Shown piece by piece: positions 1-64,000 of a stretch of 64,000 nucleotides of DNA. A model generated the notes under the pieces. It had not been told where the DNA came from. It worked only from the letters and a program-made list of their open reading frames with translations, and did not search any database. Source of the DNA: a virus (lineage: Duplodnaviria > Caudoviricetes); IMG/VR virus record IMGVR_UViG_3300027858_000004, positions 1 to 64,000 of that record; one strand, written 5' to 3'. The position numbers and the translations under genes are program-made. Positions within the stretch are counted from its first letter, which is position 1. Every line of letters begins with the position of its first letter.

Positions 1-26
1 AATTACATGTAATTACAGAGGAAAGA

Positions 27-284
27 ATGATTTACAAAATTGAAAGCGTAAGACAACTTGACTCAAAACAATATGGTTTGCTTTATAATTTAGAATTAGT
101 TGCTGGTTATGACTATGTTAATCCAGATTTAAGTGATGCACAGGGATTTGTAAATGCTGATAATTTCATAGATGATGTGCAACTACACTCATTTACACTA
201 TATCCAATGGAAGAAACTTTAGAGGAAAGATTAGAAGAAGAAGGTTTTAAAGTAATAGATATTAAAAATTACAATATCAACTGA
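27..284 (+). CDS. hypothetical phage protein
   Basis: ORF with GAGG RBS, followed by hairpin. Confidence 0.7.
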   Translation: MIYKIESVRQLDSKQYGLLYNLELVAGYDYVNPDLSDAQGFVNADNFIDDVQLHSFTLYPMEETLEERLEEEGFKVIDIKNYNIN

Positions 285-312
285 AGGTGAGGGGAGAGTC
301 CCCTTCACTTTT
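285..312 (+). terminator. intrinsic terminator-like hairpin
   Basis: AGGTGAGGGGA-GAG-TCCCCTTCACTTTT after stop. Confidence 0.6.
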
Positions 313-340
313 AAACACACAATTCTAAGGGGATAGGAAA

Positions 341-586
341 ATGAAAACTCATAAAATGATATATCCATACGGAGACTTTATAGCAATTTGCTTCAAAAAG
401 GAAACGGATTGGAGAAATAGCAATCATTCACGCATTTATTCGCATGATGTACATATCTATAGAAACAACGGAACACATTTCACTATAGTAGGAAAACAAG
501 AAGGATTTGAGCTATTGAATGCCACAATCCACTATGTAATTAAATCTATAATCGATTCGTTTTCATCAAAAATTATTTTAAATTAG
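341..586 (+). CDS. hypothetical phage protein
   Basis: ORF with RBS. Confidence 0.65.
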   Translation: MKTHKMIYPYGDFIAICFKKETDWRNSNHSRIYSHDVHIYRNNGTHFTIVGKQEGFELLNATIHYVIKSIIDSFSSKIILN

Positions 587-669
587 TTATTGACATTCAT
601 ATTTGTTTGTGCTATAATTTATTTATAGGAAAGAAAGAAATAGCATAAACAATTTGGAGGCGAAGAAAA

Positions 670-921
670 ATGAAATACGAAGAAGCTAAAAAACAAAAAG
701 CGCTATTAAATGAACAAAACGAAATATTATCAGTCAAACTAAAATCGTTCCCTACAATCGAAATGGGATTAGTATCTGATGATGTAAGAAAATCAGTAGA
801 ATACATTAAAGCGAAAAGGGAATTTGATAAATCGTTTAATGAATTGCGAGAGTTTAATAGTTGGTTTATTAAAAGCTTTAAAAAAGAATACAATGAAGAG
901 AGAAGAAACAGATTTAAATAA
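670..921 (+). CDS. hypothetical basic protein
   Basis: ORF, GGAGG RBS, promoter at 590. Confidence 0.75.
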   Translation: MKYEEAKKQKALLNEQNEILSVKLKSFPTIEMGLVSDDVRKSVEYIKAKREFDKSFNELREFNSWFIKSFKKEYNEERRNRFK

Positions 922-1016
922 AAATTTAAACTAGTTATTGACATATCTTACGTTTTGTGCTATAATTTACTTATAGCACAAATACATAATATAACTCTAG
1001 AAAAGAGGAAAAGTAC

Positions 1017-1754
1017 ATGATTAAATGGAATGATTACACAATCAAGAAAGTTGAAATGACAAAAGAGCAAAGGTCAGAACTTTATAATAGAGGTTGCAAT
1101 TCTCATGGTATGTCAGATGCGCCAGAAGTAATTGCTAATCTTGAACAGGGTTCTTATTTAATTGAAGAAACAGGTCAATTCTTTGAGGTCGAAAATTATG
1201 TAATAAAAGAGTATAAAATTCATGTTCATAATTTGGACTTTGGAATTGGTAAAGAAAATGTGTTAAAAGACTATCTTAATAAAGTCTCAGAAAGAAAAGA
1301 AGAGGAACAACTAGGTGATGTTTTATCTGAAATTATAGTATTTAATAATGATTTGCATACCGAATTAGTTTTTGCTGATGATGTAGCAACAATGAAACCT
1401 TACTACAATAAACAAATAACAGTTAAAAGAGTATTGGAAAAATATTCACTTCCTGTATGGTCAGAATCATTTGTCCCAAAAGTTATAGGACATGAAGAAA
1501 TGGAATCTTTTGCGTATACTTTGTTTCTAGGTGATAAAAATGAAATTGAAATCTTCTACAATGAAGAAATGAAGAAGTATTCGGCTTATGATGGAATTGA
1601 TGGTTATGGTTGGTATGATACAATCAAAGAAGCTGTAAAGTCTTATATGGATAGTGAATATAGATATAACACTGATGAAGAGTATTATGAGTCTAATTGT
1701 TCAAATTGTCGTGACGGTGGTTGTCTTTACTGTGAACCTCACAGATTTTTGTAA
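1017..1754 (+). CDS. hypothetical protein with C-terminal Cys cluster
   Basis: CSNCRDGGCLYC tail; promoter at 938. Confidence 0.75.
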   Translation: MIKWNDYTIKKVEMTKEQRSELYNRGCNSHGMSDAPEVIANLEQGSYLIEETGQFFEVENYVIKEYKIHVHNLDFGIGKENVLKDYLNKVSERKEEEQLGDVLSEIIVFNNDLHTELVFADDVATMKPYYNKQITVKRVLEKYSLPVWSESFVPKVIGHEEMESFAYTLFLGDKNEIEIFYNEEMKKYSAYDGIDGYGWYDTIKEAVKSYMDSEYRYNTDEEYYESNCSNCRDGGCLYCEPHRFL

Positions 1755-1775
1755 TGTGAGAAGGAGGAACTAGAA

Positions 1776-1919
1776 ATGAAAAAGAAGAAAGCGTGTATGA
1801 TTTGTGGGAACGAAAATGCAAAAGAATTAGAACTAGAAACACTATATTCTGATGAAGAAGGAAACGATTCGGAAGTAAATGAGTATATTTGCAAAGAGGG
1901 AAAAGGTTGCTCACAATAA
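1776..1919 (+). CDS. small Zn-ribbon-like protein (47 aa, not in ORF track)
   Basis: AGGAGG RBS; MKKKKACMICG...YICKEGKGCSQ. Confidence 0.6.
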   Translation: MKKKKACMICGNENAKELELETLYSDEEGNDSEVNEYICKEGKGCSQ

Positions 1920-2011
1920 TGTAGGTGAGCAACTATATAAAATAGATATTGACAATTACCTATAAGTGTGCTATAATTTACTCATAGGTAAATACATAGG
2001 AGGTCATTCAA

Positions 2012-2305
2012 ATGACAAAGTTAATAACAAAAACTGATTTATTAAAAAAGCTGAAAGAATATAAAAAAGATGGGAAAAAAATTCTTAGTATTGCAGTTAC
2101 TATTACAGATTTTGAAACAGAAATTGGTTATGATGTAAATATAACTGTATACTTTATGGATAGATTCAACATTTCTGATTTAGAGGCTTTTGCAATCGCT
2201 GAAGAACTAGAAGAAAAAGAAGCAGAAAAAGTTGGAAGACAAATAACAAATTATCTTGAAAATAAAGGCTACAAAGCTACATATGAAGGGGATGAAATGG
2301 CATAA
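2012..2305 (+). CDS. hypothetical protein
   Basis: AGGAGG RBS; promoter at 1949. Confidence 0.75.
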   Translation: MTKLITKTDLLKKLKEYKKDGKKILSIAVTITDFETEIGYDVNITVYFMDRFNISDLEAFAIAEELEEKEAEKVGRQITNYLENKGYKATYEGDEMA

Positions 2306-2366
2306 ATACAATTGATATTTCATTCTGAAGAATTAAGTAAAAGGATGTTTTTATTAAGATTGGAGA

Positions 2367-3257
2367 GTGTTCATGATGGTCTTTAATGACTATGTTATGG
2401 GGTTATTGTACGGAGACGGAAGTTTTACCATGAAAGAGAATAGAGAGTTTTATCTGTTTTCTAGTGTACATAAGGAATTAGCAGACAAAATTGAGATTGC
2501 TCTTCAATCTAATGATATCAGATACAGTCGTTTTGCAAGAGTACACGATGCAGAAGGTGAAACATCCAATTATGAAACATTAGAATTAGTGGAAATATAT
2601 GATAATCGATTCTTAGACTTTATAGTTAATAGTGGCTTTAAGTCTGAGTCAGTGGAAGACTATTTCAAAACTACTGGGGATTTTCTTAGAGGCTACTTAG
2701 AAACAAAAGGCACTCTATTTCAGTCTAATAGTAGAGGTAACATATTTTGGAGAATTTCTTTTAGTGGAAGTGAAGAGGAAATAAAGTTTTTGAAATCATT
2801 TCTAGAAAAAACATTAGACATAGCAGTGAGCAACATTGTTCAAAGAAATGAAAGACAGGAACAGGGAATTATAAGTAAGTCCTTTAGAATAAGCATTCAG
2901 AATAGATTGGGTGTAGCAAAGTTAGTTGAGTATACTGATGGAGAAGAGGTCTCAGCTTACTTAAAAGAGCGTGTGGATGGCTTTAAACTATTTGATAAGA
3001 CTAATCCATTTAATATGAAAAGGAAAGTCTATAAGCATTATAAATATGCAGTTGGATTCATGGCAAGAGAAATGCAATTAGATATTAAAGGGATAAGAGG
3101 AATAAGCATTAAAGATAGACAGAAGCCTCTATTTCTATTTGAGGATGAAGAGATTAAACAGTGCTTTAGAAACTGGGAATCTACTTACTATTGGATATGT
3201 GAAGAGTACAAATCAAAAACAGGTAAGAATCCTCCTAAAGTTGAATCCTTAAAATAA
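2367..3257 (+). CDS. LAGLIDADG-family endonuclease-like protein (free-standing)
   Basis: YVMGLLYGDGSF and degenerate DFLRGYLETKGTL motifs. Confidence 0.7.
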   Translation: MFMMVFNDYVMGLLYGDGSFTMKENREFYLFSSVHKELADKIEIALQSNDIRYSRFARVHDAEGETSNYETLELVEIYDNRFLDFIVNSGFKSESVEDYFKTTGDFLRGYLETKGTLFQSNSRGNIFWRISFSGSEEEIKFLKSFLEKTLDIAVSNIVQRNERQEQGIISKSFRISIQNRLGVAKLVEYTDGEEVSAYLKERVDGFKLFDKTNPFNMKRKVYKHYKYAVGFMAREMQLDIKGIRGISIKDRQKPLFLFEDEEIKQCFRNWESTYYWICEEYKSKTGKNPPKVESLK

Positions 3258-3343
3258 TAAGGATTGAATTATAAAATAGTTATTGACAAACAAATGAAAT
3301 TGTGCTATAATTAAGTTATAAATAAGAGATGGAGATGGTTTAA

Positions 3344-3976
3344 ATGTCAGATTACATTATCGAAACGATTGAAACAGAAAATTACAAATTGGAAATTTCT
3401 TATGACCAATGTGTAGAATCCCCTAGAGAGTGGAGCAATCTTGGTACAATTACGGCTTGGCATAGTAATTATAATTTATCTGATGATGGTGCTGATTTCA
3501 GAGACTATAGAAGTTTCCTTGAATATCATACCGACAAACATTTCAAGACACAGGAAGGCTTAGAAAATGCATCGGATGAGCGTTTAAAAGAGCTGATGGG
3601 AAAAGACTATATTGTTTTAACTGTTCATATGTATGAGCATGGTCAAGTAGCTCTAAGTACATCTTCATTCATGGGTAGGGCAATACATGCTGAGTGGGAT
3701 AGTGGAAGAGTAGGATTCATTTATGTTAGCAAAGAGAAAGTTAAACAAGAATACGGTGGCAAAGTTATCAACAAAAAGTTACGTGAAAGAGTAGAAGGAT
3801 ATCTTACTGGGGAAATTGAAATATATAGCAACTATGTTAATGGTGATGTTGTTAGCTATACTCTATTCGACAAAGATGGAGAAGAAGAGGACAGTTGTGG
3901 TGGATTCTTTGGATATGATTATAAAGTAAATGGGATAGCTGATTATGTTCCACAGGAAGTTGTAATGGCTTTATAA
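3344..3976 (+). CDS. conserved phage hypothetical protein
   Basis: SPREW..NLG, YEHG, WDSG.VGFIY, DSCGGFFG motifs recalled from phage/ICE proteins. Confidence 0.75.
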   Translation: MSDYIIETIETENYKLEISYDQCVESPREWSNLGTITAWHSNYNLSDDGADFRDYRSFLEYHTDKHFKTQEGLENASDERLKELMGKDYIVLTVHMYEHGQVALSTSSFMGRAIHAEWDSGRVGFIYVSKEKVKQEYGGKVINKKLRERVEGYLTGEIEIYSNYVNGDVVSYTLFDKDGEEEDSCGGFFGYDYKVNGIADYVPQEVVMAL

Positions 3977-4071
3977 GATAGTTAATTAAATATAACTCTT
4001 TACATTGGAAGGGATATATGTTAAGTTTAATATTATAAATATAAAAACAAATATGAATTGGAGATGTTAAT

Positions 4072-4272
4072 ATGATTTACAAAAAAGAAAAAGTATCAGA
4101 TAAAGTGGTTGAAGTGGTAGCAGTATCTAATGGGGAGTCATTAGTAGTAGGAACGATTCATGAAACAAATGGTTTATTTGCAACTGGAAATGGAAAGTTT
4201 CATGATACATTAGACGAAGCTTATACAAAAATTGTAACTGATTACGAAGTTAAAAAGTCAATCATGAAATAA
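4072..4272 (+). CDS. hypothetical protein
   Basis: GGAG RBS; hairpin 4279-4296 downstream. Confidence 0.65.
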   Translation: MIYKKEKVSDKVVEVVAVSNGESLVVGTIHETNGLFATGNGKFHDTLDEAYTKIVTDYEVKKSIMK

Positions 4273-4519
4273 AATTCGTGGGGTAGAAATACCCCAATTA
4301 CATAAAGGAGGCTCATCATGGTCAAGAAATTGAACAGCTACTTTTTATCCGATGTTGAAGATGAAATAGATGTAGTCGATTATATTTGGTTTTATGGTAG
4401 CTATGGAACAGTCATTACAGTAGCAACGTTGACATTTTTATCTTTCTTTAATAAATAGATATTGACAAAGTGTTATAATTATGTTATACTTAACAAATAA
4501 GAAATGGAGAGTGGATTAA

Positions 4520-5044
4520 ATGTTAGAATTAAAACAGTATAATTTATTAGAAGAAATTGATGGGTACGGTGAAGAAGACATCATAGAAGAAATGTCAAAT
4601 TATGATGGCAGCACTTATGTTTGTGATGCAATTTCAGAAATAGCAGATAGCAATATCCCAATTTACAATAATGACATTTGGAAGAATGTACAGGACATTC
4701 AAGAATACATTGAACAAGCGATTTCAAGTGGAATCGTAGATACTAGTCACAATGGTATTGATTTAATTAAAGTGTTTCAAGGTGGCTATTATGAATACAA
4801 TACACAATTGTTATATGCGAACCTTGATAGTGTAGCTTTCAATATGGTTGCTGATAAGCTAAATGAATATTTCAATACACTAACAGAAGAACAACTAACA
4901 AGTCTAGATTTAACAGAAATCGAAGAAGAGTTAGAATCCAAAACAGAGCATTTTGATAATAATAACTATCTTAGCGTGATTGATGATATTTTTGAAGAGT
5001 TGAAGGAAGAAATAGAAGAAGGCTTTGAAGATTCATCTGAGTAA
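4520..5044 (+). CDS. Ocr (T7 gp0.3)-like DNA-mimic anti-restriction protein
   Basis: DAISEIADSNIPIYNNDIW resembles Ocr DAIHMAADNAVPHYYADIF; DLIKVFQGGYYE resembles DVIRILQARIYE; very acidic; own promoter and terminator. Confidence 0.65.
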   Translation: MLELKQYNLLEEIDGYGEEDIIEEMSNYDGSTYVCDAISEIADSNIPIYNNDIWKNVQDIQEYIEQAISSGIVDTSHNGIDLIKVFQGGYYEYNTQLLYANLDSVAFNMVADKLNEYFNTLTEEQLTSLDLTEIEEELESKTEHFDNNNYLSVIDDIFEELKEEIEEGFEDSSE

Positions 5045-5050
5045 TAGCTT

Positions 5051-5076
5051 AAGAGGAAGATTTATTTCTTCCTCTT
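5051..5076 (+). terminator. hairpin terminator
   Basis: AAGAGGAAGA-loop-TCTTCCTCTT inverted repeat. Confidence 0.6.
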
Positions 5077-5161
5077 ATAAAATACATATTGACAAATGAA
5101 TTATGGTGTGCTATAATTTACTTATAAGCAAGTATAATAATAAGAGGGGAAATGATAAATA

Positions 5162-5392
5162 ATGAACGTTAAACTTTATGAGGATTTAAAAGAACAGTTT
5201 ACAATTATCGACATTGATTTCTATGATGAAGGGGATAAGACATATTTCTTATTTTATGCCAATGAAATCACAGAAAAAAAAGCTAATGAACTGTATGATG
5301 ATTATGATGAGAAGTATGGTGATGAAGAATTTCATGGCGCTTTTGAAGACTACTTACAGGAACTAGAAATTAAATACTATATCTTAAATTAA
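5162..5392 (+). CDS. small acidic protein
   Basis: ORF after promoter at 5089. Confidence 0.7.
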   Translation: MNVKLYEDLKEQFTIIDIDFYDEGDKTYFLFYANEITEKKANELYDDYDEKYGDEEFHGAFEDYLQELEIKYYILN

Positions 5393-5612
5393 AAGAGAAA
5401 TGGGGGAGTTGCAGTGGACAACGACAAAATTATCGAGTATGCAATCGCATGGCTTGAAACCACAATAGAAAAGCATGAAAACTTTATTAATAACTTTGAA
5501 GGCGACAAAGATAGTTTAGCTCAAAATTTAATGGTTGAACGGTATAAATCAGAATTAAAGCAATTGGAACATATGAGAAATTAATAATAACAGTATTTTA
5601 TCAAAAAACGAA

Positions 5613-5906
5613 ATGGAGAGATATGGAATGAGAACAAAGACAATAAAAGACGCAAAGTTAATAGTTAAAGTAGAAGGTTACAAAGATACTAAGAAAATAA
5701 AAACAGTTTCGATTTTTGATAATCGTAGTCAAAAGTATTTGACAGATGAATTTATTCAGGAGCGTAATGTTAGACACTTTTTAGATTTGAACGATATGAA
5801 AGAAACATTAAACTGGAATTTGAACGGGGACAGCTCAAAATATCAGTTCAAATGGGGACAAAGTGGGAAAACTCATTCAGAAGGATTATGTTATATCTTT
5901 GAATAA
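5613..5906 (+). CDS. hypothetical protein
   Basis: ORF bounded by palindromic sites at 5584 and 5903. Confidence 0.7.
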   Translation: MERYGMRTKTIKDAKLIVKVEGYKDTKKIKTVSIFDNRSQKYLTDEFIQERNVRHFLDLNDMKETLNWNLNGDSSKYQFKWGQSGKTHSEGLCYIFE

Positions 5907-6004
5907 AAAGTAAATATTATTAAAAGATATATATTGACAAATCAAATAAAATGTGCTATAATTAATTTATAGTACAGAATACATAGTAACTAGGAGGATA
6001 AGAA

Positions 6005-6348
6005 ATGAATAGAGAGCAATTAATTAAGGCGATTGAAGGCAACTACATAGTTATCTTTTCATTGGATGGTGATAGAAATATTCAAAGTGTTAATGCTAGA
6101 CGATATTTTGATAGAAAAAATATTACAATATTGGAACTTCCATTCAAATTCCCAATCATAGATATGATTGTTCAATCGTTGATATGTTTATATCTGAAAA
6201 AAATAAAACTCTATTTATAGCATTAAAAGAAATTTGTAACTGTGATAAACTTTATGATTGTTGTGACTGTGGTTGTGAAGATGGCGATGGTTGTGGTTGT
6301 GCTTATTGTTGGTCTTGCAATGCCTGTGAAGACTGTTTAAGCGAATAA
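6005..6348 (+). pseudogene. Frameshifted gene with Cys-rich (metallothionein-like) C-terminus
   Basis: The -1 frame opens exactly at the A6 run 6115-6120 and reads to TAA 6346-6348 with 12 Cys in the last ~38 aa. Confidence 0.55.
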
Positions 6349-6373
6349 TAATTAACTACTATTAAACTGGAGC

Positions 6374-6595
6374 GTGAAACAATTGAAAATTAAATTTATT
6401 GGTGAAGGTTTTAGCTTTAATGATGAAGTAAGATATGATGAGCTAATAGTGGATTTAAGTGGCGACTTCTTCCTAAGTTCAACGGAAGAAAAGAGTGATG
6501 ACAGATTAAAAGAAAATGATGCATTGCACATAGAAAGTAGCAACGGTGGACTATTTGTGAAAAAAGGTACTGTTAAAATTGAAGTATTAAAATAA
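6374..6595 (+). CDS. hypothetical protein
   Basis: ORF with GGAG RBS. Confidence 0.6.
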   Translation: MKQLKIKFIGEGFSFNDEVRYDELIVDLSGDFFLSSTEEKSDDRLKENDALHIESSNGGLFVKKGTVKIEVLK

Positions 6596-6609
6596 GAAGG
6601 GGTGTTATC

Positions 6610-6879
6610 ATGAAATCAGAAGAATTAAAACACATATCAGAAGAAGCAGATGTTAGAAACGCAAAAACTTTTTGGGATGGCTTCAAAGATGAACTTTTTC
6701 AAAGAATGAAACGCAATGCAGAAACGGGTTGTCGAGAATTTAGAGTGGATGATTCAGATGATAGTCTTAATAAACATGGGTGGTTAAAAGCTAGTAATCT
6801 CTATAAAAAAGCAATTGCTGAGTTGGAGCAATTGGGATATACAGTCAATCATTCTAATGATGTAAAAGATGGCACTTAA
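6610..6879 (+). CDS. hypothetical protein
   Basis: ORF with AAGGGG RBS. Confidence 0.65.
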   Translation: MKSEELKHISEEADVRNAKTFWDGFKDELFQRMKRNAETGCREFRVDDSDDSLNKHGWLKASNLYKKAIAELEQLGYTVNHSNDVKDGT

Positions 6880-6923
6880 ATTATAATTAGATGGTAAAGG
6901 AATATTAATAAGGAGGCTTTACG

Positions 6924-7301
6924 ATGAGAGAAAAGTGGATTGGCGAAGAAAATGACACCAGTGGTACATATGTTAAAACTACATGTAGCGAACTATCTTT
7001 AAGAAGAGGAGGAAAGATAAACGCAAAGAAACTATACAGATTTAAAAGTAGATTTGGAGGAGAGTATAATATCACTGATGAAGAGGCTATTTCAAATATA
7101 GAAGAATTATTACCTAAAGGAGAAGAGGAAAATTCAGTTAAGTTATATGAATACCTATACGGATTAGTTATAGAGCAATTTGGAATGATTGAATTTATTG
7201 TAAACATTGGACATCATGTTGCAAAAGAGCGTGATGATGGCTATGTACGGGGCAAAAAACAAATGCAAAAGGAAATGAGAAATTTACTGGGGATAAGATA
7301 A
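6924..7301 (+). CDS. hypothetical protein
   Basis: AAGGAGG RBS. Confidence 0.6.
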   Translation: MREKWIGEENDTSGTYVKTTCSELSLRRGGKINAKKLYRFKSRFGGEYNITDEEAISNIEELLPKGEEENSVKLYEYLYGLVIEQFGMIEFIVNIGHHVAKERDDGYVRGKKQMQKEMRNLLGIR

Positions 7302-7321
7302 ATCAGTAAAAGTTTACTTTT

Positions 7322-7624
7322 ATGAAGGAGGTAAGAATTATTATGAAAACATTCAGTAAATTAAGACAAGAATATTTAAATAAAGGTTTAAATTTAGCAT
7401 ATATAAGAAGTGGTAAAAAATATTCAATATCAATCGTTAATGTGCCATTTGTAGTAGAAGGGATTGAACATGAAACAGGCACTTGCCAACTAACAGGATA
7501 CTATAATATCTATGACAAGGCGCAATTGCAAGATGTGGATATGATGTTTGAAAGAGTTATTAATTCATACAAAGAGCAATATGCAACCAATGAAACTATG
7601 TTATCTTATGTAGATAATATTTAA
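7322..7624 (+). CDS. hypothetical protein
   Basis: AAGGAGG RBS (real start probably 7343); bounded by sites 7306 and 7624. Confidence 0.65.
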   Translation: MKEVRIIMKTFSKLRQEYLNKGLNLAYIRSGKKYSISIVNVPFVVEGIEHETGTCQLTGYYNIYDKAQLQDVDMMFERVINSYKEQYATNETMLSYVDNI

Positions 7625-7706
7625 TAAAAACTGAACTTTATTAAATTAGTTATTGACAAATGATATATCGTGTGCTATAATTAACTTATAAGATAAGAAA
7701 AGGAGA

Positions 7707-8546
7707 ATGATAAATATGATAGCAATTAACTTTGAACAGACGGTTAAAAATTTCTTGGAAGGTATTACTGATTATGAAACTCTAGATTTATCAGAAATAG
7801 AAGTGGATGTTTTAATTCAACATGTTGCAAACGAACTAGAAGGATATGAAGATATTGAGCAGAGCAATGTGGAACGTGAGATAAACATCTATCTTCAAAA
7901 TACAGGATTCACTTATGACGATGAGGCAGAAGCGTGGGAATTGGCAGAGAAAGTAGATTATCCTCACTATAAAGAAATGTACGTTTTAAAATATAACATG
8001 AAAGAACTTGCTTTTGACACGATAGAAAAGGCAGAGGCTTACATTAAGGAAAATGATGTTGCATACCCCGAAGTAACTCTAAGCGATGTTAAATATACAA
8101 ACAGACATAGCTTTGAAATTATACAGGACAATGAAACATTTGAATATGAAAAAGGAAAGTTAGAAAAAGTGGAAGATATGAAATGTAACATTTGTGAAAC
8201 TGGGGAAATGGAACATAAACAACTGAAAAAAACTCATGTGTATATCTGTGTAGAGTGTCCTAATGTTCAACTAGAATATTCTTTCTATGAAGATATCGAA
8301 AACTTGTCAGCTTACTTGCGTGGGGAATTAGAGCCTTTGACGGAAGAAGAGCAAATGGAATATATTTTAGCAGAGTTTCTTGGTTTCCATAGTTACGATG
8401 GAAACAGTGAAAAGCTATCTCATGAAGTTAAATTATTAATTAACAACAATGAAGAGATACATGCAAATGTTTCTGAAACCTACCGATTAAATGGTAAACA
8501 AGACGAGCTAATGGAAAAAGTAATCGACTCTCTTCTAATTCGATAA
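7707..8546 (+). CDS. acidic multi-domain protein with Zn ribbon
   Basis: CNIC...CVEC motif; promoter at 7653. Confidence 0.75.
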   Translation: MINMIAINFEQTVKNFLEGITDYETLDLSEIEVDVLIQHVANELEGYEDIEQSNVEREINIYLQNTGFTYDDEAEAWELAEKVDYPHYKEMYVLKYNMKELAFDTIEKAEAYIKENDVAYPEVTLSDVKYTNRHSFEIIQDNETFEYEKGKLEKVEDMKCNICETGEMEHKQLKKTHVYICVECPNVQLEYSFYEDIENLSAYLRGELEPLTEEEQMEYILAEFLGFHSYDGNSEKLSHEVKLLINNNEEIHANVSETYRLNGKQDELMEKVIDSLLIR

Positions 8547-8638
8547 TAAAAGTTGAATATTATTAAGAAATACTTATTGACATATTCTGTTTAGTATGCT
8601 ATAATTAGTTATAAGCTTAAGGAAGAGGTTGATAGCAA

Positions 8639-8884
8639 ATGAAATTTAAAACAGTATATCTTGATAAATGGGACAATGACTTACAGGATTCACCCAATCG
8701 CATTAAAGGGGTGAATGAGGTTATAGAGGTTGTAAGGCAAGAGGGAGGTTGTGAGGTCTCTTTTGATTACGAAGGAAGAACAAGGCATATGTCAGCATCT
8801 GAAAACTTTGCGAAAATGCTACCTGAAGACTTCAATTACAATATTGGCTATAATTACGAGTTTACGATTACTCTTAAGAAATAA
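8639..8884 (+). CDS. hypothetical protein
   Basis: ORF after promoter at 8577. Confidence 0.7.
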   Translation: MKFKTVYLDKWDNDLQDSPNRIKGVNEVIEVVRQEGGCEVSFDYEGRTRHMSASENFAKMLPEDFNYNIGYNYEFTITLKK

Positions 8885-8942
8885 GGATGGTGGAAGTAGA
8901 TTAATTCTACTTCCTAATTCCATACATAATGGAGGTAACACA

Positions 8943-9152
8943 GTGGGCAGAATAAACTATTCTTTAGGACACAAATACATAAATCAGTTTGATAAGAGAA
9001 AACAGGCAGAAATTATTATTGATATTGTTAATGCACTAGTTGAGATTGACCATGTGGATGATTTGCAGAGCTATTTAAATGATGCACTTGATAGTAGACT
9101 GGGAGACTTAATCGATTTAATAGACATAGAAAAACACATGATAGAGAATTAA
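8943..9152 (+). CDS. hypothetical protein (start revised from 8751)
   Basis: GGAGG at 8931 before GTG 8943. Confidence 0.6.
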   Translation: MGRINYSLGHKYINQFDKRKQAEIIIDIVNALVEIDHVDDLQSYLNDALDSRLGDLIDLIDIEKHMIEN

Positions 9153-9246
9153 TTTTAAACTATCTATTGACAAATAAAATATAGTGTGTTATAATTATAT
9201 TATAGTAAAGAAGAGGAAAACAAAACAATCAGAATGGAGCTTACAT

Positions 9247-10179
9247 ATGAAAATAGATGACTTGAAAGCCAAAGTATTAAAAGCAGAAGAAAAGGTTGAA
9301 AAATGTAAGAAGACGATTGAAAGACACGAAAAGCAAAAGATTAAAAAAATTGATGCACTTGTGAAAAAAGGAATTAATCTTGTAGGATTAAATAAAGAGG
9401 ATGTAGAAGAAATTCAATTTGAACATCGTGGAACAGATGAATCATGGGAGATATCTGAAGTGAAGTTCAAACTGGAAGACATTAAAGGTGCTACAAGAAA
9501 ACTATCCGATGCAGAGACAATCCTAAACAACTGGAAGAATAAGCTTGATGCCGAAATAGAAAAAGATAACTTCATTAACAATAGTGTTCCACAGGTTATC
9601 AAAGACTTCCTAGAAGAGTGGAAAAACAATGCTTATGAGTGGCACTTAAGAAAATATGATGCATATGTAGAGTTCCTTGAAAAGCTAAAGACCGATAAGC
9701 TTGAAGCCATCATTGAGTGTGTTAAAACGTTTGAGGTGTATTCTCATCTATTAAATGAAGATGGAGAAGTTAAAAATACAGATGAGTATTCTTTAATAAA
9801 CGTTCGACCAAGTGGCACTGTGAAAAACTTCTTAGAAGAAAAGAAATTAGATTATAGAAGTATTGACCAAAGAAAGAAAAACTTTGGTGGAGCTATTATT
9901 CAAAAGATGCATGAAATTAGAAGCAAAGAAGAGAGAGAGCAATGGATTAACAATCAATTGGAAAATGAAAAGAAATCAAAAATGATTGACTTAATCACTC
10001 GTATTAACGGTATTGTAGGTACTATTACGGATGCTTCAGAGTTGCGTATAAGCGTTAAAGGGAATTTAGATGGATTCATTACTGGAACAGACGGAAAAGC
10101 TAAAATTGAAACAGTGGGCGCAGGTGGTTACAATATTCAATTATTTCACTTTAGAACATTGGTACATGAAGTGAAATAA
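9247..10179 (+). CDS. conserved phage coiled-coil protein (start revised)
   Basis: C-terminal GNLDGFITG...ETVGAGGYNIQLFHFRTLV motif; ORF-track start overlaps the promoter. Confidence 0.8.
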   Translation: MKIDDLKAKVLKAEEKVEKCKKTIERHEKQKIKKIDALVKKGINLVGLNKEDVEEIQFEHRGTDESWEISEVKFKLEDIKGATRKLSDAETILNNWKNKLDAEIEKDNFINNSVPQVIKDFLEEWKNNAYEWHLRKYDAYVEFLEKLKTDKLEAIIECVKTFEVYSHLLNEDGEVKNTDEYSLINVRPSGTVKNFLEEKKLDYRSIDQRKKNFGGAIIQKMHEIRSKEEREQWINNQLENEKKSKMIDLITRINGIVGTITDASELRISVKGNLDGFITGTDGKAKIETVGAGGYNIQLFHFRTLVHEVK

Positions 10180-10188
10180 TAATCAAAG

Positions 10189-10212
10189 GTGACACTCTTA
10201 ACAGGGTGTCAC
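10189..10212 (+). terminator. hairpin
   Basis: GTGACACTCT-TAAC-AGGGTGTCAC. Confidence 0.55.
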
Positions 10213-10302
10213 ACATAAAATATATTTATAAATAGTTATTGACAAATACATAGTAATGTGCTATAATTAAGTTATAAGTAAGAAGAAAACAAATGACAAG
10301 CA

Positions 10303-12541
10303 ATGAAGGAGGAAGGTATAATGGAATTTACAATTGATTCAAGTTTAAAAATCATAAAAGATGTTGAAGGGGCAAGAAAAGTAATAGAAAGAATTACAGA
10401 AGATAACACTCTAAGAATAGAAATTGAGAGTGGGGAGATTGCAGAATTTGCATATAGCAAAGAATCTCAAAGCACATTTTCAAGTGGAATAGGTATCACC
10501 TATTTAAATAGCAGCTCTACCCCTTTCAATACTATTCCAAACCTATATGACAAGGAAACTGCAAGTAGATTGCTCTATGCTAACAGAAGAGCCTACAACA
10601 AGAAATTTAAATAATAGGAGAGATTAAAGTGAATAAAATCAAAGCGATAGATGTATTTAATTGTAATAATGTATTCCCAAAACCATTTCATGAGTGTGTG
10701 GAGATTGCTAAAAGTGTGGGATATTCGTATATGTCTTTTAACACTATGGTGGTTAGTGTGGATGCTAATAGCACATCAGATTATATTTGTTTAGAAAAAG
10801 ACTTAGCAGTATAATACGTGTCTTTTATTAAAAGAATGGAGGAACAATGATATGGAAGAAATCAAAATCATAGGTTACTTTGTTGATAAGGATGGAGACA
10901 AATCAATACCCAGTGACGTATTCGTTGCGATTGATGAAGTGGCAGATTTTAAAGGCAATTTGACAATTTATTGCACAATTGGTCAACATGGTAGTGCTAG
11001 TTTAGAATATATTAAGGAATGCGAAGAAATTACAAAAAAAGAGTATATTGAAGCTAGTAGAGGTCTTTATACACCTGTTGAATATATTTAATAAAAAAGG
11101 AAGGGGGAAATTAAATGAGTATCAAAGAACAACTATTAAATTTGGGGATTAATGAAACTGAAATTGATACACATGAATCTGATTTATATGTTTTAGTCAA
11201 TGACATTTCTAAAGAATGGCTTTCAACGTATGAATTTAAAAGCATTGTTTACATGTTTAGGTCGGAAATTGACAATAAACTTTGGTACGATATTCCGTTC
11301 GGTTACATGAATGAACATTATGAAAATAGATTTAATTTGTGAGTTTATAGGAGGTTATTCTTATGGAAGAAGTTATAATGAAAGACGGTTTTTTGAATAG
11401 CTTAGACTTTGCACTAGAACAATTAGAAAGACAGTCGGAGTTATTTGAAGAGGCAGAAATGAATGCTGAAAGAATTAGAACTGATACCTTAATAAGAGAG
11501 TTAAGACAGGTTATAGATAAATCTGAAAGATTGGTTTACTTTGTAAATAATGGATTTGATAAAATGTGATATTTATTAAAAAAGAGGGGTGACTATATGC
11601 AAAGACTTGACATTGAAACGTGGAAAAATATATTTAGGAACATACGAGAAGCACAGGAAGAGCAAGAAAAAGAAGAAGGTATAGAAGAGCTGATTAGAGA
11701 TGGTGTAGTTGAAAGAATTGATGTTGAGGTAACTTGGTTAGAAACTGACGATGAGTGGTGTCTATGTAGCGAATACGAGCTATTTGAAGATGGTTTTAAA
11801 ACAGAAGAAGAAGCAATGGAGCGTTTGAAATATCTAGAAAATATTTTACTGTGATTGATAAATTGCGACTTTTATGAAAATTGAATGGAGGGTTAAAATG
11901 GCTATTTACAAAAGTGGAGAAGCAATCGTTAAATTTAGTTTATTAAAAACTACCGACACTAGAAAGCTTTATAATTTTATTGTTAATATACAAGGCAATG
12001 AGGATTTTGTTTTTAACGGTGAAGATTATTCATGTCCTATTAGTTGGTCTGATGAACAAATTGCAAGTGATATGTTTAATTGGGCATTGGATATGTCAAT
12101 GGAGGGCGACTTAGACCTTTTGAATGCTATTGCTTTCAATGAGTATGTGGGCAATGAGAATACACCTTTAGTTGAACAAATTTAATAAAAAGCTGATATT
12201 ATGAAGGAGGATGAGGAATGAAGTTTCTACATGGCATATCAATAGCAATATTATATTTACTTGGTATTATTAAGGTTTTTGGTGGAATTGGAATTCATCT
12301 TTATACAGTATATCTATTTTTCATAGTTCATGGTGTATTAGGTGGAGCGATTTCATTATTTTTACCAGTGTTATCGCAAATTTTTATGGGGTTTAAATTG
12401 GTTTCTTATTATGGATGGAATACTCTTTATCCAATGATGTTAATAGCTTATGTGTTAGTTCATATATTGAGCTTTGTGTTCGCTTTAATTGTTACATATG
12501 CTGAAGATAAAGCTATAAAAAAATCACTAATTAAAAGCTAA
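10303..12541 (+). other. Operon of 8 small hypothetical ORFs (10303, 10629, 10852, 11115, 11363, 11597, 11874, 12218; the last is a membrane protein)
   Basis: Each has an RBS; one promoter at 10239; several junctions carry the 18-bp palindrome. Confidence 0.75.
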
Positions 12542-12670
12542 TTTGTAGAAAAATCATACTTCATAGCTTCATAATTAATTGAAGTATGATTTTTAAAAAA
12601 TATTTATTGACATATACATGTTGGTGTGCTATAATTAAGTTATAAGTAAGGAACACATAAAAGAAAGAGG

Positions 12671-13288
12671 ATGATGAATATGTCAAAGTTTGAAAATTAC
12701 TATAATCATGTGAATGAAGAAGCAGAAGGATTTGTAGGACAATATCTAGAAGATTTCATACACGACATTTCAAACGGAAGTACGGATGTAGACAGTCTAT
12801 TAGACGATGATGGAAAGTTACATGAGTACTGTGACCAACACTTTGACTTAAGGGATGCAGTAGAAATCTTAGAACAGTCTAATAATGTTGAAGAAGATAG
12901 TGGCTTATGGGAAAGCTTAAGCCCTATAGAAGCAGTTGAATCAATGGGATTTTGGACATTTAAAAACGATATGCGAGATGCAGTAAGAGAACAGTTGGAA
13001 GATAAATTAGAAGAAAAGAAAACAGATTTAGAATCAGAATTAGAAGACTTGGAGAAAACAAAATCAGAAATAGAAGAAAAAATGGAAGAATTAGAAAATG
13101 AAAGAGATGAGTTGGATGAGCTAGATGAGATGGACGAAGATGAACAAAAACGTTATGATGAGATTGAGACTAAAATTGGGGAACTAGAAAAAGAAAGGTT
13201 AGATGAAAATGAAGAGGATATTGAAGATGCTATCGAAACAATGGGATATACAATAGATTATTTAGATGAGGCAATAGACTCTATCTAA
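12671..13288 (+). CDS. second Ocr-like acidic protein with coiled-coil tail
   Basis: LHEYCD...EEDSGLW resembles Ocr LHDAIH...FEDSGLM; extremely D/E-rich. Confidence 0.5.
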   Translation: MMNMSKFENYYNHVNEEAEGFVGQYLEDFIHDISNGSTDVDSLLDDDGKLHEYCDQHFDLRDAVEILEQSNNVEEDSGLWESLSPIEAVESMGFWTFKNDMRDAVREQLEDKLEEKKTDLESELEDLEKTKSEIEEKMEELENERDELDELDEMDEDEQKRYDEIETKIGELEKERLDENEEDIEDAIETMGYTIDYLDEAIDSI

Positions 13289-13328
13289 ATCAGTAAAATC
13301 TACTTTTTATTAAATTGGAGGAATTAAG

Positions 13329-13514
13329 ATGGATAAATATTATGAAGTAGCAATTTCAGTTGAACAAGTTTTTAGTTATAAAGTAAAAGCTAAAAATCCA
13401 ATTGAAGCAGAAGAAAAAGCAGTAAACACACTGAAAAGAGAAGAAGACTATGCGGTGATTTTGGATTCAGATGGAGCGATTGAAGAAATTACAGAAGATG
13501 AATTTTACGATTAA
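13329..13514 (+). CDS. small acidic protein
   Basis: GGAGG RBS; VKAKNPIEAEEKA motif; bounded by sites 13293 and 13514. Confidence 0.7.
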   Translation: MDKYYEVAISVEQVFSYKVKAKNPIEAEEKAVNTLKREEDYAVILDSDGAIEEITEDEFYD

Positions 13515-13551
13515 TAAAATATCCATATTATGAAATAGGAGATGATAAAAA

Positions 13552-13920
13552 ATGACAACATTCTTAGAAGCAACTAGACGATGGGTTAATGAGTGGAATG
13601 CTATTCCTACTGATGCAGTCAACATTTTAATGAATCATGACATAGATTCTAATGGGGATAGCTATGAAATAACAGAAGAAAGAGAAACCGTTTATGGATA
13701 TCCTGTAGGATGGGGAACAATGTGGACTTTTGGCGAGTCTTTAGACAGTGATTGGGCAATGGAAAATAAAGAAATACTAGAGAAATGTGGGGTAGTTGCA
13801 TACTACACTGAGTCTTTAGGGGTTGTTATTGGTATTGACGGTGGAGGCTACGACTTTTATGACCAACATTGGATTCCACTATATAAGGCTAGAGGCTTAC
13901 AGTGGCATAGTGGAGAATAA
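13552..13920 (+). CDS. conserved phage hypothetical protein
   Basis: WGTMW...GIDGGGYDFY..HWIPLY motif. Confidence 0.75.
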   Translation: MTTFLEATRRWVNEWNAIPTDAVNILMNHDIDSNGDSYEITEERETVYGYPVGWGTMWTFGESLDSDWAMENKEILEKCGVVAYYTESLGVVIGIDGGGYDFYDQHWIPLYKARGLQWHSGE

Positions 13921-14042
13921 ATTAACTTAGATGTATTTTAGGAGGGGAATAATAATTCCTTTCCTAAAAGATAGTTATTGACATTTACATAAGTATGTGC
14001 TATAATTTATTTATAGTAATAAAGAGAAAGAGGCTGATAATT

Positions 14043-14567
14043 ATGGATTACTCATTCAACGGAATTACAGGACAAGTAAACACATGTTACTTAAAAGCTG
14101 AATGGATAGGATTTGATTCAGAAGAGTTTATGTTCACTAAGAAAACGTATGAGCATAAAGAGGAAGGATTAAGCTTTAAATATCTATATGCAGTATCAGT
14201 CACTAATGTTGGGGACTCCAATGGAGAAGATTTGAATTTGGTTACACTAGAGCTAGTAGTGGATAAATCATCCCTTGCGCCAAAGGTCTTAGAATCAATT
14301 TTAGATTCAAGTGGTTGTGATTCTATTGATGAGATTGATAATTGGAATATCATAGCAGAAGGTGGTAGCTCTATTATCATGGGCGAGGAGCTTGTTGGTG
14401 AAGATGATTTAGAGAAGACTATTATAGGTGCAATGGCTACTGTAAGGTCAATAGACAGCATGAGAGGATTCTTTATTGATAAACCCATGAACAATTTTGG
14501 AATGACAGGTTGGGACATCATTAAATATTCAATTGGGAATAAAGAAGAGCTATTTGAAATTAAATAA
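14043..14567 (+). CDS. hypothetical protein (start revised)
   Basis: AGAGG RBS; ORF-track start lies in the promoter. Confidence 0.7.
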   Translation: MDYSFNGITGQVNTCYLKAEWIGFDSEEFMFTKKTYEHKEEGLSFKYLYAVSVTNVGDSNGEDLNLVTLELVVDKSSLAPKVLESILDSSGCDSIDEIDNWNIIAEGGSSIIMGEELVGEDDLEKTIIGAMATVRSIDSMRGFFIDKPMNNFGMTGWDIIKYSIGNKEELFEIK

Positions 14568-14648
14568 ATATTAATAAATAGTTATTGACATATCATCTTT
14601 AGTGTGCTATAATTAATTTATAAGTAAGAAACACACAAAAGAAAGAGG

Positions 14649-14924
14649 ATGATGAGAATGAAAAAATCAGACTTCGAATTTAAATGTGATAGATGCACAG
14701 ATGGAAAAATGGAAAGATACGGACACATTGATAATGGTATTTGTTATAAATGTAGTGGTGTTGGTAGATTAATGTATAATCCACAACCATTTGGAGTAGA
14801 AGAAAAGTTGAATCAATGGTCTGAACAAGAATACTGGGAAATTCAAGCAGAACAGGAAAAAGAACTTAATGCACAAAAGGATTACTTTGAGTATGTAGTA
14901 AACGATGGTGGGTATGCTTGGTAG
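14649..14924 (+). CDS. DnaJ-type Zn-finger-like small protein
   Basis: CDRC.DG...CYKCSGVG. Confidence 0.65.
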   Translation: MMRMKKSDFEFKCDRCTDGKMERYGHIDNGICYKCSGVGRLMYNPQPFGVEEKLNQWSEQEYWEIQAEQEKELNAQKDYFEYVVNDGGYAW

Positions 14925-15007
14925 TTGAGAATGGGAAGGGGTTCCTTCCCTAAAGTAAAGAATCAGTAATAACGATATTTTATTAAAACTCGAATGGAGG
15001 AAATTAA

Positions 15008-15825
15008 ATGCACTATATAATGGTATGGATACATGAAGAAGAAAAATGGTATTACTTCATAAATGATTTTGATTCAAGTCAATTCCCTAACGGATATGTA
15101 GATTATTATATTGAGGTGAACAATGGGGCAATTGTAAACGATAGTTGGGAATCTTCAAATGAAGGTGAGAAATTTATGGATTGCTATAACTCATCGTTAT
15201 GGGCAATTGCTTCTTAATAAAAGAACGATTGTATTAATTGTATAACAAAAAACTAAAAATAGAACGGAGACAATTATAATGACAATTAAAAATCTTTCCC
15301 AGTTTAAAAAGTGGTTAAGCAAAGGAAACAAAATTCAATTCTTAGAAAACACTATGAAACCAGAAATGGCAAACGGTCAAATTAGAGAGGTGAACATTGT
15401 ACAAACAAATAGCTTTACAACTTTAGTAGGCGAAAAGGATTCATGGTTAGAGTTTCCAAAGGCTAAAGAATTAATGTTTAATTCAGATGGAACTATTGAC
15501 TTTATTAATAAACATGATGGCGAAATGTGGTTAAAAATTAAACCATTAACATAATAAAAGTAACGGTTTTAACTTAGAAAGGAAGATGGCAATGGCACAC
15601 AAAATAGTTACTATAAACGGAAACAGATTATTTGAATTAACATATATGGGCGACAAACAGTTTTGCACAATTGAAAATGTAGGTGAGGACGAATATTATG
15701 CTTATAATCAAATGGGCGAAGGTTATTCTGTAGCAGAGCTAAACACAATTGAAATCGTTGAATTGATGACCACTGGCGAAGTAGAATGCAGTGTGGAACA
15801 ATCAAACCATTTAAACCACGAATAG
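15008..15825 (+). other. three small hypothetical ORFs (15008, 15279, 15586)
   Basis: RBSs present; separated by palindromic sites at 14966, 15217 and a 7-bp-spacer variant at 15554. Confidence 0.7.
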
Positions 15826-15919
15826 AACAAACAATAGGGATATAAAATTAGTTATTGACATATTACTGTTAATGTGCTATAATTTACTTATAGAAAGATA
15901 CAGAAAGAGGATGATACAG

Positions 15920-16297
15920 ATGGGTCTAGATATGTACTTAGTAAAAGAAAAAGAAGATGGCAAATTAGATTACACTAATGAATTAGCATATTGGAGAAAA
16001 GCCAACCACATTCATTCATGGTTTGTTAAAAACGTGCAAAATAACACTGATGAATGTATAGCTCATCAAGTCTCAGAAGAACAACTGGAAGAGCTATTAA
16101 GAGTGTGTAAAGAGGTATTAAAAGACCATAGTAAAGCTGATGAGCTTTTGCCCACACAAAACGGATTCTTCTTTGGTAGCACACAATACGATGAATATTA
16201 TTTTGGGGCTATTGAGGAAACTATAGAAACTATTGGTGGAATTTTAGATAACTTTGATTTTAAAAATGAGAAATTATATTATGACTCTAGTTGGTAA
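15920..16297 (+). CDS. conserved phage hypothetical protein (MGLDMY...YWRK family)
   Basis: MGLDMYL, AYWRKANHIHSWF, GFFFGS, YYDSSW. Confidence 0.8.
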   Translation: MGLDMYLVKEKEDGKLDYTNELAYWRKANHIHSWFVKNVQNNTDECIAHQVSEEQLEELLRVCKEVLKDHSKADELLPTQNGFFFGSTQYDEYYFGAIEETIETIGGILDNFDFKNEKLYYDSSW

Positions 16298-16389
16298 AAA
16301 TAAAATTAATTTATGGTTTCAATGCACCAAAAATATAGTATTATGGTAATGGTAAGAAAATACTAAAAAAGAGAGTGGGAGAAATGAGA

Positions 16390-16689
16390 ATGAGCAATCT
16401 ACTAGCTATGAAAGATTTATCTTCACAACAATTGGCAATGGTACAATCTGAGGTTAAAGGCAAAGAAAAGTCAAAAGGCATCGCATATGCACTATGGTTC
16501 TTTTTGGGTGCTTTAGGTGGTCACAGATACTATGTTGGCGATATTGGAATGGGTATTACAATGACACTGACACTAGGTGGATTAGGATTTTGGGCATTAA
16601 TTGATGTGTTCTTTATTGGTTCTCGAATTGAAAAGAAAAATGAGGATTTAGAATATAATACAATCCTAAAAGTAAAGGCAATAGCATAG
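16390..16689 (+). CDS. TM2-domain membrane protein
   Basis: KSKGIAYALWFFLGALGGHRYYVG TM2 signature. Confidence 0.85.
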   Translation: MSNLLAMKDLSSQQLAMVQSEVKGKEKSKGIAYALWFFLGALGGHRYYVGDIGMGITMTLTLGGLGFWALIDVFFIGSRIEKKNEDLEYNTILKVKAIA

Positions 16690-16692
16690 CTA

Positions 16693-16759
16693 ACTCGACT
16701 AAGCGAGTATAAACAGACATTTAGGCTTAGAGCGTTCCCTGTGAAAACGGGGAGGTTGT
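16693..16759 (+). ncRNA. Pistol self-cleaving ribozyme
   Basis: P1 ACUCG/CGAGU; loop CUAAG pairs with CUUAG (16726-16730); AUAAACAG linker; UUAG and AGCG conserved; P3 UUCCCUGU-GAAA-ACGGGGAG; G|U site 16755/16756; P2 ACA/UGU. Confidence 0.85.
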
Positions 16760-16790
16760 AAGACAATATAAAATTAGGGATGTAATAATT

Positions 16791-16886
16791 ATGTCGATTG
16801 AGCTGATAAAGTGTGGCTATTGTGGTGAAGAGGGTAATATAGAAGAAATAGAAAGTCATATTTGTGAAGATGAAGATGTCGAATAA
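16791..16886 (+). CDS. 31-aa Zn-finger-like peptide (not in ORF track)
   Basis: AGGGA RBS; CGYC...HIC; stop lies in palindromic site 16883. Confidence 0.5.
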   Translation: MSIELIKCGYCGEEGNIEEIESHICEDEDVE

Positions 16887-16978
16887 AATAATAATATTAT
16901 TAAATTAGTTATTGACAAATACACGAGTCATGTGCTATAATTTACTTATAGGTAAAAACAACAAAAAGAAAATGGAGC

Positions 16979-17386
16979 GTGATTAAATTGACAAAACAAT
17001 ATGTAGTATCATTAGATTCAATGTTCACAGTGAAAGCAAATAGTGAGGAAGAGATTCATGAGATTGCCCTTGCAAAGCTAAAAGAAATTTTGGTGTCGGA
17101 TATGATACAGTTTGCTTGGGAAGAGGATGACATTGAATTTCTAGAAGAAGATGAAGATATGATTAAATTTACAACTGACATTGGAGAAGAAGTAGAATTA
17201 ACAGATGAGCAATTAAGAACAGAAGCAAAAAGCATGATTGAATTTGCTATGAATGAAAAAGATTACACAATTGATGGAATCGATGCGAAAATGATAGCAG
17301 AGGATATTACAGGGATTTTTGGTAAACATGGTTTATCAGATAAAGCTTTGGAGATTATAGAAGAGCAATTGAATAGTTTTAAATAG
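16979..17386 (+). CDS. acidic hypothetical protein
   Basis: ORF after promoter at 16912. Confidence 0.7.
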   Translation: MIKLTKQYVVSLDSMFTVKANSEEEIHEIALAKLKEILVSDMIQFAWEEDDIEFLEEDEDMIKFTTDIGEEVELTDEQLRTEAKSMIEFAMNEKDYTIDGIDAKMIAEDITGIFGKHGLSDKALEIIEEQLNSFK

Positions 17387-17463
17387 ATATTGACAAAAAG
17401 AAATTAATGTGCTATAATTAGTTATAAGTTAATTAAACAAAACAAACAAATGGAGGAATTGAA

Positions 17464-17757
17464 ATGACAACAACTACTGAAACGAATGTACAAGATTTAA
17501 TGGAAGAATGGGAAGTATCGGAAAATGAAGTTAAACAGGTTGCAGAGCATTTTGAAGTATCAGTTGAAGACCTGTGTAGATATCAGGATGAAGATAATTT
17601 AAGATTACATTGTTCTTATGACGATTTCTTCACATGGATGCACGAAGACTCAGATGTTTCATCTCTAATTGAGCTATTGAGAGAAGGCAGCAATGGAATT
17701 AATGAAGAGCAAATTTACACCTTAAGTAATGAACAAGTAGTATTCATGTACCAATAG
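17464..17757 (+). CDS. acidic hypothetical protein
   Basis: GGAGG RBS; promoter at 17390. Confidence 0.75.
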   Translation: MTTTTETNVQDLMEEWEVSENEVKQVAEHFEVSVEDLCRYQDEDNLRLHCSYDDFFTWMHEDSDVSSLIELLREGSNGINEEQIYTLSNEQVVFMYQ

Positions 17758-17831
17758 TTACTATAACAGATTGCACAAATTAGAGCTGAGATTTTCAGCT
17801 CTACATACATAAAATTGGAGAGTGATTTCAA

Positions 17832-18191
17832 ATGGATAGAACAAAGATGATAGAGAACTTAAATAGACAATTACCGATGGCACTGGCTGAGTTTAATGAG
17901 CATAGTATTATCGATGATTGCTATAGATATATGATTAGCAATGAAATATCTGCCAATTACGATGAAGAGAAAAATACTGATATTATTGTTTCAATAAGCC
18001 TATATTATTTAGAGCCAGAAGGTGTTAAATTAGTAATGACTGGGATTGATGAAGTTGGTGAAGTAGACCTAATCAACAAGGCAGAGCCTACAGAAAAAGG
18101 CTTAGAAATGCTATTGGAACAGTTTAATACAATTGTCTCCAATAAAGAATATATAAGGGAAAATGCTTTAGAAACAGGATTCATGGGGTAG
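17832..18191 (+). CDS. hypothetical protein
   Basis: GGAG RBS. Confidence 0.7.
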   Translation: MDRTKMIENLNRQLPMALAEFNEHSIIDDCYRYMISNEISANYDEEKNTDIIVSISLYYLEPEGVKLVMTGIDEVGEVDLINKAEPTEKGLEMLLEQFNTIVSNKEYIRENALETGFMG

Positions 18192-18206
18192 ATTGGAGAT
18201 TATAAT

Positions 18207-18605
18207 ATGATTAAATATTTAATAAGAAAAGAGAAATATGATATTGAAGATGTTTTATCAAAAACACTTCTCTTTATGGATAGAAGAAAAAGTGACAAGG
18301 AAACAAAAGTAGACTACGATGGAGACCTAATGAAGATGGCATCTGACAGATATAAATGCTTTGTAAGTAGTGGAACAAAATGTGTAACCTGTGGAATCGA
18401 AGGGTCATATTTTGCAAAAGAAAGACATCAAAATGACAACGTGTATCACTTTAATCTGTATGCTTTAGGTGGAAACGGTGAAGAGGTGTTAATGACCAAA
18501 GACCACATTTTTCCTAAAAGCAAGGGTGGAAGAGACGAGGTTGTCAACTACCAAACAATGTGTTCTCCATGTAATAAGGAAAAAGGTGATAAAATAATTT
18601 CATAA
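18207..18605 (+). CDS. HNH endonuclease
   Basis: CVTC...TKDHIFPKSKGG...NYQTMCSPCN..K. Confidence 0.85.
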   Translation: MIKYLIRKEKYDIEDVLSKTLLFMDRRKSDKETKVDYDGDLMKMASDRYKCFVSSGTKCVTCGIEGSYFAKERHQNDNVYHFNLYALGGNGEEVLMTKDHIFPKSKGGRDEVVNYQTMCSPCNKEKGDKIIS

Positions 18606-18708
18606 AATAGTTATTGACATATAGAGTAATATGTGCTATAATTTAGTTATAGGTAAGAAGCACTCTAAAATGTATAATAAGATTAAGGTTGAAATGGGAG
18701 GAATTGTA

Positions 18709-19167
18709 TTGATAATTACTAAAGAAGAAATGATTAAAAAGTACGCTTCAAACGAATTTGAGAAAAACTATATTGCAGAATTAGGTGATGAAGTTTATGA
18801 GCAAGTAGCCGATACAATTGATTTTATGGAAGGTGACGGAAACTATGAAAACATATCATTTAATGAAATTTTAGAACAGGCATTAGTGGTTTGCGTTCAT
18901 ACTTATGATTTTGTTACATTCAATTTGATTGAAGAAAAGCTCCCCAATGCAAGTTACACTGTTTTACATTACAAAGAAGCGAAAAGTGATTGGGATATTA
19001 AAATGGACAACAAAGGTGATGTCTCTGTCGCTATTAGTATGTCAGATGAACACTATATAATTATGTCATTGCTTGAAACACTGGAAGAACTCACAGATTA
19101 CATGTTTGAACAGGGTGTGGCTAATAATGTTACCTTTGTAAATAATACAACTGGTGCAACCTATTGA
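18709..19167 (+). CDS. hypothetical protein (start revised)
   Basis: GGGAGG before TTG 18709. Confidence 0.65.
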   Translation: MIITKEEMIKKYASNEFEKNYIAELGDEVYEQVADTIDFMEGDGNYENISFNEILEQALVVCVHTYDFVTFNLIEEKLPNASYTVLHYKEAKSDWDIKMDNKGDVSVAISMSDEHYIIMSLLETLEELTDYMFEQGVANNVTFVNNTTGATY

Positions 19168-19230
19168 TATTAATAATGTTCTAATTTTATCACGAAAAAT
19201 GATAATATAAAATCAAAGGGGTCGTTGTAA

Positions 19231-19557
19231 ATGTTAGATATGCAACTAGTTAAATTAGATATTAAAAGAAAGTTTAATGAGTTAAAAAAGTACAATCCAG
19301 AAATATCAGATTTAACAATCACTAAAATAAATGTAGTAGGTAGTTACAATACAGAAAAGTATAAAGAAGGTAAAAGCGATATTGATTTTCAATTAATTAC
19401 AGATAATGAGCTACCTAGTTGGGCAGATATAAATAGTATTGTTGATTATATAAATAGTGAACTAATTGATAAATATGGGGAATGTGAAAAAGGAAATCTA
19501 ATTGATGTGGTAGCAATAAACAATACCTTCTTAGATGGTGAAGTATTTAAAGCGTGA
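19231..19557 (+). CDS. minimal nucleotidyltransferase (Pol-beta superfamily)
   Basis: VVGSY...SDIDF plus distal IDVV Asp. Confidence 0.7.
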   Translation: MLDMQLVKLDIKRKFNELKKYNPEISDLTITKINVVGSYNTEKYKEGKSDIDFQLITDNELPSWADINSIVDYINSELIDKYGECEKGNLIDVVAINNTFLDGEVFKA

Positions 19558-19594
19558 TAAAATGTTGATTTTAACTTAAAAGGAGGTACTACAT

Positions 19595-20696
19595 ATGACA
19601 ATAAGAGTAACTGAAGAGCAATATAAAGTTATTCAAGAATTATCTAATACAGAAGAATGGTTAAAGATGATGTTAGATATAAAAGTAGGATACTTTAAAA
19701 CGTCTGAATTAGTTAAAGCTTATAGAATAAAAAAATTAGAAGTTGCTAAAGAAGGAGAAAACACTCATATTTAAATAGAAATAAAAGGAGGAAATAAATT
19801 GTATATTATAAAAGTAAGTCAAAGCATGGATATTCCATTAATTTTCCGTTCTAATGCTGGATATACCGAAGTAGAAACACTTCCAGAAGCAATTGAAGTT
19901 TATACGGACTTAATTAATAAGTATCCTAATTCCTTAGATATTAAAATTTTTGAGTCAAGTGAAGTGGTTATGTCTAATGAAATAAAAGATGAAGCAATCA
20001 AACGTAAAGAAAAAGAGTATGATTTATTTATGAGGTTGAAAGAAATAGGATTGAGTGAAATATCTTATGTTGACATTAAAGATTTAAACGAGAAAATCTA
20101 TAGTGTATAATTGAGATAAAATCTATCTTTCATTAAGGGGGGAATATGTATGGAAGAAAAATATAGAATAAAATACAAGAATCTCAAGACAGGTAAAAAT
20201 TTTGATATCAAGTGTATAGAAAAGGTTTATCAAACAATACGAAAAATGGAGAAAAAAGGCGAAGCAATAATAGACTATGATGAAAGAAGCAAACGTTTTG
20301 AAAGTTTACTCAATAAAGATTTAGAGATAAAATGAGCATATTATAAAAAAGATTAGACACTTTTGCTTCAGTATACTAGAATGGAAGGAGGAATAATAAG
20401 GAAAGGGAAGAAAGAATATGAAATACGATACTAACATAAATAAGAATAACAATAGCAAGTCTTTTAAATATGACACCAATATTAACAGAATGACCAATAG
20501 CACTAAGAAGAAAGATGAATTTAGTACTAAGGGCGCTTTAATTTTTATCGGAGTAGCTCTTCTTATAGTCTTCATTGTTACTTCATTCAATAGCTCTCCA
20601 TCTTACTATGATAGTAATGATTATGACAGAGATGGAGACTACGATTTAGATGATGGTGTAAAATACTTGGAAGATAGCATTAACAGTCAAAAATAA
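19595..20696 (+). other. four small hypothetical ORFs (19595-19774, 19799, 20150, 20418; the last has a TM helix and DYDRDGDYD EF-hand-like loop)
   Basis: RBSs; palindromic sites at 19557, 20116, 20327. Confidence 0.65.
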
Positions 20697-20810
20697 ATAT
20701 ACGAGTGTCTATTGGAGTTTCAGTAGACATTTAACGAAAACTACATATTGACAAATAAATGGCGATATGCTATACTATATTTAGAGTTAAGAAAAGGGAG
20801 ATGGATGAAT

Positions 20811-21787
20811 ATGAATCAACAATTGAGTATCTACCAATTAGAACGTGTAACTTCTCTTATTGAAAAACACCTAGAAGGATTGAGTGAGTGGACTAGTGGA
20901 GAACATGATGAAGAGTATCGTGAGTACAGTGAAATTAACAAGACATTGAATGAGCTTATGAGTGTTAAGATTTCAGTAAATAAAAAAGATGTAGTGGAAA
21001 TACATGGCTATGTAGACCAATTAATAAGTAACGATAACGGTGAATTTGATATTTTTGGAAGTTCTTATCTATTGGTTCCTAGAGAGTGGGCTTTGAACGT
21101 GGTAATAGAACAAGGCTTCAAAGATTTAGAAGATTTCTTTTCTAGTTACAATTATGATGATACAATGGATTTGATTGACCTAGCAATTCAAGATGGTGTA
21201 TTACTGGGGACAGGAACTGGCTTACAACCACATCTTTTAGACGGAGGTAAATAAATGACACAGTGGAATTACAAAATAAACGGTGAAAGATTAAGAGAGG
21301 CAACACAAAAAGACGATGAGTGGGAAACATTGGTAGAATTAGATAAAGTGTTAAAGTCTTTTGCTCCAAAGATTAAAGATGAATACATGGCACAAGATTT
21401 TGAAGAGTTAATTGAAATAGTCGATAGTGAAGTTTTAGAGGGTAAGGATGCAATAGAGCAATTCTTAGAAGAGGAAGATGCACAAGAAGACCTACAGGAG
21501 CTTGTAAACGACAGACTTTCAGAGTTCTATGACTTATGTGATGGATGGCGAGTATGGATAACATTATAGTCTTTATATTATCATTTTTAAAAAGCTTGTT
21601 TACCACTAGTTTAATAGGAACATTGATTAATTTCATTTTGGCGACATATCTCTATAGAAGAGGAATTAAAAAACATGACACCAATCCTAATAGTCTAAGT
21701 GTGTTTATCCCTTCAATGTGTTTATTGTTCTTTACTGGGATTGTAGGGGTAATATTAGCTATAATTGTTTACAAAGATATAAATTAA
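20811..21787 (+). other. operon of three hypothetical ORFs (20811, 21255, 21545 membrane)
   Basis: Promoter at 20748; RBSs; adjacent or overlapping frames. Confidence 0.65.
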
Positions 21788-21855
21788 GTATTGACAAATA
21801 TTAATGTTTGTGCTATAATTTACTTATAAGCTTAAGAGGAAGAGAGATGATATAA

Positions 21856-22545
21856 ATGGAACTATCAAAAAACAACAATAATAGTAAAGTCTTAGAGGAG
21901 TGGGACACAGAGCCGAATGAGCTAAGATTTGAGCATAATGGTCTGAAGTGTCTTGTTCTTAGAATGGAACAATTGGGACATTTATGTGGGTATGTAGGAA
22001 TTAAAGAATATCCAGTAGACTTTGATGAATATTCAATAGATGTTCATGGTGGAGTCACTTATGAGTCTACAGTTGAAAATTCTTTTGGTGTTATGAAAGA
22101 TTACTTTGAAGACTGTAAACATGTTATTGGATTCGATGCGGCTCATTATATGGATATATCTCCAAAGATGGAGACAATGTTAAATAAGCATCTATATGGT
22201 GGAACATACAAGAATATGGCATATATGAAAGAAGAGACGATTAAACTTGCAGAACAATTAGCGAGAACTGAATCTGAATTTGTAAAAACCTTTAAAAACT
22301 GGAAGGGTGACTTAAACAGTTATTTACAGGTTGGAGACATTGTTGATGATGAGTTGCGCAATCACTTTATTAATGTTCTTCCTCCAATCACACACACAAG
22401 CAACTTAATTCAAATGGGAGAGCCTTATAATCATATTAATGGTGAAGCCATTTTTAGCACTTTGGAACGTGTGGGGGTAGAGTCAAACTGGGTTTATCGT
22501 GGAAATTGCTTTAAAGGAAGTACAGTCGATTACACAGATAAATAA
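21856..22545 (+). CDS. conserved phage protein (GHLCGYV/HGG.TY/GFD.AH family) fused to a second domain
   Basis: GHLCGYVG, DVHGGVTY, IGFDAAH motifs. Confidence 0.75.
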   Translation: MELSKNNNNSKVLEEWDTEPNELRFEHNGLKCLVLRMEQLGHLCGYVGIKEYPVDFDEYSIDVHGGVTYESTVENSFGVMKDYFEDCKHVIGFDAAHYMDISPKMETMLNKHLYGGTYKNMAYMKEETIKLAEQLARTESEFVKTFKNWKGDLNSYLQVGDIVDDELRNHFINVLPPITHTSNLIQMGEPYNHINGEAIFSTLERVGVESNWVYRGNCFKGSTVDYTDK

Positions 22546-22642
22546 GAGATTAAATTCTCTTATTTATTCTTAAGATAGTTATTGACAAGTATTGGTTAAT
22601 GTGCTATAATTAATTTATAAGTAAGAAACAAATGAAACGGAG

Positions 22643-22972
22643 ATGGTAAGAGTGAAAGAAAAAATTGAAATATACAGTAACGCAGATTTCAGAAAAATAG
22701 TTGCAGACTTTCTTACAGATAAAACAGATGGGGGTGCTGACGATGGCATAGTAAGAGAGACATTTAAGCTGATTGACATAGTTAAAGAAAAAATAAATCT
22801 TGGAGAAAGTAATATTATTCTTGAAGATATGAATGTATGGTGTGGAACATCTGATGTCGTTGATGCTATGCTAGAGCTATATGATTACAAGTGGTCTGAA
22901 AAACTATCAAAAGTCGATGACTATATACACGTTTATGTAAAGAAAGAAGAAGTTGACTCGCTATTTGAATAA
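22643..22972 (+). CDS. hypothetical protein
   Basis: ORF after promoter at 22582. Confidence 0.65.
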   Translation: MVRVKEKIEIYSNADFRKIVADFLTDKTDGGADDGIVRETFKLIDIVKEKINLGESNIILEDMNVWCGTSDVVDAMLELYDYKWSEKLSKVDDYIHVYVKKEEVDSLFE

Positions 22973-23145
22973 ATACTTATTGACAAAACAATAGTAATGT
23001 GCTATAATTAAGTTGTAGGTAAACCGATAAAAGTATAATATTATTTGAAGAAAAGGACAACTTTCATTGTTGTCGCAAGCTCATATTGAGACTATGCATT
23101 TGCGAGAGCAATGAAGTGAGCTTAAAAAAAGTGGGGGTGCAACAA

Positions 23146-23343
23146 GTGATTGAGATAGAAGATGACTTTGTTTATATTCATAAGATGGAATTAGATGATT
23201 TAAAAAGAGGAAAGCTATGTTTTGCATACTTGCAAGCAGAAGGAAAAAGCGAAGATTTTAATATAATACAATCATCATCATTAAGCTTTTTGTTTAAAAT
23301 AGATGAGAATAAATATGAAGTGGTAATTAATAATTCAATATAA
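23146..23343 (+). CDS. hypothetical protein (start revised) with structured leader
   Basis: GGGGGTG RBS before GTG 23146. Confidence 0.55.
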   Translation: MIEIEDDFVYIHKMELDDLKRGKLCFAYLQAEGKSEDFNIIQSSSLSFLFKIDENKYEVVINNSI

Positions 23344-23424
23344 AGTGTTATAACAATATTATAAATAGATATTGACAAATTAAGTGAAATGTGTTATACT
23401 TAGTTAGTAGTAAGGAGAGACAAC

Positions 23425-23997
23425 ATGAAAGCTTATCTTATCAACTTAGGGAAGTACAACGAAGGTGAGAGCATAGGTAATTGGCTCACGTTACCATATG
23501 AAGAAGAGGAATTGGAAAGCATTCTAATTCAAATCAAAGTCGCCACCATGACAGATGGTAAATTTTCTTTCGGCTATATAGAGAGAAATCAGATATATGA
23601 AGAGTTTGCCATTCATGGTTTTGAATCCGACAATGGAATTGAACTAGAAATATCAGAGTATGAAAGAATAGAAAGAGTCAATAACATCACAAAAGAAATT
23701 GTTACATTGGAAATAGAAGAATTAGAAATACTAAAGGCTTTCATCGGACTATATAATAACAATCTTGATAATGTGGAGATGGGGATTGAAGTAGTCCAAG
23801 AGAATAAGTACATTATATATCATGATTGCAATAATCCAAAGGATTTAGGATACACCTACATGCTTGTTACAAATCAACTAGATGGATTAAGCAATGAAGT
23901 TAAAAAGTATGTGGACTTTAAAAAGATTGGCAGTGACATTATGGAAGGTGGAACCTTTGTTCAAATGGAGAGTAAGTATATAGAGTTTATTCATTAA
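23425..23997 (+). CDS. ardA: ArdA anti-restriction protein
   Basis: YLINLGKYNEG..IGNWLTLP, EEFAIH, YVDFKKIGSD ArdA motifs. Confidence 0.85.
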   Translation: MKAYLINLGKYNEGESIGNWLTLPYEEEELESILIQIKVATMTDGKFSFGYIERNQIYEEFAIHGFESDNGIELEISEYERIERVNNITKEIVTLEIEELEILKAFIGLYNNNLDNVEMGIEVVQENKYIIYHDCNNPKDLGYTYMLVTNQLDGLSNEVKKYVDFKKIGSDIMEGGTFVQMESKYIEFIH

Positions 23998-24200
23998 GGC
24001 TCTATATACTTAAGTTATTAATTACTTAATACATGTTTAAACTTTTAAATAAAGGAGCATGATATGAATACATATAAAGAAGATTATCACATAAGGCAAT
24101 TTAAAATTAGTGACGAGAACATTTAATAGTGTTTTGGTCAGTGAGTTTAAAATAGATATATGTCGCAGAGGCTTATGGAAAATAAAAGGGGAAATATAAA

Positions 24201-25256
24201 ATGGAAAATTTAGTTATTTTAAAACAATCAGAAACCAATGCAAGTAAAATAATATCAAAATTTATCGACAAAAAAAAGGAGAAAAGTGACAATACTTCAA
24301 TTTCCTATAAAACAGACATTGTGCAATTTACACTGGAAGTGTATAATAAGACATTGGAACATGTTACCCATCATGATTGGAACAGACTAAACGAAGAAAC
24401 TTTTCTAGGTTACTATGATAAACTATATAAAGAGAAGGTTAATGGTAAGAAGAAATATAAAAACAATACCATTAACAGAAAGATTTCTTCTATAAAGGAG
24501 TTATTGCGATATCTAAAAAAGAACAAAATAATAACATCAGATATTTCATATTTAGATACACTTGATAAATATATTGATGATGCTGAATCAGTTGAACCAA
24601 TGCCCCTAGATGTTGCCTTACAATATGCAGAACACATCTTAAAGACAGAACGATACAAAGCATATGAGAAGTATTGTATAAGCTTACTTGCAATTGACAC
24701 AGGACTTAGACAGTCTGAGTTAATTAATCTAAAGGTGTCAGATTTTGTTTATGAGAAAGAATATGTAATTATACGAGGCAGAGGAAAAGGAAACAAGAAA
24801 TGGATAAAGAAAATAAGTCATGAGTTGTTTGCAAAGATATGTAAAATAGATAGCAATAGCGAGGGTAAAATATTTACTATAAGTACTAAAAACGTCATAG
24901 ATATGATGGCAAGAGCGAGAAAACAATTGAATCATGAGGGTAGAAAATATAGTTTCCACTCATTCAGAAAAACGGCAGTGACATTTGGATATAGACAAAC
25001 AGGAGATATTATGGAGGCAAAAAGAATTGCTAATCACAGTAATCTGAAAACGACTCAACTATATGTTGAAGAAGAGGATTATGGTATGACTGGTGCAATA
25101 TCAATTGGAGAAAACATTAATCCAAACCTTTATAAAGAAGTTCCTCATAAATTACTATTACAAGGATTAGAGCAACTTAGAAAAGACAGTCTCTTCTTAC
25201 TCAACATAGCAATAGACAAAATAGAAAAACAAGATACATCTATAACAGAAAACTAA
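24201..25256 (+). CDS. tyrosine recombinase (XerC/D-like; SPbeta YopP/SroD-like)
   Basis: Complete catalytic set: TGLR, GKGNK, HSFR, ANHS...TTQLY. Confidence 0.9.
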   Translation: MENLVILKQSETNASKIISKFIDKKKEKSDNTSISYKTDIVQFTLEVYNKTLEHVTHHDWNRLNEETFLGYYDKLYKEKVNGKKKYKNNTINRKISSIKELLRYLKKNKIITSDISYLDTLDKYIDDAESVEPMPLDVALQYAEHILKTERYKAYEKYCISLLAIDTGLRQSELINLKVSDFVYEKEYVIIRGRGKGNKKWIKKISHELFAKICKIDSNSEGKIFTISTKNVIDMMARARKQLNHEGRKYSFHSFRKTAVTFGYRQTGDIMEAKRIANHSNLKTTQLYVEEEDYGMTGAISIGENINPNLYKEVPHKLLLQGLEQLRKDSLFLLNIAIDKIEKQDTSITEN

Positions 25257-25277
25257 AATTAGAACGGAGGGAAATCA

Positions 25278-26597
25278 GTGAGAACTGGAAAGAACAAAGT
25301 AGACCTACTAAACATAGTAATAGAAAATATAGATTTAGTAAGAAGAAATGCGAAAGCAGACAATGAAATAAAAGAGCAGCTAAGTGAATATGGTGTTTTG
25401 GAGGGAGAAGTTCAAAAATACTTTAATAATCCAAAGCTAATGCAAGATATTGACATAAGATTATTTGGACTTATTACAGAACAAATATATCTTAAAACAG
25501 GGGTAAAAGAATTAGATATAAAAGATTGGTTTAATAAAAGTGAAATAACTGAGATGCACCAATTTTATATGGATAATGAGGCTGACGAAGAGGTTTTTCC
25601 TCTAACACTAGAAAACGTTTTCAGAGTGGATGCTGATGTTTGGAGCTGTCCTGTAGATATTAAAACTATTGCAAGACTGATGAAAGCAAACCTTCTATAT
25701 TACAACTATGATATCCAAAGACAAGCAACAATTAAAAAAAGATTAGATGAGATAATAGTCCGTCCCACAGTAAACAAGAAGAATGTAAAAGAAATGACAA
25801 GTCTTCTATTAAAGAAAGAATTACTTCCTACACCTTTGGCTTTTAACGGAGCAATTAGAACATCGGATAGTGGAGAAGAGTTTATTTACAACAATAAAAG
25901 CCATACATTGACAATAACAGAGGGAACTAGATTAGACATATTAGATGGCTATCATAGGTGTTTAGCTAGTCTTGAGGCATATTCTAAAAATCCTGAATTA
26001 AGTTTTAACTTTACAGTACAATTTACAAATTGGTCTACAAGCAAAGCACAACAATATCAAGCTCAATTATCGAAGGCGACTCCGATACCAAAATCCAGAG
26101 CAGAAGAGCTAGAGAAGAGTAGATATGCTGATTTAATAGTGCAACAATTAAAGACTGAATCAGACCTAAAAAACAGAGTAGGTTCAGACAAGAGATTGAA
26201 CACAGTTGCAGGAGAAATTGTAAATTACAGTGTTCTTACAAAAGCAATAGACACTGAATTTCATGTTAAATCTAAAATGGATGCAAATGATGTTGGAGAC
26301 TATTTAGTAAAATTCTTTGACCATCTTCTAGGATATTTTTTAGAGAGATTTGAGTCAAGAAATGACAGTGACTTATTAAGAAACAATAAAATGTTCTTTG
26401 GATATGTTGTATTAGCAAAAAGATTTAGAGACAATGGTATACCACTTAAGAATATAAAAGAAGTTCTTGAAGGTATAGATTTTGATAGAAAAGGAAATCA
26501 CTGGGAAGAGTATAAAATTATTAAAAATGGTTACTTTACAACCAATGCAGAAAAAGGAATTAAAAAATATTTTGACTCAATTGAATTAACAAAATAA
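25278..26597 (+). CDS. DndB/DGQHR (ParB-like) domain protein, YopQ/SroE-like
   Basis: YNYDIQR and ILDGYHR motifs; position between two recombinase-fold genes. Confidence 0.75.
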   Translation: MRTGKNKVDLLNIVIENIDLVRRNAKADNEIKEQLSEYGVLEGEVQKYFNNPKLMQDIDIRLFGLITEQIYLKTGVKELDIKDWFNKSEITEMHQFYMDNEADEEVFPLTLENVFRVDADVWSCPVDIKTIARLMKANLLYYNYDIQRQATIKKRLDEIIVRPTVNKKNVKEMTSLLLKKELLPTPLAFNGAIRTSDSGEEFIYNNKSHTLTITEGTRLDILDGYHRCLASLEAYSKNPELSFNFTVQFTNWSTSKAQQYQAQLSKATPIPKSRAEELEKSRYADLIVQQLKTESDLKNRVGSDKRLNTVAGEIVNYSVLTKAIDTEFHVKSKMDANDVGDYLVKFFDHLLGYFLERFESRNDSDLLRNNKMFFGYVVLAKRFRDNGIPLKNIKEVLEGIDFDRKGNHWEEYKIIKNGYFTTNAEKGIKKYFDSIELTK

Positions 26598-26633
26598 AAA
26601 TACGAACAATAAAAAGGGGAAAAAGGTGAAGAT

Positions 26634-27638
26634 ATGATTAAATATGAAGATTTATATAATGAAGAGATTAAGAAAGAGTTCTTAGAAGAGATTGAACACA
26701 TACCAACAAGAACTACTATGTTCTTTTCATTAAGAAATGCTACAAAAACAGAGAGACAACTTAATAAAGATTTATATGAGATGAATATTGATGAACTTGC
26801 AGTTGTTCTAAATGGAGCAAAATCCTCTACTATTTCAAGTGTTCATAATTATATCATGTCATTTAGCAGATATATCGATTGGGCATATGGAAAAGGCTAT
26901 ATAGAAGGTAATATTAATCCATTATCACAGAAAGACCATGTGGAATGGGGAAGACAGTTTGTAACTTCATATTTAAATACTATTCTCACTAGAGAGCAAG
27001 TTATCGATATGCTACAAGAATTAGCAAATGAGATAGACCAAGCAGTGCTACTGGCTATATTTGAAGGTATTAGTGGAGAAGGATTTAGTGAGCTACTTAA
27101 TTTAAAAATGAAAGATATCGATGAAAAAGATGGGCTTTACTTTGCTAATTTAACAGATTTAAACGAAGACGAAAGAACTATTGAAATTACTAAAAAACTA
27201 TATAAACTATTAGACCAAGCAGATAATCAGTTAGAATACATTAATAGTAATGAGAATGGAACCTTACCACAGACATTTTATAGTCAACTATATGAAGGCG
27301 ATAGAGTCTTTAAGAAGTCCAAAAGAGGGAAAGTGACGGAAGATAATTTATTAACCCACTTGTTTGTCAATCGTAAGTTCAACATGTTTAAAAAGGTATT
27401 TGATAATCATTATCTAAATGCTAGAGACATTAGAAAAAGTGGCATCTGTCATATGGCATATAACCTATTCAAAGAAAAAGGTAAACTGGAGACAGAAGAC
27501 TATATTAAGATTGGTAATCACTATAATACAATTTGGACTAGTACAAACGGTAAAAGATATAGAAACGTTACGGCTATTAAAAAGATATTAAATAGTGAAA
27601 CTGTAATCGATACTTACAAAGTAGATATGACTAAATAA
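26634..27638 (+). CDS. recombinase-fold repressor, YopR/MrpR/SroF-like
   Basis: IFEGISGEGFSELLNLK lacks the catalytic R; RDIRKSG lacks the H of HxxR; synteny. Confidence 0.75.
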   Translation: MIKYEDLYNEEIKKEFLEEIEHIPTRTTMFFSLRNATKTERQLNKDLYEMNIDELAVVLNGAKSSTISSVHNYIMSFSRYIDWAYGKGYIEGNINPLSQKDHVEWGRQFVTSYLNTILTREQVIDMLQELANEIDQAVLLAIFEGISGEGFSELLNLKMKDIDEKDGLYFANLTDLNEDERTIEITKKLYKLLDQADNQLEYINSNENGTLPQTFYSQLYEGDRVFKKSKRGKVTEDNLLTHLFVNRKFNMFKKVFDNHYLNARDIRKSGICHMAYNLFKEKGKLETEDYIKIGNHYNTIWTSTNGKRYRNVTAIKKILNSETVIDTYKVDMTK

Positions 27639-27650
27639 TTATGTATAACA

Positions 27651-27684
27651 GTCTTTTAATTGTCAAGCTGACGATTTAAAAGAC
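27651..27684. terminator. hairpin after the repressor-like gene
   Basis: GTCTTTTAATTGTCA-AGC-TGACGATTTAAAAGAC. Confidence 0.55.
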
Positions 27685-28005
27685 CTAGATAAAAACTATT
27701 TATTGATAAATGAAATCTTATATTGTTTTTGAAGAACTACTTTTAATAGGCGCTTAGACCCACTAACTAGTCTAAATGACACAAATTGTTCTTATTTCTT
27801 CAAAAAGAGTGTACGAACCATGTTTTACCAGTAGTAATTTAGGTGGGACATGTTATACTCATTTAGGTAGAACGACTAAATTTACAGGTACTTTTATAGG
27901 TAAAAAGAATAATGTACTTTAATATATTTGACAATATCTTTGAATGCCAGTAATATAAAAAATGCTAGTTTTAGCAGAAGCTAAATTTAACCAAATATAT
28001 TACAG

Positions 28006-28048
28006 TTGACATCTGAATGTAACATATGTAATATGGGAACATAAGTTC
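28006..28048 (+). promoter_or_regulatory. sigma-A promoter with LexA (DinR/Cheo) SOS box
   Basis: TTGACA 28006, 17 bp, TAATAT 28029, then GAAC-ATAA-GTTC 28037-28048. Confidence 0.7.
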
Positions 28049-28099
28049 TCCTCAAGTCGTAGCCAACGGACAATTTAAATATATAGTGGGGGTAAGTGT

Positions 28100-28312
28100 G
28101 TGATTAATCTTAGTGGTAAAGTAATATTTTATTTTGATACAGAAGAATTTGGTGTTGAAGATTTGGTAAGTAATTTAGATGACACAAACGTTAGATATAT
28201 TACAGTAACTACAGAGGACGGTAGCGAGATAAAACTATCACCAACACAACTTCTGTTAAAAGGGTTGGTAAGCTTTAATGATGAGACTGAAGAAGAAATA
28301 GAAATCATATAA
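28100..28312 (+). CDS. small acidic protein, candidate SOS-induced antirepressor
   Basis: 16 D/E versus 4 K/R in 70 aa; downstream of LexA box; next to repressor module. Confidence 0.6.
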   Translation: MINLSGKVIFYFDTEEFGVEDLVSNLDDTNVRYITVTTEDGSEIKLSPTQLLLKGLVSFNDETEEEIEII

Positions 28313-28370
28313 TAAAAACTATATATCTTCAATTCAACGGACTAAAGCAATGAATTATTAAATAGATTAG

Positions 28371-28411
28371 TAATTTCAAATAAGCTAAGTTACATGGCTT
28401 ATTTGAAATTA
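28371..28411. terminator. hairpin
   Basis: TAATTTCAAATAAGC...GCTTATTTGAAATTA. Confidence 0.6.
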
Positions 28412-28431
28412 AATAATAGGAGATGATTATA

Positions 28432-28596
28432 TTGGTAAGTATTATATCTAGTAAATTGGAATGTAAGTGTTGCAGTAGCATATTCCCAATACCACGAAGA
28501 AAGTCGGGAAAGAGAGAAAAAGGTCATATTAAGCATTTGTGGTGTATCAAGTGTAAAGAAAGAACAGAACACATTGAGCAATCGTACTATTGGTAA
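28432..28596 (+). CDS. ribosomal protein L33-like Zn ribbon (54 aa, not in ORF track)
   Basis: AGGAG RBS, TTG start; LECKCC..IFPIPR...KGHIKHLWCIKCKERTEH. Confidence 0.65.
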   Translation: MVSIISSKLECKCCSSIFPIPRRKSGKREKGHIKHLWCIKCKERTEHIEQSYYW

Positions 28597-28732
28597 TCAC
28601 ATATAACAGAAATAAAAAATTAGAGCTTGGATTTTAAACTATATATTGACAAGCTATCTTGTTGAGATGGATTTTCAATTTATATATAACAGAAATCAAA
28701 AATTAGAGCATGGGACTTAGGAGGAAACAAAA

Positions 28733-29950
28733 ATGATAAAAGTAAAAGGAACACAAACTAACGCAAAGATTTACTCGGAGAATAAACAAGAAACAGCTAT
28801 AGAGCAAATTAATGAGCTATGTAACCAATCATTTATGAAAGACCTGAAAATTCGTATAATGCCTGATTACCACGCAGGAAAAGGATGTGTAATTGGTACA
28901 ACAATTAAGTTAGAAGGTAAGGTAGTGCCAAACTTAGTTGGTGTAGATATTGGTTGTGGTATCTTGGTAGCTGAAATAGGTAAAAAGGAAATAGATTTTG
29001 CGAAATTAGATTCTGTAATTCGTGAGTGTGTTCCAAACGGAGCAAACACTCATGAAAAAAAGAATGAAAATAGAGATTATGACCGTTTCGATTCTGTTAA
29101 TTTTATTGCAGACGGAATATCAAATATTAGAACCAACCTTAGTCTTGGTACATTGGGTGGAGGAAATCATTTTATCGAGATATCTGTAGATGACGAAGGA
29201 AACCAATATCTATTAATCCACACAGGAAGTAGATATGTGGGGGCAAAAGTTGCTAAGTACCATCAGAAGAAAGCAACGGATTCAATTGCAATCAAGGATG
29301 TTTCAAAATTAATAGAGTCGCTGAAGGAACAAAATCGTCATTCAGAAATCCAAAGTGAGCTAAAGAAATATCAACAAGAGAATCCACCTGTTCATAAAGA
29401 CCTTGCCTATTTAGATGGTCAACTGTTCAACGACTATATTCACGATATGAAATTAGCACAAGCTTATGCAATAGATAATAGACTTGAGATTGCTGCAACA
29501 ATTATTACGAAAATGGATTTTGAAGTGATTGATGCTTTCGATAGCATTCATAACTACATTGATACAGAAAATATGATACTGCGCAAAGGGGCAACATCTG
29601 CACAAGAAGGTGAGCGCTTAGTAATACCTATTAATATGCGTGATGGCTCCATCATTGCAGTGGGTAAGGGTAATGAAGATTGGAACTACTCCGCGCCTCA
29701 TGGGGCTGGTCGTGTACTAAGCAGAACACAAGCGAATAGCCAACTGAACTTAGAGGAGTTTAAGAGTACTATGAGCGATGTGTGGACTACTTCTGTCAAT
29801 GAAGAAACACTCGATGAGTCTCCAATGGCTTACAAGTCAATGGAAGAAATCAAAAGTCAAATAGGCGATACAGTAGATATTTTAAAAATCGTTAAGCCAA
29901 TTTACAACTTCAAAGCAAGTGACAAATTTGTAAAAACAAAAATGAAATAA
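28733..29950 (+). CDS. rtcB: RtcB RNA ligase
   Basis: MPDYH, VGVDIGCG, GTLGGGNHF, HTGSR, HNY, RKGA, HGAGR, DESPMAYK. Confidence 0.95.
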   Translation: MIKVKGTQTNAKIYSENKQETAIEQINELCNQSFMKDLKIRIMPDYHAGKGCVIGTTIKLEGKVVPNLVGVDIGCGILVAEIGKKEIDFAKLDSVIRECVPNGANTHEKKNENRDYDRFDSVNFIADGISNIRTNLSLGTLGGGNHFIEISVDDEGNQYLLIHTGSRYVGAKVAKYHQKKATDSIAIKDVSKLIESLKEQNRHSEIQSELKKYQQENPPVHKDLAYLDGQLFNDYIHDMKLAQAYAIDNRLEIAATIITKMDFEVIDAFDSIHNYIDTENMILRKGATSAQEGERLVIPINMRDGSIIAVGKGNEDWNYSAPHGAGRVLSRTQANSQLNLEEFKSTMSDVWTTSVNEETLDESPMAYKSMEEIKSQIGDTVDILKIVKPIYNFKASDKFVKTKMK

Positions 29951-29989
29951 GCAAATAAAAACACTATTTTATGTGGAAATGAGGAAAAC

Positions 29990-30436
29990 ATGACCGAACA
30001 TAAAGCCGTTATTATGGGACAAATATACAGGGAGCATTTTTCATATAGGAGTCATTGGATGTATATTCCAGAAATTGATGAGAGTACTGTTCTAGATAGG
30101 TTTGAAAATCTTTGGGAGGGAAATATATATACAGATAAGATTATGGTGGGCGATTGTATTTACATTAATGAGCTAGATGTAAGAGCTGAAGTTCTAAACA
30201 GAGTAATATCCACTAATGGAGTAGTTACCTATGAAACAGACCACTTTATTAAGACTGAGAAAAACCAAAAGACAGAAGACTCATATAAGGTTGCACAACT
30301 AATGAAAAAGCGTACCGAAGCATTAAATGAAGCCGAAATAGAAGGAAAAAACAAATGGCGCAAAGAACTGGAAGAAGAAAGAGAATTAGTTTCCAATAAC
30401 CCTAAAGAGTCATGGTTTAAAAGAATTCTCGGATAA
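29990..30436 (+). CDS. hypothetical protein
   Basis: GAGG RBS. Confidence 0.7.
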   Translation: MTEHKAVIMGQIYREHFSYRSHWMYIPEIDESTVLDRFENLWEGNIYTDKIMVGDCIYINELDVRAEVLNRVISTNGVVTYETDHFIKTEKNQKTEDSYKVAQLMKKRTEALNEAEIEGKNKWRKELEEERELVSNNPKESWFKRILG

Positions 30437-30455
30437 TTACTAGGGGGCGACAAAT

Positions 30456-30698
30456 ATCGACAAAGATGTCTATGAATGGATTGACTTTGAACATGAGCCA
30501 ACTGGACACTATGGAAAATTAAAAGTAGGATTCAATACTAAAAAATGCACTTACTACTATATAGAGGCTGAACCACGATGGATTATGAACATTGATAGAG
30601 ATGAGGTAATTGAGAAGTTTGACACAGGCGAGTGGATACTGTTGAACTCCAGAAAGATAAGTAGACACTTAGAGACACTATGGAATCTTAGATGGTAA
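30456..30698 (+). CDS. 80-codon ORF with apparent ATC start
   Basis: AGGGGG RBS at 30442; open frame to TAA inside palindromic site 30695. Confidence 0.45.
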   Translation: MDKDVYEWIDFEHEPTGHYGKLKVGFNTKKCTYYYIEAEPRWIMNIDRDEVIEKFDTGEWILLNSRKISRHLETLWNLRW

Positions 30699-30788
30699 TG
30701 TATAATTTTTATTAACTATATAAACTAAAAACAAAATATTGAATATAACAGCAATCAAAAATTAGAGCTGAGAAAAAGGAGAATTACT

Positions 30789-31055
30789 ATGACAGAAACA
30801 CAAAAGAAAGAATTTGATGCATGGGTGGACGAACGTGAAAAAGAACTGTTTAAAGTAGAAAAATTCAAAGAGCTAGGAAAATCAGGTGATTATTTATATC
30901 AAGCCTTATCCTTCCTTGGTAATGGCTCATGGCAACTAGCTCTTGCTTCCACACTCTTGAGAGATGAGCCAAAAGTTTCTGAAGAGCTAAAATTAGAATT
31001 AAAAGAAATTCAAAGAAAACTTGGTGATTTTCAAGAAAAATTAAGAAACTTATAA
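30789..31055 (+). CDS. hypothetical protein
   Basis: AAGGAG RBS; 26-bp motif upstream. Confidence 0.75.
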   Translation: MTETQKKEFDAWVDEREKELFKVEKFKELGKSGDYLYQALSFLGNGSWQLALASTLLRDEPKVSEELKLELKEIQRKLGDFQEKLRNL

Positions 31056-31141
31056 TTCTACATCTTTTGACAAAATCTTCAACATTGTGTTAACTTAAAG
31101 ACATTAATAAACTATTAATCTTAAAATAGGAGATGATTTAA

Positions 31142-31840
31142 GTGAATATATCTGAAGAGAAGAATTATCTTTATGGAATGATGAAAGATATTACCGATGA
31201 GAGAAGACGCTTATCTGAGATGTATATGAGCTTAAAAACACGATTAGACCAGTTGAACACTCTAGAGGAAAAAGGTGTAACAGAGCTATCCACAAAAGGA
31301 TTCTTTGATATGTTTAATGACCGAGAGACAACAATTCAAATAACAAATGTGCAACGTGAGGCTCATTCTGCAATTAAACAAGAAATAGAAAAAGATATTC
31401 CAATGCCAAGAAGATATGTTGACACAGAATCAGCTATAAAAGTGGCAGAAGAAACCGTTCAGAAGATTGCAGATGAAAACCCAGCTCAACAGGTAGCAGC
31501 CACAACTATAGAATCAATTATTCCTCAAGAGAAAATAGAGGAACTTAAAGATAAGGACTTTAAAAATGCCAAAACAAAACCAAGAAAACAGGTTAAAAAA
31601 CGTGGCGCAAGAGTGATTAGTGGACTGAGTACAAAAGAAGCAAACGAACTAGTTGAAGAGATTCTAAGGGAACGCAATGAGCCTGTGCCAAATAAAGAGC
31701 TTTATGATTTAGTTGTACAAAAGAGTGGACACAAAGACGTTACACTTAAGAACTTCACAGGAAACATATTGACTCGCATATTTAAAATGAATGAGCATGT
31801 AGTACGCAGTGGAACAGGATTTTCACAATATAAAGAGTAA
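31142..31840 (+). CDS. Rok-like DNA-binding protein
   Basis: N-terminal coiled segment, basic linker KPRKQVKKRG, C-terminal winged-helix-like region ending GFSQY; own promoter (TTGACA 31067). Confidence 0.5.
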   Translation: MNISEEKNYLYGMMKDITDERRRLSEMYMSLKTRLDQLNTLEEKGVTELSTKGFFDMFNDRETTIQITNVQREAHSAIKQEIEKDIPMPRRYVDTESAIKVAEETVQKIADENPAQQVAATTIESIIPQEKIEELKDKDFKNAKTKPRKQVKKRGARVISGLSTKEANELVEEILRERNEPVPNKELYDLVVQKSGHKDVTLKNFTGNILTRIFKMNEHVVRSGTGFSQYKE

Positions 31841-31917
31841 AATAGAACTGTGAGACTATTCACAGTTCTTATTAATAACTAGCTATTATACATATTATTC
31901 GATGGGAGTGGTAGCAC

Positions 31918-32451
31918 ATGAGAATATGCAATGTTGAACATTGCAATAAGATACATGAGGCAAAAGGATATTGCAAGAACCACTATAAGAGCTTTCTAAA
32001 GTATGGGAATCCATTGCACATTGAAGAAACGAAAAAGAAAGATGAAGAGAAACGGAAAAAACGAAATTTAGAAAAACAAAATAGAGAAAAGCAATACTCC
32101 ACAGAAGGTACATGCGCTGTAAACGGATGTGATTCTCCTATTAAAGCCAAGAGGCTCTGTGACATGCACTATTCAAGAAAGAGACGCAACGGAACACTAG
32201 AGACAACTAGAAAAGCAATAGTAGTTGAGAGTGGGAAGTGTTTGGTTATTGAGTGCGACAATCCACACAAAAGAAATGGATTGTGTACAACACATTTATC
32301 CTATGAAAGATTATATGGAACTCCATATCTATTTAAAATAATTAAGCAATGTGGTGTTAAAGGCTGTGAAAGGGAGCATTTGGCAAAAGGATTATGCAAC
32401 AAGCACTATCGTGAATGGTCTATAATTAAAGATGAATATGGCTTGGAGTGA
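31918..32451 (+). CDS. protein with four CxVxxC...GxCxxH Zn-binding repeats
   Basis: Repeats CNVEHC, CAVNGC, CLVIEC, CGVKGC each followed by C..H. Confidence 0.75.
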   Translation: MRICNVEHCNKIHEAKGYCKNHYKSFLKYGNPLHIEETKKKDEEKRKKRNLEKQNREKQYSTEGTCAVNGCDSPIKAKRLCDMHYSRKRRNGTLETTRKAIVVESGKCLVIECDNPHKRNGLCTTHLSYERLYGTPYLFKIIKQCGVKGCEREHLAKGLCNKHYREWSIIKDEYGLE

Positions 32452-32509
32452 ATTAAGAAATCTGAATATTGCTATAACAGAAATCAAAAAATGAAGCGGA
32501 GGTTTTTCC

Positions 32510-35500
32510 ATGATAGTCATAGAAGGTAAAAATAGGAAATCAATAGTTTTGGAGAATTTAATTCGAAAGAGTTTTATGACAAATAATGTGTTGATTATAG
32601 ATACAGTGGGATTAAAATATCTTTCCGAAAAATCAGATTTCAAACATGTTATTCTTGAAGAATACACAAACCATAACGAGCTAATTAAGGCTTTTGAAAA
32701 AGATTATATTGAATTTTTTAGTGAGTATGATTGGATAGCATTCTATGTGAATTCAGATGTTTCTTCTATAGAGGATTTTAAAGTCCTAGACAGAAAATAC
32801 GTTCAAAACTTCATAGTCACTGTTCAAAGGAACAATGGACTAACGAATACTTACTATATTTGATATAACAGAAATCAAAATTTAGAGCTGGGGATTTTTG
32901 AAAGGGGCAAATTTAATGGAATATGAGCATAGAGATTACTTTATAAAAATTGACTTTGTGGGAGATTCAATTACACCTGTGTATCGCTTCAGATTATACA
33001 GAGAGAAGAAGTTTTGGTTCCCTAAAGCTCTTTGGGAAGAAACAATTTTCAGAGAAGATATAAAAAATTACAAGATAAGCTGTGATAAAGTTATTGATAA
33101 TTATGAAGAAAACAAAGCCAGATGGAATTAGTAAATCATTGATTTTATTAGGAAAAAGGAGGTAATTATATGTATACGCTAAAAAGTCTTGAAGAAATCG
33201 AAAAAGCAATAGACATGATGTTTCAAGAAACTGATGCTTCGCAAAGAACTAAAAGCCGACACTTACTTAAAAATCAGTTCCGCATGGCTCTAGATAAGAT
33301 AGGTGGATTAGAACGTACAAACAAAAGGTTGAAAAGTGAATTAGAACAGTTTCCAGAGTATAGGGAACAACAGCTTTTAAATTCCATTACTTCTTATTTA
33401 AGTATTTTGAGCAAATGAACATTTCGAAACAAACTAAGAATTAATAAAACTAACATTTTATAATGAAAAGAGGAAAAGAAAATGGATAAATTGTATTCAC
33501 ACTGTAAATTTTGCAAGAAGAAATTCAAGGGTAAGGATGAAGTTGTAAGCTCCATTGCAGGTGGAGGTCGTGTCTATCTTCATAATGATTGCCATTTTGA
33601 CTACTTATTAAACACCTCAGATATGCCGAGTTATTTCGACAGCTATGAAGATATGATAGCCGAGTTAACGGAAGATGGAATATTAGATTAGGAGGGATAG
33701 AATGAAAAACATAGGAATTAAAGTCAATGGAGCTTTCTTTAAACTGGATAGAGGCACTCTTACATGGGATGAACTCATTAACATGATTGAAGCAAATGGG
33801 ATTCATTATACTGGTCAGTCAGTTTGGATTGATGACGAAGGAAATATTGTAGACGGAATTTTTGATAAGAATAATAACAAATGAAATGTTCCTTTTATTA
33901 AAAGATAAGAATGGAGGTTATGAGATGTCAGAAGAGAACTTTGAACCGTACACATTTCATGATAAAGTTTTAAGTGATTTGGAAGAAAAACTGAATCACT
34001 ACAAGAAATTAGCAAAATACACTAAGAAGACGGTTAAACTAAATCAACATAAATTTAATATTAAGTTCATGGAAGGGGTTATCTTAGAATACCATAATGA
34101 GCTAATTGAAGAGTATGAATTACAATAAAAAATCTGATTTATTGGATAAAGAAAGGTGGTTAGTGAATTGTCAGAGTTTATCTATAATACTTTAATGATA
34201 GTGGTAATAGCATTTCCGTCACTGTGGTTATATTGGGAAATATATAAGGACACCTTAATAACTGATTATAGTAAATCAGAAATAGCTGGGGTATTATTGG
34301 CTTCATCAATACCAATAGCTAATTGGATTTTTATGATAATGTATGTTTATCAGCTAGACAATAATGAAGATTCGATTAAGAATTACGTGAAGAATCTAAA
34401 TGAAGTCAGAAACTGTAGAAAGTGCGACATTAGTAGTAGAGTCTATCAAATGAAGAATAATATCAATAGTGATTTAGAATGTCCACATTGTAATGTTAAA
34501 AACAGTAGCGGAGTTTTCCCTGATGGAGAGTATCCGTTCGCACCAAAATTAAATAGATTCAAAGCACTTAAACTTATAAAAAATGAACATAAGATGAAGA
34601 ATGTTGAAAAGAATTTCAAAGAATTAAAGAAGTATGACAATGAATTGGTAGCCTATGAAACGCTACAACTGAAAAAATTACAGGAGTTTGAACAAAAGGC
34701 TAATGAAATCAAAGCTGAATTAAAAATTATATAAAAGAATCGATTTATTTGGAAAAGGGGAATGACTATGAAATTGTTAATTAAATATGCACTCAATAAA
34801 TTGTTAGACAATGATAAGTTAACAGGTAAGGAACGTGGAGTAATTCATAATATCATTAAGGTGAAACTATGAAATTTAAAGAGAGAAAAGTTGTTTATAA
34901 AGATTTTCAACATAGACAGTATCTTATTGAAAACGTCCCTTATCAAGTCAGCGAAGGTATAGATGAACCAATTGATGAGGATTTAATAATCAGTGGTGCA
35001 GTCATGTTACGGTTATTAAAGATACTCGAATATATGGAGCAAAGTAAACTATTATTTTTCGAGTATGATACCGATTTAGTCTAATGTCACTGTTCTACTA
35101 ATAAATGAAGTGAGGAGAATGAATAGTGAAAGCCACAGGTAAATTTAAAATTATTATGGCTAATATGGAAAGGGAACAATTGCTCAACTTTATTTGGGTG
35201 TATGATAATTATGTAGACCTTGTTCTGCATGAAATGAAGAGCGAGGAAGATTGGGATGTTTCCCCTTTGAATATTGAAGATTTTTATCATGAAGTCTACA
35301 AGAAAGATTTTAAAGTTTAGTTAATAAAACAGTCATTTCATCATTAAACAATTGGAAAAGGAGAAATGTGTAAGTGAAAATTATTAAGACAAATTTGTCA
35401 ATTTCTAATGGTAAAATTGTTGACCATCAATCATATGTAGAAGAAGAAAAAGATTGGAATTCATTTATTGAAAAAGTTGAATCTGGATTTTTATTTTCAA

Positions 35501-38500
35501 AGAGTTATAAGGTTAAAGTTGAAAATATTGTCCATGATGATTTTCATTTGTCATGTGATGTGTTTAATTCAATTGGTGCATTCACTAAACATCTAGCATA
35601 TATTGATGGTCGTGTAATTGTTATCTAATAAAACAAATATTTTATAATGAAAAAGGAGAGAGCGACATGCCTAAATTTAAGCTGCATGAGAAGTTGAATA
35701 TTAGAACCATGAATGTAACTATCCCAATAATAATAACAAAAAGAATTAAAGTTTCGGATGTAGATAACGAAAACATTTGTTTTTATATGTATCATTTTGA
35801 GGATAGTCGAGACATCAAAGACAAATGGACATGGGATAAAGTACCTGAAGAGAATTTAATCGATATGAAATATGAAGCTTTAAAACACAAATAAACTAAA
35901 AGGAGAGCTTGCAATGTCAATGTTAAAAGCAGAAATTAAACATCTAATTAAAGAGTCCATTTTGGAAAGCTTAACGGTAAAAACAGACACCACTGAAGAT
36001 GGTGAGGTACGAGTTAGCATTTACTATGATGGTGAATATGTTGATGGAGAATTTTAATCAGTAAAATGAATATATTATAAAAGGAGAAAGTTACAGATGA
36101 AAAGACTTTTAATTGTATTATTAACAGTAGGATTACTCGTAGGATGCAATCGTGAAACTGGAGAGGAAATTAACGGAGAGATTGTTGACATCGGCAATTT
36201 AGGTAGTGGATATGATTTATTAAGAGATACTAATACAGGATGTATCTATATTAGAGAAGGAAGCTCTCAAGCATATCCGATAACACCTTATTTCGGTGAA
36301 GATGGTAAAGTTGCAGGATGTGGACAAGAGGATTTAGATAAGAGTAAGTATAATTGACTTGACATTCATTTAAAAACTAGTTAAACTAAAACTTAAGGGG
36401 ACTATAAAATGAAAAATCAAATACACGATAGATATTATGATGCGTTTGGAACTACACCAACAGAAGATGAAATTATGGACATATATAATCAATTGCCACT
36501 GAGAATAAAACTTCTAGCCACAGAGTGGGGATGGGGTGATACAGAGGTTCGTGAAGACGTAGGATTGTGGATTGATAATAACTACGAAAGAAAAGCATTA
36601 TAAGGAGGGCTCGTAAAATGAACTACTATAAAATTCATGGAAACAGAGGCTCTTACACTATTTATCACGAACAAAAATACTCAGTTGCAGAGTTGTTAGA
36701 TATATATTTCATATCAGAATTAACATGCAAAGAAGAGCAACCATATGCTGATACTTTTGATATCATAGGTCACATGTGTAGACATTATGGATTTAAGTTA
36801 CCAGTCAAGAATATAAAATATGAATGTGAAATAGATGTAAGCGAAGAAGAATTAGAATAGGAGAGATAAAATGGCAAAAATTTATAAGGTGTCTTTATAC
36901 CTTACCGATTATAATGATGAATACCATGACAAAGAACATATGGAAGTTTATCTAAATGAGCACATAAAAAAACTTTGGGTTGGAGTAAGCTGCTTAGAGG
37001 CGCAAGAGTCAATTGAATTTGAGTTCGATGATGAGCTTACAATTAACAAAGTGAGTGCAACAAAAGAAGACTATGAAGTGTTTTTCAAAAAAGGAGAAAC
37101 AGAATGAATAAAACAGAATTAATAGAAGAATTGAGAATGTCATTGCCTAGTAGAAGAATGTTAGAGGTTGTTAATATTGGAGCAGTCAAAGTTGGTGATG
37201 AGCTGATTATACTAAAGCAAAGACCAAATTACGATGTGATTGAAGAAAATATGATTGCGTACAATGAACGTCATAATGTGTATCATAATTATAAAGAATT
37301 GTTAGCCAAGAACGTTATTTTTAACACTGGTCTGTTCGGATTCAAGGGAAGAGAAGCAATTAAAAACTACTTAACGAAAGGAGAGTAAAACCAATGCGCT
37401 GGAGGTCAAAGTGGGATTACATTGCTATCGGTGACACTAGATTAATATCTAAATTTTTAATACTCCCAAAGCGTATTAGTCGTGAATGGAGATGGTTAGA
37501 GAAAGTAACGTACAGACAAGAGTGTGTAGACGAACTGAATTACGGCAGTATGGATTATGGGCATCATAAAGAATGGCGAGATAAAGAATGGGTAAAATGA
37601 GGTGAAATCATGGGAAAAGGAAAAAGTCTTCAAATATATCGAAAAATTCAGTAAGTCTAATAAACCTGTCAAGGCTACTCGATTAAGAAATAAAGACAGC
37701 AAAGATGAAGAAATGCTGGATTCTAAAGCATTAGGTATTGGATTGTATGTTTTATCATTTCTGTGTTTAATATTGGTGATAGTAATTTGTTTATAATATG
37801 AATCTATTATTCGATAAAGGAGAGTTGATTATGGGAGATGCAATTTCTAGCTTGACAGTTGTTCATGTTAATTCATATGAAGCAACTATTAAGAATAAAG
37901 ACATATTCGAATTTTATGTGGGTGAAGATGAGGTGTCCATTTCATTTAATTGTGACTATCAATATGAGGAAGTTGGTTATCCAAGATGGAAATCCATAGA
38001 ACCTCTAGATAAGGATGAAATTACTTGTATACAATTAAATTACAAAGATGGAAACACAAAAAATATCATTGTTCCATTCAAAGATGTATCGACTAGTGGC
38101 TCCTATTGTGCCAACATAAAGAGCAAATATCATGAGCATCATAGTTATTGTGAAATAATTTGGAAGAAGAAAACAGAATAAAAGTCACGATTTATCGTAA
38201 TTAAATTTGAAATGGAGGTTTTAAAATGAAATTATTCATGTGTGAAGCGGTTGCAATTGATTATGAACCAAGAAGCTTAATCGTAGCTGAAAGCGAGAAA
38301 GATGCTGCTAAGAAATTTGAGGAGTCTTTAGATGATAGTGGAGATTGGTACTCAAGCACTTCTGCTTATGAAATTAAAGAATTAGACGGTTATAGAATTA
38401 TTTTAGAACAGATAAAATAAAGAAATTATTATAAACTAGATATTGACAATATAATAAAAGTGTGTTATTATTAATTTATCAACAAGAGAGAACAAAGAAA

Positions 38501-38715
38501 ACAAAGGAGGAAGAAAAATGATATTTAGTAAAAACGATATAGATATTATATCAGGTAAGGAAGTAGTTGGAACAAATGTAATTATAGAAAGAGTAACAGA
38601 CGAAATTAAGAATAGATTATCTTTTACTCCAGACTATAGCGGTGGAGAATACATTAGAAAAGAAGAAGCTGAAATACTTGTGCTTGAACTATATAACATT
38701 TTAAAAAACATGTAA
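32510..38715 (+). other. cluster of ~23 small hypothetical ORFs, including lipoprotein 36097-36357 and membrane Zn-finger protein 34156-34734
   Basis: ORF track, RBSs; palindromic sites at many junctions; promoters with TTGACA at 36359 and 38443. Confidence 0.7.
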
Positions 38716-39028
38716 TAGATAGTTGAATAAAATGTAAAAGAGGAGTCATATGAGCGATTTACAAAATGAAAATGAAATGTTGAAAAAGGCATTGGGATTT
38801 TACGCAGACAGAGAAAACTATAAAATTTGGAGTGACACATCTAACAACTGCCCAACTAATAGTGTTCTGTTCGATGATGGTTTTAGAGCACGAATAGTAT
38901 TAAAGCTAGAAGACTAAAATCTAAAACTTTTATAAATTAGATATTGACAAACAAGAGTACTTATGTTATACTTAATTAGAAGTTAAGAGTTAACAAAACA
39001 AAAAATGAAAAATAGGAGTGTTGAGAAG

Positions 39029-41098
39029 ATGGATAAATATACTACAGTTACAGCTACAGGGGTAAAATACAATAATGAGCATGATGAGTACCATGCGTTT
39101 GAAGATGGGGTAAAAGCTGTTTTTGAGAAAACTGTCACAGAAGGTAAGAAACTATTCAAAACAAACGCAGAAGGATTGTTTGAAGTATTCTTAGATAGCT
39201 TACCAAAAGAAGCTAGACAATACTATAACTGTAACTCTTGTCGTCACTTTATTAATCGCTTTGGTGGTCTGGTAACAATCGATGATAATGGAAAAATGAC
39301 TTCTGTTATGTGGGATGTAGATTTTACACCATCATTCTTCAAAAACTCAGTTTCAGCACTTAAAAACAAAGTAATGACATCTAAAGTGAAAGGAGTTTTC
39401 GTTGGAGAGTCTAGAGTATTAGGTCAACCAATGGCTGGAGGAGAGTCACATCTATCTGTAACTATTCCAAGAGAACTAGTAAGTCGCTCTTCATTGTTAA
39501 CAGCAGGACAAGTAGCGGCAGAAATGTTGCAAGACTTTAAAATATTAACAAATGCTTTATTAGAATACTCTATTGGGACAGTGGATAAAGCTTTAACACT
39601 ATTAAACTCAGAGGCTCTTTATCGCTCAGATAGAGTATTAGGAAATGCTGAATGGTTCAAAAAAATACATGTGCAACGCAACAGCGCCAAAAACTCAACT
39701 GAGAAAACAAATATAGTATGGTTAGCAGTTGCTACAGCACCAACAGGATTCACTCATATTAAGAACAATATGATTGGTACTCTTCTAGATGATATTAGCT
39801 CAGGACTATTAGCAGAAGCAGTAGCACGTAGATTCGCTGAGAAGATGAATCCCTCAAACTACATGCGCTCAACATCAGCACCAACCCAAAATAGCATTGT
39901 AGAAGCAGAAAAAATTGTTGAAAAACTAGGTATTGCAAATTCATTGGCACGTAGATATGCAACTTTAGAGGAAATTCCTTCATTCTTATGGAAAAACAGT
40001 GGGCTTCAAAAAGTAGCTAGAGAGATTAATAGTGGTGTATTTGGAAGTATCACACCTAAAGAGAAAATTAATGCCCCTATCTCTGAAATGGCACTGCCAA
40101 GCACAACAATGACATGGGATAAATTTAAGCGCACAGTAATGCCAACAGCAGACAACTTAGAAGTACTAGTAGATAACCCTAATCGTTTCATGGCTTTAGT
40201 TACTGCTGCTGACGAGACTGCTGAGAACATTCTACAATGGAATAATCCTTTTAGCTGGTACTATCATGGTGGAGTTGACGGAGAAATCAAACGTAGAGTT
40301 GAGGATGCTGGTGGACGATACGAAAACAATGAAATTCGTGTATCTCTTATCTGGGAAGGTTTAACTGATTTAGATTTACACTGTGTTAACCCAAGAGGTG
40401 AACATATTTATTACAGCACAGGCTCAAGAAAAGATAGATTTGGTGGATATTTAGATTTAGATATGAATGGTATGGACAAGAGTAGTCAAACACCTGTAGA
40501 AAACATGAGATGGTCTTCTAACGCACCAGAAGGAAGATATAAATTCTATGTTCACAACTACAGTGAGCGAGTTAATCAATTTAAAGGAACACCATTTAAA
40601 GTTGAAATGGAAATCAATGGCAAGACATTTGTTTATCATGGTCAACCTCTACGAAATGACAGCAAAGTAACTGTATTTGAGTTCGACTATGTTAAGGGTC
40701 AACAACCTAATATTACTAACAGTGGTTCATATACTTCTGATGACACATGGACAATTCAAGCTAACAACTTTGTAAAAGTAAATGGAATCACAACATCGCC
40801 TAATCTTTGGGATGGTAATGAAAATACTCAATCAGGAAATCATGTGTTCTTCTTATTAGATGGGGTAAAAGATACTTCAGAAGGAAAAGGTCGAGGATTC
40901 TTCAATGAAATGTTGAAGCCTGAGTTACGACAAATCCGTAAAACACTAGAAGCATTCACTAAGGATACTCCTATTGAAGATGCTGAATTATCAACAGCTT
41001 GTGGGATTGGTTACAACAACGACTCCGAGTGGAATTTAACTGTGAAAGTTACAGCTAACAACTCTACAAGAATCATCAAGATTGACCGTTGGGACTAG
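39029..41098 (+). CDS. large conserved phage protein with YfaP/DUF2135-like domain
   Basis: YNCNSCRHF; SLIW...DLDLH..P...LDLD.N...VEN..W...GRYKFYVHNY; promoter at 38944. Confidence 0.8.
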   Translation: MDKYTTVTATGVKYNNEHDEYHAFEDGVKAVFEKTVTEGKKLFKTNAEGLFEVFLDSLPKEARQYYNCNSCRHFINRFGGLVTIDDNGKMTSVMWDVDFTPSFFKNSVSALKNKVMTSKVKGVFVGESRVLGQPMAGGESHLSVTIPRELVSRSSLLTAGQVAAEMLQDFKILTNALLEYSIGTVDKALTLLNSEALYRSDRVLGNAEWFKKIHVQRNSAKNSTEKTNIVWLAVATAPTGFTHIKNNMIGTLLDDISSGLLAEAVARRFAEKMNPSNYMRSTSAPTQNSIVEAEKIVEKLGIANSLARRYATLEEIPSFLWKNSGLQKVAREINSGVFGSITPKEKINAPISEMALPSTTMTWDKFKRTVMPTADNLEVLVDNPNRFMALVTAADETAENILQWNNPFSWYYHGGVDGEIKRRVEDAGGRYENNEIRVSLIWEGLTDLDLHCVNPRGEHIYYSTGSRKDRFGGYLDLDMNGMDKSSQTPVENMRWSSNAPEGRYKFYVHNYSERVNQFKGTPFKVEMEINGKTFVYHGQPLRNDSKVTVFEFDYVKGQQPNITNSGSYTSDDTWTIQANNFVKVNGITTSPNLWDGNENTQSGNHVFFLLDGVKDTSEGKGRGFFNEMLKPELRQIRKTLEAFTKDTPIEDAELSTACGIGYNNDSEWNLTVKVTANNSTRIIKIDRWD

Positions 41099-41246
41099 GT
41101 AATTGGAGGGAGATACACTCCCTCTAACTTTTATTAAGAAATTGATATTTTAATGTTAAAATGATAAGTATATATCAAAAATTTAATATGATATTGCAAT
41201 AAAAGAGGAATATTATTAAGAAAACAAAATTGGGAGGATTATATAA

Positions 41247-41642
41247 ATGAAAAAGAAATTCTTAATATTTTTTATAGGTGTTATAGCAATTGTTTCAGCA
41301 GGATGTGAAGGAACAGAGGCTGATACAGTGTCTCACAATTTGTCAAAGTCGGCAGATTCATTTGAAGTTCAACGAAGAGTGGTGTTCTTTAACGGAATTA
41401 CGGACAAATACTTATTAACTGTTGAGGGCTTATGTGCACTTAACACAGACAGTGAGAAGAAGCTAACTGTCACCTGTAAGGTTGGAGACAATCAATATAA
41501 GAAGCATTATTTAGGATTGAGCGATAATGTGAGCTACTTTGTGGAACAAACAGATGCGAAGTTCGAAGATGCTTTCCACTACAAAGTAATATTTAGACCA
41601 GAGGCAATTGTTCCAGACATTGAAATACAAACAAGCAAATAA
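41247..41642 (+). CDS. conserved phage lipoprotein
   Basis: Signal peptide with SAGC lipobox; ADSFEVQRRVVFFNGITD. Confidence 0.8.
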   Translation: MKKKFLIFFIGVIAIVSAGCEGTEADTVSHNLSKSADSFEVQRRVVFFNGITDKYLLTVEGLCALNTDSEKKLTVTCKVGDNQYKKHYLGLSDNVSYFVEQTDAKFEDAFHYKVIFRPEAIVPDIEIQTSK

Positions 41643-41726
41643 AATTCGCTAAAAGTAAAAGATAGTTATTGACATATGGCAAGTGCTGTGTTATGATTAT
41701 TAAGTAGTAAAGAAAGGGAGGAAAAC

Positions 41727-42776
41727 ATGAACTTTAGTATTTTAATACCTGAGAAGATTAATGTTGGATTTCAAAGCAGAGAAGATACCTACACAAAGAA
41801 ACTGGCATATATAATTTACTATGACCACAAAGGTGTTCTGCGCAAAGAGACATCGTGGAATAGTTGGAGAGATGAGAAAATCGAAAATATCATTGAAGAA
41901 AATGTTCCGACAAGTGGATTTGTTCTTAATAAAAAAGCTGGAGGGTATTCAAGTGGATGGAATCATCGACAAACTTATGTGCGAGTTTATGACCCACGAG
42001 GATTTGAATTTGAAATTGATGTAACTAATCTGCTATACATTCTAGAGAACACTAACTCCATTAAAGGAAAAGGATTAGAAGGAGAATTTGTTTACGGATG
42101 GGATGGTAAAGATTTAATTCTAATTCCAACTGATGCGCCTGATTACAAGGAAATCTCAGCATATAACAAGATTATACAACAAAAGACTTATATTAAAGGC
42201 AAGGAATTAATAGTTGGCGCAAAATATCTTACAAAGAACAATGAGGAATATGTGTATCTAGGTAAGTTTGATGAGTATGATTGGAATGGAACAAAGAAAA
42301 AAGGAAAATCATTCTTCTTCTATGCCGATAGAAAATATAGCAAAATTGAGACAATGAGAACATTAGGTGAAAAAATTATCTCAGTTGTAGAGGAAGAGTG
42401 TGTAGACAACTATGCAGATTTGTTTAATATACTGGAACGGAATCGTGATTACTCTCCAATTGATAAGACTAAAGATGAATATGTGGATTACACAAAAGAA
42501 GAGCTAGAAGAGGCTTTTGAGAGTAGAAGGTGGGGGAAATCGCTATATACTAAAAACAGAGAGAAACGGGAAATAAGATATTCAGACGGGATTTATTCAT
42601 ATCGAATAGAAAATCCTAAATATACCCCTTCATACGGATGGGGAAGAAGTCACAGTAATGAGCCGTACCATATAAATGTTGAATTTAGCAGTCTTGATGA
42701 GCTAATTAAAGAACTGGAGCCAAAATATTTGCGAACATATTTAGCAAATGGAAAACTATATTCGGAGGATAAATAA
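41727..42776 (+). CDS. conserved phage hypothetical protein
   Basis: VGFQ.R.DTY..KLAY...SW.SWRD, DPRGFEFEI; promoter at 41669. Confidence 0.8.
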   Translation: MNFSILIPEKINVGFQSREDTYTKKLAYIIYYDHKGVLRKETSWNSWRDEKIENIIEENVPTSGFVLNKKAGGYSSGWNHRQTYVRVYDPRGFEFEIDVTNLLYILENTNSIKGKGLEGEFVYGWDGKDLILIPTDAPDYKEISAYNKIIQQKTYIKGKELIVGAKYLTKNNEEYVYLGKFDEYDWNGTKKKGKSFFFYADRKYSKIETMRTLGEKIISVVEEECVDNYADLFNILERNRDYSPIDKTKDEYVDYTKEELEEAFESRRWGKSLYTKNREKREIRYSDGIYSYRIENPKYTPSYGWGRSHSNEPYHINVEFSSLDELIKELEPKYLRTYLANGKLYSEDK

Positions 42777-42777
42777 C

Positions 42778-43185
42778 ATGTCAAATTCAAATGACCAACG
42801 CATTTTAGCACTAAAGAAACAAATTGAAACGAAGAAGAAACTATTAGGTGAATCACATAAATTCTCCCCAGTAACTCACAGTGTATTAATTCTTGATGAT
42901 AAGACACAAAACATTCAAGTACTAAATAAAAGTGAATTGATTGAGCTATTAGTGAAATTAAATTCATACTTACTCTCAGCAAAAGACTTAGGAGTCTTGC
43001 ATATGTATGTGATTAATGGCTACCCACTTGAAGACTGGATTAAAGATGTTCAATCTAGATTCAATATACTATCGCAAAAAGAAGAAGAGAAGTCTTTAAA
43101 AGCAATGGAGCTTAAATTAACAAAACTTCTTTCCGATGGTAAAAAAGTAGAATTAGAACTGGATGAAATTGAATCATTAATTTAA
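42778..43185 (+). CDS. coiled-coil partner protein (start revised)
   Basis: GGAGG RBS before ATG 42778. Confidence 0.75.
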   Translation: MSNSNDQRILALKKQIETKKKLLGESHKFSPVTHSVLILDDKTQNIQVLNKSELIELLVKLNSYLLSAKDLGVLHMYVINGYPLEDWIKDVQSRFNILSQKEEEKSLKAMELKLTKLLSDGKKVELELDEIESLI

Positions 43186-43284
43186 AAAAAACAATTATAA
43201 ATTAGATATTGACAAATAACATGAAAAATGCTATACTAAGTAAGTAGTAAAGAATAAGAATATCAAAAAGAAAGGAGTGAACAA

Positions 43285-44043
43285 ATGTCTAAAACAAGAG
43301 CTATTAAGCGAACATTGCCTATTATCGCTGTGTTGATATTATGGTGGATAGGCAGTAAGTTTAGCACCCCTTTATTCCTACCTGAGCCTGAAAAAGTAGG
43401 GGAAACATTTTTAGACTTGGTTCAAAATGGAATGCTTCTAGAATCACTGAAGGCTTCTCTTTTCAGAATAACATCTGCAACACTTTTAGCGGCAGCTATC
43501 AGTATTCCAATTGGACTTCTTGTGGCGAACTATAAGGTTATCGACGATGTGGTCACTCCGATTACCAGTTTCATGAGGTTTATGCCAGTAACAGCATTTT
43601 ATCCTCTGTTGATTATGTGGATAGGAATCGGAGAGCTAATGAAAGTATCTTTTCTATTATTTGCAACAATATTCTTCTTCTTACCAACAGTTATCTTAGC
43701 TGTGAAAGACGTAAGTACTGACTTAATAGATACGGCTAGAACAATGGGAATGTCGAAGTTAAAGGTGATGACGAGGGTTCTTCTTCCAGCTTCATTACCT
43801 TCCATTGCCCAATCTTTCCTAATGATGTACGGCATTGGATGGACATATATAATTATCGCAGAAATGATAAATACAAATATTGGATTAGGATATCTAATGA
43901 ATATTGGGTCGGCAAGAGGAAGAACCGATATGGTATTTGCTGCTTTAATCACTGTTTTGATTGTTAGTTACATTTTTGATGCCATTGGTAACTCAGTTAT
44001 TAGAAAAGTATTTAAATGGAAGTTCATTAGAAAATCTGAATAA
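43285..44043 (+). CDS. ABC transporter permease (SsuC/TauC-like)
   Basis: Multiple TM helices; EAA-like DTARTMG...VLLPASLP; promoter at 43209. Confidence 0.9.
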   Translation: MSKTRAIKRTLPIIAVLILWWIGSKFSTPLFLPEPEKVGETFLDLVQNGMLLESLKASLFRITSATLLAAAISIPIGLLVANYKVIDDVVTPITSFMRFMPVTAFYPLLIMWIGIGELMKVSFLLFATIFFFLPTVILAVKDVSTDLIDTARTMGMSKLKVMTRVLLPASLPSIAQSFLMMYGIGWTYIIIAEMINTNIGLGYLMNIGSARGRTDMVFAALITVLIVSYIFDAIGNSVIRKVFKWKFIRKSE

Positions 44044-44055
44044 CTATAGAAGGCG

Positions 44056-44676
44056 GTGAGAACAAGAGTGATACAAGTAGAAAACCTAAGCGTTTCTTTT
44101 GGAAGTAACAAAATACTAAGTGATTTAAACATCAATTTTGAAAGTAATAAGATTTATTGCATACTTGGAAAAAGTGGAACGGGTAAAACAACATTGCTGA
44201 GAAGTATCGCTGGGTTACTTAAGCCATCTGAAGGAAAAGTATTATATGAAGGCAAACAAATCACAAAACCAATCAAGAATATATTTATGATGCATCAAAA
44301 CTATACTAACTTTCAGTGGAAAAATTGCATGGAGAACGTACTGTTCCCAATAAAGCTCAATAGGAAAGCCACCAACGAAGATTATATTGAAGCTACTAAA
44401 CTTTTAGTGGGAGTTGGATTAGGAGACCACGTTAAAAAGTATCCAGAGCAGTTATCAGGTGGTCAAAAACAGCGTCTGTCTCTAGCTAGAGTTCTAATGA
44501 GCAAGCCAGAAGTAATACTTATGGATGAGCCATTAAGTGCTTTAGATGATAAGACTAGGGAAGAAATGCAAGATTTAATCATGAGCTTTCAAAAAGAAAC
44601 GAAGAGCACAATTATTATGATTACACACAGTAAGAGTGATGCCGACAAAATGGCTGACCATATAATTCAATTATAA
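44056..44676 (+). CDS. ABC transporter ATPase
   Basis: GKSGTGKT, LSGGQKQR, ILMDEP, ITH. Confidence 0.95.
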   Translation: MRTRVIQVENLSVSFGSNKILSDLNINFESNKIYCILGKSGTGKTTLLRSIAGLLKPSEGKVLYEGKQITKPIKNIFMMHQNYTNFQWKNCMENVLFPIKLNRKATNEDYIEATKLLVGVGLGDHVKKYPEQLSGGQKQRLSLARVLMSKPEVILMDEPLSALDDKTREEMQDLIMSFQKETKSTIIMITHSKSDADKMADHIIQL

Positions 44677-44690
44677 CAGGAGGAATTTCA

Positions 44691-45269
44691 ATGACAAAAA
44701 AGAAATCAATATTTGAAAAGTTAGGACTAGTAGAACCAAGTGAGGATTTTAATCAAGATGAATTAATCGAGTCATTACAATTGCAATCAATGGAAATAGA
44801 GCAAGATGTTTATCACAATCATGTTCCCGAAATGGTTCTTCAATTTGGAGAAGACGAAGATTTTCTAATTGTAACAGAGATTTACGAAAAAGCTGAAATA
44901 TCAGACCTAAGCAAATCAATTTTTAAAGCAGAAGAATTCGGAAATCATTTGCCCAACGATTTACCTTCAGAAGTCAAGCGCCAGTCTGTGATTGGAATCT
45001 TAACAGCGTCAGGATTACAGGTTGAAGAGCTATTTGAGGATGCAGAAAAGCGCATTAATGCTCTTAAAGAAGTATCAACAGTGACTACTGAGAAAAGCAA
45101 TTTAGTAATTGCAGAAAAAGAACAGGAAACTATTGATTTACTAAATAAAATCGATTCTTTAAAGCAAGATATAATTAATCGAAAGACAGCACAAGAGAAA
45201 CAAGACGGTCTCATTAACGATGAGTTAACTAAGATTGGTCAAATATTAAAATTTATCTCACCTAAATAA
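44691..45269 (+). CDS. hypothetical coiled-coil protein of the ABC/PspA operon
   Basis: N-terminal SIFEKLGLVE amphipathic helix; C-terminal coiled coil. Confidence 0.75.
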   Translation: MTKKKSIFEKLGLVEPSEDFNQDELIESLQLQSMEIEQDVYHNHVPEMVLQFGEDEDFLIVTEIYEKAEISDLSKSIFKAEEFGNHLPNDLPSEVKRQSVIGILTASGLQVEELFEDAEKRINALKEVSTVTTEKSNLVIAEKEQETIDLLNKIDSLKQDIINRKTAQEKQDGLINDELTKIGQILKFISPK

Positions 45270-45283
45270 GAGGAGGAAACAAT

Positions 45284-46018
45284 ATGGAAACTATTGTATT
45301 AGGAATAATTGTACTTTTAATAGCTGGTGTACTCATTTTTGGTGGAAGCAAATTAAGAGTGTTGCTTAAAGGGTTCGTAGGACTGTTTGTTGAAGACTTA
45401 GCTAAAACTCCAGAAGGAGCTTCTGCGGTTTATAACCAAGCAATTGAAAAATCTCAAAACGACTACAACACAGCTCACAACACGCTTCAAAAAGTTGCTG
45501 GACAATTAGACTCTTCTCAGAAAAGTGTAGTTGCTACCAACGACAAGATACAAAAGGCAGAAGAAAAGTGTGAGGCTTTTGCGAAATCTGGGCAATTTGA
45601 TAAGGTAGAGTTGTTTGCTCAACAGCGCAACGACCTTCTGGAAGAATTAGAATTTCACACAAGAACTGTGAAAGAATTAGAGCCAATTTTTGAAGAGGCT
45701 AAGCGAATTAGTAATTATCTAGAGCAGAAGCTATCAAAATTGAAAAAAGATAAGACTCGTGTTACCAATGATTTAAGATTAAATAGACAACTTAAAGATA
45801 TGTATGACGACATGGATGAGCTAAAAAATACAACTAACGTTGATAAACTTTTAGATTCTGTTAAAGAAGGTGTCAAAGACTCTCGTGAGAAGGCAGTTGG
45901 AGCTAAGGTTGTACATGGTAATAAACTATCCACAAAAATCTCAAATGCAGATGAAGATGCTAAAAAACTAGTTAGCAATGACTATGTTGAAGAATTAAAG
46001 AAAAAATACCAAAAATAA
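45284..46018 (+). CDS. PspA/IM30-like protein with N-terminal TM helix
   Basis: TPEGA.AVYNQAIE followed by long helical hairpin typical of PspA. Confidence 0.65.
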   Translation: METIVLGIIVLLIAGVLIFGGSKLRVLLKGFVGLFVEDLAKTPEGASAVYNQAIEKSQNDYNTAHNTLQKVAGQLDSSQKSVVATNDKIQKAEEKCEAFAKSGQFDKVELFAQQRNDLLEELEFHTRTVKELEPIFEEAKRISNYLEQKLSKLKKDKTRVTNDLRLNRQLKDMYDDMDELKNTTNVDKLLDSVKEGVKDSREKAVGAKVVHGNKLSTKISNADEDAKKLVSNDYVEELKKKYQK

Positions 46019-46042
46019 AAACTAGTTATACAAAAAGAAGGG

Positions 46043-47581
46043 ATGAAAAATATGAAGATGAAAAAAGTTACTCTTGCAGGAAAAATTGTTATCTTTAGCT
46101 TAGTATTAATTATGGTTCTTGGAGGTACGTACTTCTTCGGAGGGTTTGGTGCTTTAAAAGAAATGGCAACATCTGATAATGAAAGTGTTCATGGTAGCAG
46201 CTCTAAAAACACAAATGAAATTAACATTTCACTAGATGAGTGGGTTGGATGGAAGTCTGTTGTTGACGCAAATGGTGGATTAACAACTAAAAAAGGTTCC
46301 ATTTATGATGAGTTAGGAATTAAAGTTAACATTAGTATTATAAATGATGCAACTCAATCCTCAAACGCTCTAATCAACGGAAAACTTGATGGAGCTGGTT
46401 ATACTATCAATAGATATGCTTTCTTATATCCTAAGTTTAAAGAAAATAACACAGAAGTTGTAATGCCGTATATCACTAACTTTTCATCTGGTGGAGATGG
46501 AATTATTGCTAAACAAGAGATTAAAAGTGTAGAAGATTTACTTGGTAAAAAGATAGCAGTACCACGATATAGCGAGGCTCAAACTTTAGTTTGGTGGTTA
46601 TTAAATAAATCAGGACTAAATGAAGCACAAGTTAAGCAAGTTGAAAAAGATATGGTAATGTTTGATACTCCTGATGATGCAGCAAAAGCATTTTTCGCTG
46701 GTCAAGTTGATGCAGCAGCTACATGGCAACCATATTTAACTCAAGCACAAGATACAACAGGAGCGAAGCTATTGTTCTCCACAAAAGCAGCTCACAACAT
46801 TATTTTAGATGGAATTGTATTTGAAAAAGGATTCTTAGATAAGAACAAAGAAACTGTAGCGAAGTTTATCGAAGGCTCATTGAAAGCTGAATCACTATAT
46901 ACAACCGATTTCACTTCAATTAAAAACACTATGCCTTTATTTTCAACTGAATCAAATGAAAATATTAAAGCAATGTCTGAGGATGCTACACTATCAACTT
47001 ATTCAGAAAACGTAGAATTACTAGAAACTACTGCCAAAACACTTTTTGTGGACATGAGTAATATCTGGACAAACATTGGTGAAAAATCTCTTCCTAAAGA
47101 AATGGATAATGCCTTTGAATCTTCAACTATAAAACTCTTAGAAGGAAAATTTGAAGAAAAAGAATCCACTGGTCTAGCATTTACAGAAGAACAAAGAACC
47201 CATGCTAAACAAATTGACAATGTTGAGTCCCTATTAAAAAAATCTGTATCAATTAATTTCCAACCTAACAGTGCAGCATTTGTTAATGTGGAAGAGGCTT
47301 CAAAAGTACTAAGCGAATTCTTTGGAACAGCTCAAATCTTAAATGGTGCAATTATTCAAATTGAAGGAAACGTAGCTGGAAAAGACGGTGGCGAAGCAGC
47401 TATTAAACTATCTGAACAAAGAGCAAAAACAGTTGCAGTATATCTACAAAATCAAGGTGTTGACCCAACTCGATTCGTAATTATCGGAAATGGTGAGTCT
47501 AAACAAATTGCCGATGATAGCACTGAAGAAGGTAAAAAGCAAAACAGACGTACAGATGTATTCTTTAAAATTGTTGAATAA
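46043..47581 (+). CDS. membrane-anchored NMT1/SsuA-type substrate-binding protein fused to OmpA-like C-terminal domain
   Basis: SSGGDGII, GKKIAV, VDAAATWQP; C-terminal IQIEG...LSEQRA.TV..YL...GVDP.R...NRR. Confidence 0.85.
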   Translation: MKNMKMKKVTLAGKIVIFSLVLIMVLGGTYFFGGFGALKEMATSDNESVHGSSSKNTNEINISLDEWVGWKSVVDANGGLTTKKGSIYDELGIKVNISIINDATQSSNALINGKLDGAGYTINRYAFLYPKFKENNTEVVMPYITNFSSGGDGIIAKQEIKSVEDLLGKKIAVPRYSEAQTLVWWLLNKSGLNEAQVKQVEKDMVMFDTPDDAAKAFFAGQVDAAATWQPYLTQAQDTTGAKLLFSTKAAHNIILDGIVFEKGFLDKNKETVAKFIEGSLKAESLYTTDFTSIKNTMPLFSTESNENIKAMSEDATLSTYSENVELLETTAKTLFVDMSNIWTNIGEKSLPKEMDNAFESSTIKLLEGKFEEKESTGLAFTEEQRTHAKQIDNVESLLKKSVSINFQPNSAAFVNVEEASKVLSEFFGTAQILNGAIIQIEGNVAGKDGGEAAIKLSEQRAKTVAVYLQNQGVDPTRFVIIGNGESKQIADDSTEEGKKQNRRTDVFFKIVE

Positions 47582-47686
47582 TAAACGTAAATTAGTTATT
47601 GACAAAACAGATGAAGCGTGATATACTAAGTAAGTAGTAAAGAAACGAACATGAAAAAAACATAAAAATGAAAAGAGGAATAAAAC

Positions 47687-47884
47687 ATGAAAATAGAAGA
47701 AGCAAGAGTAATAGCGCTACACGACACAATGGATGTAAACTTTAGTAAAGATGATGTAATTTCAATTGCAATTGGATTATTAGAATTGCGCTTCAACGGT
47801 GATTATAAACTAATTATTGACAAAATTCAAGAGTTTAAAAATTATTTTGATGAAGCAGATAAAATGTTGGGGGAGAATGAATAA
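47687..47884 (+). CDS. hypothetical protein
   Basis: ORF after promoter at 47599. Confidence 0.65.
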   Translation: MKIEEARVIALHDTMDVNFSKDDVISIAIGLLELRFNGDYKLIIDKIQEFKNYFDEADKMLGENE

Positions 47885-48579
47885 TGTTAAAAGGATGGAC
47901 AACCTTCGAGAAAACTTGGCTAGGGACGTTCACTCTGATTAACATCTATCTCTTCTTCGCATGGCAAGACTCGCTATTGGGGTTAGTAAGCTCAATAGCA
48001 GGTATGCTATGTGTGGTGTTAGCTGGTAAAGGACGAATAAGCACATATTACTTTGGAATTATACAGTGTGGAACATATGCTTACATTAGTTACACATACG
48101 GATTATACGGTGAATCAATGCTAAACGGATTGTTTTACTTCCCACTTCAGTTTCTAGGAATCTATCTTTGGAATAAGAATAAAGTAGAGTCATCGCAAAT
48201 TGGAGAGCAAATTAAAGTTAAAACTTTGAATAAAAAACAATGGATTCAATTGGGATTAATAACTGTAGTTTCAGCCATTGCATATGCTTACTTCTTAAAT
48301 CTAATTGGTGGACAACAAGTTAGAATCGACTCATTAGCAGTTGTGTTATCAGTTATTGCGCAAATCTTAATGCTGAAACGATATGTTGAGCAATGGGTAC
48401 TATGGATTGCAGTAAATGTACTATCAGTCGCTTTATGGTTAATCACCCTGATTCAAACTGGTGGAAATGACTGGTCAATGCTAGTAATGTGGCTTGCGTT
48501 CACCTTTAATTCTATTGTCAGTCTCCACAATTGGAAGAAAATGAACAAGGAGCAGAGTCAGGATGGCAAAGTTAAATAA
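47884..48579 (+). CDS. pnuC: nicotinamide riboside transporter PnuC
   Basis: ~7 TM helices; Q..GIY.W, DS...V.S.IAQ.LM.KRY.EQW.LWI.VN motifs. Confidence 0.9.
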   Translation: MLKGWTTFEKTWLGTFTLINIYLFFAWQDSLLGLVSSIAGMLCVVLAGKGRISTYYFGIIQCGTYAYISYTYGLYGESMLNGLFYFPLQFLGIYLWNKNKVESSQIGEQIKVKTLNKKQWIQLGLITVVSAIAYAYFLNLIGGQQVRIDSLAVVLSVIAQILMLKRYVEQWVLWIAVNVLSVALWLITLIQTGGNDWSMLVMWLAFTFNSIVSLHNWKKMNKEQSQDGKVK

Positions 48580-49342
48580 TTTACTCGTAGGAGATAGAAA
48601 TTGCAAATTAGAGATAGTTCAAATTTTAGGCTCCATACCTTTTCCAAAGAAAAACAGTGTAAAAAGAGTAGTCTTAAAAGTAAAATGTGATTGTGGAAAT
48701 ATAAAAAATATTCCTAATTACACTTTCAAAACAGCACAATCTTGTGGATGCATTAGAGAAAATATGGCGAATATATTTAAAGTTGGAGACAAGCATAATA
48801 GACTTACAATAATTGAGGACTTAGGAAGAACTATATTGCCCAATACAAAAACACTGGCAAGATGTGTGCGATGTTTATGTGATTGTGGTAATGAAATAAC
48901 TAGTCAGTGGACTAATGTTAACCAAGGAAATGTTAAATCTTGTGGATGCCTAAAAAGTGAAACATCTTCAAACACTGTAAAAATAATGCAAGAAAAGAAC
49001 TTTGTGCATGGAGACTCCAAGAAGAAAACAAAGTTCAACAGATTATATAATGTTTGGTGCAGAATGAGACAAAGATGTTATAATCCAAAACAGGAAAAAT
49101 ACAAATGGTATGGCGGTTCTGGAATAAGAATTTGTGACGAGTGGTTGGATGATTATCTCTCATTTAAAAATTGGGCATCATCCAATGGATATAAAGATGA
49201 CTTAACCATTGATAGAATAGATGTAACAAAAGACTACTCACCAGAGAATTGTCAGTGGCTAACAGCTCAAGAGAACATAGAAAAAGAATATACAACTGAC
49301 AGAGAAACCAGAAGAGCGATGCTGGAGGAGAAAAGAGTATGA
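48563..49342 (+). CDS. HNH homing endonuclease (free-standing)
   Basis: CDCGN/SCGC repeats; W..M..RC...YGG.GI.ICDEW...TIDRID...YSPENC.W. Confidence 0.85.
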   Translation: MAKLNNLLVGDRNCKLEIVQILGSIPFPKKNSVKRVVLKVKCDCGNIKNIPNYTFKTAQSCGCIRENMANIFKVGDKHNRLTIIEDLGRTILPNTKTLARCVRCLCDCGNEITSQWTNVNQGNVKSCGCLKSETSSNTVKIMQEKNFVHGDSKKKTKFNRLYNVWCRMRQRCYNPKQEKYKWYGGSGIRICDEWLDDYLSFKNWASSNGYKDDLTIDRIDVTKDYSPENCQWLTAQENIEKEYTTDRETRRAMLEEKRV

Positions 49343-50415
49343 ACTATGGTGTTGAGATATCATCTTATAAAAAAGACTTAGCTATTGGAATGTACTCTGG
49401 AAAGTTCCTACCTTTCCACAAAGGACATCTAAATTGTATTCTACAATCAGCTTCAATGGTTGATGTTCTGTTTGTGGTAGTTGGTTATGACGATGAGTGG
49501 GACAAGCTTCTATGTGAAGGAACTGAATTTGAATGGATTTCATCTAGAGTAAGAGAAAGATTAGTAACAAAAGCCTTAAAAAACATTCCTAACATTCGTG
49601 TGCTTTCACACTATGAAAGACGCTCTGAGGACTATATGAATGACCCAATGGTAAAAGAGGCAAACGATGAGCTTCTTGAAAAGCTTGGTGGAAAGATTGA
49701 TTATGTATTTAGCAGTGAATTAGAATATGAAGAATACTTTAATAAGTATTTACCAAATAGTAAACATATTATCTTAGATTCAGAGCGAAGTGTCATTGAT
49801 ATATCTGCAACTAAGATTAGAAAAGATGGTGTCCATAAGCATTGGGACATGTTACCACGCTCAGTGCAAGAGCATTACACTAAGCGCATGGCTTTCTGTG
49901 GCATTGAGTCAACAGGGAAGAGCTTTATGACTAAAAATTTAGCAGCTCTATTTAATACGAATTTCGTAGAAGAATACGGTAGAACATACTACGATGAGAT
50001 TAATGGATGCTTTGACATAGATGCAGTTGAAGACTTTTATGAAATAGCAGCAGGTCACACTCATTTAATTAACCAAGCAGTAAAAGATTCAAATCAAGTT
50101 ATGTTTATTGATACAGATTTAATTTATACACAGTTCTTTAGAGTTAATGGATATGGAACCATGTGTCCAGTAGTAGCATCAATGATTTGGGAAGGTGTAG
50201 AAAAAATAGATTTATACATCTATTTAGAACCACACAATGAGCATGAGTTAGATGGCTCTAGGCTACCAATTGACGATGAAAAGAGAAATAAGAAGAATGA
50301 TTTCTTGAAGAGATTGTACAGAAGCTATGGTGTTGAGCTAGTAATTGTTGATGAAAAAGATAAGGCAAAGCGATTAGAAAAATGTATTGATTTAGTTAAA
50401 AACTACTTAAACTAA
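49339..50415 (+). CDS. nadR: NadR-like bifunctional NMN adenylyltransferase / NR kinase (no HTH)
   Basis: GKFLPFHKGH, ISATKIR, GIESTGKS, EEYGR, FIDTD. Confidence 0.9.
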   Translation: MNYGVEISSYKKDLAIGMYSGKFLPFHKGHLNCILQSASMVDVLFVVVGYDDEWDKLLCEGTEFEWISSRVRERLVTKALKNIPNIRVLSHYERRSEDYMNDPMVKEANDELLEKLGGKIDYVFSSELEYEEYFNKYLPNSKHIILDSERSVIDISATKIRKDGVHKHWDMLPRSVQEHYTKRMAFCGIESTGKSFMTKNLAALFNTNFVEEYGRTYYDEINGCFDIDAVEDFYEIAAGHTHLINQAVKDSNQVMFIDTDLIYTQFFRVNGYGTMCPVVASMIWEGVEKIDLYIYLEPHNEHELDGSRLPIDDEKRNKKNDFLKRLYRSYGVELVIVDEKDKAKRLEKCIDLVKNYLN

Positions 50416-50432
50416 AATATGGAGGTTTTATA

Positions 50433-51913
50433 ATGTTAGTCGAACTACAAGATGGTGGAATTGAAGAAATTTACGCTGATAGCTTTGGCATGAGTGGATG
50501 TGAAACGTGTAATTACGGTAGCGAGTACACAAATGAATATACCATTCAAATGACAAAAGGGACACTTGATATCAAAGTAAATCAGGAGTATAAATATGCC
50601 TTATCTGATGGAGATATGATGAAACTCATGTTGCAAAAGGTTGAAGAAATTAAAGTATTGACTGAAGACGAGTTCGTTAAATGGATTGAAGAAGCCGTTG
50701 GTAGTCTTGTAGAAGAAAAGAATAATGGCTATGACTACAAAGAAAGCAATTTCACTTATACACCTAAATTTCCAGACAACAAAGTTGTACTATTCGACTA
50801 AGGAGAATCTATATGACACTTATTGAGTTTGCTGAGAAGTTTGTAATTGAAGAAGGGACTACTCTTTTACCATTTCAACGGAAGATAATCGAAATATACA
50901 TGAAGAATGAGAACCCAATGATATTACAATTTGGTCGCTCAGAGACCATGTGTGGATTAAGTAGAATATATGAACAATACAAAATGAATTAAGGGAGAGA
51001 TTGGATGAAGACACTTAAAGAGTTTGGGTACAAAGGGTATATCATTGATGTTAAAGCAAAGTTCAAAGAAAGTACCAGAGAATATTCAGATATCGAAGCC
51101 TTCTATGATTCTGTATTAATTGAGATGTCAGTTAGGCAAGCAGGTTTTCCGATATTTCAAGAGGGCAAAACCATCGAAAAAAGAAGAGAAAACAAAGTAG
51201 AATTACACAACTCAATGCTTGATAGTATTGAAGGTTTAATAGATAAAGCTAAATTAATAATCGATAAAAAAGTAAGAGAAGAAGAGATGACAAATGGACT
51301 TCCTGAAAGTCTGTTAGCTGAAGAGCCAAAGGAGAAAGCATCTGAAGAAGCGGTAATAGAAGTAAAGATAGACATAGATGAAGATGAAGATTTGGATGAA
51401 TACATCTATAACATAGCTAAAAAAGCTATTGAAGACGACCACCAAGAAAAAATGAAACAGTTTTCATCAGCATTAACAGAAGGTCTAAAAGGAATGAAGC
51501 CTTAATCAATAAAAATGAAAATAGGAGGAATATAAATGAAAGAAAAAGTATTGTGCTGGAGAGATGGAGATAGAGGATTTCTAGGGACTATTGGAGACTC
51601 AACAAGTCATCCAGATTACCATGTAGGTGACGTAATAGTTTATAAGAATCCATATAGCAATGAAGGGATGGTCACATCTGTCATAAGCAAAGATAAAGAT
51701 GGAAAAGATTACCCAATGGGACTGAAGGGTACTAGTATCCTTGAGCTTTCTAAAAAAACAGAGGTAATATTAGTTGTTAATCATACAAATCTAACAGATG
51801 ACATTCTTCATGATATTAGGTCTGCGGTAAAACTAAAAGAGATTGAAGTAATAGAAATGAATAAGACACAAATTGAAGAAGAATTAGGATACAGAATTAA
51901 AATAGTAAACTAA
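50433..51913 (+). other. hypothetical ORFs (50433, 51005, 51536)
   Basis: ORF track with RBSs; GCETCNYGS motif in 50433. Confidence 0.7.
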
Positions 51914-51942
51914 CATAAAAGACTGATTTTATTAAAAGTTAG

Positions 51943-51990
51943 ACACAAGATGTAGTGTATGTGAATTAATGTAGACACAAGATGTAGTGT
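51943..51990. promoter_or_regulatory. tandem NrdR boxes
   Basis: ACACAAGATGTAGTGT at 51943 and 51975, 32 bp apart; matches acaCwAtATaTwGtgt. Confidence 0.75.
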
Positions 51991-52012
51991 TTAGTTGAAA
52001 GAAGGAGAGAGC

Positions 52013-52597
52013 GTGAAGTTACAACTAGTATTACCAGTACCAACATCTATAAATGCTTTATATGTGAATCAGTTTACCTATGACCCATCTATTAGAAGAC
52101 GTGTTCCAACAGGTGGGAGAGTACTCTCAAAAGACGGTGAAAAGTGTAAGAAAGAGATTCAATCGCAAGCAACAAAGCAATTAAAAGAACAAGAGTGGGA
52201 CTACAATTGGACTGCTGATAAAAATAGCTTCTTATATCAAGATGCAGTAATATACTTCTCTAGAAGAGGTAGGGACGACAATAACGTATATAAGCTACTT
52301 AATGACTCATTAGAAAAGATTATATATGAAAATGATTCAAGAGTATTAGTACGCACACAGAAGATTCTATACGATTCAAAAAACCCTAGAATAGAACTAA
52401 CATTAACACCTGTTGACTATGTAGGAATATTTAAAGACAGTGTTGAATCTGATGCATTTGAGTTAAAATGTAGAGGCTGTAGCAGATACAGAGAAGGTAG
52501 ATGTTCCATTTTAGTAGATTCTTTAGCAGGAACCATAAGAGAAGAAATTACTATTATCAATGAGATGGAATGTAGTAAATATAAAAATAAAAAATAA
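52013..52597 (+). CDS. rusA: RusA-family Holliday junction resolvase
   Basis: LP.P.S.N.LY; RDDNNVYK...DSL...ENDS.V. Confidence 0.8.
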   Translation: MKLQLVLPVPTSINALYVNQFTYDPSIRRRVPTGGRVLSKDGEKCKKEIQSQATKQLKEQEWDYNWTADKNSFLYQDAVIYFSRRGRDDNNVYKLLNDSLEKIIYENDSRVLVRTQKILYDSKNPRIELTLTPVDYVGIFKDSVESDAFELKCRGCSRYREGRCSILVDSLAGTIREEITIINEMECSKYKNKK

Positions 52598-52776
52598 TTT
52601 TAAAAACAGGTTGCTTTTAACTAGTTAATTCCATATAATTAAATAGTAAGAAGAAAGGAGTGTAGAAGTTGTAGCGACTTTAAAAAAGAAGTTTAAAAGT
52701 TACTTATTGACAATCTATACACTTAAAAAAAGACGAACAAAACAAAAAACCAACACACAAGAGGAGAGAATTTAAC

Positions 52777-53736
52777 ATGACAACAGTAGCAAAATTACGC
52801 CAAGCAGACAACAAAACAATCACAGAAGGTATCTTAGTAGAAAAGAAATTAGAAATTCGTGACTACAACCGTAAAGACAAAGCAGGTAACACATTCGTAG
52901 ATAAAGGTATCACAGGAACAATTGAGGTTCGCACTGGAGACAATGAAACACACACGATTAAACTATTCTCACACAAAACAAAAGCAGATGGAGGAGAGAA
53001 TGGCATCTATAAAGGATACGTTACTATTATGGAAGAAGCAGTTTCCCAAGCCGATGTAGCACAAGGAAAAGGTGAAATTGCTACAAATGTAAGTGTTCAA
53101 GGCGGTCTTGAGCTAAACGAATACTACGACAAAACAAAAGTCTACCGTCAAAACCCAGAAATTAAAGGACTATTTGTAAATCGTTTAGATGGTGAACCAA
53201 GCAATAAAGCAACATTCGATGTAGAGATTATTGTTAAGAGCGCTACTGAAGAGACAGACAAAGAAGACAACTTAACTGGTCGTGCAATTCTTCACGCAAT
53301 TATTCCACTATACAATAAAGTTGTTCCAATGACATTTGTTGTTGACACAGCAGGAGCACAATATGTTTTAGATAACTTTGAATCAGGAAAATCAGCTAAC
53401 ATCTGGGGCAAAATGACTAACTTCCGTAAAGTTACCCAAATTGAAAAAGAAGGTGGATTTGGGGAAAGCGCTTATGATGAAAAAGTAGAAACTCTACGTG
53501 AGCTACTTGTTACAGGCGGCAAAGTTTATGACGAAGATAGCAATCAAAACTTCGATAAAAAATTATTAAAAGAAGCATTACAGGCTCGTGAAGTTTATCT
53601 TGCTGAATTGAAAACTAAAGCAGAACAAAAAGCTGATGACACTAAAGCTGACGGATTCAGTGGAGCACCTACAGGAGCAGACGTTAAAAAATCTGCACCA
53701 TCTGTAAACATCGATGACCTGTTTGAAGGAATGTAA
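52777..53736 (+). CDS. putative single-stranded DNA-binding protein (SPbeta YorF-like position)
   Basis: Beta-rich repeats, flexible tail ending IDDLFEGM; upstream of AAA ATPase and helicase. Confidence 0.55.
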   Translation: MTTVAKLRQADNKTITEGILVEKKLEIRDYNRKDKAGNTFVDKGITGTIEVRTGDNETHTIKLFSHKTKADGGENGIYKGYVTIMEEAVSQADVAQGKGEIATNVSVQGGLELNEYYDKTKVYRQNPEIKGLFVNRLDGEPSNKATFDVEIIVKSATEETDKEDNLTGRAILHAIIPLYNKVVPMTFVVDTAGAQYVLDNFESGKSANIWGKMTNFRKVTQIEKEGGFGESAYDEKVETLRELLVTGGKVYDEDSNQNFDKKLLKEALQAREVYLAELKTKAEQKADDTKADGFSGAPTGADVKKSAPSVNIDDLFEGM

Positions 53737-53850
53737 TTCAAAACTTAAATTAAAAGTTAGTTAATGACATATGAGGGTATTGAGATATACCCTCAAGTCA
53801 ATTAAATATTATAAAAATAGAATTTAAAATAGAATGGGGCAAATTATTCA

Positions 53851-55940
53851 ATGGCAATTAACTTACAAGCAATCAAACCACATCAAGTATCACGAGATTT
53901 AAAAGGTAAAATCGTAACTATCTACGGTGAGCCTAAAGTTGGTAAGACAACAATCGCCTCAAAGTTTCCCAAGTCCTTACTTTTAGCATCAAATTAAAAA
54001 GGAGAATTATCTTGATAGAAAAAATTAAAATAGAGCGCACAAAAGGCGGCTCTATCGTATGGGAAGCATCTCATTTGAGCAATATTAAACGATTATATGA
54101 ATCTGGTCTAAATCTTACTGAAATCGGTAAAATATACGATGTGAGCTATGGGACAATAAAAAACAAACTAAAAAATATGGATGTTAAGATTCTTAACTTC
54201 TATGATAAGAATCCCAGAAACTCTCACTTTTTCCACCCTTGGAGGCTTAATGCTGAATCTGTTTATTGGCTCGGATACATGTATGCCGATGGATATGTAA
54301 ACAGCAAGTCAAATGAAATCTCAATAACCTCCAATGACAAAGAGCACCTAGTGAAATTTAAAGAGGCTCTGCAATCTACTAATAAGATTACAAGTTGGAT
54401 AGACAATAGATTTCAGAAGCCATCTTATAGCAATAGGTTTGCAGTCAAAGACCCACAGATGAAAAGAGATTTGATTTTCCTTGGTTGCTTTCCACAAAAG
54501 TCTCTTACGCTAGAGGAGTTTCCTGAGTTGGAAGAGGATTTAATATCTCATTTTATCCGAGGTTACTTTGAGGGAGATGGAAGTCTTCATTATACTCATG
54601 GAGGAAAAAGGTTCCGAATATCATTTTTAGGAACCATACCATTCTTAAATGAGATAAAAAGAATTCTAGGAACAGAAAATTCCTTATCAAAAGGGACTGG
54701 AAAAGCATATGTGTTGCAAATAGCTGGACAAGAAAAGGTCTTGCAAGTTTTGGAATATATGTATCGTGACTCAGAAGAAAAAATCAGACTTAATCGTAAA
54801 TATAATTTATATCAAGAAATTCTATCGGGTGCTTCACCATTGAACCTAGAAAACTAGGGTGTGAATAAGTATTGACTTATTTGCTAACAGGGAATGTTTA
54901 AAGTGGAATTACCTAACGCTTTAGAAGAATCCTGTGCCAAGCTCCTATATCATATTGTGAAATACTTATAAGAGAAGGTGCAACGACTATTCCGAAAGGA
55001 AGTAGGTTTAAGGTGAAACTCCTTATTCCGAAGCGGTGGTGGGCTTACTAAACTAGTAAGTCGTGATATAGTCTAATAGCTTTTAAATAAGCTAGTCGAA
55101 AAAGGGTACAATGCTTTACCTAATGTTATGGTACAGCCTGTAACAAAATGGAGAGAGTTTAAAGAAGTATTAAAAGAACTTGCTAAACCAGAAAATAAAG
55201 ATTCGTTTGGAACAATCATTGTTGACACAGCAGATATCGCATTTGACTTATGTGAAGCATTCGTTTGTAATCGTGAAGGTGTAGATAAAATCGGAGACAT
55301 TCCTTATGGAGCAGGATACAAAATGCTTAAAAAAGAATTCAATGATGCACTTCGTTCGATTCCAATGATGGACTACGGATTAGTAATGATTTCTCATGGT
55401 ATGACAGCAACTCTTACAGATGAAGATGGAGTAGAGTACTCTAAAATTACACCAACATTGCCAAAAGCACCTCGTGCAATCGTCTTATCAATGTCTGATG
55501 TAATTGGCTATGCTAAAAACATTGAGCGTGATGGAGCACAACAATCAGTACTATTCATGCGTGGAACACCACGATTTGAAGCTGGCTCACGTTTCCGCTA
55601 TACACCTAATTACATTAAATTTGATTACACTTCATTAGTTAATGCTATTGCAGATGCTATTGAAAAAGAAGCAGAAGAAAATGGTGCTGACTCTGTAACA
55701 GATGCAGTAACCAATATTTATGAAGAAGCAACTGAAAAGAGCTTTGATGAATTGAAAAAAGAGTGTCAAGCAGTAATTCCAACTTTAATGGAGAAACACA
55801 ACAATGATGCAGCAGAAGTTCAAGGTATCATCAATAAAGTAGTAGAAAGTCACTTAGGAAAAGGTAAAACTTTAAAAGATATTAAAGAAGAACAAGTTGA
55901 TATCTTAATCTTAATTGCAGGAGATTTAAAAGAACTATAA
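53851..55940 (+). CDS. AAA ATPase (Sak4/YorG-like), join(53851..53989,55096..55940), 327 aa
   Basis: Exon 1 has Walker A GEPKVGKT; splicing restores LLLA-F-EKGYNAL; exon 2 has Walker B IIVDT. Confidence 0.9.
53990..55095 (+). ncRNA. group I intron
   Basis: Exon 1 ends in U, intron ends in G; IGS GGUGCU (54828-54833) pairs with AGCAU|C via U-G; core AAUCCUGUGCCAAG, ACGACUA and GAUAUAGUC (P7). Confidence 0.9.
54012..54857 (+). CDS. intron-encoded LAGLIDADG homing endonuclease
   Basis: YWLGYMYADG and FIRGYFEGDG motifs; N-terminal HTH-like segment. Confidence 0.9.
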   Translation: MIEKIKIERTKGGSIVWEASHLSNIKRLYESGLNLTEIGKIYDVSYGTIKNKLKNMDVKILNFYDKNPRNSHFFHPWRLNAESVYWLGYMYADGYVNSKSNEISITSNDKEHLVKFKEALQSTNKITSWIDNRFQKPSYSNRFAVKDPQMKRDLIFLGCFPQKSLTLEEFPELEEDLISHFIRGYFEGDGSLHYTHGGKRFRISFLGTIPFLNEIKRILGTENSLSKGTGKAYVLQIAGQEKVLQVLEYMYRDSEEKIRLNRKYNLYQEILSGASPLNLEN

Positions 55941-56076
55941 GTTTAAAAACAAAATAAACAACAAACATCAATATTTATTCAATTTAAAGTACAAGAGAGA
56001 AGCTCTAGATGGACGTAGTAAACCCACCTAGTCAGTCAGTGTAATGTCAGAAATTACAAACAATCAATTTAAATTT

Positions 56077-56127
56077 GAGCACAACCTTCATTTGAATATA
56101 GGATGAAAAGTTGTGCTCTTTCTTTTT
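56077..56127 (+). terminator. intrinsic terminator
   Basis: GAGCACAAC...GTTGTGCTC followed by TTTCTTTTT. Confidence 0.7.
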
Positions 56128-56147
56128 GAGAAGAGTGGTGAGGTAAT

Positions 56148-56627
56148 ATGGCTAGAATGCCAAAGTGTAAGCATTGTAAGAAGGATGTTAACAAAGACAT
56201 AGAACAATTTACAAAAAAATCAAGTGGTTACTATCATCAAGAGTGCCACGATATCATAGAAAGAGAAAACAAGTTTCGAGATATGCTAATCACCTTTATT
56301 AAAGAGCTTTATAACATAGATTTCCCAACTGGGTTCATGTTAGGTCAAATAAAGGAATATCGAACTGTCAGAAACTATTCCTATCAAGGGATGATAATGG
56401 CATTGAAATACATGTACGAAGTGGAAGATATACCAGTTAAAGAAGGCACAGGATTAGGATTAATAACTTTTTACTATGAGAGGGGAATTAAATACTATAG
56501 TAAGCTACGTTCCAATAAAGCTTCAGCAAAAGGAGCTGAAATACAACGTGAGCCTCAAATAGTCATAGTAGAAAAACAAGAAAGAAAAAGAAAGCCAAAG
56601 TTGTTGGATATGAGGGAGATTCAGTAG
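56148..56627 (+). CDS. Zn-finger protein upstream of helicase (YorH-like)
   Basis: CKHC...YYH.EC; synteny. Confidence 0.7.
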   Translation: MARMPKCKHCKKDVNKDIEQFTKKSSGYYHQECHDIIERENKFRDMLITFIKELYNIDFPTGFMLGQIKEYRTVRNYSYQGMIMALKYMYEVEDIPVKEGTGLGLITFYYERGIKYYSKLRSNKASAKGAEIQREPQIVIVEKQERKRKPKLLDMREIQ

Positions 56628-56628
56628 T

Positions 56629-58311
56629 ATGAGCGTATTACAGGACAAAAAAGCAATTATAAATGTACTATCAGCAATAATTAAGAAGCCAGAGTTATTA
56701 AGTAACGCAAAGGAATATAAGCTAGAGCGTGGAGATTTTCCTGAGCCATTCCATCAAATTATTTTTAATGCCATCTATAATCTTTACCAATTGAATGCAG
56801 AGAAGATTACAAAGTTGGAAATAGATAGCTATTTAAAAGACTATCCAAGACATCAGGCTATTTTTGAGGATAATGATGGATGGGAATACCTTGAAAGATT
56901 AAATGACATAGATTCAGTAGATAACTACAACTACTACTATGAACGTGTTAAGAAGTTTAGTCTTCTTAGAGAGTGTAGAGCATTAGGCTTTGACACTTCA
57001 GAGTTTTATAATTCAGACTCACTAGACTTTAACGAAGCAGAAAAGGCTCAAGAGAAGTTTAATACCATGACATTAAATGATATTGTTAAGACTATTGAGC
57101 TTAGACTAGTAGAGATTAAAGACCAATTTATCTCAAATGCAGAAACCACTTCAGAACTAATGTCAGATGGAATAGATGAGTTGTTAGAAGCTTCATTAGA
57201 GTCGCCAAGTTTTGGAGTTAACATGGGGAGCAGATACTTAACTACTGTTACTCGTGGAGCCAAATTGAAGAAGTTCTACCTAAGAAGTGCACCAACTGGT
57301 GGAGGTAAAACACGATACAACTTAGCTGATTTGTTAGAGATTTGTATTCCTGAGCGTTATGAATCAGATATTGGCAAATGGGTTCAAACAGGCGCAGATG
57401 GCAAAGGACTATTCATTACAACGGAATTATCAAAAGAAGAAATACAATTGCCAACGCTGTGCTATATTGCTGATGTAGATGAGGACAAGCTGAAAGATAA
57501 AGAAGTTTCATTTGAAGAGATTGAGCGTTTAAATTTAGCAAAAGCCATAATGAAAAGGTCTGGACTACGCATAGAGCATTTGCCTGACTTTGATTTAGAA
57601 GAAGTAGAGTTGTCTATTGAAAGAAACATCTTGAAATATGATATAGAGTACGTTGTTTTTGACTATATTCACACATCATTGAACCTAATGACAAGCATTG
57701 CAAAAAAAGCAAATCTACGTGAAGACCAAATACTTTTAATCTTATCGGATAAGCTGAAGCAATTGTCAGTGAAGTACGAAATATTCATGCTTTCGTCCAC
57801 ACAGATGAATGACAATTGGAAACAAGATGATATGAAAAACCTTGACCAATCATCTATACGTGGCTCCAAAGCCATTGCAGATAAAGTTGACTTTGGATGT
57901 ATTTTACTTCCTGTCTTCAAAAAGGATAAGGAACTTTACGATGAGCTTAAAGCAGAACTTGGTGGATTTAATAAAGAGCCTACTCACACAATCAATGTGT
58001 ATAAGAATCGTGGAGGTAAGTGGAATAACATCCGTATTTGGCTTCATATTGACATGGGTACACTAAGAACAACAGATTGCTTTGTAACAACTCGTGATGG
58101 TGACTTGGTTACTAACATACTTCCAAAAAGCATCGTAAGAGAGCCTAAGAAGGTTGAAGAGCCTGTTGTCGAGGAAATGGCAGAAGAAGTGGTAGAAGAA
58201 ATAGCAGAAGCAATACAAAATGAACCAGTGCGTGACCCAGATACAGGATATGTTGAAACAGAAAAAGGAATTTACGATGATAATCTAGCTTGGTTAGACC
58301 CGTTTAAATAG
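56629..58311 (+). CDS. dnaB: DnaB-like replicative helicase
   Basis: APTGGGKT, VVFDYIH, STQMN, IRGSKAIADKVD, KNRGG. Confidence 0.9.
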   Translation: MSVLQDKKAIINVLSAIIKKPELLSNAKEYKLERGDFPEPFHQIIFNAIYNLYQLNAEKITKLEIDSYLKDYPRHQAIFEDNDGWEYLERLNDIDSVDNYNYYYERVKKFSLLRECRALGFDTSEFYNSDSLDFNEAEKAQEKFNTMTLNDIVKTIELRLVEIKDQFISNAETTSELMSDGIDELLEASLESPSFGVNMGSRYLTTVTRGAKLKKFYLRSAPTGGGKTRYNLADLLEICIPERYESDIGKWVQTGADGKGLFITTELSKEEIQLPTLCYIADVDEDKLKDKEVSFEEIERLNLAKAIMKRSGLRIEHLPDFDLEEVELSIERNILKYDIEYVVFDYIHTSLNLMTSIAKKANLREDQILLILSDKLKQLSVKYEIFMLSSTQMNDNWKQDDMKNLDQSSIRGSKAIADKVDFGCILLPVFKKDKELYDELKAELGGFNKEPTHTINVYKNRGGKWNNIRIWLHIDMGTLRTTDCFVTTRDGDLVTNILPKSIVREPKKVEEPVVEEMAEEVVEEIAEAIQNEPVRDPDTGYVETEKGIYDDNLAWLDPFK

Positions 58312-58324
58312 GAGGAGAAATTAA

Positions 58325-59428
58325 TTGAAAATAGATAAAGATAAATTAAAACAGTCTCTATCTGTTGACGAGGTTGTTTCCCTTTTACGTGAGTTGGGAG
58401 CCATAGATATAGTCGATATAGTTAGTACTAAAGGCTATTTAATGACAAACACAATATGTCATAATTTGACCGATGGAAAATTAAAATTGTATTACTATCC
58501 TGAGTCTTTTACATTCCATTGTTACACAGGTTGTGGAAGCAACTTCGATATATTTGAATTGGTACAAAGAAACTATCGCCTTAGAGGAATTGAGTTGGGA
58601 TTCTCAGCTATTGTCGAGTGGGTATCCACTAAAACTGGTAAATCCTTTGGTTTTGGATATGAAGTAAAAGAATCTTCCAGTCTAGATGAGGACTGGGAGT
58701 ACTTCAATAAAATAAGAAAAAAAGAACCACAGAAAATAGAGCTCCCAAAATACAATGACCGAATTCTAGATGTATTTTCTAAGTTTCATCATCCAGCATT
58801 TTTAAACGATGGTGTTTCTCATGAAGCTATGGATAAGTTTGAAATAACCTACTATAACAAGGCAAACAGAATAGTTATTCCACATAGAGACGTGGATGGC
58901 AATTTAATTGGAATAAAAGGAAGGGCGCTAAATCAATTCGAAATTGACAATGGATATAAATATTTACCAATTTCAGTTCAAGATGTTCTATATAATCATC
59001 CCACACATGGTAATTTATATGGAATTCATCAAAACATAGAGGTAATAAAGAAGCTTGGGAAAGCAATTATATTTGAATCAGAAAAAAGTGTTATGCAAAT
59101 AGAAACCATGTTTCCTAACAATAACTTCTCCCTAGCCACATCAGGAAGTACGATATCTCAACAGCAGGTGAGAATGCTATTAGATTTGAATATAAATGAA
59201 GTAATCCTTGCATTTGATAAAGAATTTGAAGATGAGGACTCACCACAGGCTAAAGCATACATGAAAAAGATTCTAAAAATAGGAAGAAAGTTCTCCAATT
59301 ATATTCAAACAAATGTTATATGGGATAGTCATGGATTAATTGAGTATAAATCTTCCCCTTCGGACTTTGGCAAAGATACTCTTATTTCTCTAATGAAAAG
59401 TAAGCAAGAAATTAGAAGTAAGGAATAA
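58325..59428 (+). CDS. dnaG: DNA primase
   Basis: CH...FHCYTGC Zn finger; RIVIPH...GR; TOPRIM FESEKS and LAFD. Confidence 0.88.
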   Translation: MKIDKDKLKQSLSVDEVVSLLRELGAIDIVDIVSTKGYLMTNTICHNLTDGKLKLYYYPESFTFHCYTGCGSNFDIFELVQRNYRLRGIELGFSAIVEWVSTKTGKSFGFGYEVKESSSLDEDWEYFNKIRKKEPQKIELPKYNDRILDVFSKFHHPAFLNDGVSHEAMDKFEITYYNKANRIVIPHRDVDGNLIGIKGRALNQFEIDNGYKYLPISVQDVLYNHPTHGNLYGIHQNIEVIKKLGKAIIFESEKSVMQIETMFPNNNFSLATSGSTISQQQVRMLLDLNINEVILAFDKEFEDEDSPQAKAYMKKILKIGRKFSNYIQTNVIWDSHGLIEYKSSPSDFGKDTLISLMKSKQEIRSKE

Positions 59429-59476
59429 TATAAGTTAGTTATTGACAACATTAGTATACTATGTTAAGCTAATGGA

Positions 59477-59899
59477 ATGAAAGGGGATGTGCGAGTGATT
59501 AGACCATATAAAGAAAGAACTTTAAATGCAGGAGACCCAGTTATAGTTTATAGAAATTTGAACAATGGGATGTTCTCTATAAGATGTGCAAGAACAAACT
59601 TGGTTTTAGCTCATGGTAATAGCTTTATTGTTCAAGGAAGTCCTAAAGTAAGTGAGGTAAGTAGACTAAGGGTTATAAAGGAAAAGAGAAAGTCAGTTCA
59701 CGCATTTATCTTAGGAACCTTTCAAGAGGAAGACGCTGAGAAGTACTCCTACAGCATTGTGGACGAGGCTTATTACAATCCTTATACTACAGACTCCTTC
59801 ATTTATAAAAAGAACAATACAAAAGTTACACATGGTGATTTCCTATTTAAAGATGGGAAAGCATATGTGATAAATTCCTTAGTTTTAAAAACTAGTTAA
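59477..59899 (+). CDS. conserved phage hypothetical protein
   Basis: VYRNL...S.R, KRK.VHA, YNPY; promoter at 59442. Confidence 0.75.
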   Translation: MKGDVRVIRPYKERTLNAGDPVIVYRNLNNGMFSIRCARTNLVLAHGNSFIVQGSPKVSEVSRLRVIKEKRKSVHAFILGTFQEEDAEKYSYSIVDEAYYNPYTTDSFIYKKNNTKVTHGDFLFKDGKAYVINSLVLKTS

Positions 59900-60082
59900 T
59901 AGCATGGAGGGTTTAAATGATTCATAAGAATGAAGAGATAAAATATACTTCGCTACAAGAAATCTTTGAGAGTGAGAACCTTTCAGAAGCCTTAGCCAAA
60001 GCATATAGAAGAATTGATTCACTCCTTGAAAGAGAAAGAAGTTTAGAACTACAAATTGAAATGATGAAAGGGAGAGATAAAT

Positions 60083-60991
60083 ATGAAGAATAAATCAGAA
60101 GAACTAAAACTAATGTTTATTAAGACTAAAGAGAAGATATTTGTATCTGACAATGTAGCAGGAAACAGCTATTTCCACACAAAGCTTGCTCATTTATATT
60201 TTGATGGAGAACTACCAGCAAAAACATTTAAAAGCGATTGGTTTGAATTAAAAAGTATTCCAATTGAATTAACAAGAAAAGTACCAGAAAGAGAAATTAA
60301 TCATCGATATGAGTTAAAAGAAGGATTCGTAGTAACTGAATTAACTCCACAAACTATCCATGAGAGATATATAGATGAAGACAGTGAGTACTACGAAGTT
60401 AAAGGGCTGTACACTCGCCAATATGAAACAGAAGATGCAGGATTTGAAGTTGTTCCATTTGAAATTCATTTAGTAGAAGAGGTTGAAGGAAACTTCGAAA
60501 TAACTAGGAGTCAATATAATCCACAGTATGGGTTGCTGGACAAGATACAGACCCATCCAAATCTATTGCAATTAAAACCTTGTAAACTAACAAAGGAAGA
60601 AACGTACAAAATTATTCGTGAGCATATAAAGCTCAACATTAATCCTAAATATGCTCGTATCTCTAGTGATTACGACTTCTGCTTAACCGTTGAGAAAGTG
60701 ATTGAACGTTTTGAGCCAGAGTCATACACAGTAGATTTAAATGCTATGTGCCCACGAAGAAAACCAAAGCTTGAAACCAGATATAGAACCTCTAGAAAAG
60801 CTAGAGTGTATGAAGCAGCACCAAAATCTTACCAAAAATATCCTATTGTTGAAAACTTTGTTGGAGAAAGTCTACAAGACTTAGATAACAACATTAAAAT
60901 ATTCTTACACAAATTAATGGATAAAATCAATGAGCCAGTTGTGGATTGTGAACATTGTAAAGGAAGAGGGGTCATCACTAATGGAAATTAA
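60083..60991 (+). CDS. conserved phage protein with C-terminal CxxCxGxG
   Basis: SDYDFC.TV.K, CEHCKGRG. Confidence 0.8.
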   Translation: MKNKSEELKLMFIKTKEKIFVSDNVAGNSYFHTKLAHLYFDGELPAKTFKSDWFELKSIPIELTRKVPEREINHRYELKEGFVVTELTPQTIHERYIDEDSEYYEVKGLYTRQYETEDAGFEVVPFEIHLVEEVEGNFEITRSQYNPQYGLLDKIQTHPNLLQLKPCKLTKEETYKIIREHIKLNINPKYARISSDYDFCLTVEKVIERFEPESYTVDLNAMCPRRKPKLETRYRTSRKARVYEAAPKSYQKYPIVENFVGESLQDLDNNIKIFLHKLMDKINEPVVDCEHCKGRGVITNGN

Positions 60992-62546
60992 ATTAGATAA
61001 AGATTACATGTTGAATGAGCTGGATTTACCTGATAGAGCAATATTTGATGAGATTGATGGAACATCAATATGGAGCATTGAACATAGGATTATTTTTGAG
61101 TATCAAGGAAAGTTCTATCAAACATACTATTCTGTTGGAGCGACTGAGAGTCAATATGAATCCCCTTGGCAAGATGAAGATGAAGTTGAATGCCATGAAG
61201 TTGAGTTAAAAGAAGTAACAGTTAAGAAGTGGGTTCTTAAATAATTACACCAAAGGAGAATAAAAGATGAAAATAGAACAACTTTTAAAAACCATTAACA
61301 CTCGCACACAAACAGAACAGTTTTTAAAAACTGTGGCAGAAATATATGCTATTTTGAATGAAGAGGATAAATTGAAATTAGTAGAAGCATTGGGTGGAAA
61401 GTATAACATTTCACGTACCACTATTTTATTAGAAGAGCTTGGCAAATAAAATACGGTTTTTATTAATATAGGAGGTAAAAAGCGAAAATGATATATTTAT
61501 TGGGATTTTTGTATTATTTGCTCGTAAGCATATTATTGTTGACTGGAATCATGGATTCGTCGAGGGTTATAGCGTCTGCTGGATGGTTCATATGCGCAAT
61601 ATGGGTTGTAGTGGTTTATCGGATAGCTAAAAGGACATAAAATCTGTATTTTATAGGAAGGTGAGAAAGTGCACCAATATAATGAGAAATTAAAAGTTAT
61701 TGTAATAACCGAGGATAATAAACAGAATCAAAAGTATTTTAATCTTTTTAAAGTTCTATTTAACAATAGCATTGAAGAAGTGAGAGACTTCAACTACGAA
61801 AAAAGAATCACCATCAATAATTCAGAGTTTAGATTTATTATTAAAAGTGAATCAGCAAGAGGATTGAAAGCTCACTATGTGTTGAATCTAACACAAGATG
61901 AGGAATTTCACAGAAATAGAGCTATGCCGATGACTAGCCCACACAGTAGTTTAAAAGAAATTGAGAAGTGGTCAGAGCTGTTTACGAAGTTATAATATAA
62001 AATCGGAGGAATTAAACAATGACAAAAGCTATGGAACTAAGTGTTGACTATGATGGATACTATGGTGGAAGTGTTAATGAAATTTTATTATTGCCATTAG
62101 ATATTAATGGAGTTCTATTTGAAGAATTAGAAGAAAAGACCTATGACAGAGCAGTTTATTTAGGTGAAATTGAAGGCAAGCACAGTGAAGTTTATGGAGA
62201 TTTGACAGTGCGCTTTGTTGATTTGGATACTCTGCCTGTTCGAGAGGTTTCAGAGTTAATTAAAGCATCAGATTTTGGTGAGTTTGAGGGATTCTTTGAA
62301 CGGATTGAAGGTGACTTCCAAGATGATGAAGATGAGTACAACATAGAAAAAGTAAAAGAATTGCTTAACTCTTATAATGTAAAACTTGAAAAATACATGA
62401 TTAAAACATCATTTGTTAACTATGAGTTCATCGAACAATTGAAAGAGAAGTATGTGCAAAAGTTTAAGAATGTCACTGTTCTGGATGATGATTATGATTT
62501 AGTAGTTAAACTACTTAATGAAAACAATATTAAATACTTTGATTGA
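60981..62546 (+). other. small hypothetical ORFs (60981, 61267, 61488, 61669, 62019)
   Basis: RBSs; palindromic sites at 61446 and 61637. Confidence 0.65.
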
Positions 62547-62559
62547 TGGGGGAAATTAA

Positions 62560-63300
62560 ATGTTAAAGTTTATAGGTTCTGGAAGTGCATTCAATACAAA
62601 ATTAGGTAATAATTCTGCCTATTACAAAGAAGGAAATCAAATGCTACTAATCGACTGTGGCAGCAATATCTTTCATCGAATTAAAGAGGGCAACCTATTA
62701 GAAGGGATAGAGAATATTCACATTTTGATTACTCATACACATGCTGACCATGTGGGCTCATTGGCAGACTTAATTCTATACACATATTACTCTCATGGTG
62801 AGTTTGCTAAGTCAAAAGTGGTTGTGCACTCGCTTCTGTCCACAGGTGTCAAAGAAGTATTGAGATTAAACGGTGTAGTCGAGAATATTCATTATGAATA
62901 TGCAACTTTACGATTTGATACAATCACAACTATTCCGTCATTAAGAGTTACAATAATTAACTGTTACGAGACTTCGCATGTAAATGAATTAAAATCGTTT
63001 GCATTTGATTTAACTATCAAAGGAAAAGGAGTGTATTATTCTGGAGATGCTAATGAAATAAATAAGGAAGTATTAGAAGCAATTAATAACAATTTCTTTG
63101 ATTATGCCTATATTGATACTTGTAAAGCTGATTACGAAGGTAATGTACATCTATCATTAAGAGAGTTATCTGAGCTAATTAAGCCAGAAGCACGTAATCA
63201 AGTGTGGTGTATGCATTTAGATGAAGGGTTTAATAGAAAAGAAGCCGAAGATTTAGGGTTTAACGTTGTCACTAATGTTAAGGGAGATGAACACTATTAA
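62560..63300 (+). CDS. MBL-fold hydrolase, Apyc1 (anti-Pycsar)-like
   Basis: G.GSAF...NNSA, LLIDCG, THTHADH, YSGD, VH.SL.EL, MH. Confidence 0.75.
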   Translation: MLKFIGSGSAFNTKLGNNSAYYKEGNQMLLIDCGSNIFHRIKEGNLLEGIENIHILITHTHADHVGSLADLILYTYYSHGEFAKSKVVVHSLLSTGVKEVLRLNGVVENIHYEYATLRFDTITTIPSLRVTIINCYETSHVNELKSFAFDLTIKGKGVYYSGDANEINKEVLEAINNNFFDYAYIDTCKADYEGNVHLSLRELSELIKPEARNQVWCMHLDEGFNRKEAEDLGFNVVTNVKGDEHY

Positions 63301-63760
63301 ATACAAAGTGTATGACGACAGAGAAGAAGGAACTTTATTTGAAGGAAACGAAGATGAATGCATGTTTTGGATGAATGAGAATTATCCAGAGGATAATGAA
63401 GAATTTGAGCACATATGGATGATAGGTGAAGAAGATAAACCTCTAATCACCACCAAAGGGATTGAGCGATTAGAAGAGTATAAATTCTATGAAATACATG
63501 ACCCATATTTTGCACTAATTAAAGCAAATAATGAAGAGGATGCAGTTAACCAATACATTAAAGTGGTTGCTGGAAACGTAGAAGATACTGTTGAGCTAAT
63601 GGAAGAAATAAAAGAAGTTGATTTAACTGATACACTAATAAAATACGTTCACTCATTCTACCAACCTGCTATAGAAATTTATGAAACAATTGAAGAATAT
63701 CTTGAGTTTTTACTCAAAGAAGAATCAAACGTTCTGTTAGTTGATGGAAGTTTATTATAA
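63287..63760 (+). CDS. acidic hypothetical protein
   Basis: ORF; PYFALIKA motif. Confidence 0.65.
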   Translation: MNTIKYKVYDDREEGTLFEGNEDECMFWMNENYPEDNEEFEHIWMIGEEDKPLITTKGIERLEEYKFYEIHDPYFALIKANNEEDAVNQYIKVVAGNVEDTVELMEEIKEVDLTDTLIKYVHSFYQPAIEIYETIEEYLEFLLKEESNVLLVDGSLL

Positions 63761-64000
63761 TGTGGATTATAGAGCTATTGGTATATGGATTTGAAATTAT
63801 TTCATTTCTATTTGAATCAAAGAACGAACGAAATAAGAAGAAAAATAAAAGAAAATAGGAGATGAATAAATGTTAGTTTTCACAATTATTATGATAGTTA
63901 TGTATAGCATGTTACTGATTGGAACCACTGCTTTTGGAAGTATTCAAAAAGATGAAGATGAATTGAAAAAGGCTGATGACTCAGAGCAGTTTGCATATGT

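Follow-up and report, generated by a model that had tools for sequence, protein, structure and literature searches.

The phage DNA analysed here, a window of 64,000 nucleotides from a 166,074-bp phage record, carries a short palindromic motif, RTAAWA-N6-TWTTAT, at many of its gene boundaries. The motif has a strict 6-bp spacing, lies mostly between genes, is restricted to phages, is conserved in distantly related ones, and has homology breakpoints piled up at its edges. From these observations we infer, tentatively, that it may be recognised by a symmetric DNA-binding protein of the phage and serve at the same time as a pivot of module exchange.

Enrichment and spacing of the motif

A strict pattern search gave 41 strand matches at 23 distinct places in the window, against 0.87 +/- 1.23 (maximum 5) in 100 dinucleotide shuffles. 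The whole record has 45 such places, where about one is expected. The recurrence described in the initial annotation was therefore real, and its examples at 29955, 13293, 51915 and 61446 were all recovered. Its count of about 38 sites stood only in part: beyond the 23 strict places the remainder must come from degenerate copies. One-mismatch copies with a 6-bp spacer number 26 in the window (18 of them intergenic), and spacers of 3-10 bp give 8-27, so that only about a dozen exceed background.

The preference for a 6-bp spacer is absolute. On the plus strand this spacing was matched 42 times genome-wide and 23 times within the window, as compared to no more than 4 and 3, respectively, at any other length between 0 and 20. 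Intergenic DNA alone (21.2 kb, 28% GC) contains 36 matches at spacer 6 and 0-3 at the other spacers from 3 to 10; over 300 runs a first-order Markov null averaged 0.41 and never exceeded 4. The low GC content of this DNA and the presence of TAA within the arms might have produced the pattern by chance, but the excess over the null, the spacer scan and a reversed-pattern control (0-1 matches in other phages) refute this reading. The motif extends to the consensus TTAATAAAA-N6-TTTTATTAA, the flanks being mirror-conserved like the arms (T-2 and A0 on the left; T19, A20 and A21 on the right; n=34).

Placement of the sites at gene boundaries

Coding sequence makes up 89% of the genome, yet 38 of the 45 sites are intergenic (at least 9 non-coding bases, by crude gene calls), in line with the initial placement of the sites at gene boundaries, and many overlap the stop codon of the gene before them. 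A typical copy lies in the short interval that separates a stop codon from the RBS or early promoter that follows. The final base of the stop coincides with motif position 1 in 10 cases and with position 4 in 6. Coordinates below are those of the window, without strand. The stop ends at position 1 in the sites at 5584..5601 (ATAATA-ACAGTA-TTTTAT, behind ORF 5414-5584, which is bounded on one side only), 8546..8563 (with an early promoter 13 nt further on), 12185..12202 (followed by an RBS) and 35628..35645. It lies in the left arm at 5903..5920 (where the -35 box of an early promoter follows 13 nt downstream), 10811..10828, 61446..61463 (ATAAAA-TACGGT-TTTTAT) and 61637..61654, and in the spacer at 20327..20344; the stop placements first noted at 5904, 10812 and 20333 are thereby confirmed. 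An RBS also follows the site at 2337..2354 (GTAAAA-GGATGT-TTTTAT). The site at 16883..16900 precedes an early promoter by 11 nt, and that at 23027..23044 follows the -10 box of the last early promoter at a distance of 18 nt; this promoter leads into the ArdA and sroD-E-F genes. The site at 29955..29972 (ATAAAA-ACACTA-TTTTAT) is found behind the RtcB gene. ORF 13329-13514 has a left boundary at 13293..13310 (GTAAAA-TCTACT-TTTTAT) and a right one at 13514..13531; flanking on both sides is not regular.

Pattern matching yielded further strict sites at 7306..7323, 14966..14983, 33444..33461, 36061..36078, 41199..41216 and 51915..51932 (ATAAAA-GACTGA-TTTTAT). The extended left arm AATCAGTAAWA, reported at 7301, 13288, 14961 and 36056, is present at all four places, as AATCAGTAAAA in the sites at 7306, 13293 and 36061 and as AATCAGTAATA in that at 14966. 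Two strict matches may be fortuitous: 37793..37810 covers a stop/start overlap and is mostly coding, and 38454..38471 falls within a promoter-like TTGACA-17-TATTAT sequence. One-mismatch copies at 11559..11576 (ATAAAA-TGTGAT-ATTTAT), 34125..34142 and 38178..38195 (both with right arm ATTTAT) correspond to sites annotated at 11567, 34126 and 38179; others are at 34731..34748 (again ATTTAT) and at 15217..15234 (ATAAAA-GAACGA-TTGTAT), behind ORF 15008-15217. The ABC operon (41.3-51.9 kb) and the SSB-to-primase block (52-61.4 kb) have no strict site, in agreement with their reported lack of copies. The motif is present in regions of both transcriptional directions as well as ahead of promoters, and is separate from the early promoters of the phage, themselves repeated and highly conserved.

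Homology breakpoints and gene swapping

Comparison of 14 SPbeta-like loci, which come from phages with the same motif and not from the phage of the window and whose related sequences do not amount to independent events, showed breakpoints in 66 of 75 motif-bearing intergenic regions versus 72 of 221 motif-free ones (odds ratio 15, p 1e-17). Of the 339 unique junction ends in these loci, 67 are no more than 3 bp away from a motif. Shifting the motif by 40-200 bp reduced this number to 0-11; 30-bp shifts gave 16 and 45. Within -60 to +80 nt of a motif copy are 130 of the 339 ends, only one of which falls inside motif positions 5-14. Thus, the initial prediction that gain and loss breakpoints fall in the spacer was right in that gain, loss and replacement breakpoints coincide with the motif, but they map to the outer edges of an intact, identical copy, beyond which the DNA differs on one side. 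A single 18-mer links 3 upstream genes to 4 downstream ones in 6 different pairings.

Joints in contigs of the window's relatives (X2 and X3) are found, among those listed, at least at 2336, 13316/13510, 16883 and 13289/5922. In X2 and X3 homology resumes at 2336, next to the site at 2337, and exactly at 16883 after 502 foreign letters, and jumps from 13316 to 13510. In X2 it passes from 13289 to 5922, behind the site at 5903, and resumes at 15245 beyond the degenerate site at 15217; the spacer of site 5584..5601 is found in this contig directly behind ORF 5162-5392. The same 18-24 bp unit at many boundaries, with copies whose arms and spacer are common to relatives, suggests that the sites act as pivots of exchange. 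By comparison of sequences, the motif marks points of gene swapping between related phages.

A similar role has been attributed to the PeSLs (promoter-early stem-loop cassettes) of T4-type phages, promoter and stem-loop composites of about 50 bp thought to be recombined by homology (PMC2839356, PMC4122927). In both systems the small variable ORFs of an early hyperplastic region have a repeated intergenic motif on their flanks, and this motif bounds insertions, deletions and replacements between close relatives (PMC2839356, PMC4122927). Unlike PeSLs, the sites are dyads of 18-24 bp with a free 6-bp spacer and no promoter or stable hairpin, and the phage's own conserved early promoters appear to be the closer counterpart. 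Boundary (linker) sequences, proposed to explain phage mosaicism (cited in PMC3029335), are likewise short conserved sequences at exchange junctions; here, however, one motif marks a large share of the junctions.

Distribution and candidate readers

Spacer-6 counts were 34 in G000, 14 in SPbeta, 11 in G003, 7 in G004 and 11 each in G005 and G006, as opposed to 1 in LC76P1 and 0 in Sundance. The motif is enriched likewise in SPbeta itself, in SPbeta-like proviruses and in another two large contigs from phages. In a de novo search for palindromes, TAAAA-N6-TTTTA ranked first in SPbeta (34 copies), G003 (20), G005 (29) and G006 (27). No enrichment was seen in four other phages scanned or in 61 sampled Bacilli genomes (163 sites versus 231 for the reversed control). 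The arms are conserved among phages whose common proteins are only 25-50% identical, which argues for a conserved reader. Judging from sequence, the motif family is common to SPbeta and other large phages with sroD-E-F-type or Xer-like genes.

All three sroD-E-F genes have counterparts on the plus strand of the window. The protein at 24201..25256 (Pfam Phage_integrase, 1.1e-16; E 7.9e-15 against SPbeta yopP) retains the catalytic R, K, H, R, H and Y when aligned to XerA (4a8e/5hxy). It can be called an intact tyrosine recombinase on that count, as originally annotated, but by its similarities it is the YopP/SroD member of the conserved lysogeny-repressor trio. Next come a DndB/ParB-like YopQ/SroE homologue at 25278..26597 (Pfam DndB, 2.1e-11; 27% identity to SPbeta, E 4e-42 by tblastn) and an MrpR/SroF-type recombinase-fold repressor homologue at 26634..27638 (Pfam MrpR_N_CB and MrpR_C_cat; PDB 9rd5 at 1.4e-32, YopR 8bj6 at 1.4e-18). 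SroF/MrpR is a recombinase-fold repressor without recombinase function that binds repeated boxes spread across the SPbeta genome; SroE is a second repressor.

In the motif, positions W5 and W14 vary independently (complementary in 19 of 42 sites, non-complementary in 23), with no covariation, and folding of 24-mers from the 42 sites yielded no stable hairpin (mean MFE -0.77 kcal/mol, z -0.62). Together with mirror conservation and fixed spacing, this suggests two equal half-sites read on duplex DNA. A hairpin identity was rejected on the lack of covariation and the mean MFE of about -0.8 kcal/mol. The sites may thus be recognized in double-stranded form by a symmetric, probably dimeric, phage-encoded protein, most likely with an operator-like function. 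Candidate binders are the DndB/ParB-like homologue of SroE and the Xer-like homologue of SroD described above. In a family scan DndB turned up in 5 of the 6 genomes with the motif and in none of the 4 without it. The phyletic fit of the candidates is imperfect: G003, with its 11 sites, has a YomM-like recombinase but no DndB and no SroD/SroF homologue, and the closest SroD homologue (37-38% identity) belongs to LC76P1, which lacks the motif.

It is also conceivable, if unlikely, that the sites are core sites of an Xer-like tyrosine recombinase, either the SroD/YopP-like protein at 24201 or a YomM-like enzyme at genome positions 134836-135801, with strand exchange only at identical spacers. This would allow allelic exchange with a relative that is co-infecting or resident, or from one end of a redundant genome to the other, with module shuffling building up over time. 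All 42 plus-strand spacers of the genome are distinct, which disfavours exchange between different sites and would guard against internal deletions. The 9-6-9 inverted geometry fits such a role, as do the complete catalytic residues of both proteins, the presence of some Xer-like recombinase in 6 of 6 motif-bearing genomes, and the site adjoining the YomM-like gene (15 nt upstream here, immediately after it in G005 and G006). Exchange between identical sites would leave the footprint seen here, an unaltered, identical site with differing DNA on one side; however, the same footprint is expected where 18-30 bp of identity serve for recombination, or where selection acts. Moreover, motif-free LC76P1 and Sundance carry Xer-like genes too, and SroD is encoded in a repressor operon whose SroF member lacks catalysis. 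The idea of excisable single-gene cassettes put forward initially draws on the arm-spacer-arm geometry, the gene boundaries and the coincident breakpoints, but genes are not regularly flanked and no two spacers agree; it is supported only partly because catalysis by the recombinase is putative. Xer/dif, pdif and integron attC sites likewise have inverted arms around a 6-bp centre, Xer-like genes nearby and single genes bounded. They differ in their arms (11 bp, against 6-9 bp here), in the flanking of genes, here not regularly two-sided, in the breakpoints, here outside the spacer, and in the folded single strand of attC, absent here. Neither an integron integrase nor attI is present in this phage.

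Exchange could also proceed with no dedicated protein, the motif being a short conserved linker kept only as identity for homologous or annealing-type recombination, PeSL- or Susskind-Botstein-like. The pile-up of junctions, the Sak4-type annealase and RecJ-like genes common to this phage and SPbeta, and the use of repeated early promoters as joint points in the relatives' contigs are all consistent with this. We nonetheless regard it as improbable, since it leaves unexplained the strict dyad symmetry, exclusive 6-bp spacing, free spacer sequence and arm conservation across such divergent phages, and selection purely for evolvability is weak. Least probable of these mechanisms is an RNA-level role as terminator, processing site or stabilising hairpin: the position between cistrons and the annotation of two SPbeta copies as GenBank stem-loops (2622-2651 and 116406-116431) suit it, but the folding energies, the non-complementary W pairs, the symmetry and the occurrence in either transcription direction and upstream of promoters do not.

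The SPBRE/SroF (MrpR, YopR) boxes of SPbeta and phi3T are repeated elements of this phage group, and the protein that reads them has the tyrosine-recombinase fold and belongs to an operon also present in the window; in phi3T the box is asymmetric, 26 bp long and occupied by a monomer (PMC10516654; bioRxiv 10.1101/2025.11.27.690993). SPBRE differs from the motif in sequence and layout, being AAATACAAAWAATATGTATA on promoters, as read from 10 ChAP-seq target regions. The 10 MrpR ChAP-seq peaks of SPbeta are at SPBRE promoters, and most of its 14 strict palindromes are elsewhere. A stoperator is asymmetric, has the orientation of transcription and is recognised by a monomer, whereas the sites described here are palindromic. 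The stoperators of Cluster A mycobacteriophages resemble them in consisting of dozens of copies of one short site, between genes and genome-wide, and are bound by the lysogeny repressor, which halts transcription elongation (PMC9283540, PMC3029335). By analogy, a phage protein occupying dozens of gene boundaries might silence the early region by blocking or organising through-transcription. Since the sites lie between genes and not on promoters, such a roadblock effect is proposed from this analogy and not from observation. The same sites may double as pivots for the exchange of gene modules, and dozens of small-gene boundaries carry the motif both in this large phage and in the model phage SPbeta.

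A spaced palindrome repeated at gene boundaries

The palindrome RTAAWA-N6-TWTTAT, singled out by the initial annotation as a recurrent gene-boundary element, is a real repeat: 41 matches on the two strands, at 23 distinct places, were found in the window, compared with 0.87 ± 1.23 (maximum 5) in shuffled sequences. The full record has 45 motif places, 36 of which fall within the block of plus-strand genes at 0-103 kb. Varying the spacer length served as a control for base composition. Over the whole record, the plus strand carries 42 matches at spacer 6 and no more than four at each other length between 0 and 20, in agreement with the proposed preference for 6 bp. Enrichment over an AT-rich background was likewise found, the intergenic DNA (21.2 kb, 28% GC) containing 36 matches at spacer 6 versus 0-3 at other spacers from 3 to 10 and a Markov null mean of 0.41. 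Sites with one mismatch number 26 at spacer 6 in the window (18 of them intergenic) versus 8-27 at other spacers; about a dozen of these copies exceed background, and adding them accounts for the originally reported figure of some 38 sites.

Alignment of 34 copies showed that the dyad reaches outward to TTA-ATAAAA-N6-TTTTAT-TAA, the flanks mirroring each other in a 9-6-9 layout; 34 of the 45 places match the motif on both strands. Inverted arms around a 6-bp spacer, a feature of tyrosine-recombinase core sites, are thus present here. The spacers of the 42 plus-strand sites are all different, and the mirrored W positions (5 and 14 of the 18) are complementary in only 19 of the 42, indicating that they vary independently. 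This independent variation, together with the weak fold of the 24-mers (mean energy -0.77 kcal/mol), suggests two equal half-sites on duplex DNA rather than a folded strand; lacking a stable stem and covariation, the motif is not a hairpin, an intrinsic terminator or a REP-like element. None of six terminator-like sites found in 20 kb coincides with it. No promoter lies within the dyad, and within the first 20 kb just three sites are positioned immediately 5' of one. Scanning IMG/VR with the 24-mer returned mostly single chance matches.

Under simple gene calling, non-coding bases make up most of 38 of the 45 sites, in a genome 89% of which is coding. In ten sites the stop codon upstream has its last base at motif position 1, in six at position 4, and the ribosome binding site follows 8-15 nt past the right arm; in three cases (5903, 8546 and 16883) an early promoter follows 11-13 nt past it. 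The window has about 23-35 sites for roughly 110 gene boundaries.

A spacer-6 peak of ATAAWA-Nk-TWTTAT is found in this phage (34 matches), in SPbeta (14) and in the SPbeta-like proviruses G005 and G006 (11 each), as well as in contigs of 150 kb (G003, which has terminal repeats; 11) and 145 kb (G004; 7). It is absent from phages LC76P1 (one match) and Sundance (none), and the motif occurs at two or three places in each of SP-15 and G002. When all 5-mer dyads were scanned, TAAAA-N6-TTTTA ranked first in SPbeta, G003, G005 and G006, with 34 copies in SPbeta against 1.6 for other spacers. As its annotation was read, SPbeta has 12 of its 14 strict sites either on a stop codon or in sequence without an annotated gene. 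Sundance has an enriched dyad of its own, AATAC-N2-GTATT (8 copies versus 0.5 at other spacers). In 61 sampled Bacilli genomes there were 163 motif sites against 231 for the reversed control; the lack of any excess in these genomes, or in one Paenibacillus genome, rules out a host-wide motif such as a ComK-type box and indicates that the motif belongs to phages, not hosts. A YonO late promoter was also ruled out, as the late operon is started by YonO from a single site and the motif occurs in both early and late SPbeta regions; an 811-aa ORF (154019-156454), once considered a YonO candidate, is a RecD2-like helicase.

The phage genome and candidate readers of the site

The record measures 166,074 bp, with ends overlapping by 99 bp, and was recovered whole in a marine-metagenome run (X1). 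All genes in the window, its first 64 kb, are on the plus strand. The best protein relatives come from Brevibacillus phage Sundance, Bacillus phage SP-15 and Lysinibacillus phage LC76P1 (49-60% identity), and replication and other genes are SPbeta-like (helicase 43%, primase 42%, polymerase 50%, RecJ-like 38%, Sak4-like 39%). Three consecutive genes encode a Phage_integrase protein (24201-25256), a DndB-like protein (25278-26597) and an MrpR-type protein (26634-27638), in the order of yopP-yopQ-yopR (sroD-E-F) of SPbeta, and homology with this trio is supported. Aligned with XerA, ORF 24201-25256 keeps all six catalytic residues (R-K-H-R-H/W-Y); the intact tyrosine recombinase previously assigned here is thus upheld as a sequence-based prediction. 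An ArdA anti-restriction gene lies directly 5' of the trio, the gene and the trio together spanning 23425-27638.

MrpR/SroF, the SPbeta master repressor, is reported to have a tyrosine-recombinase fold without recombinase function and to bind a repeated element, SPBRE (PMC10516654). The phi3T SroF protein reportedly binds a 26-bp box as a monomer, such boxes being phage-specific, and SroE is presented as a second repressor (bioRxiv 10.1101/2025.11.27.690993). In excerpts of another study (PMC8612738), YopP is described solely by its XerC-type domain and the sroD-E-F operon is said to occur only in SPbeta-like arbitrium phages. No AimR-sized gene lies upstream of the trio in the window.

Twenty-five perfect early promoters (TTGACA-N17/18-TATAAT) occupy the first 23 kb (window 590-23010) and the last 4 kb (genome 162449-165915); a single one lacks TG ahead of the -10 box. 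Conservation extends beyond the boxes, to AGTTA upstream and TWAnTTATAgGTAAG downstream. The conserved sequence forms a second dyad, TATAA-N5-TTATA, present in 26 copies, which may be the operator of the phage's SroF-like repressor. Elsewhere in the window, a conserved 697-aa protein without Pfam family (39005-41098) recurs in Sundance, SP-15, LC76P1 and numerous Salmonella, Klebsiella and Cronobacter phages at 31-60% identity. An RtcB RNA ligase gene (28733-29950) and a 232-aa protein with a weak Rok winged-helix match (31142-31840; E 0.0011, below the Pfam cut-off) are also present, as is an NMT1/THI5-like solute-binding domain fused to a C-terminal OmpA domain (46043-47581) within an ABC-transporter-like operon.

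Possible binders of the palindrome were sought by a tblastn profile of all ORFs, combined with family scans for DndB and ParB_N, in six motif-bearing and four motif-free genomes. The DndB family (SroE) is found in five of the six, G003 being the exception, and in none of the four. SroD-like proteins also occur in five of the six, the only recombinase of G003 being YomM-like, and one is found in the motif-free LC76P1 (37-38% identity). A YomM-like Xer recombinase is encoded by this phage, SPbeta, G003, G005 and G006, not by G004, and is weakly matched in LC76P1. Here the YomM homologue is a second Xer-like recombinase, in the late gene block (genome 134836-135801, minus strand), and alignment with XerA predicts that all six of its catalytic residues are kept. 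A copy of the motif lies 15 nt upstream of the start of this gene, and one lies directly behind the gene in G005 and G006. No family was present in all six motif-bearing genomes and in none of the motif-free ones, so gene content did not single out a common binder. A 432-aa ORF of G003 with a faint ParB_N match is unrelated to SroE.

The motif differs from the element of the SPbeta master repressor: SPBRE, as read from ten published MrpR target regions, is AAATACAAAWAATATGTATA and sits on promoters. The ten MrpR ChAP-seq peaks are reported at SPBRE promoters, away from most palindromes (PMC10516654); hence any protein binding the palindrome in SPbeta would be another one. A scan of the present genome for the phi3T 26-bp SroF box gave best matches with 5-6 mismatches, away from the sites. 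Two SPbeta palindromes are followed directly by sequences 3 and 6 mismatches from that box (132746-132786 and 113663-113703).

Exchange breakpoints around the motif

Searches of phage records, IMG/VR, metagenome contigs (best 56-61% amino-acid identity) and genome contigs turned up no record closely related to this phage, and the prediction that gene exchange breaks at the motif was therefore tested in SPbeta-like loci. Fourteen such loci, about 21 kb each and anchored on SroF, were compared by all-against-all megablast (HSPs of at least 200 bp and 88% identity), yielding 339 unique junction ends, counted among related sequences and not as independent events. Sixty-seven of these lie within 3 bp of the core motif; displacing the motif by 40-200 bp left 0-11, and a 30-bp shift gave 16 and 45. 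When positions were determined with the low-complexity filter off and truly unlike DNA required past each end, homology started at motif positions -8 to 4 in 45 cases and stopped between positions 15 and 42 in 58. The initial annotation had proposed a test of whether breakpoints fall in the 6-bp spacer. The pile-up at the motif is there, but just one of 130 near-motif ends lies within positions 5-14; crossover within the spacer or at its borders, the mark of a recombinase core site, is not what these loci display, and the footprint does not fit exchange within the spacer between unlike sites.

The association of exchange with the motif holds up at the level of gene boundaries: a junction is present in 66 of 75 motif-bearing intergenic regions versus 72 of 221 without motif (odds ratio 15, p 1e-17 for 296 distinct regions, in related sequences whose events are not independent). 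The excess persists across three length classes. Identical 18-mers, spacer included, are found between different genes. Around ATAAAATTGAAGTTTTAA, three upstream and four downstream genes appear in six combinations, the sequence changing exactly at the motif edges. Whole-genome comparison of G005 and G006 added five junctions, each within a site or at one; among the junctions of this pair, J1, J3 and J5 look hybrid. At the breakpoints the site is left intact and identical, with unlike DNA to one side of it; exchange between sites of identical spacer by a tyrosine recombinase would leave this footprint too, and that explanation, although rather unlikely, is kept for that reason.

Joints were also seen in contigs from two gut-metagenome runs (X2 and X3), which match parts of the window (2001-22000) at about 88-90% identity and have their genes reordered. 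Among the joints listed (15 of 45 in one table, 12 of 27 in another), at least four have an end no more than 6 bp from a strict site. In the 2205→2336 joint, 108 foreign letters intervene and homology returns one base before the site at 2337; in 16688→16883, 502 foreign letters are followed by homology from the first base of the site. The 13316→13510 joint skips ORF 13329-13514, which sits between two sites (ORF 5414-5584 has a one-sided site), and 13289→5922 ends within 6 bp of a strict site. The 25 letters intervening in 5392→15245 contain ATAAAA-ACAGTA-ATTTAT, with the spacer of the window's 5584 site, there directly behind ORF 5162-5392. Joints in the repeated early promoters were not counted, as these repeats exceed the assembler word length and may produce assembly effects.

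Proposed role and relation to known systems

The strict dyad, its fixed spacing with a free spacer and its conservation across distant phages point to a symmetric DNA-binding protein. The likeliest, though still tentative, reading is that the primary role of the site is operator-like and that module exchange is a consequence. By analogy with stoperators, the candidate protein would silence or roadblock transcription at gene boundaries, a role that would be in line with the sroD-E-F module; exchange of modules might then be a by-product of having one short unit repeated at many boundaries.

The nearest systems are PeSLs, stoperators, SPBRE/SroF boxes, Xer/pdif and integron sites, and the boundary-sequence idea; the motif departs from each of them in one defining feature or more. 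Like the motif, the PeSLs of T4-type phages are repeated intergenic elements bordering indels between close relatives; however, a PeSL combines an early promoter with a stem-loop terminator, whereas the motif has neither promoter nor stable hairpin. Stoperators resemble it in occurring as many copies in short intergenic gaps over the genome, but they are asymmetric and oriented with transcription, while the motif is a palindrome. In the SPbeta-like loci, ACAAATTAAAAG lies between many motif copies and the ribosome binding site. No description of the motif was found in the literature searched; Brady et al. 2023 and supplementary material in general, outside that search, may bear on it.

These observations touch on an old question, whether mosaic phage genomes arise through short conserved linkers or through random illegitimate joins followed by selection. 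According to excerpts of one study (PMC3029335), short linker sequences could not be found at most boundaries. In the group that includes SPbeta, a single dyad of 18-24 bp is found at a large proportion of exchange points, and since SPbeta is genetically tractable in Bacillus subtilis, the question of mosaicism can be tested there. It is conceivable, if rather unlikely, that SPbeta-type phages possess a built-in, programmed gene exchange, in which dozens of palindromic core sites, each having a 6-bp spacer of its own, mark gene boundaries and an Xer-like recombinase (YopP/SroD or YomM) recombines only copies that agree in their spacer. Relatives infecting together, or already resident, would then trade complete gene modules cleanly at the sites; redundant ends of the genome could be fused without RecA of the host, and the genome would be protected from internal deletions. 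The motif is a candidate DNA target for SroD and SroE, both from the SPbeta lysogeny operon, as well as for YomM, the recombinase of the late region, and what gives it real interest is that SPbeta allows an immediate test.

Follow-up and report, generated by a model that had tools for sequence, protein, structure and literature searches.

What does a self-cleaving RNA do when it lies between two small genes of a bacteriophage? The roles of most bacterial self-cleaving ribozymes are described as largely elusive in a 2019 review (PMC6765202), and no biological role has yet been defined for pistol ribozymes. The locus described here offers a tidy natural case, with one ribozyme in a 166-kb genome, a short unit set between two perfect promoters, a defined gene before the ribozyme, and a minimal open reading frame (ORF) after it. 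An earlier note on this DNA had placed a pistol ribozyme between a gene for a TM2-domain protein and a 31-codon ORF and had proposed that, through cleavage, the stability of one cistron becomes independent of that of the other. We analyzed the first 64 kb (64,000 nucleotides, called the window below) of a virus record that is 166,074 bp long and has direct terminal repeats, together with a class-wide set of pistol loci from other viral contigs. The reading that we favor, and consider rather probable, is that the pistol processes an early-unit message between cistrons and so gives the two halves separate fates; that the cut is made in vivo is something we infer.

Results

Identity and anatomy of the ribozyme

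When the entire window was searched against Rfam 15 with cmscan, positions 16693 to 16760 on the plus strand matched the pistol family (RF02679) with 70.4 bits and E = 8.3e-11, where the cut-off is 34.5 bits. The earlier note had named this ribozyme and had suggested a search with the Rfam pistol model as the check; the match at 16693 to 16760 lies well above the cut-off and bears the identification out. It is untruncated, spanning model positions 1 to 68 of 68, and reaches about twice the gathering score. No second Rfam family was found in the 64-kb window, even when everything up to E = 1 was listed. A search of the complete 166-kb virus record returned the identical match at 16693 to 16760 and, at the gathering threshold, no further Rfam ribozyme; positions 63901 to 166074 yielded three tRNAs only. 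We conclude from this alignment that 16693 to 16760 encodes a genuine, intact pistol ribozyme. It adds an ordinary member to a ribozyme class already known, and its phage setting is typical. The sequence, the alignment, and the ORF list also agree with the coordinates that had been given earlier for the ribozyme, the cleavage site, the TM2 gene, and the 31-aa ORF, all of which are correct.

The P1 hairpin (16693 to 16708) is formed by 16693-16696 with 16705-16708 (4 of 4 pairs), and its loop (16697 to 16704) supplies the 5′ strand of the pseudoknot. In the pistol architecture described by Harris 2015 (PMC4604425), the pseudoknot joins the P1 loop with the junction that leads from the 5′ strand of P2 to that of P3. 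Here CUAAGC at 16699-16704 pairs with GCUUAG at 16725-16730; five of these pairs (CUAAG with CUUAG) had been recognized before, and the alignment shows six of six standard pairs. An A-rich linker, AUAAACA (16709 to 16715), connects P1 with P2, in which 16716-16719 face 16757-16760 with three Watson-Crick pairs (16717-16719 with 16757-16759) and an outer G·A. P3 (16735-16742 with 16747-16754), whose length varies within the class, is a hairpin of 8 bp, 2 of them G·U, capped by a GAAA tetraloop (16743 to 16746), and it is formed in every minimum-energy and centroid fold. All of these elements are on the plus strand, as is the scissile linkage, which alignment to the Rfam consensus predicts at G16755/U16756 in a two-nucleotide junction. 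For the class, the junction between P3 and the 3′ strand of P2 is reported to be strictly two nucleotides long, to be usually GU, and to hold the scissile bond (Harris 2015, PMC4604425). At the upper-case positions of the Rfam consensus, used as a stand-in for the published 10 conserved nucleotides, there is one mismatch, U to A at model position 6, and an A at this position is also found in other pistols of the comparison set.

We compared each element across 61 unique pistols, that of the window included. P1 has 4 of 4 pairs in 60 of them, and the six inner pseudoknot pairs are all kept in 54 despite 29 distinct loop strands; pseudoknot pairing maintained across such varied loop strands is covariation within the class. 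The linker is AUAAACA in 20/61 and AUAAAUA in 26/61. The P2 pattern of the window, an outer mismatch followed by three pairs, is the commonest (24/61), and the outer position is G/A in 30/61, with the caveat that P2 pairs were counted by fixed position and the counts are rough for sequences with indels. GU stands at the cleavage junction in 45 of the 61. Under physiological conditions of pH and Mg2+, a pistol from Lysinibacillus sphaericus reaches a cleavage rate of at least about 10 per min (PMC4604425). The pistol at 16693 to 16760 is very probably catalytically active, and since it belongs to a fast-cleaving class, co-transcriptional self-cleavage at G16755/U16756 is expected. The cleavage chemistry of pistols, an internal phosphoester transfer, leaves a 2′,3′-cyclic phosphate on the upstream product and a 5′-OH on the downstream product (PMC4604425).

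The two predicted products differ in structure. In the 5′ product (-17.9 kcal/mol, z -2.3), P3 is retained along with either P1 or the pseudoknot helix, and just one nucleotide follows it. The leader of the 3′ product (-6.2 kcal/mol, z +1.05) does not exceed shuffled sequences in structure. A switch that would mask the ribosome-binding site by means of P3 or the leader is unsupported, as P3 is far more stable than its alternatives and the leader is unstructured.

The transcription unit and flanking genes

The unit that contains the ribozyme is most likely driven by the promoter at 15855 to 15883 on the plus strand, a sigma-70/sigma-A type element (TTGACA-17-TATAAT with TG) with 12 of 12 hexamer matches. 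Its first ORF (15872 to 16297, plus strand, 141 aa) belongs to phrog_7971 (E = 3.7e-15, residues 17-141), a family whose function is not assigned, and its true start is probably further in, near 15914. The second gene (16390 to 16689, plus strand, 99 aa) is the TM2-domain membrane protein gene that had been noted upstream of the ribozyme. The assignment is confirmed by Pfam family PF05154, matched over profile positions 2-51 of 51 with E = 1.6e-17 and 63.9 bits (cut-off 27.9), and the protein also matches six PHROG families without an assigned function. The open frame extends back to a GTG at 16375, and the 99-aa form that starts at the ATG at 16390 is the version present in the protein collection. 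The TM2 stop codon, TAG, occupies 16687-16689, and the ribozyme begins on the fourth base past it, a gap of 3 nt. On the other side of the cut, a weak Shine-Dalgarno-like AGGG (16776 to 16779, plus strand) lies 11 nt before the ATG of a 31-codon ORF (16791 to 16886, plus strand), which is a candidate gene, begins 35 nt after U16756, and encodes an acidic peptide. The order within the unit (15855 to 16941) is therefore phrog_7971 ORF, TM2 gene, pistol, and 31-codon ORF, and the next perfect sigma-A type promoter (16912 to 16941, plus strand, 12 of 12 consensus positions) opens a unit with an ORF at 16979 to 17386.

No terminator-like site was found in 15500-18000. The surrounding 19.5 kb (5000-24500) hold 16 perfect sigma-A promoters (12/12, with an upstream TG), every one on the plus strand, and only 2 terminator-like sites on that strand, and 5000-24500 resembles an early region transcribed by the host polymerase.

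The 31-codon ORF proved to be an orphan. The earlier note had called its product a zinc-finger peptide, and the CxxC...HxC pattern behind that name is indeed there at 16791-16886, but membership in a zinc-ribbon or zinc-finger family and conserved relatives did not materialize. No family was found in Pfam or PHROG. Among 1.84 billion representative proteins, the search returned the peptide itself and otherwise only three chance-like matches (E up to 0.001), which we read as chance because they are proteins of 468-6411 aa aligned over short stretches. A tblastn search against 50,697 phage records gave nothing better than one chance match at E = 6, and no paralogue was found in the phage's own genome. 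The protein clusters that contain the TM2 protein and the 31-aa peptide have one member apiece, present on two contigs. Because it is an orphan without relatives, the 31-codon ORF may not be a gene, which weakens the idea of two cistrons with separate stabilities.

Placement of pistol ribozymes in phages

A conserved-core pattern taken from the window's own pistol retrieved 57 stretches in viral contigs. We scanned 55 of these loci with Rfam, omitting L025 and L050, as these share contigs with L009 and L049 and overlap them. A pistol above the cut-off was present in 54 of the 55 scanned loci, giving 67 matches, 64 of full length and 3 cut by the end of the locus; two to five pistols lie within ~3 kb of one another in 8/55 loci, with five in L009. 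For each of the 64 full-length pistols, we measured how far upstream the nearest stop codon lies, counting ORFs of 40 codons or more, and how far downstream the next start codon preceded by a Shine-Dalgarno sequence is. The ORF calls in this survey are crude, and the loci were chosen by a pattern from this one subtype.

Most pistols abut a stop codon. Among the 63 pistols with an upstream ORF, the ribozyme start falls at -15 to +12 nt relative to the stop in 39, at 13-50 nt in 6, and beyond that in 18. When only unique contexts are counted, 38 of 62 begin within -15 to +12 nt, where a position drawn at random from these loci would give 14% (binomial P = 1.5e-17, a value that overstates independence because the survey rows are related to one another), and 24 of 62 show no stop-codon adjacency. 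The stop lies within or touches the ribozyme in 17 of the 38 (gaps of -14 to -1; 3 + 5 + 1 + 8). Gene starts are likewise concentrated 20-50 nt after the cut: 20/62 contexts have such a start when ORFs of at least 25 aa are considered (13% expected), 18/62 with ORFs of at least 50 aa (against 8%), and 12/62 with ORFs of at least 80 aa (against 4%). With its 3 nt and 35 nt inside both class ranges, the arrangement in the window is the common one. The survey thus yields a testable rule, namely that about 6 in 10 phage pistols abut an upstream stop, that a gene start soon follows about 3 in 10, and that arrays are frequent. We found no statement of a stop-codon placement rule for pistols in the literature searched, which comprised sources other than Weinberg 2015 and its supplements.

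Host, relatives, and neighboring genes

The phage, of 166 kb and with terminal repeats, looks virulent. DNA-level relatives of 14500-19500 were absent from the 50,697 phage records searched with megablast. At the protein level, the best relatives of a 697-aa window protein belong to Brevibacillus phage Sundance (60%) and Bacillus phage SP-15 (59%), followed by Bacillus phage Edson (50%), Lysinibacillus phage LC76P1 (49%), and Bacillus phage vB_BceM_WH1 (49%). As these relatives sit in phages of Brevibacillus, Bacillus, and Lysinibacillus, the host most likely lies within the Bacillales. None of these five nearest cultured relatives (0/5) carries a pistol according to an Rfam search that does recover the one in the window. 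The ribozyme is thus not conserved in the lineage, and any role it has is dispensable at that distance.

We found no link between the ribozyme and its neighbors. An association of the pistol with TM2 was rejected, since the sole TM2 relatives in viral contigs (L002 and L003; 52% identity) have no pistol in searches listing matches up to E = 1. In L003, a 13-bp intrinsic terminator begins 30 nt past the TM2 stop, at the place where the window has its pistol; L002 and L003 are near-identical, so this comparison represents one lineage. When 212 window ORFs were compared by tblastn with loci L002-L060, these two TM2 loci alone matched. Among 36 ORFs that abut other pistols, none (0/36) encodes a TM2 protein and 32 have no Pfam family. 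A link with phrog_7971 was also rejected: a pistol was present in 0/49 records with a phrog_7971 gene, the records coming from 50 of the 80 loci returned for 152 relatives. The phage further encodes an RtcB RNA ligase at 28733-29950 (phrog_1075, E = 9.5e-140) and carries three tRNA genes. A link between pistols and RtcB as a rule was rejected, RtcB being present in 1/49 pistol-bearing viral records (drawn from 50 of the 57 pistol loci), 0/9 of those at least 90% complete, and 0/49 controls.

Discussion

In this study, we describe a pistol ribozyme that sits directly behind a TM2 gene in what appears to be a promoter-bounded early unit, and we find that this placement is shared by many phage pistols. 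Intercistronic processing is its most likely function, since the predicted 5′ product ends in a stable structure and the 3′ product is an unstructured RNA with a 5′-OH. In the model that we propose, a transcript that starts near 15890 would fold P1, the pseudoknot, P2, and P3 once 16760 has been transcribed; an internal phosphoester transfer, with no protein involved, would then sever it between G16755 and U16756. The upstream half would carry the phrog_7971 ORF and the TM2 gene and would end in the P3 hairpin, one nucleotide, and a 2′,3′-cyclic phosphate. The downstream half would begin with a 5′-OH and an unstructured 35-nt leader, followed by the weak ribosome-binding site and the 31-codon ORF, and it would probably continue into the next promoter unit. 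The two RNA halves would then differ in decay and translation. In bacterial mRNA decay, a tail-less hairpin end with a cyclic phosphate should resist 3′ exonucleases, and the cleaved 3′ end can stand in for a protective terminator hairpin, given that no terminator was seen in 15500-18000. Whether the RNA is cut in vivo, and which half is stabilized or destabilized by it, we infer from this scheme. The idea that a cut polycistronic phage RNA has parts of differing stability is reasonable but not new, having been proposed for clustered prophage hammerheads (Perreault 2011, PMC3088659); that ribozyme processing of polycistronic transcripts leads to different stabilities or translation efficiencies is a suggestion made before, as recorded in the 2019 review (PMC6765202). 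The stability idea is in keeping with the promoter-bounded operon, the lack of a terminator in 15500-18000, the structured 3′ end predicted for the upstream product and the unstructured leader of the downstream one, and the class-wide placement relative to stops and starts.

The preferred reading has to be weighed against one that assigns the ribozyme to the upstream message only. In this alternative, which we consider possible at a clearly lower probability, the pistol is a substitute for a terminator, or an insulator: it ends the TM2 message, the 31-codon ORF is no gene, and the read-through RNA with its 5′-OH is removed by an exonuclease of the RNase J1 type, which would keep transcripts from the promoter at 15855 from entering the next unit as translatable RNA. 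RNase J1 is said, in work of 2007 attributed to Collins, to degrade the 5′-OH product of the glmS ribozyme. Several features of the locus suit such an arrangement. The region 15500-18000 holds no terminator-like site, the next perfect promoter begins 156 nt past the cut, the leader on the 3′ product is unstructured, the 31-aa ORF is an orphan, and the TM2 relative L003 bears a real terminator at the matching place. Across the class, upstream-stop adjacency (38/62) is commoner than a close downstream gene start (18-20/62), and the 5′-OH product of glmS is described as being decayed by cellular RNases (PMC6765202). However, gene starts 20-50 nt after the cut are 2.5 to 4 times enriched class-wide, which argues that the downstream RNA is usually meant for translation, and the other early units of this phage manage without a terminator or a ribozyme. 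Decay of the RNase J1 type, moreover, presumes particular host RNases, and the host is known here only as a likely member of the Bacillales.

A broader proposal, which we offer tentatively and as about as uncertain as the insulator, is that phage pistols in general are 3′-end-forming modules placed at the upstream stop, which would leave a stable 3′ end with a cyclic phosphate and no tail and so be terminator-like in effect without halting RNA polymerase. The cut might even be tuned by translation, because a terminating ribosome would sit on P1 and the pseudoknot. If this were true, the window would be a clean single-copy test case: a promoter-bounded early unit without a terminator, with a relative that bears a true terminator.

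Three further readings appear unlikely. The distribution of the ribozyme invites the thought that it is a passenger, a sporadically transferred pistol that persists because a cut at this place is harmless and that brings the phage no benefit. It is missing from all five of the nearest cultured relatives, from both TM2-relative loci, and from 49/49 records with the phrog_7971 family; its neighbors vary (32/36 upstream ORFs across the class without a Pfam family, none of them TM2); and in Bacillus licheniformis a pistol has been described that only one of several near-identical plasmids carries (PMC13269093, 2026). However, this copy has all of its helices intact along with its consensus positions, but for model position 6, and the strongly non-random placement relative to stop codons and gene starts across phages is unexpected for a neutral element. 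We regard it as improbable on these grounds.

About as improbable is gating by translation, in which a ribosome terminating at the TM2 stop would unfold the P1/pseudoknot loop, so that the cut would report on translation of the upstream gene. The footprint of a terminating ribosome extends beyond the stop codon, and since the TM2 stop lies 4 nt before P1, such a ribosome would cover P1 and the pseudoknot loop. Across the class, 38/62 contexts have a stop at -15 to +12 nt from where the ribozyme begins, and in 17 of these it is inside the ribozyme or touches it. But tight packing of phage genes would yield equal adjacency without regulatory meaning, and because the class cleaves within seconds (PMC4604425), the cut may come before the first ribosome arrives.

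The ends that pistols make, a 2′,3′-cyclic phosphate and a 5′-OH, are exactly the substrates that RtcB joins, so the ligase encoded at 28733-29950 could in principle reverse the cut or use it to join or circularize RNA, but we consider such a circuit very improbable, given RtcB in just 1/49 pistol records (0/9 at 90% completeness or more, 0/49 controls), a single ribozyme in the genome, by which no circle can arise through a second cut, and three tRNA genes alongside tRNA repair as the usual reading of a phage RtcB.

Intercistronic processing, the reading that we prefer, can be set beside several known systems. The closest is the pistol class itself (RF02679; Weinberg 2015, Harris 2015). P1, the pseudoknot, P2, P3, and the GU site are alike, and we see no structural difference. 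The setting is alike as well, a phage of the Firmicutes type with small phage genes, and the P3 of the window is short with a GNRA loop. According to Harris 2015 (PMC4604425), pistols are prevalent among Firmicutes, often neighbor phage genes, and also occur within phage genomes. The closest bacterial copy, on the chromosome of Lysinibacillus pinottii (L146), has a P1 and pseudoknot identical to those of the window, and it is the sole match to this version in a search with one genome per prokaryote species. One P2 pair is changed on both sides, being G-C there and A-U in the window. The L. pinottii pistol adjoins an integrase-like gene and lies 3 nt past the stop of a 67-aa ORF.

An intrinsic terminator occupies the matching position after the TM2 gene in L003, and both devices leave a stable hairpin with almost no 3′ tail. 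Unlike the terminator, the pistol would leave RNA polymerase running and would form the 3′ end by self-cleavage, with a cyclic phosphate. The glmS ribozyme of Gram-positive bacteria resembles the window pistol in giving a downstream product with a 5′-OH whose decay by host RNases sets expression, as described in the 2019 review (PMC6765202). It differs in lying in a 5′ untranslated region, in requiring GlcN6P as a cofactor, and in acting as a feedback switch, whereas the pistol, of another family, follows a gene and has no known ligand. Twister ribozymes placed in bacterial 3′ untranslated regions are reported to affect expression of the upstream gene and the processing of polycistronic RNA (Felletti 2017 via PMC6765202, PMC5502269). 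Like the window pistol, they follow directly after a coding region; they belong to a different class, and as given in these sources the evidence comes from reporter constructs rather than from a phage early operon. Clustered hammerhead ribozymes of prophages have been proposed to process long phage transcripts into mRNAs of single-gene or operon length (Perreault 2011, PMC3088659). They are a different ribozyme class with paired or triple sites where the window has a single site, but they share with it the arrangement at issue here, a self-cleaving RNA set between short phage genes of changing identity.

The TM2 gene and the region around the pistol

The TM2-domain gene whose stop codon directly precedes the pistol ribozyme (16693-16760, + strand) has its closest relative, at 52% identity, in a stand-alone gene on the viral contig locus L003 (L003 2504-2881). 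In L003 a 13-bp intrinsic terminator begins 30 nt past the TM2 stop, the place that is occupied in the window by the pistol. The L003 gene appears to reside in a temperate phage, and our reading of the translations suggests that it adjoins HicA/HicB-like ORFs. On the 3' side of the pistol in the window, a minimal ATG-TAA start-stop pair (16780-16785) lies immediately 3' of the weak Shine-Dalgarno-like AGGG (16776-16779) and 5 nt ahead of the ATG of the 31-codon ORF (16791-16886). A free-standing HNH endonuclease gene, which matches PF14279/PF01844 and several HNH PHROGs, is located on the + strand 1.4 kb downstream of the ribozyme (18207-18605).

A putative early region and other genes of the phage

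Between positions 5000 and 24500 we found 16 promoter-like sites, all on the + strand, each with a perfect TTGACA-17/18-TATAAT arrangement and an upstream TG; one to a few small ORFs follow each site, and only two terminator-like sites occur on that strand. In appearance, this series of promoters is that of an early or host-takeover region, which the sigma-A polymerase of the host would transcribe. Two integrase-like (tyrosine recombinase) genes identified by PHROG match surround a phrog_5732 gene of unassigned function (24201-25256, 25278-26597 and 26634-27638, + strand), a pair that one would not expect in a phage of 166 kb that has terminal repeats and whose early region looks virulent. Further along the + strand, a gene resembling nicotinamide-nucleotide adenylyltransferase (49339-50415; phrog_3462, E 1e-79) is assigned by this match as an auxiliary NAD-metabolism gene.

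The window also encodes an RtcB-type RNA ligase (28733-29950, + strand; phrog_1075, E 9.5e-140), and the substrates of RtcB carry the same ends as those made by pistol cleavage. No association between RtcB and pistols was found among the other pistol-bearing viral records, as RtcB is present in only 1 of 49. Beyond the window, three tRNA genes lie on the - strand at about 150,159-150,566 of the phage record (L151 6659-7066).

Pistols in other viral and bacterial contexts

Arrays of pistols between successive small genes are found in the viral contigs L009, L037, L060, L011, L013, L022, L049 and L051; L009 has five pistols within 3 kb (601-2995), and L037 and L060 have three apiece. Other structured RNAs occur near pistols in viral contigs: a Twister-P5 ribozyme at 0.5-1.4 kb (L022 and L029), GOLLD RNA at about 0.3-0.8 kb (L030 275-690 and L034 793-1167) and a tmRNA gene at about 0.4 kb (L008 1943-2355 and L017 1943-2377). 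A chromosomal pistol in a contig of Lysinibacillus pinottii (L146 601-678) comes after a 67-aa ORF whose stop lies 3 nt before it; an integrase-like gene ends about 300 nt upstream of the pistol. This pistol matches the provirus locus L005, and its P1 and pseudoknot are identical to those of the pistol in the window.
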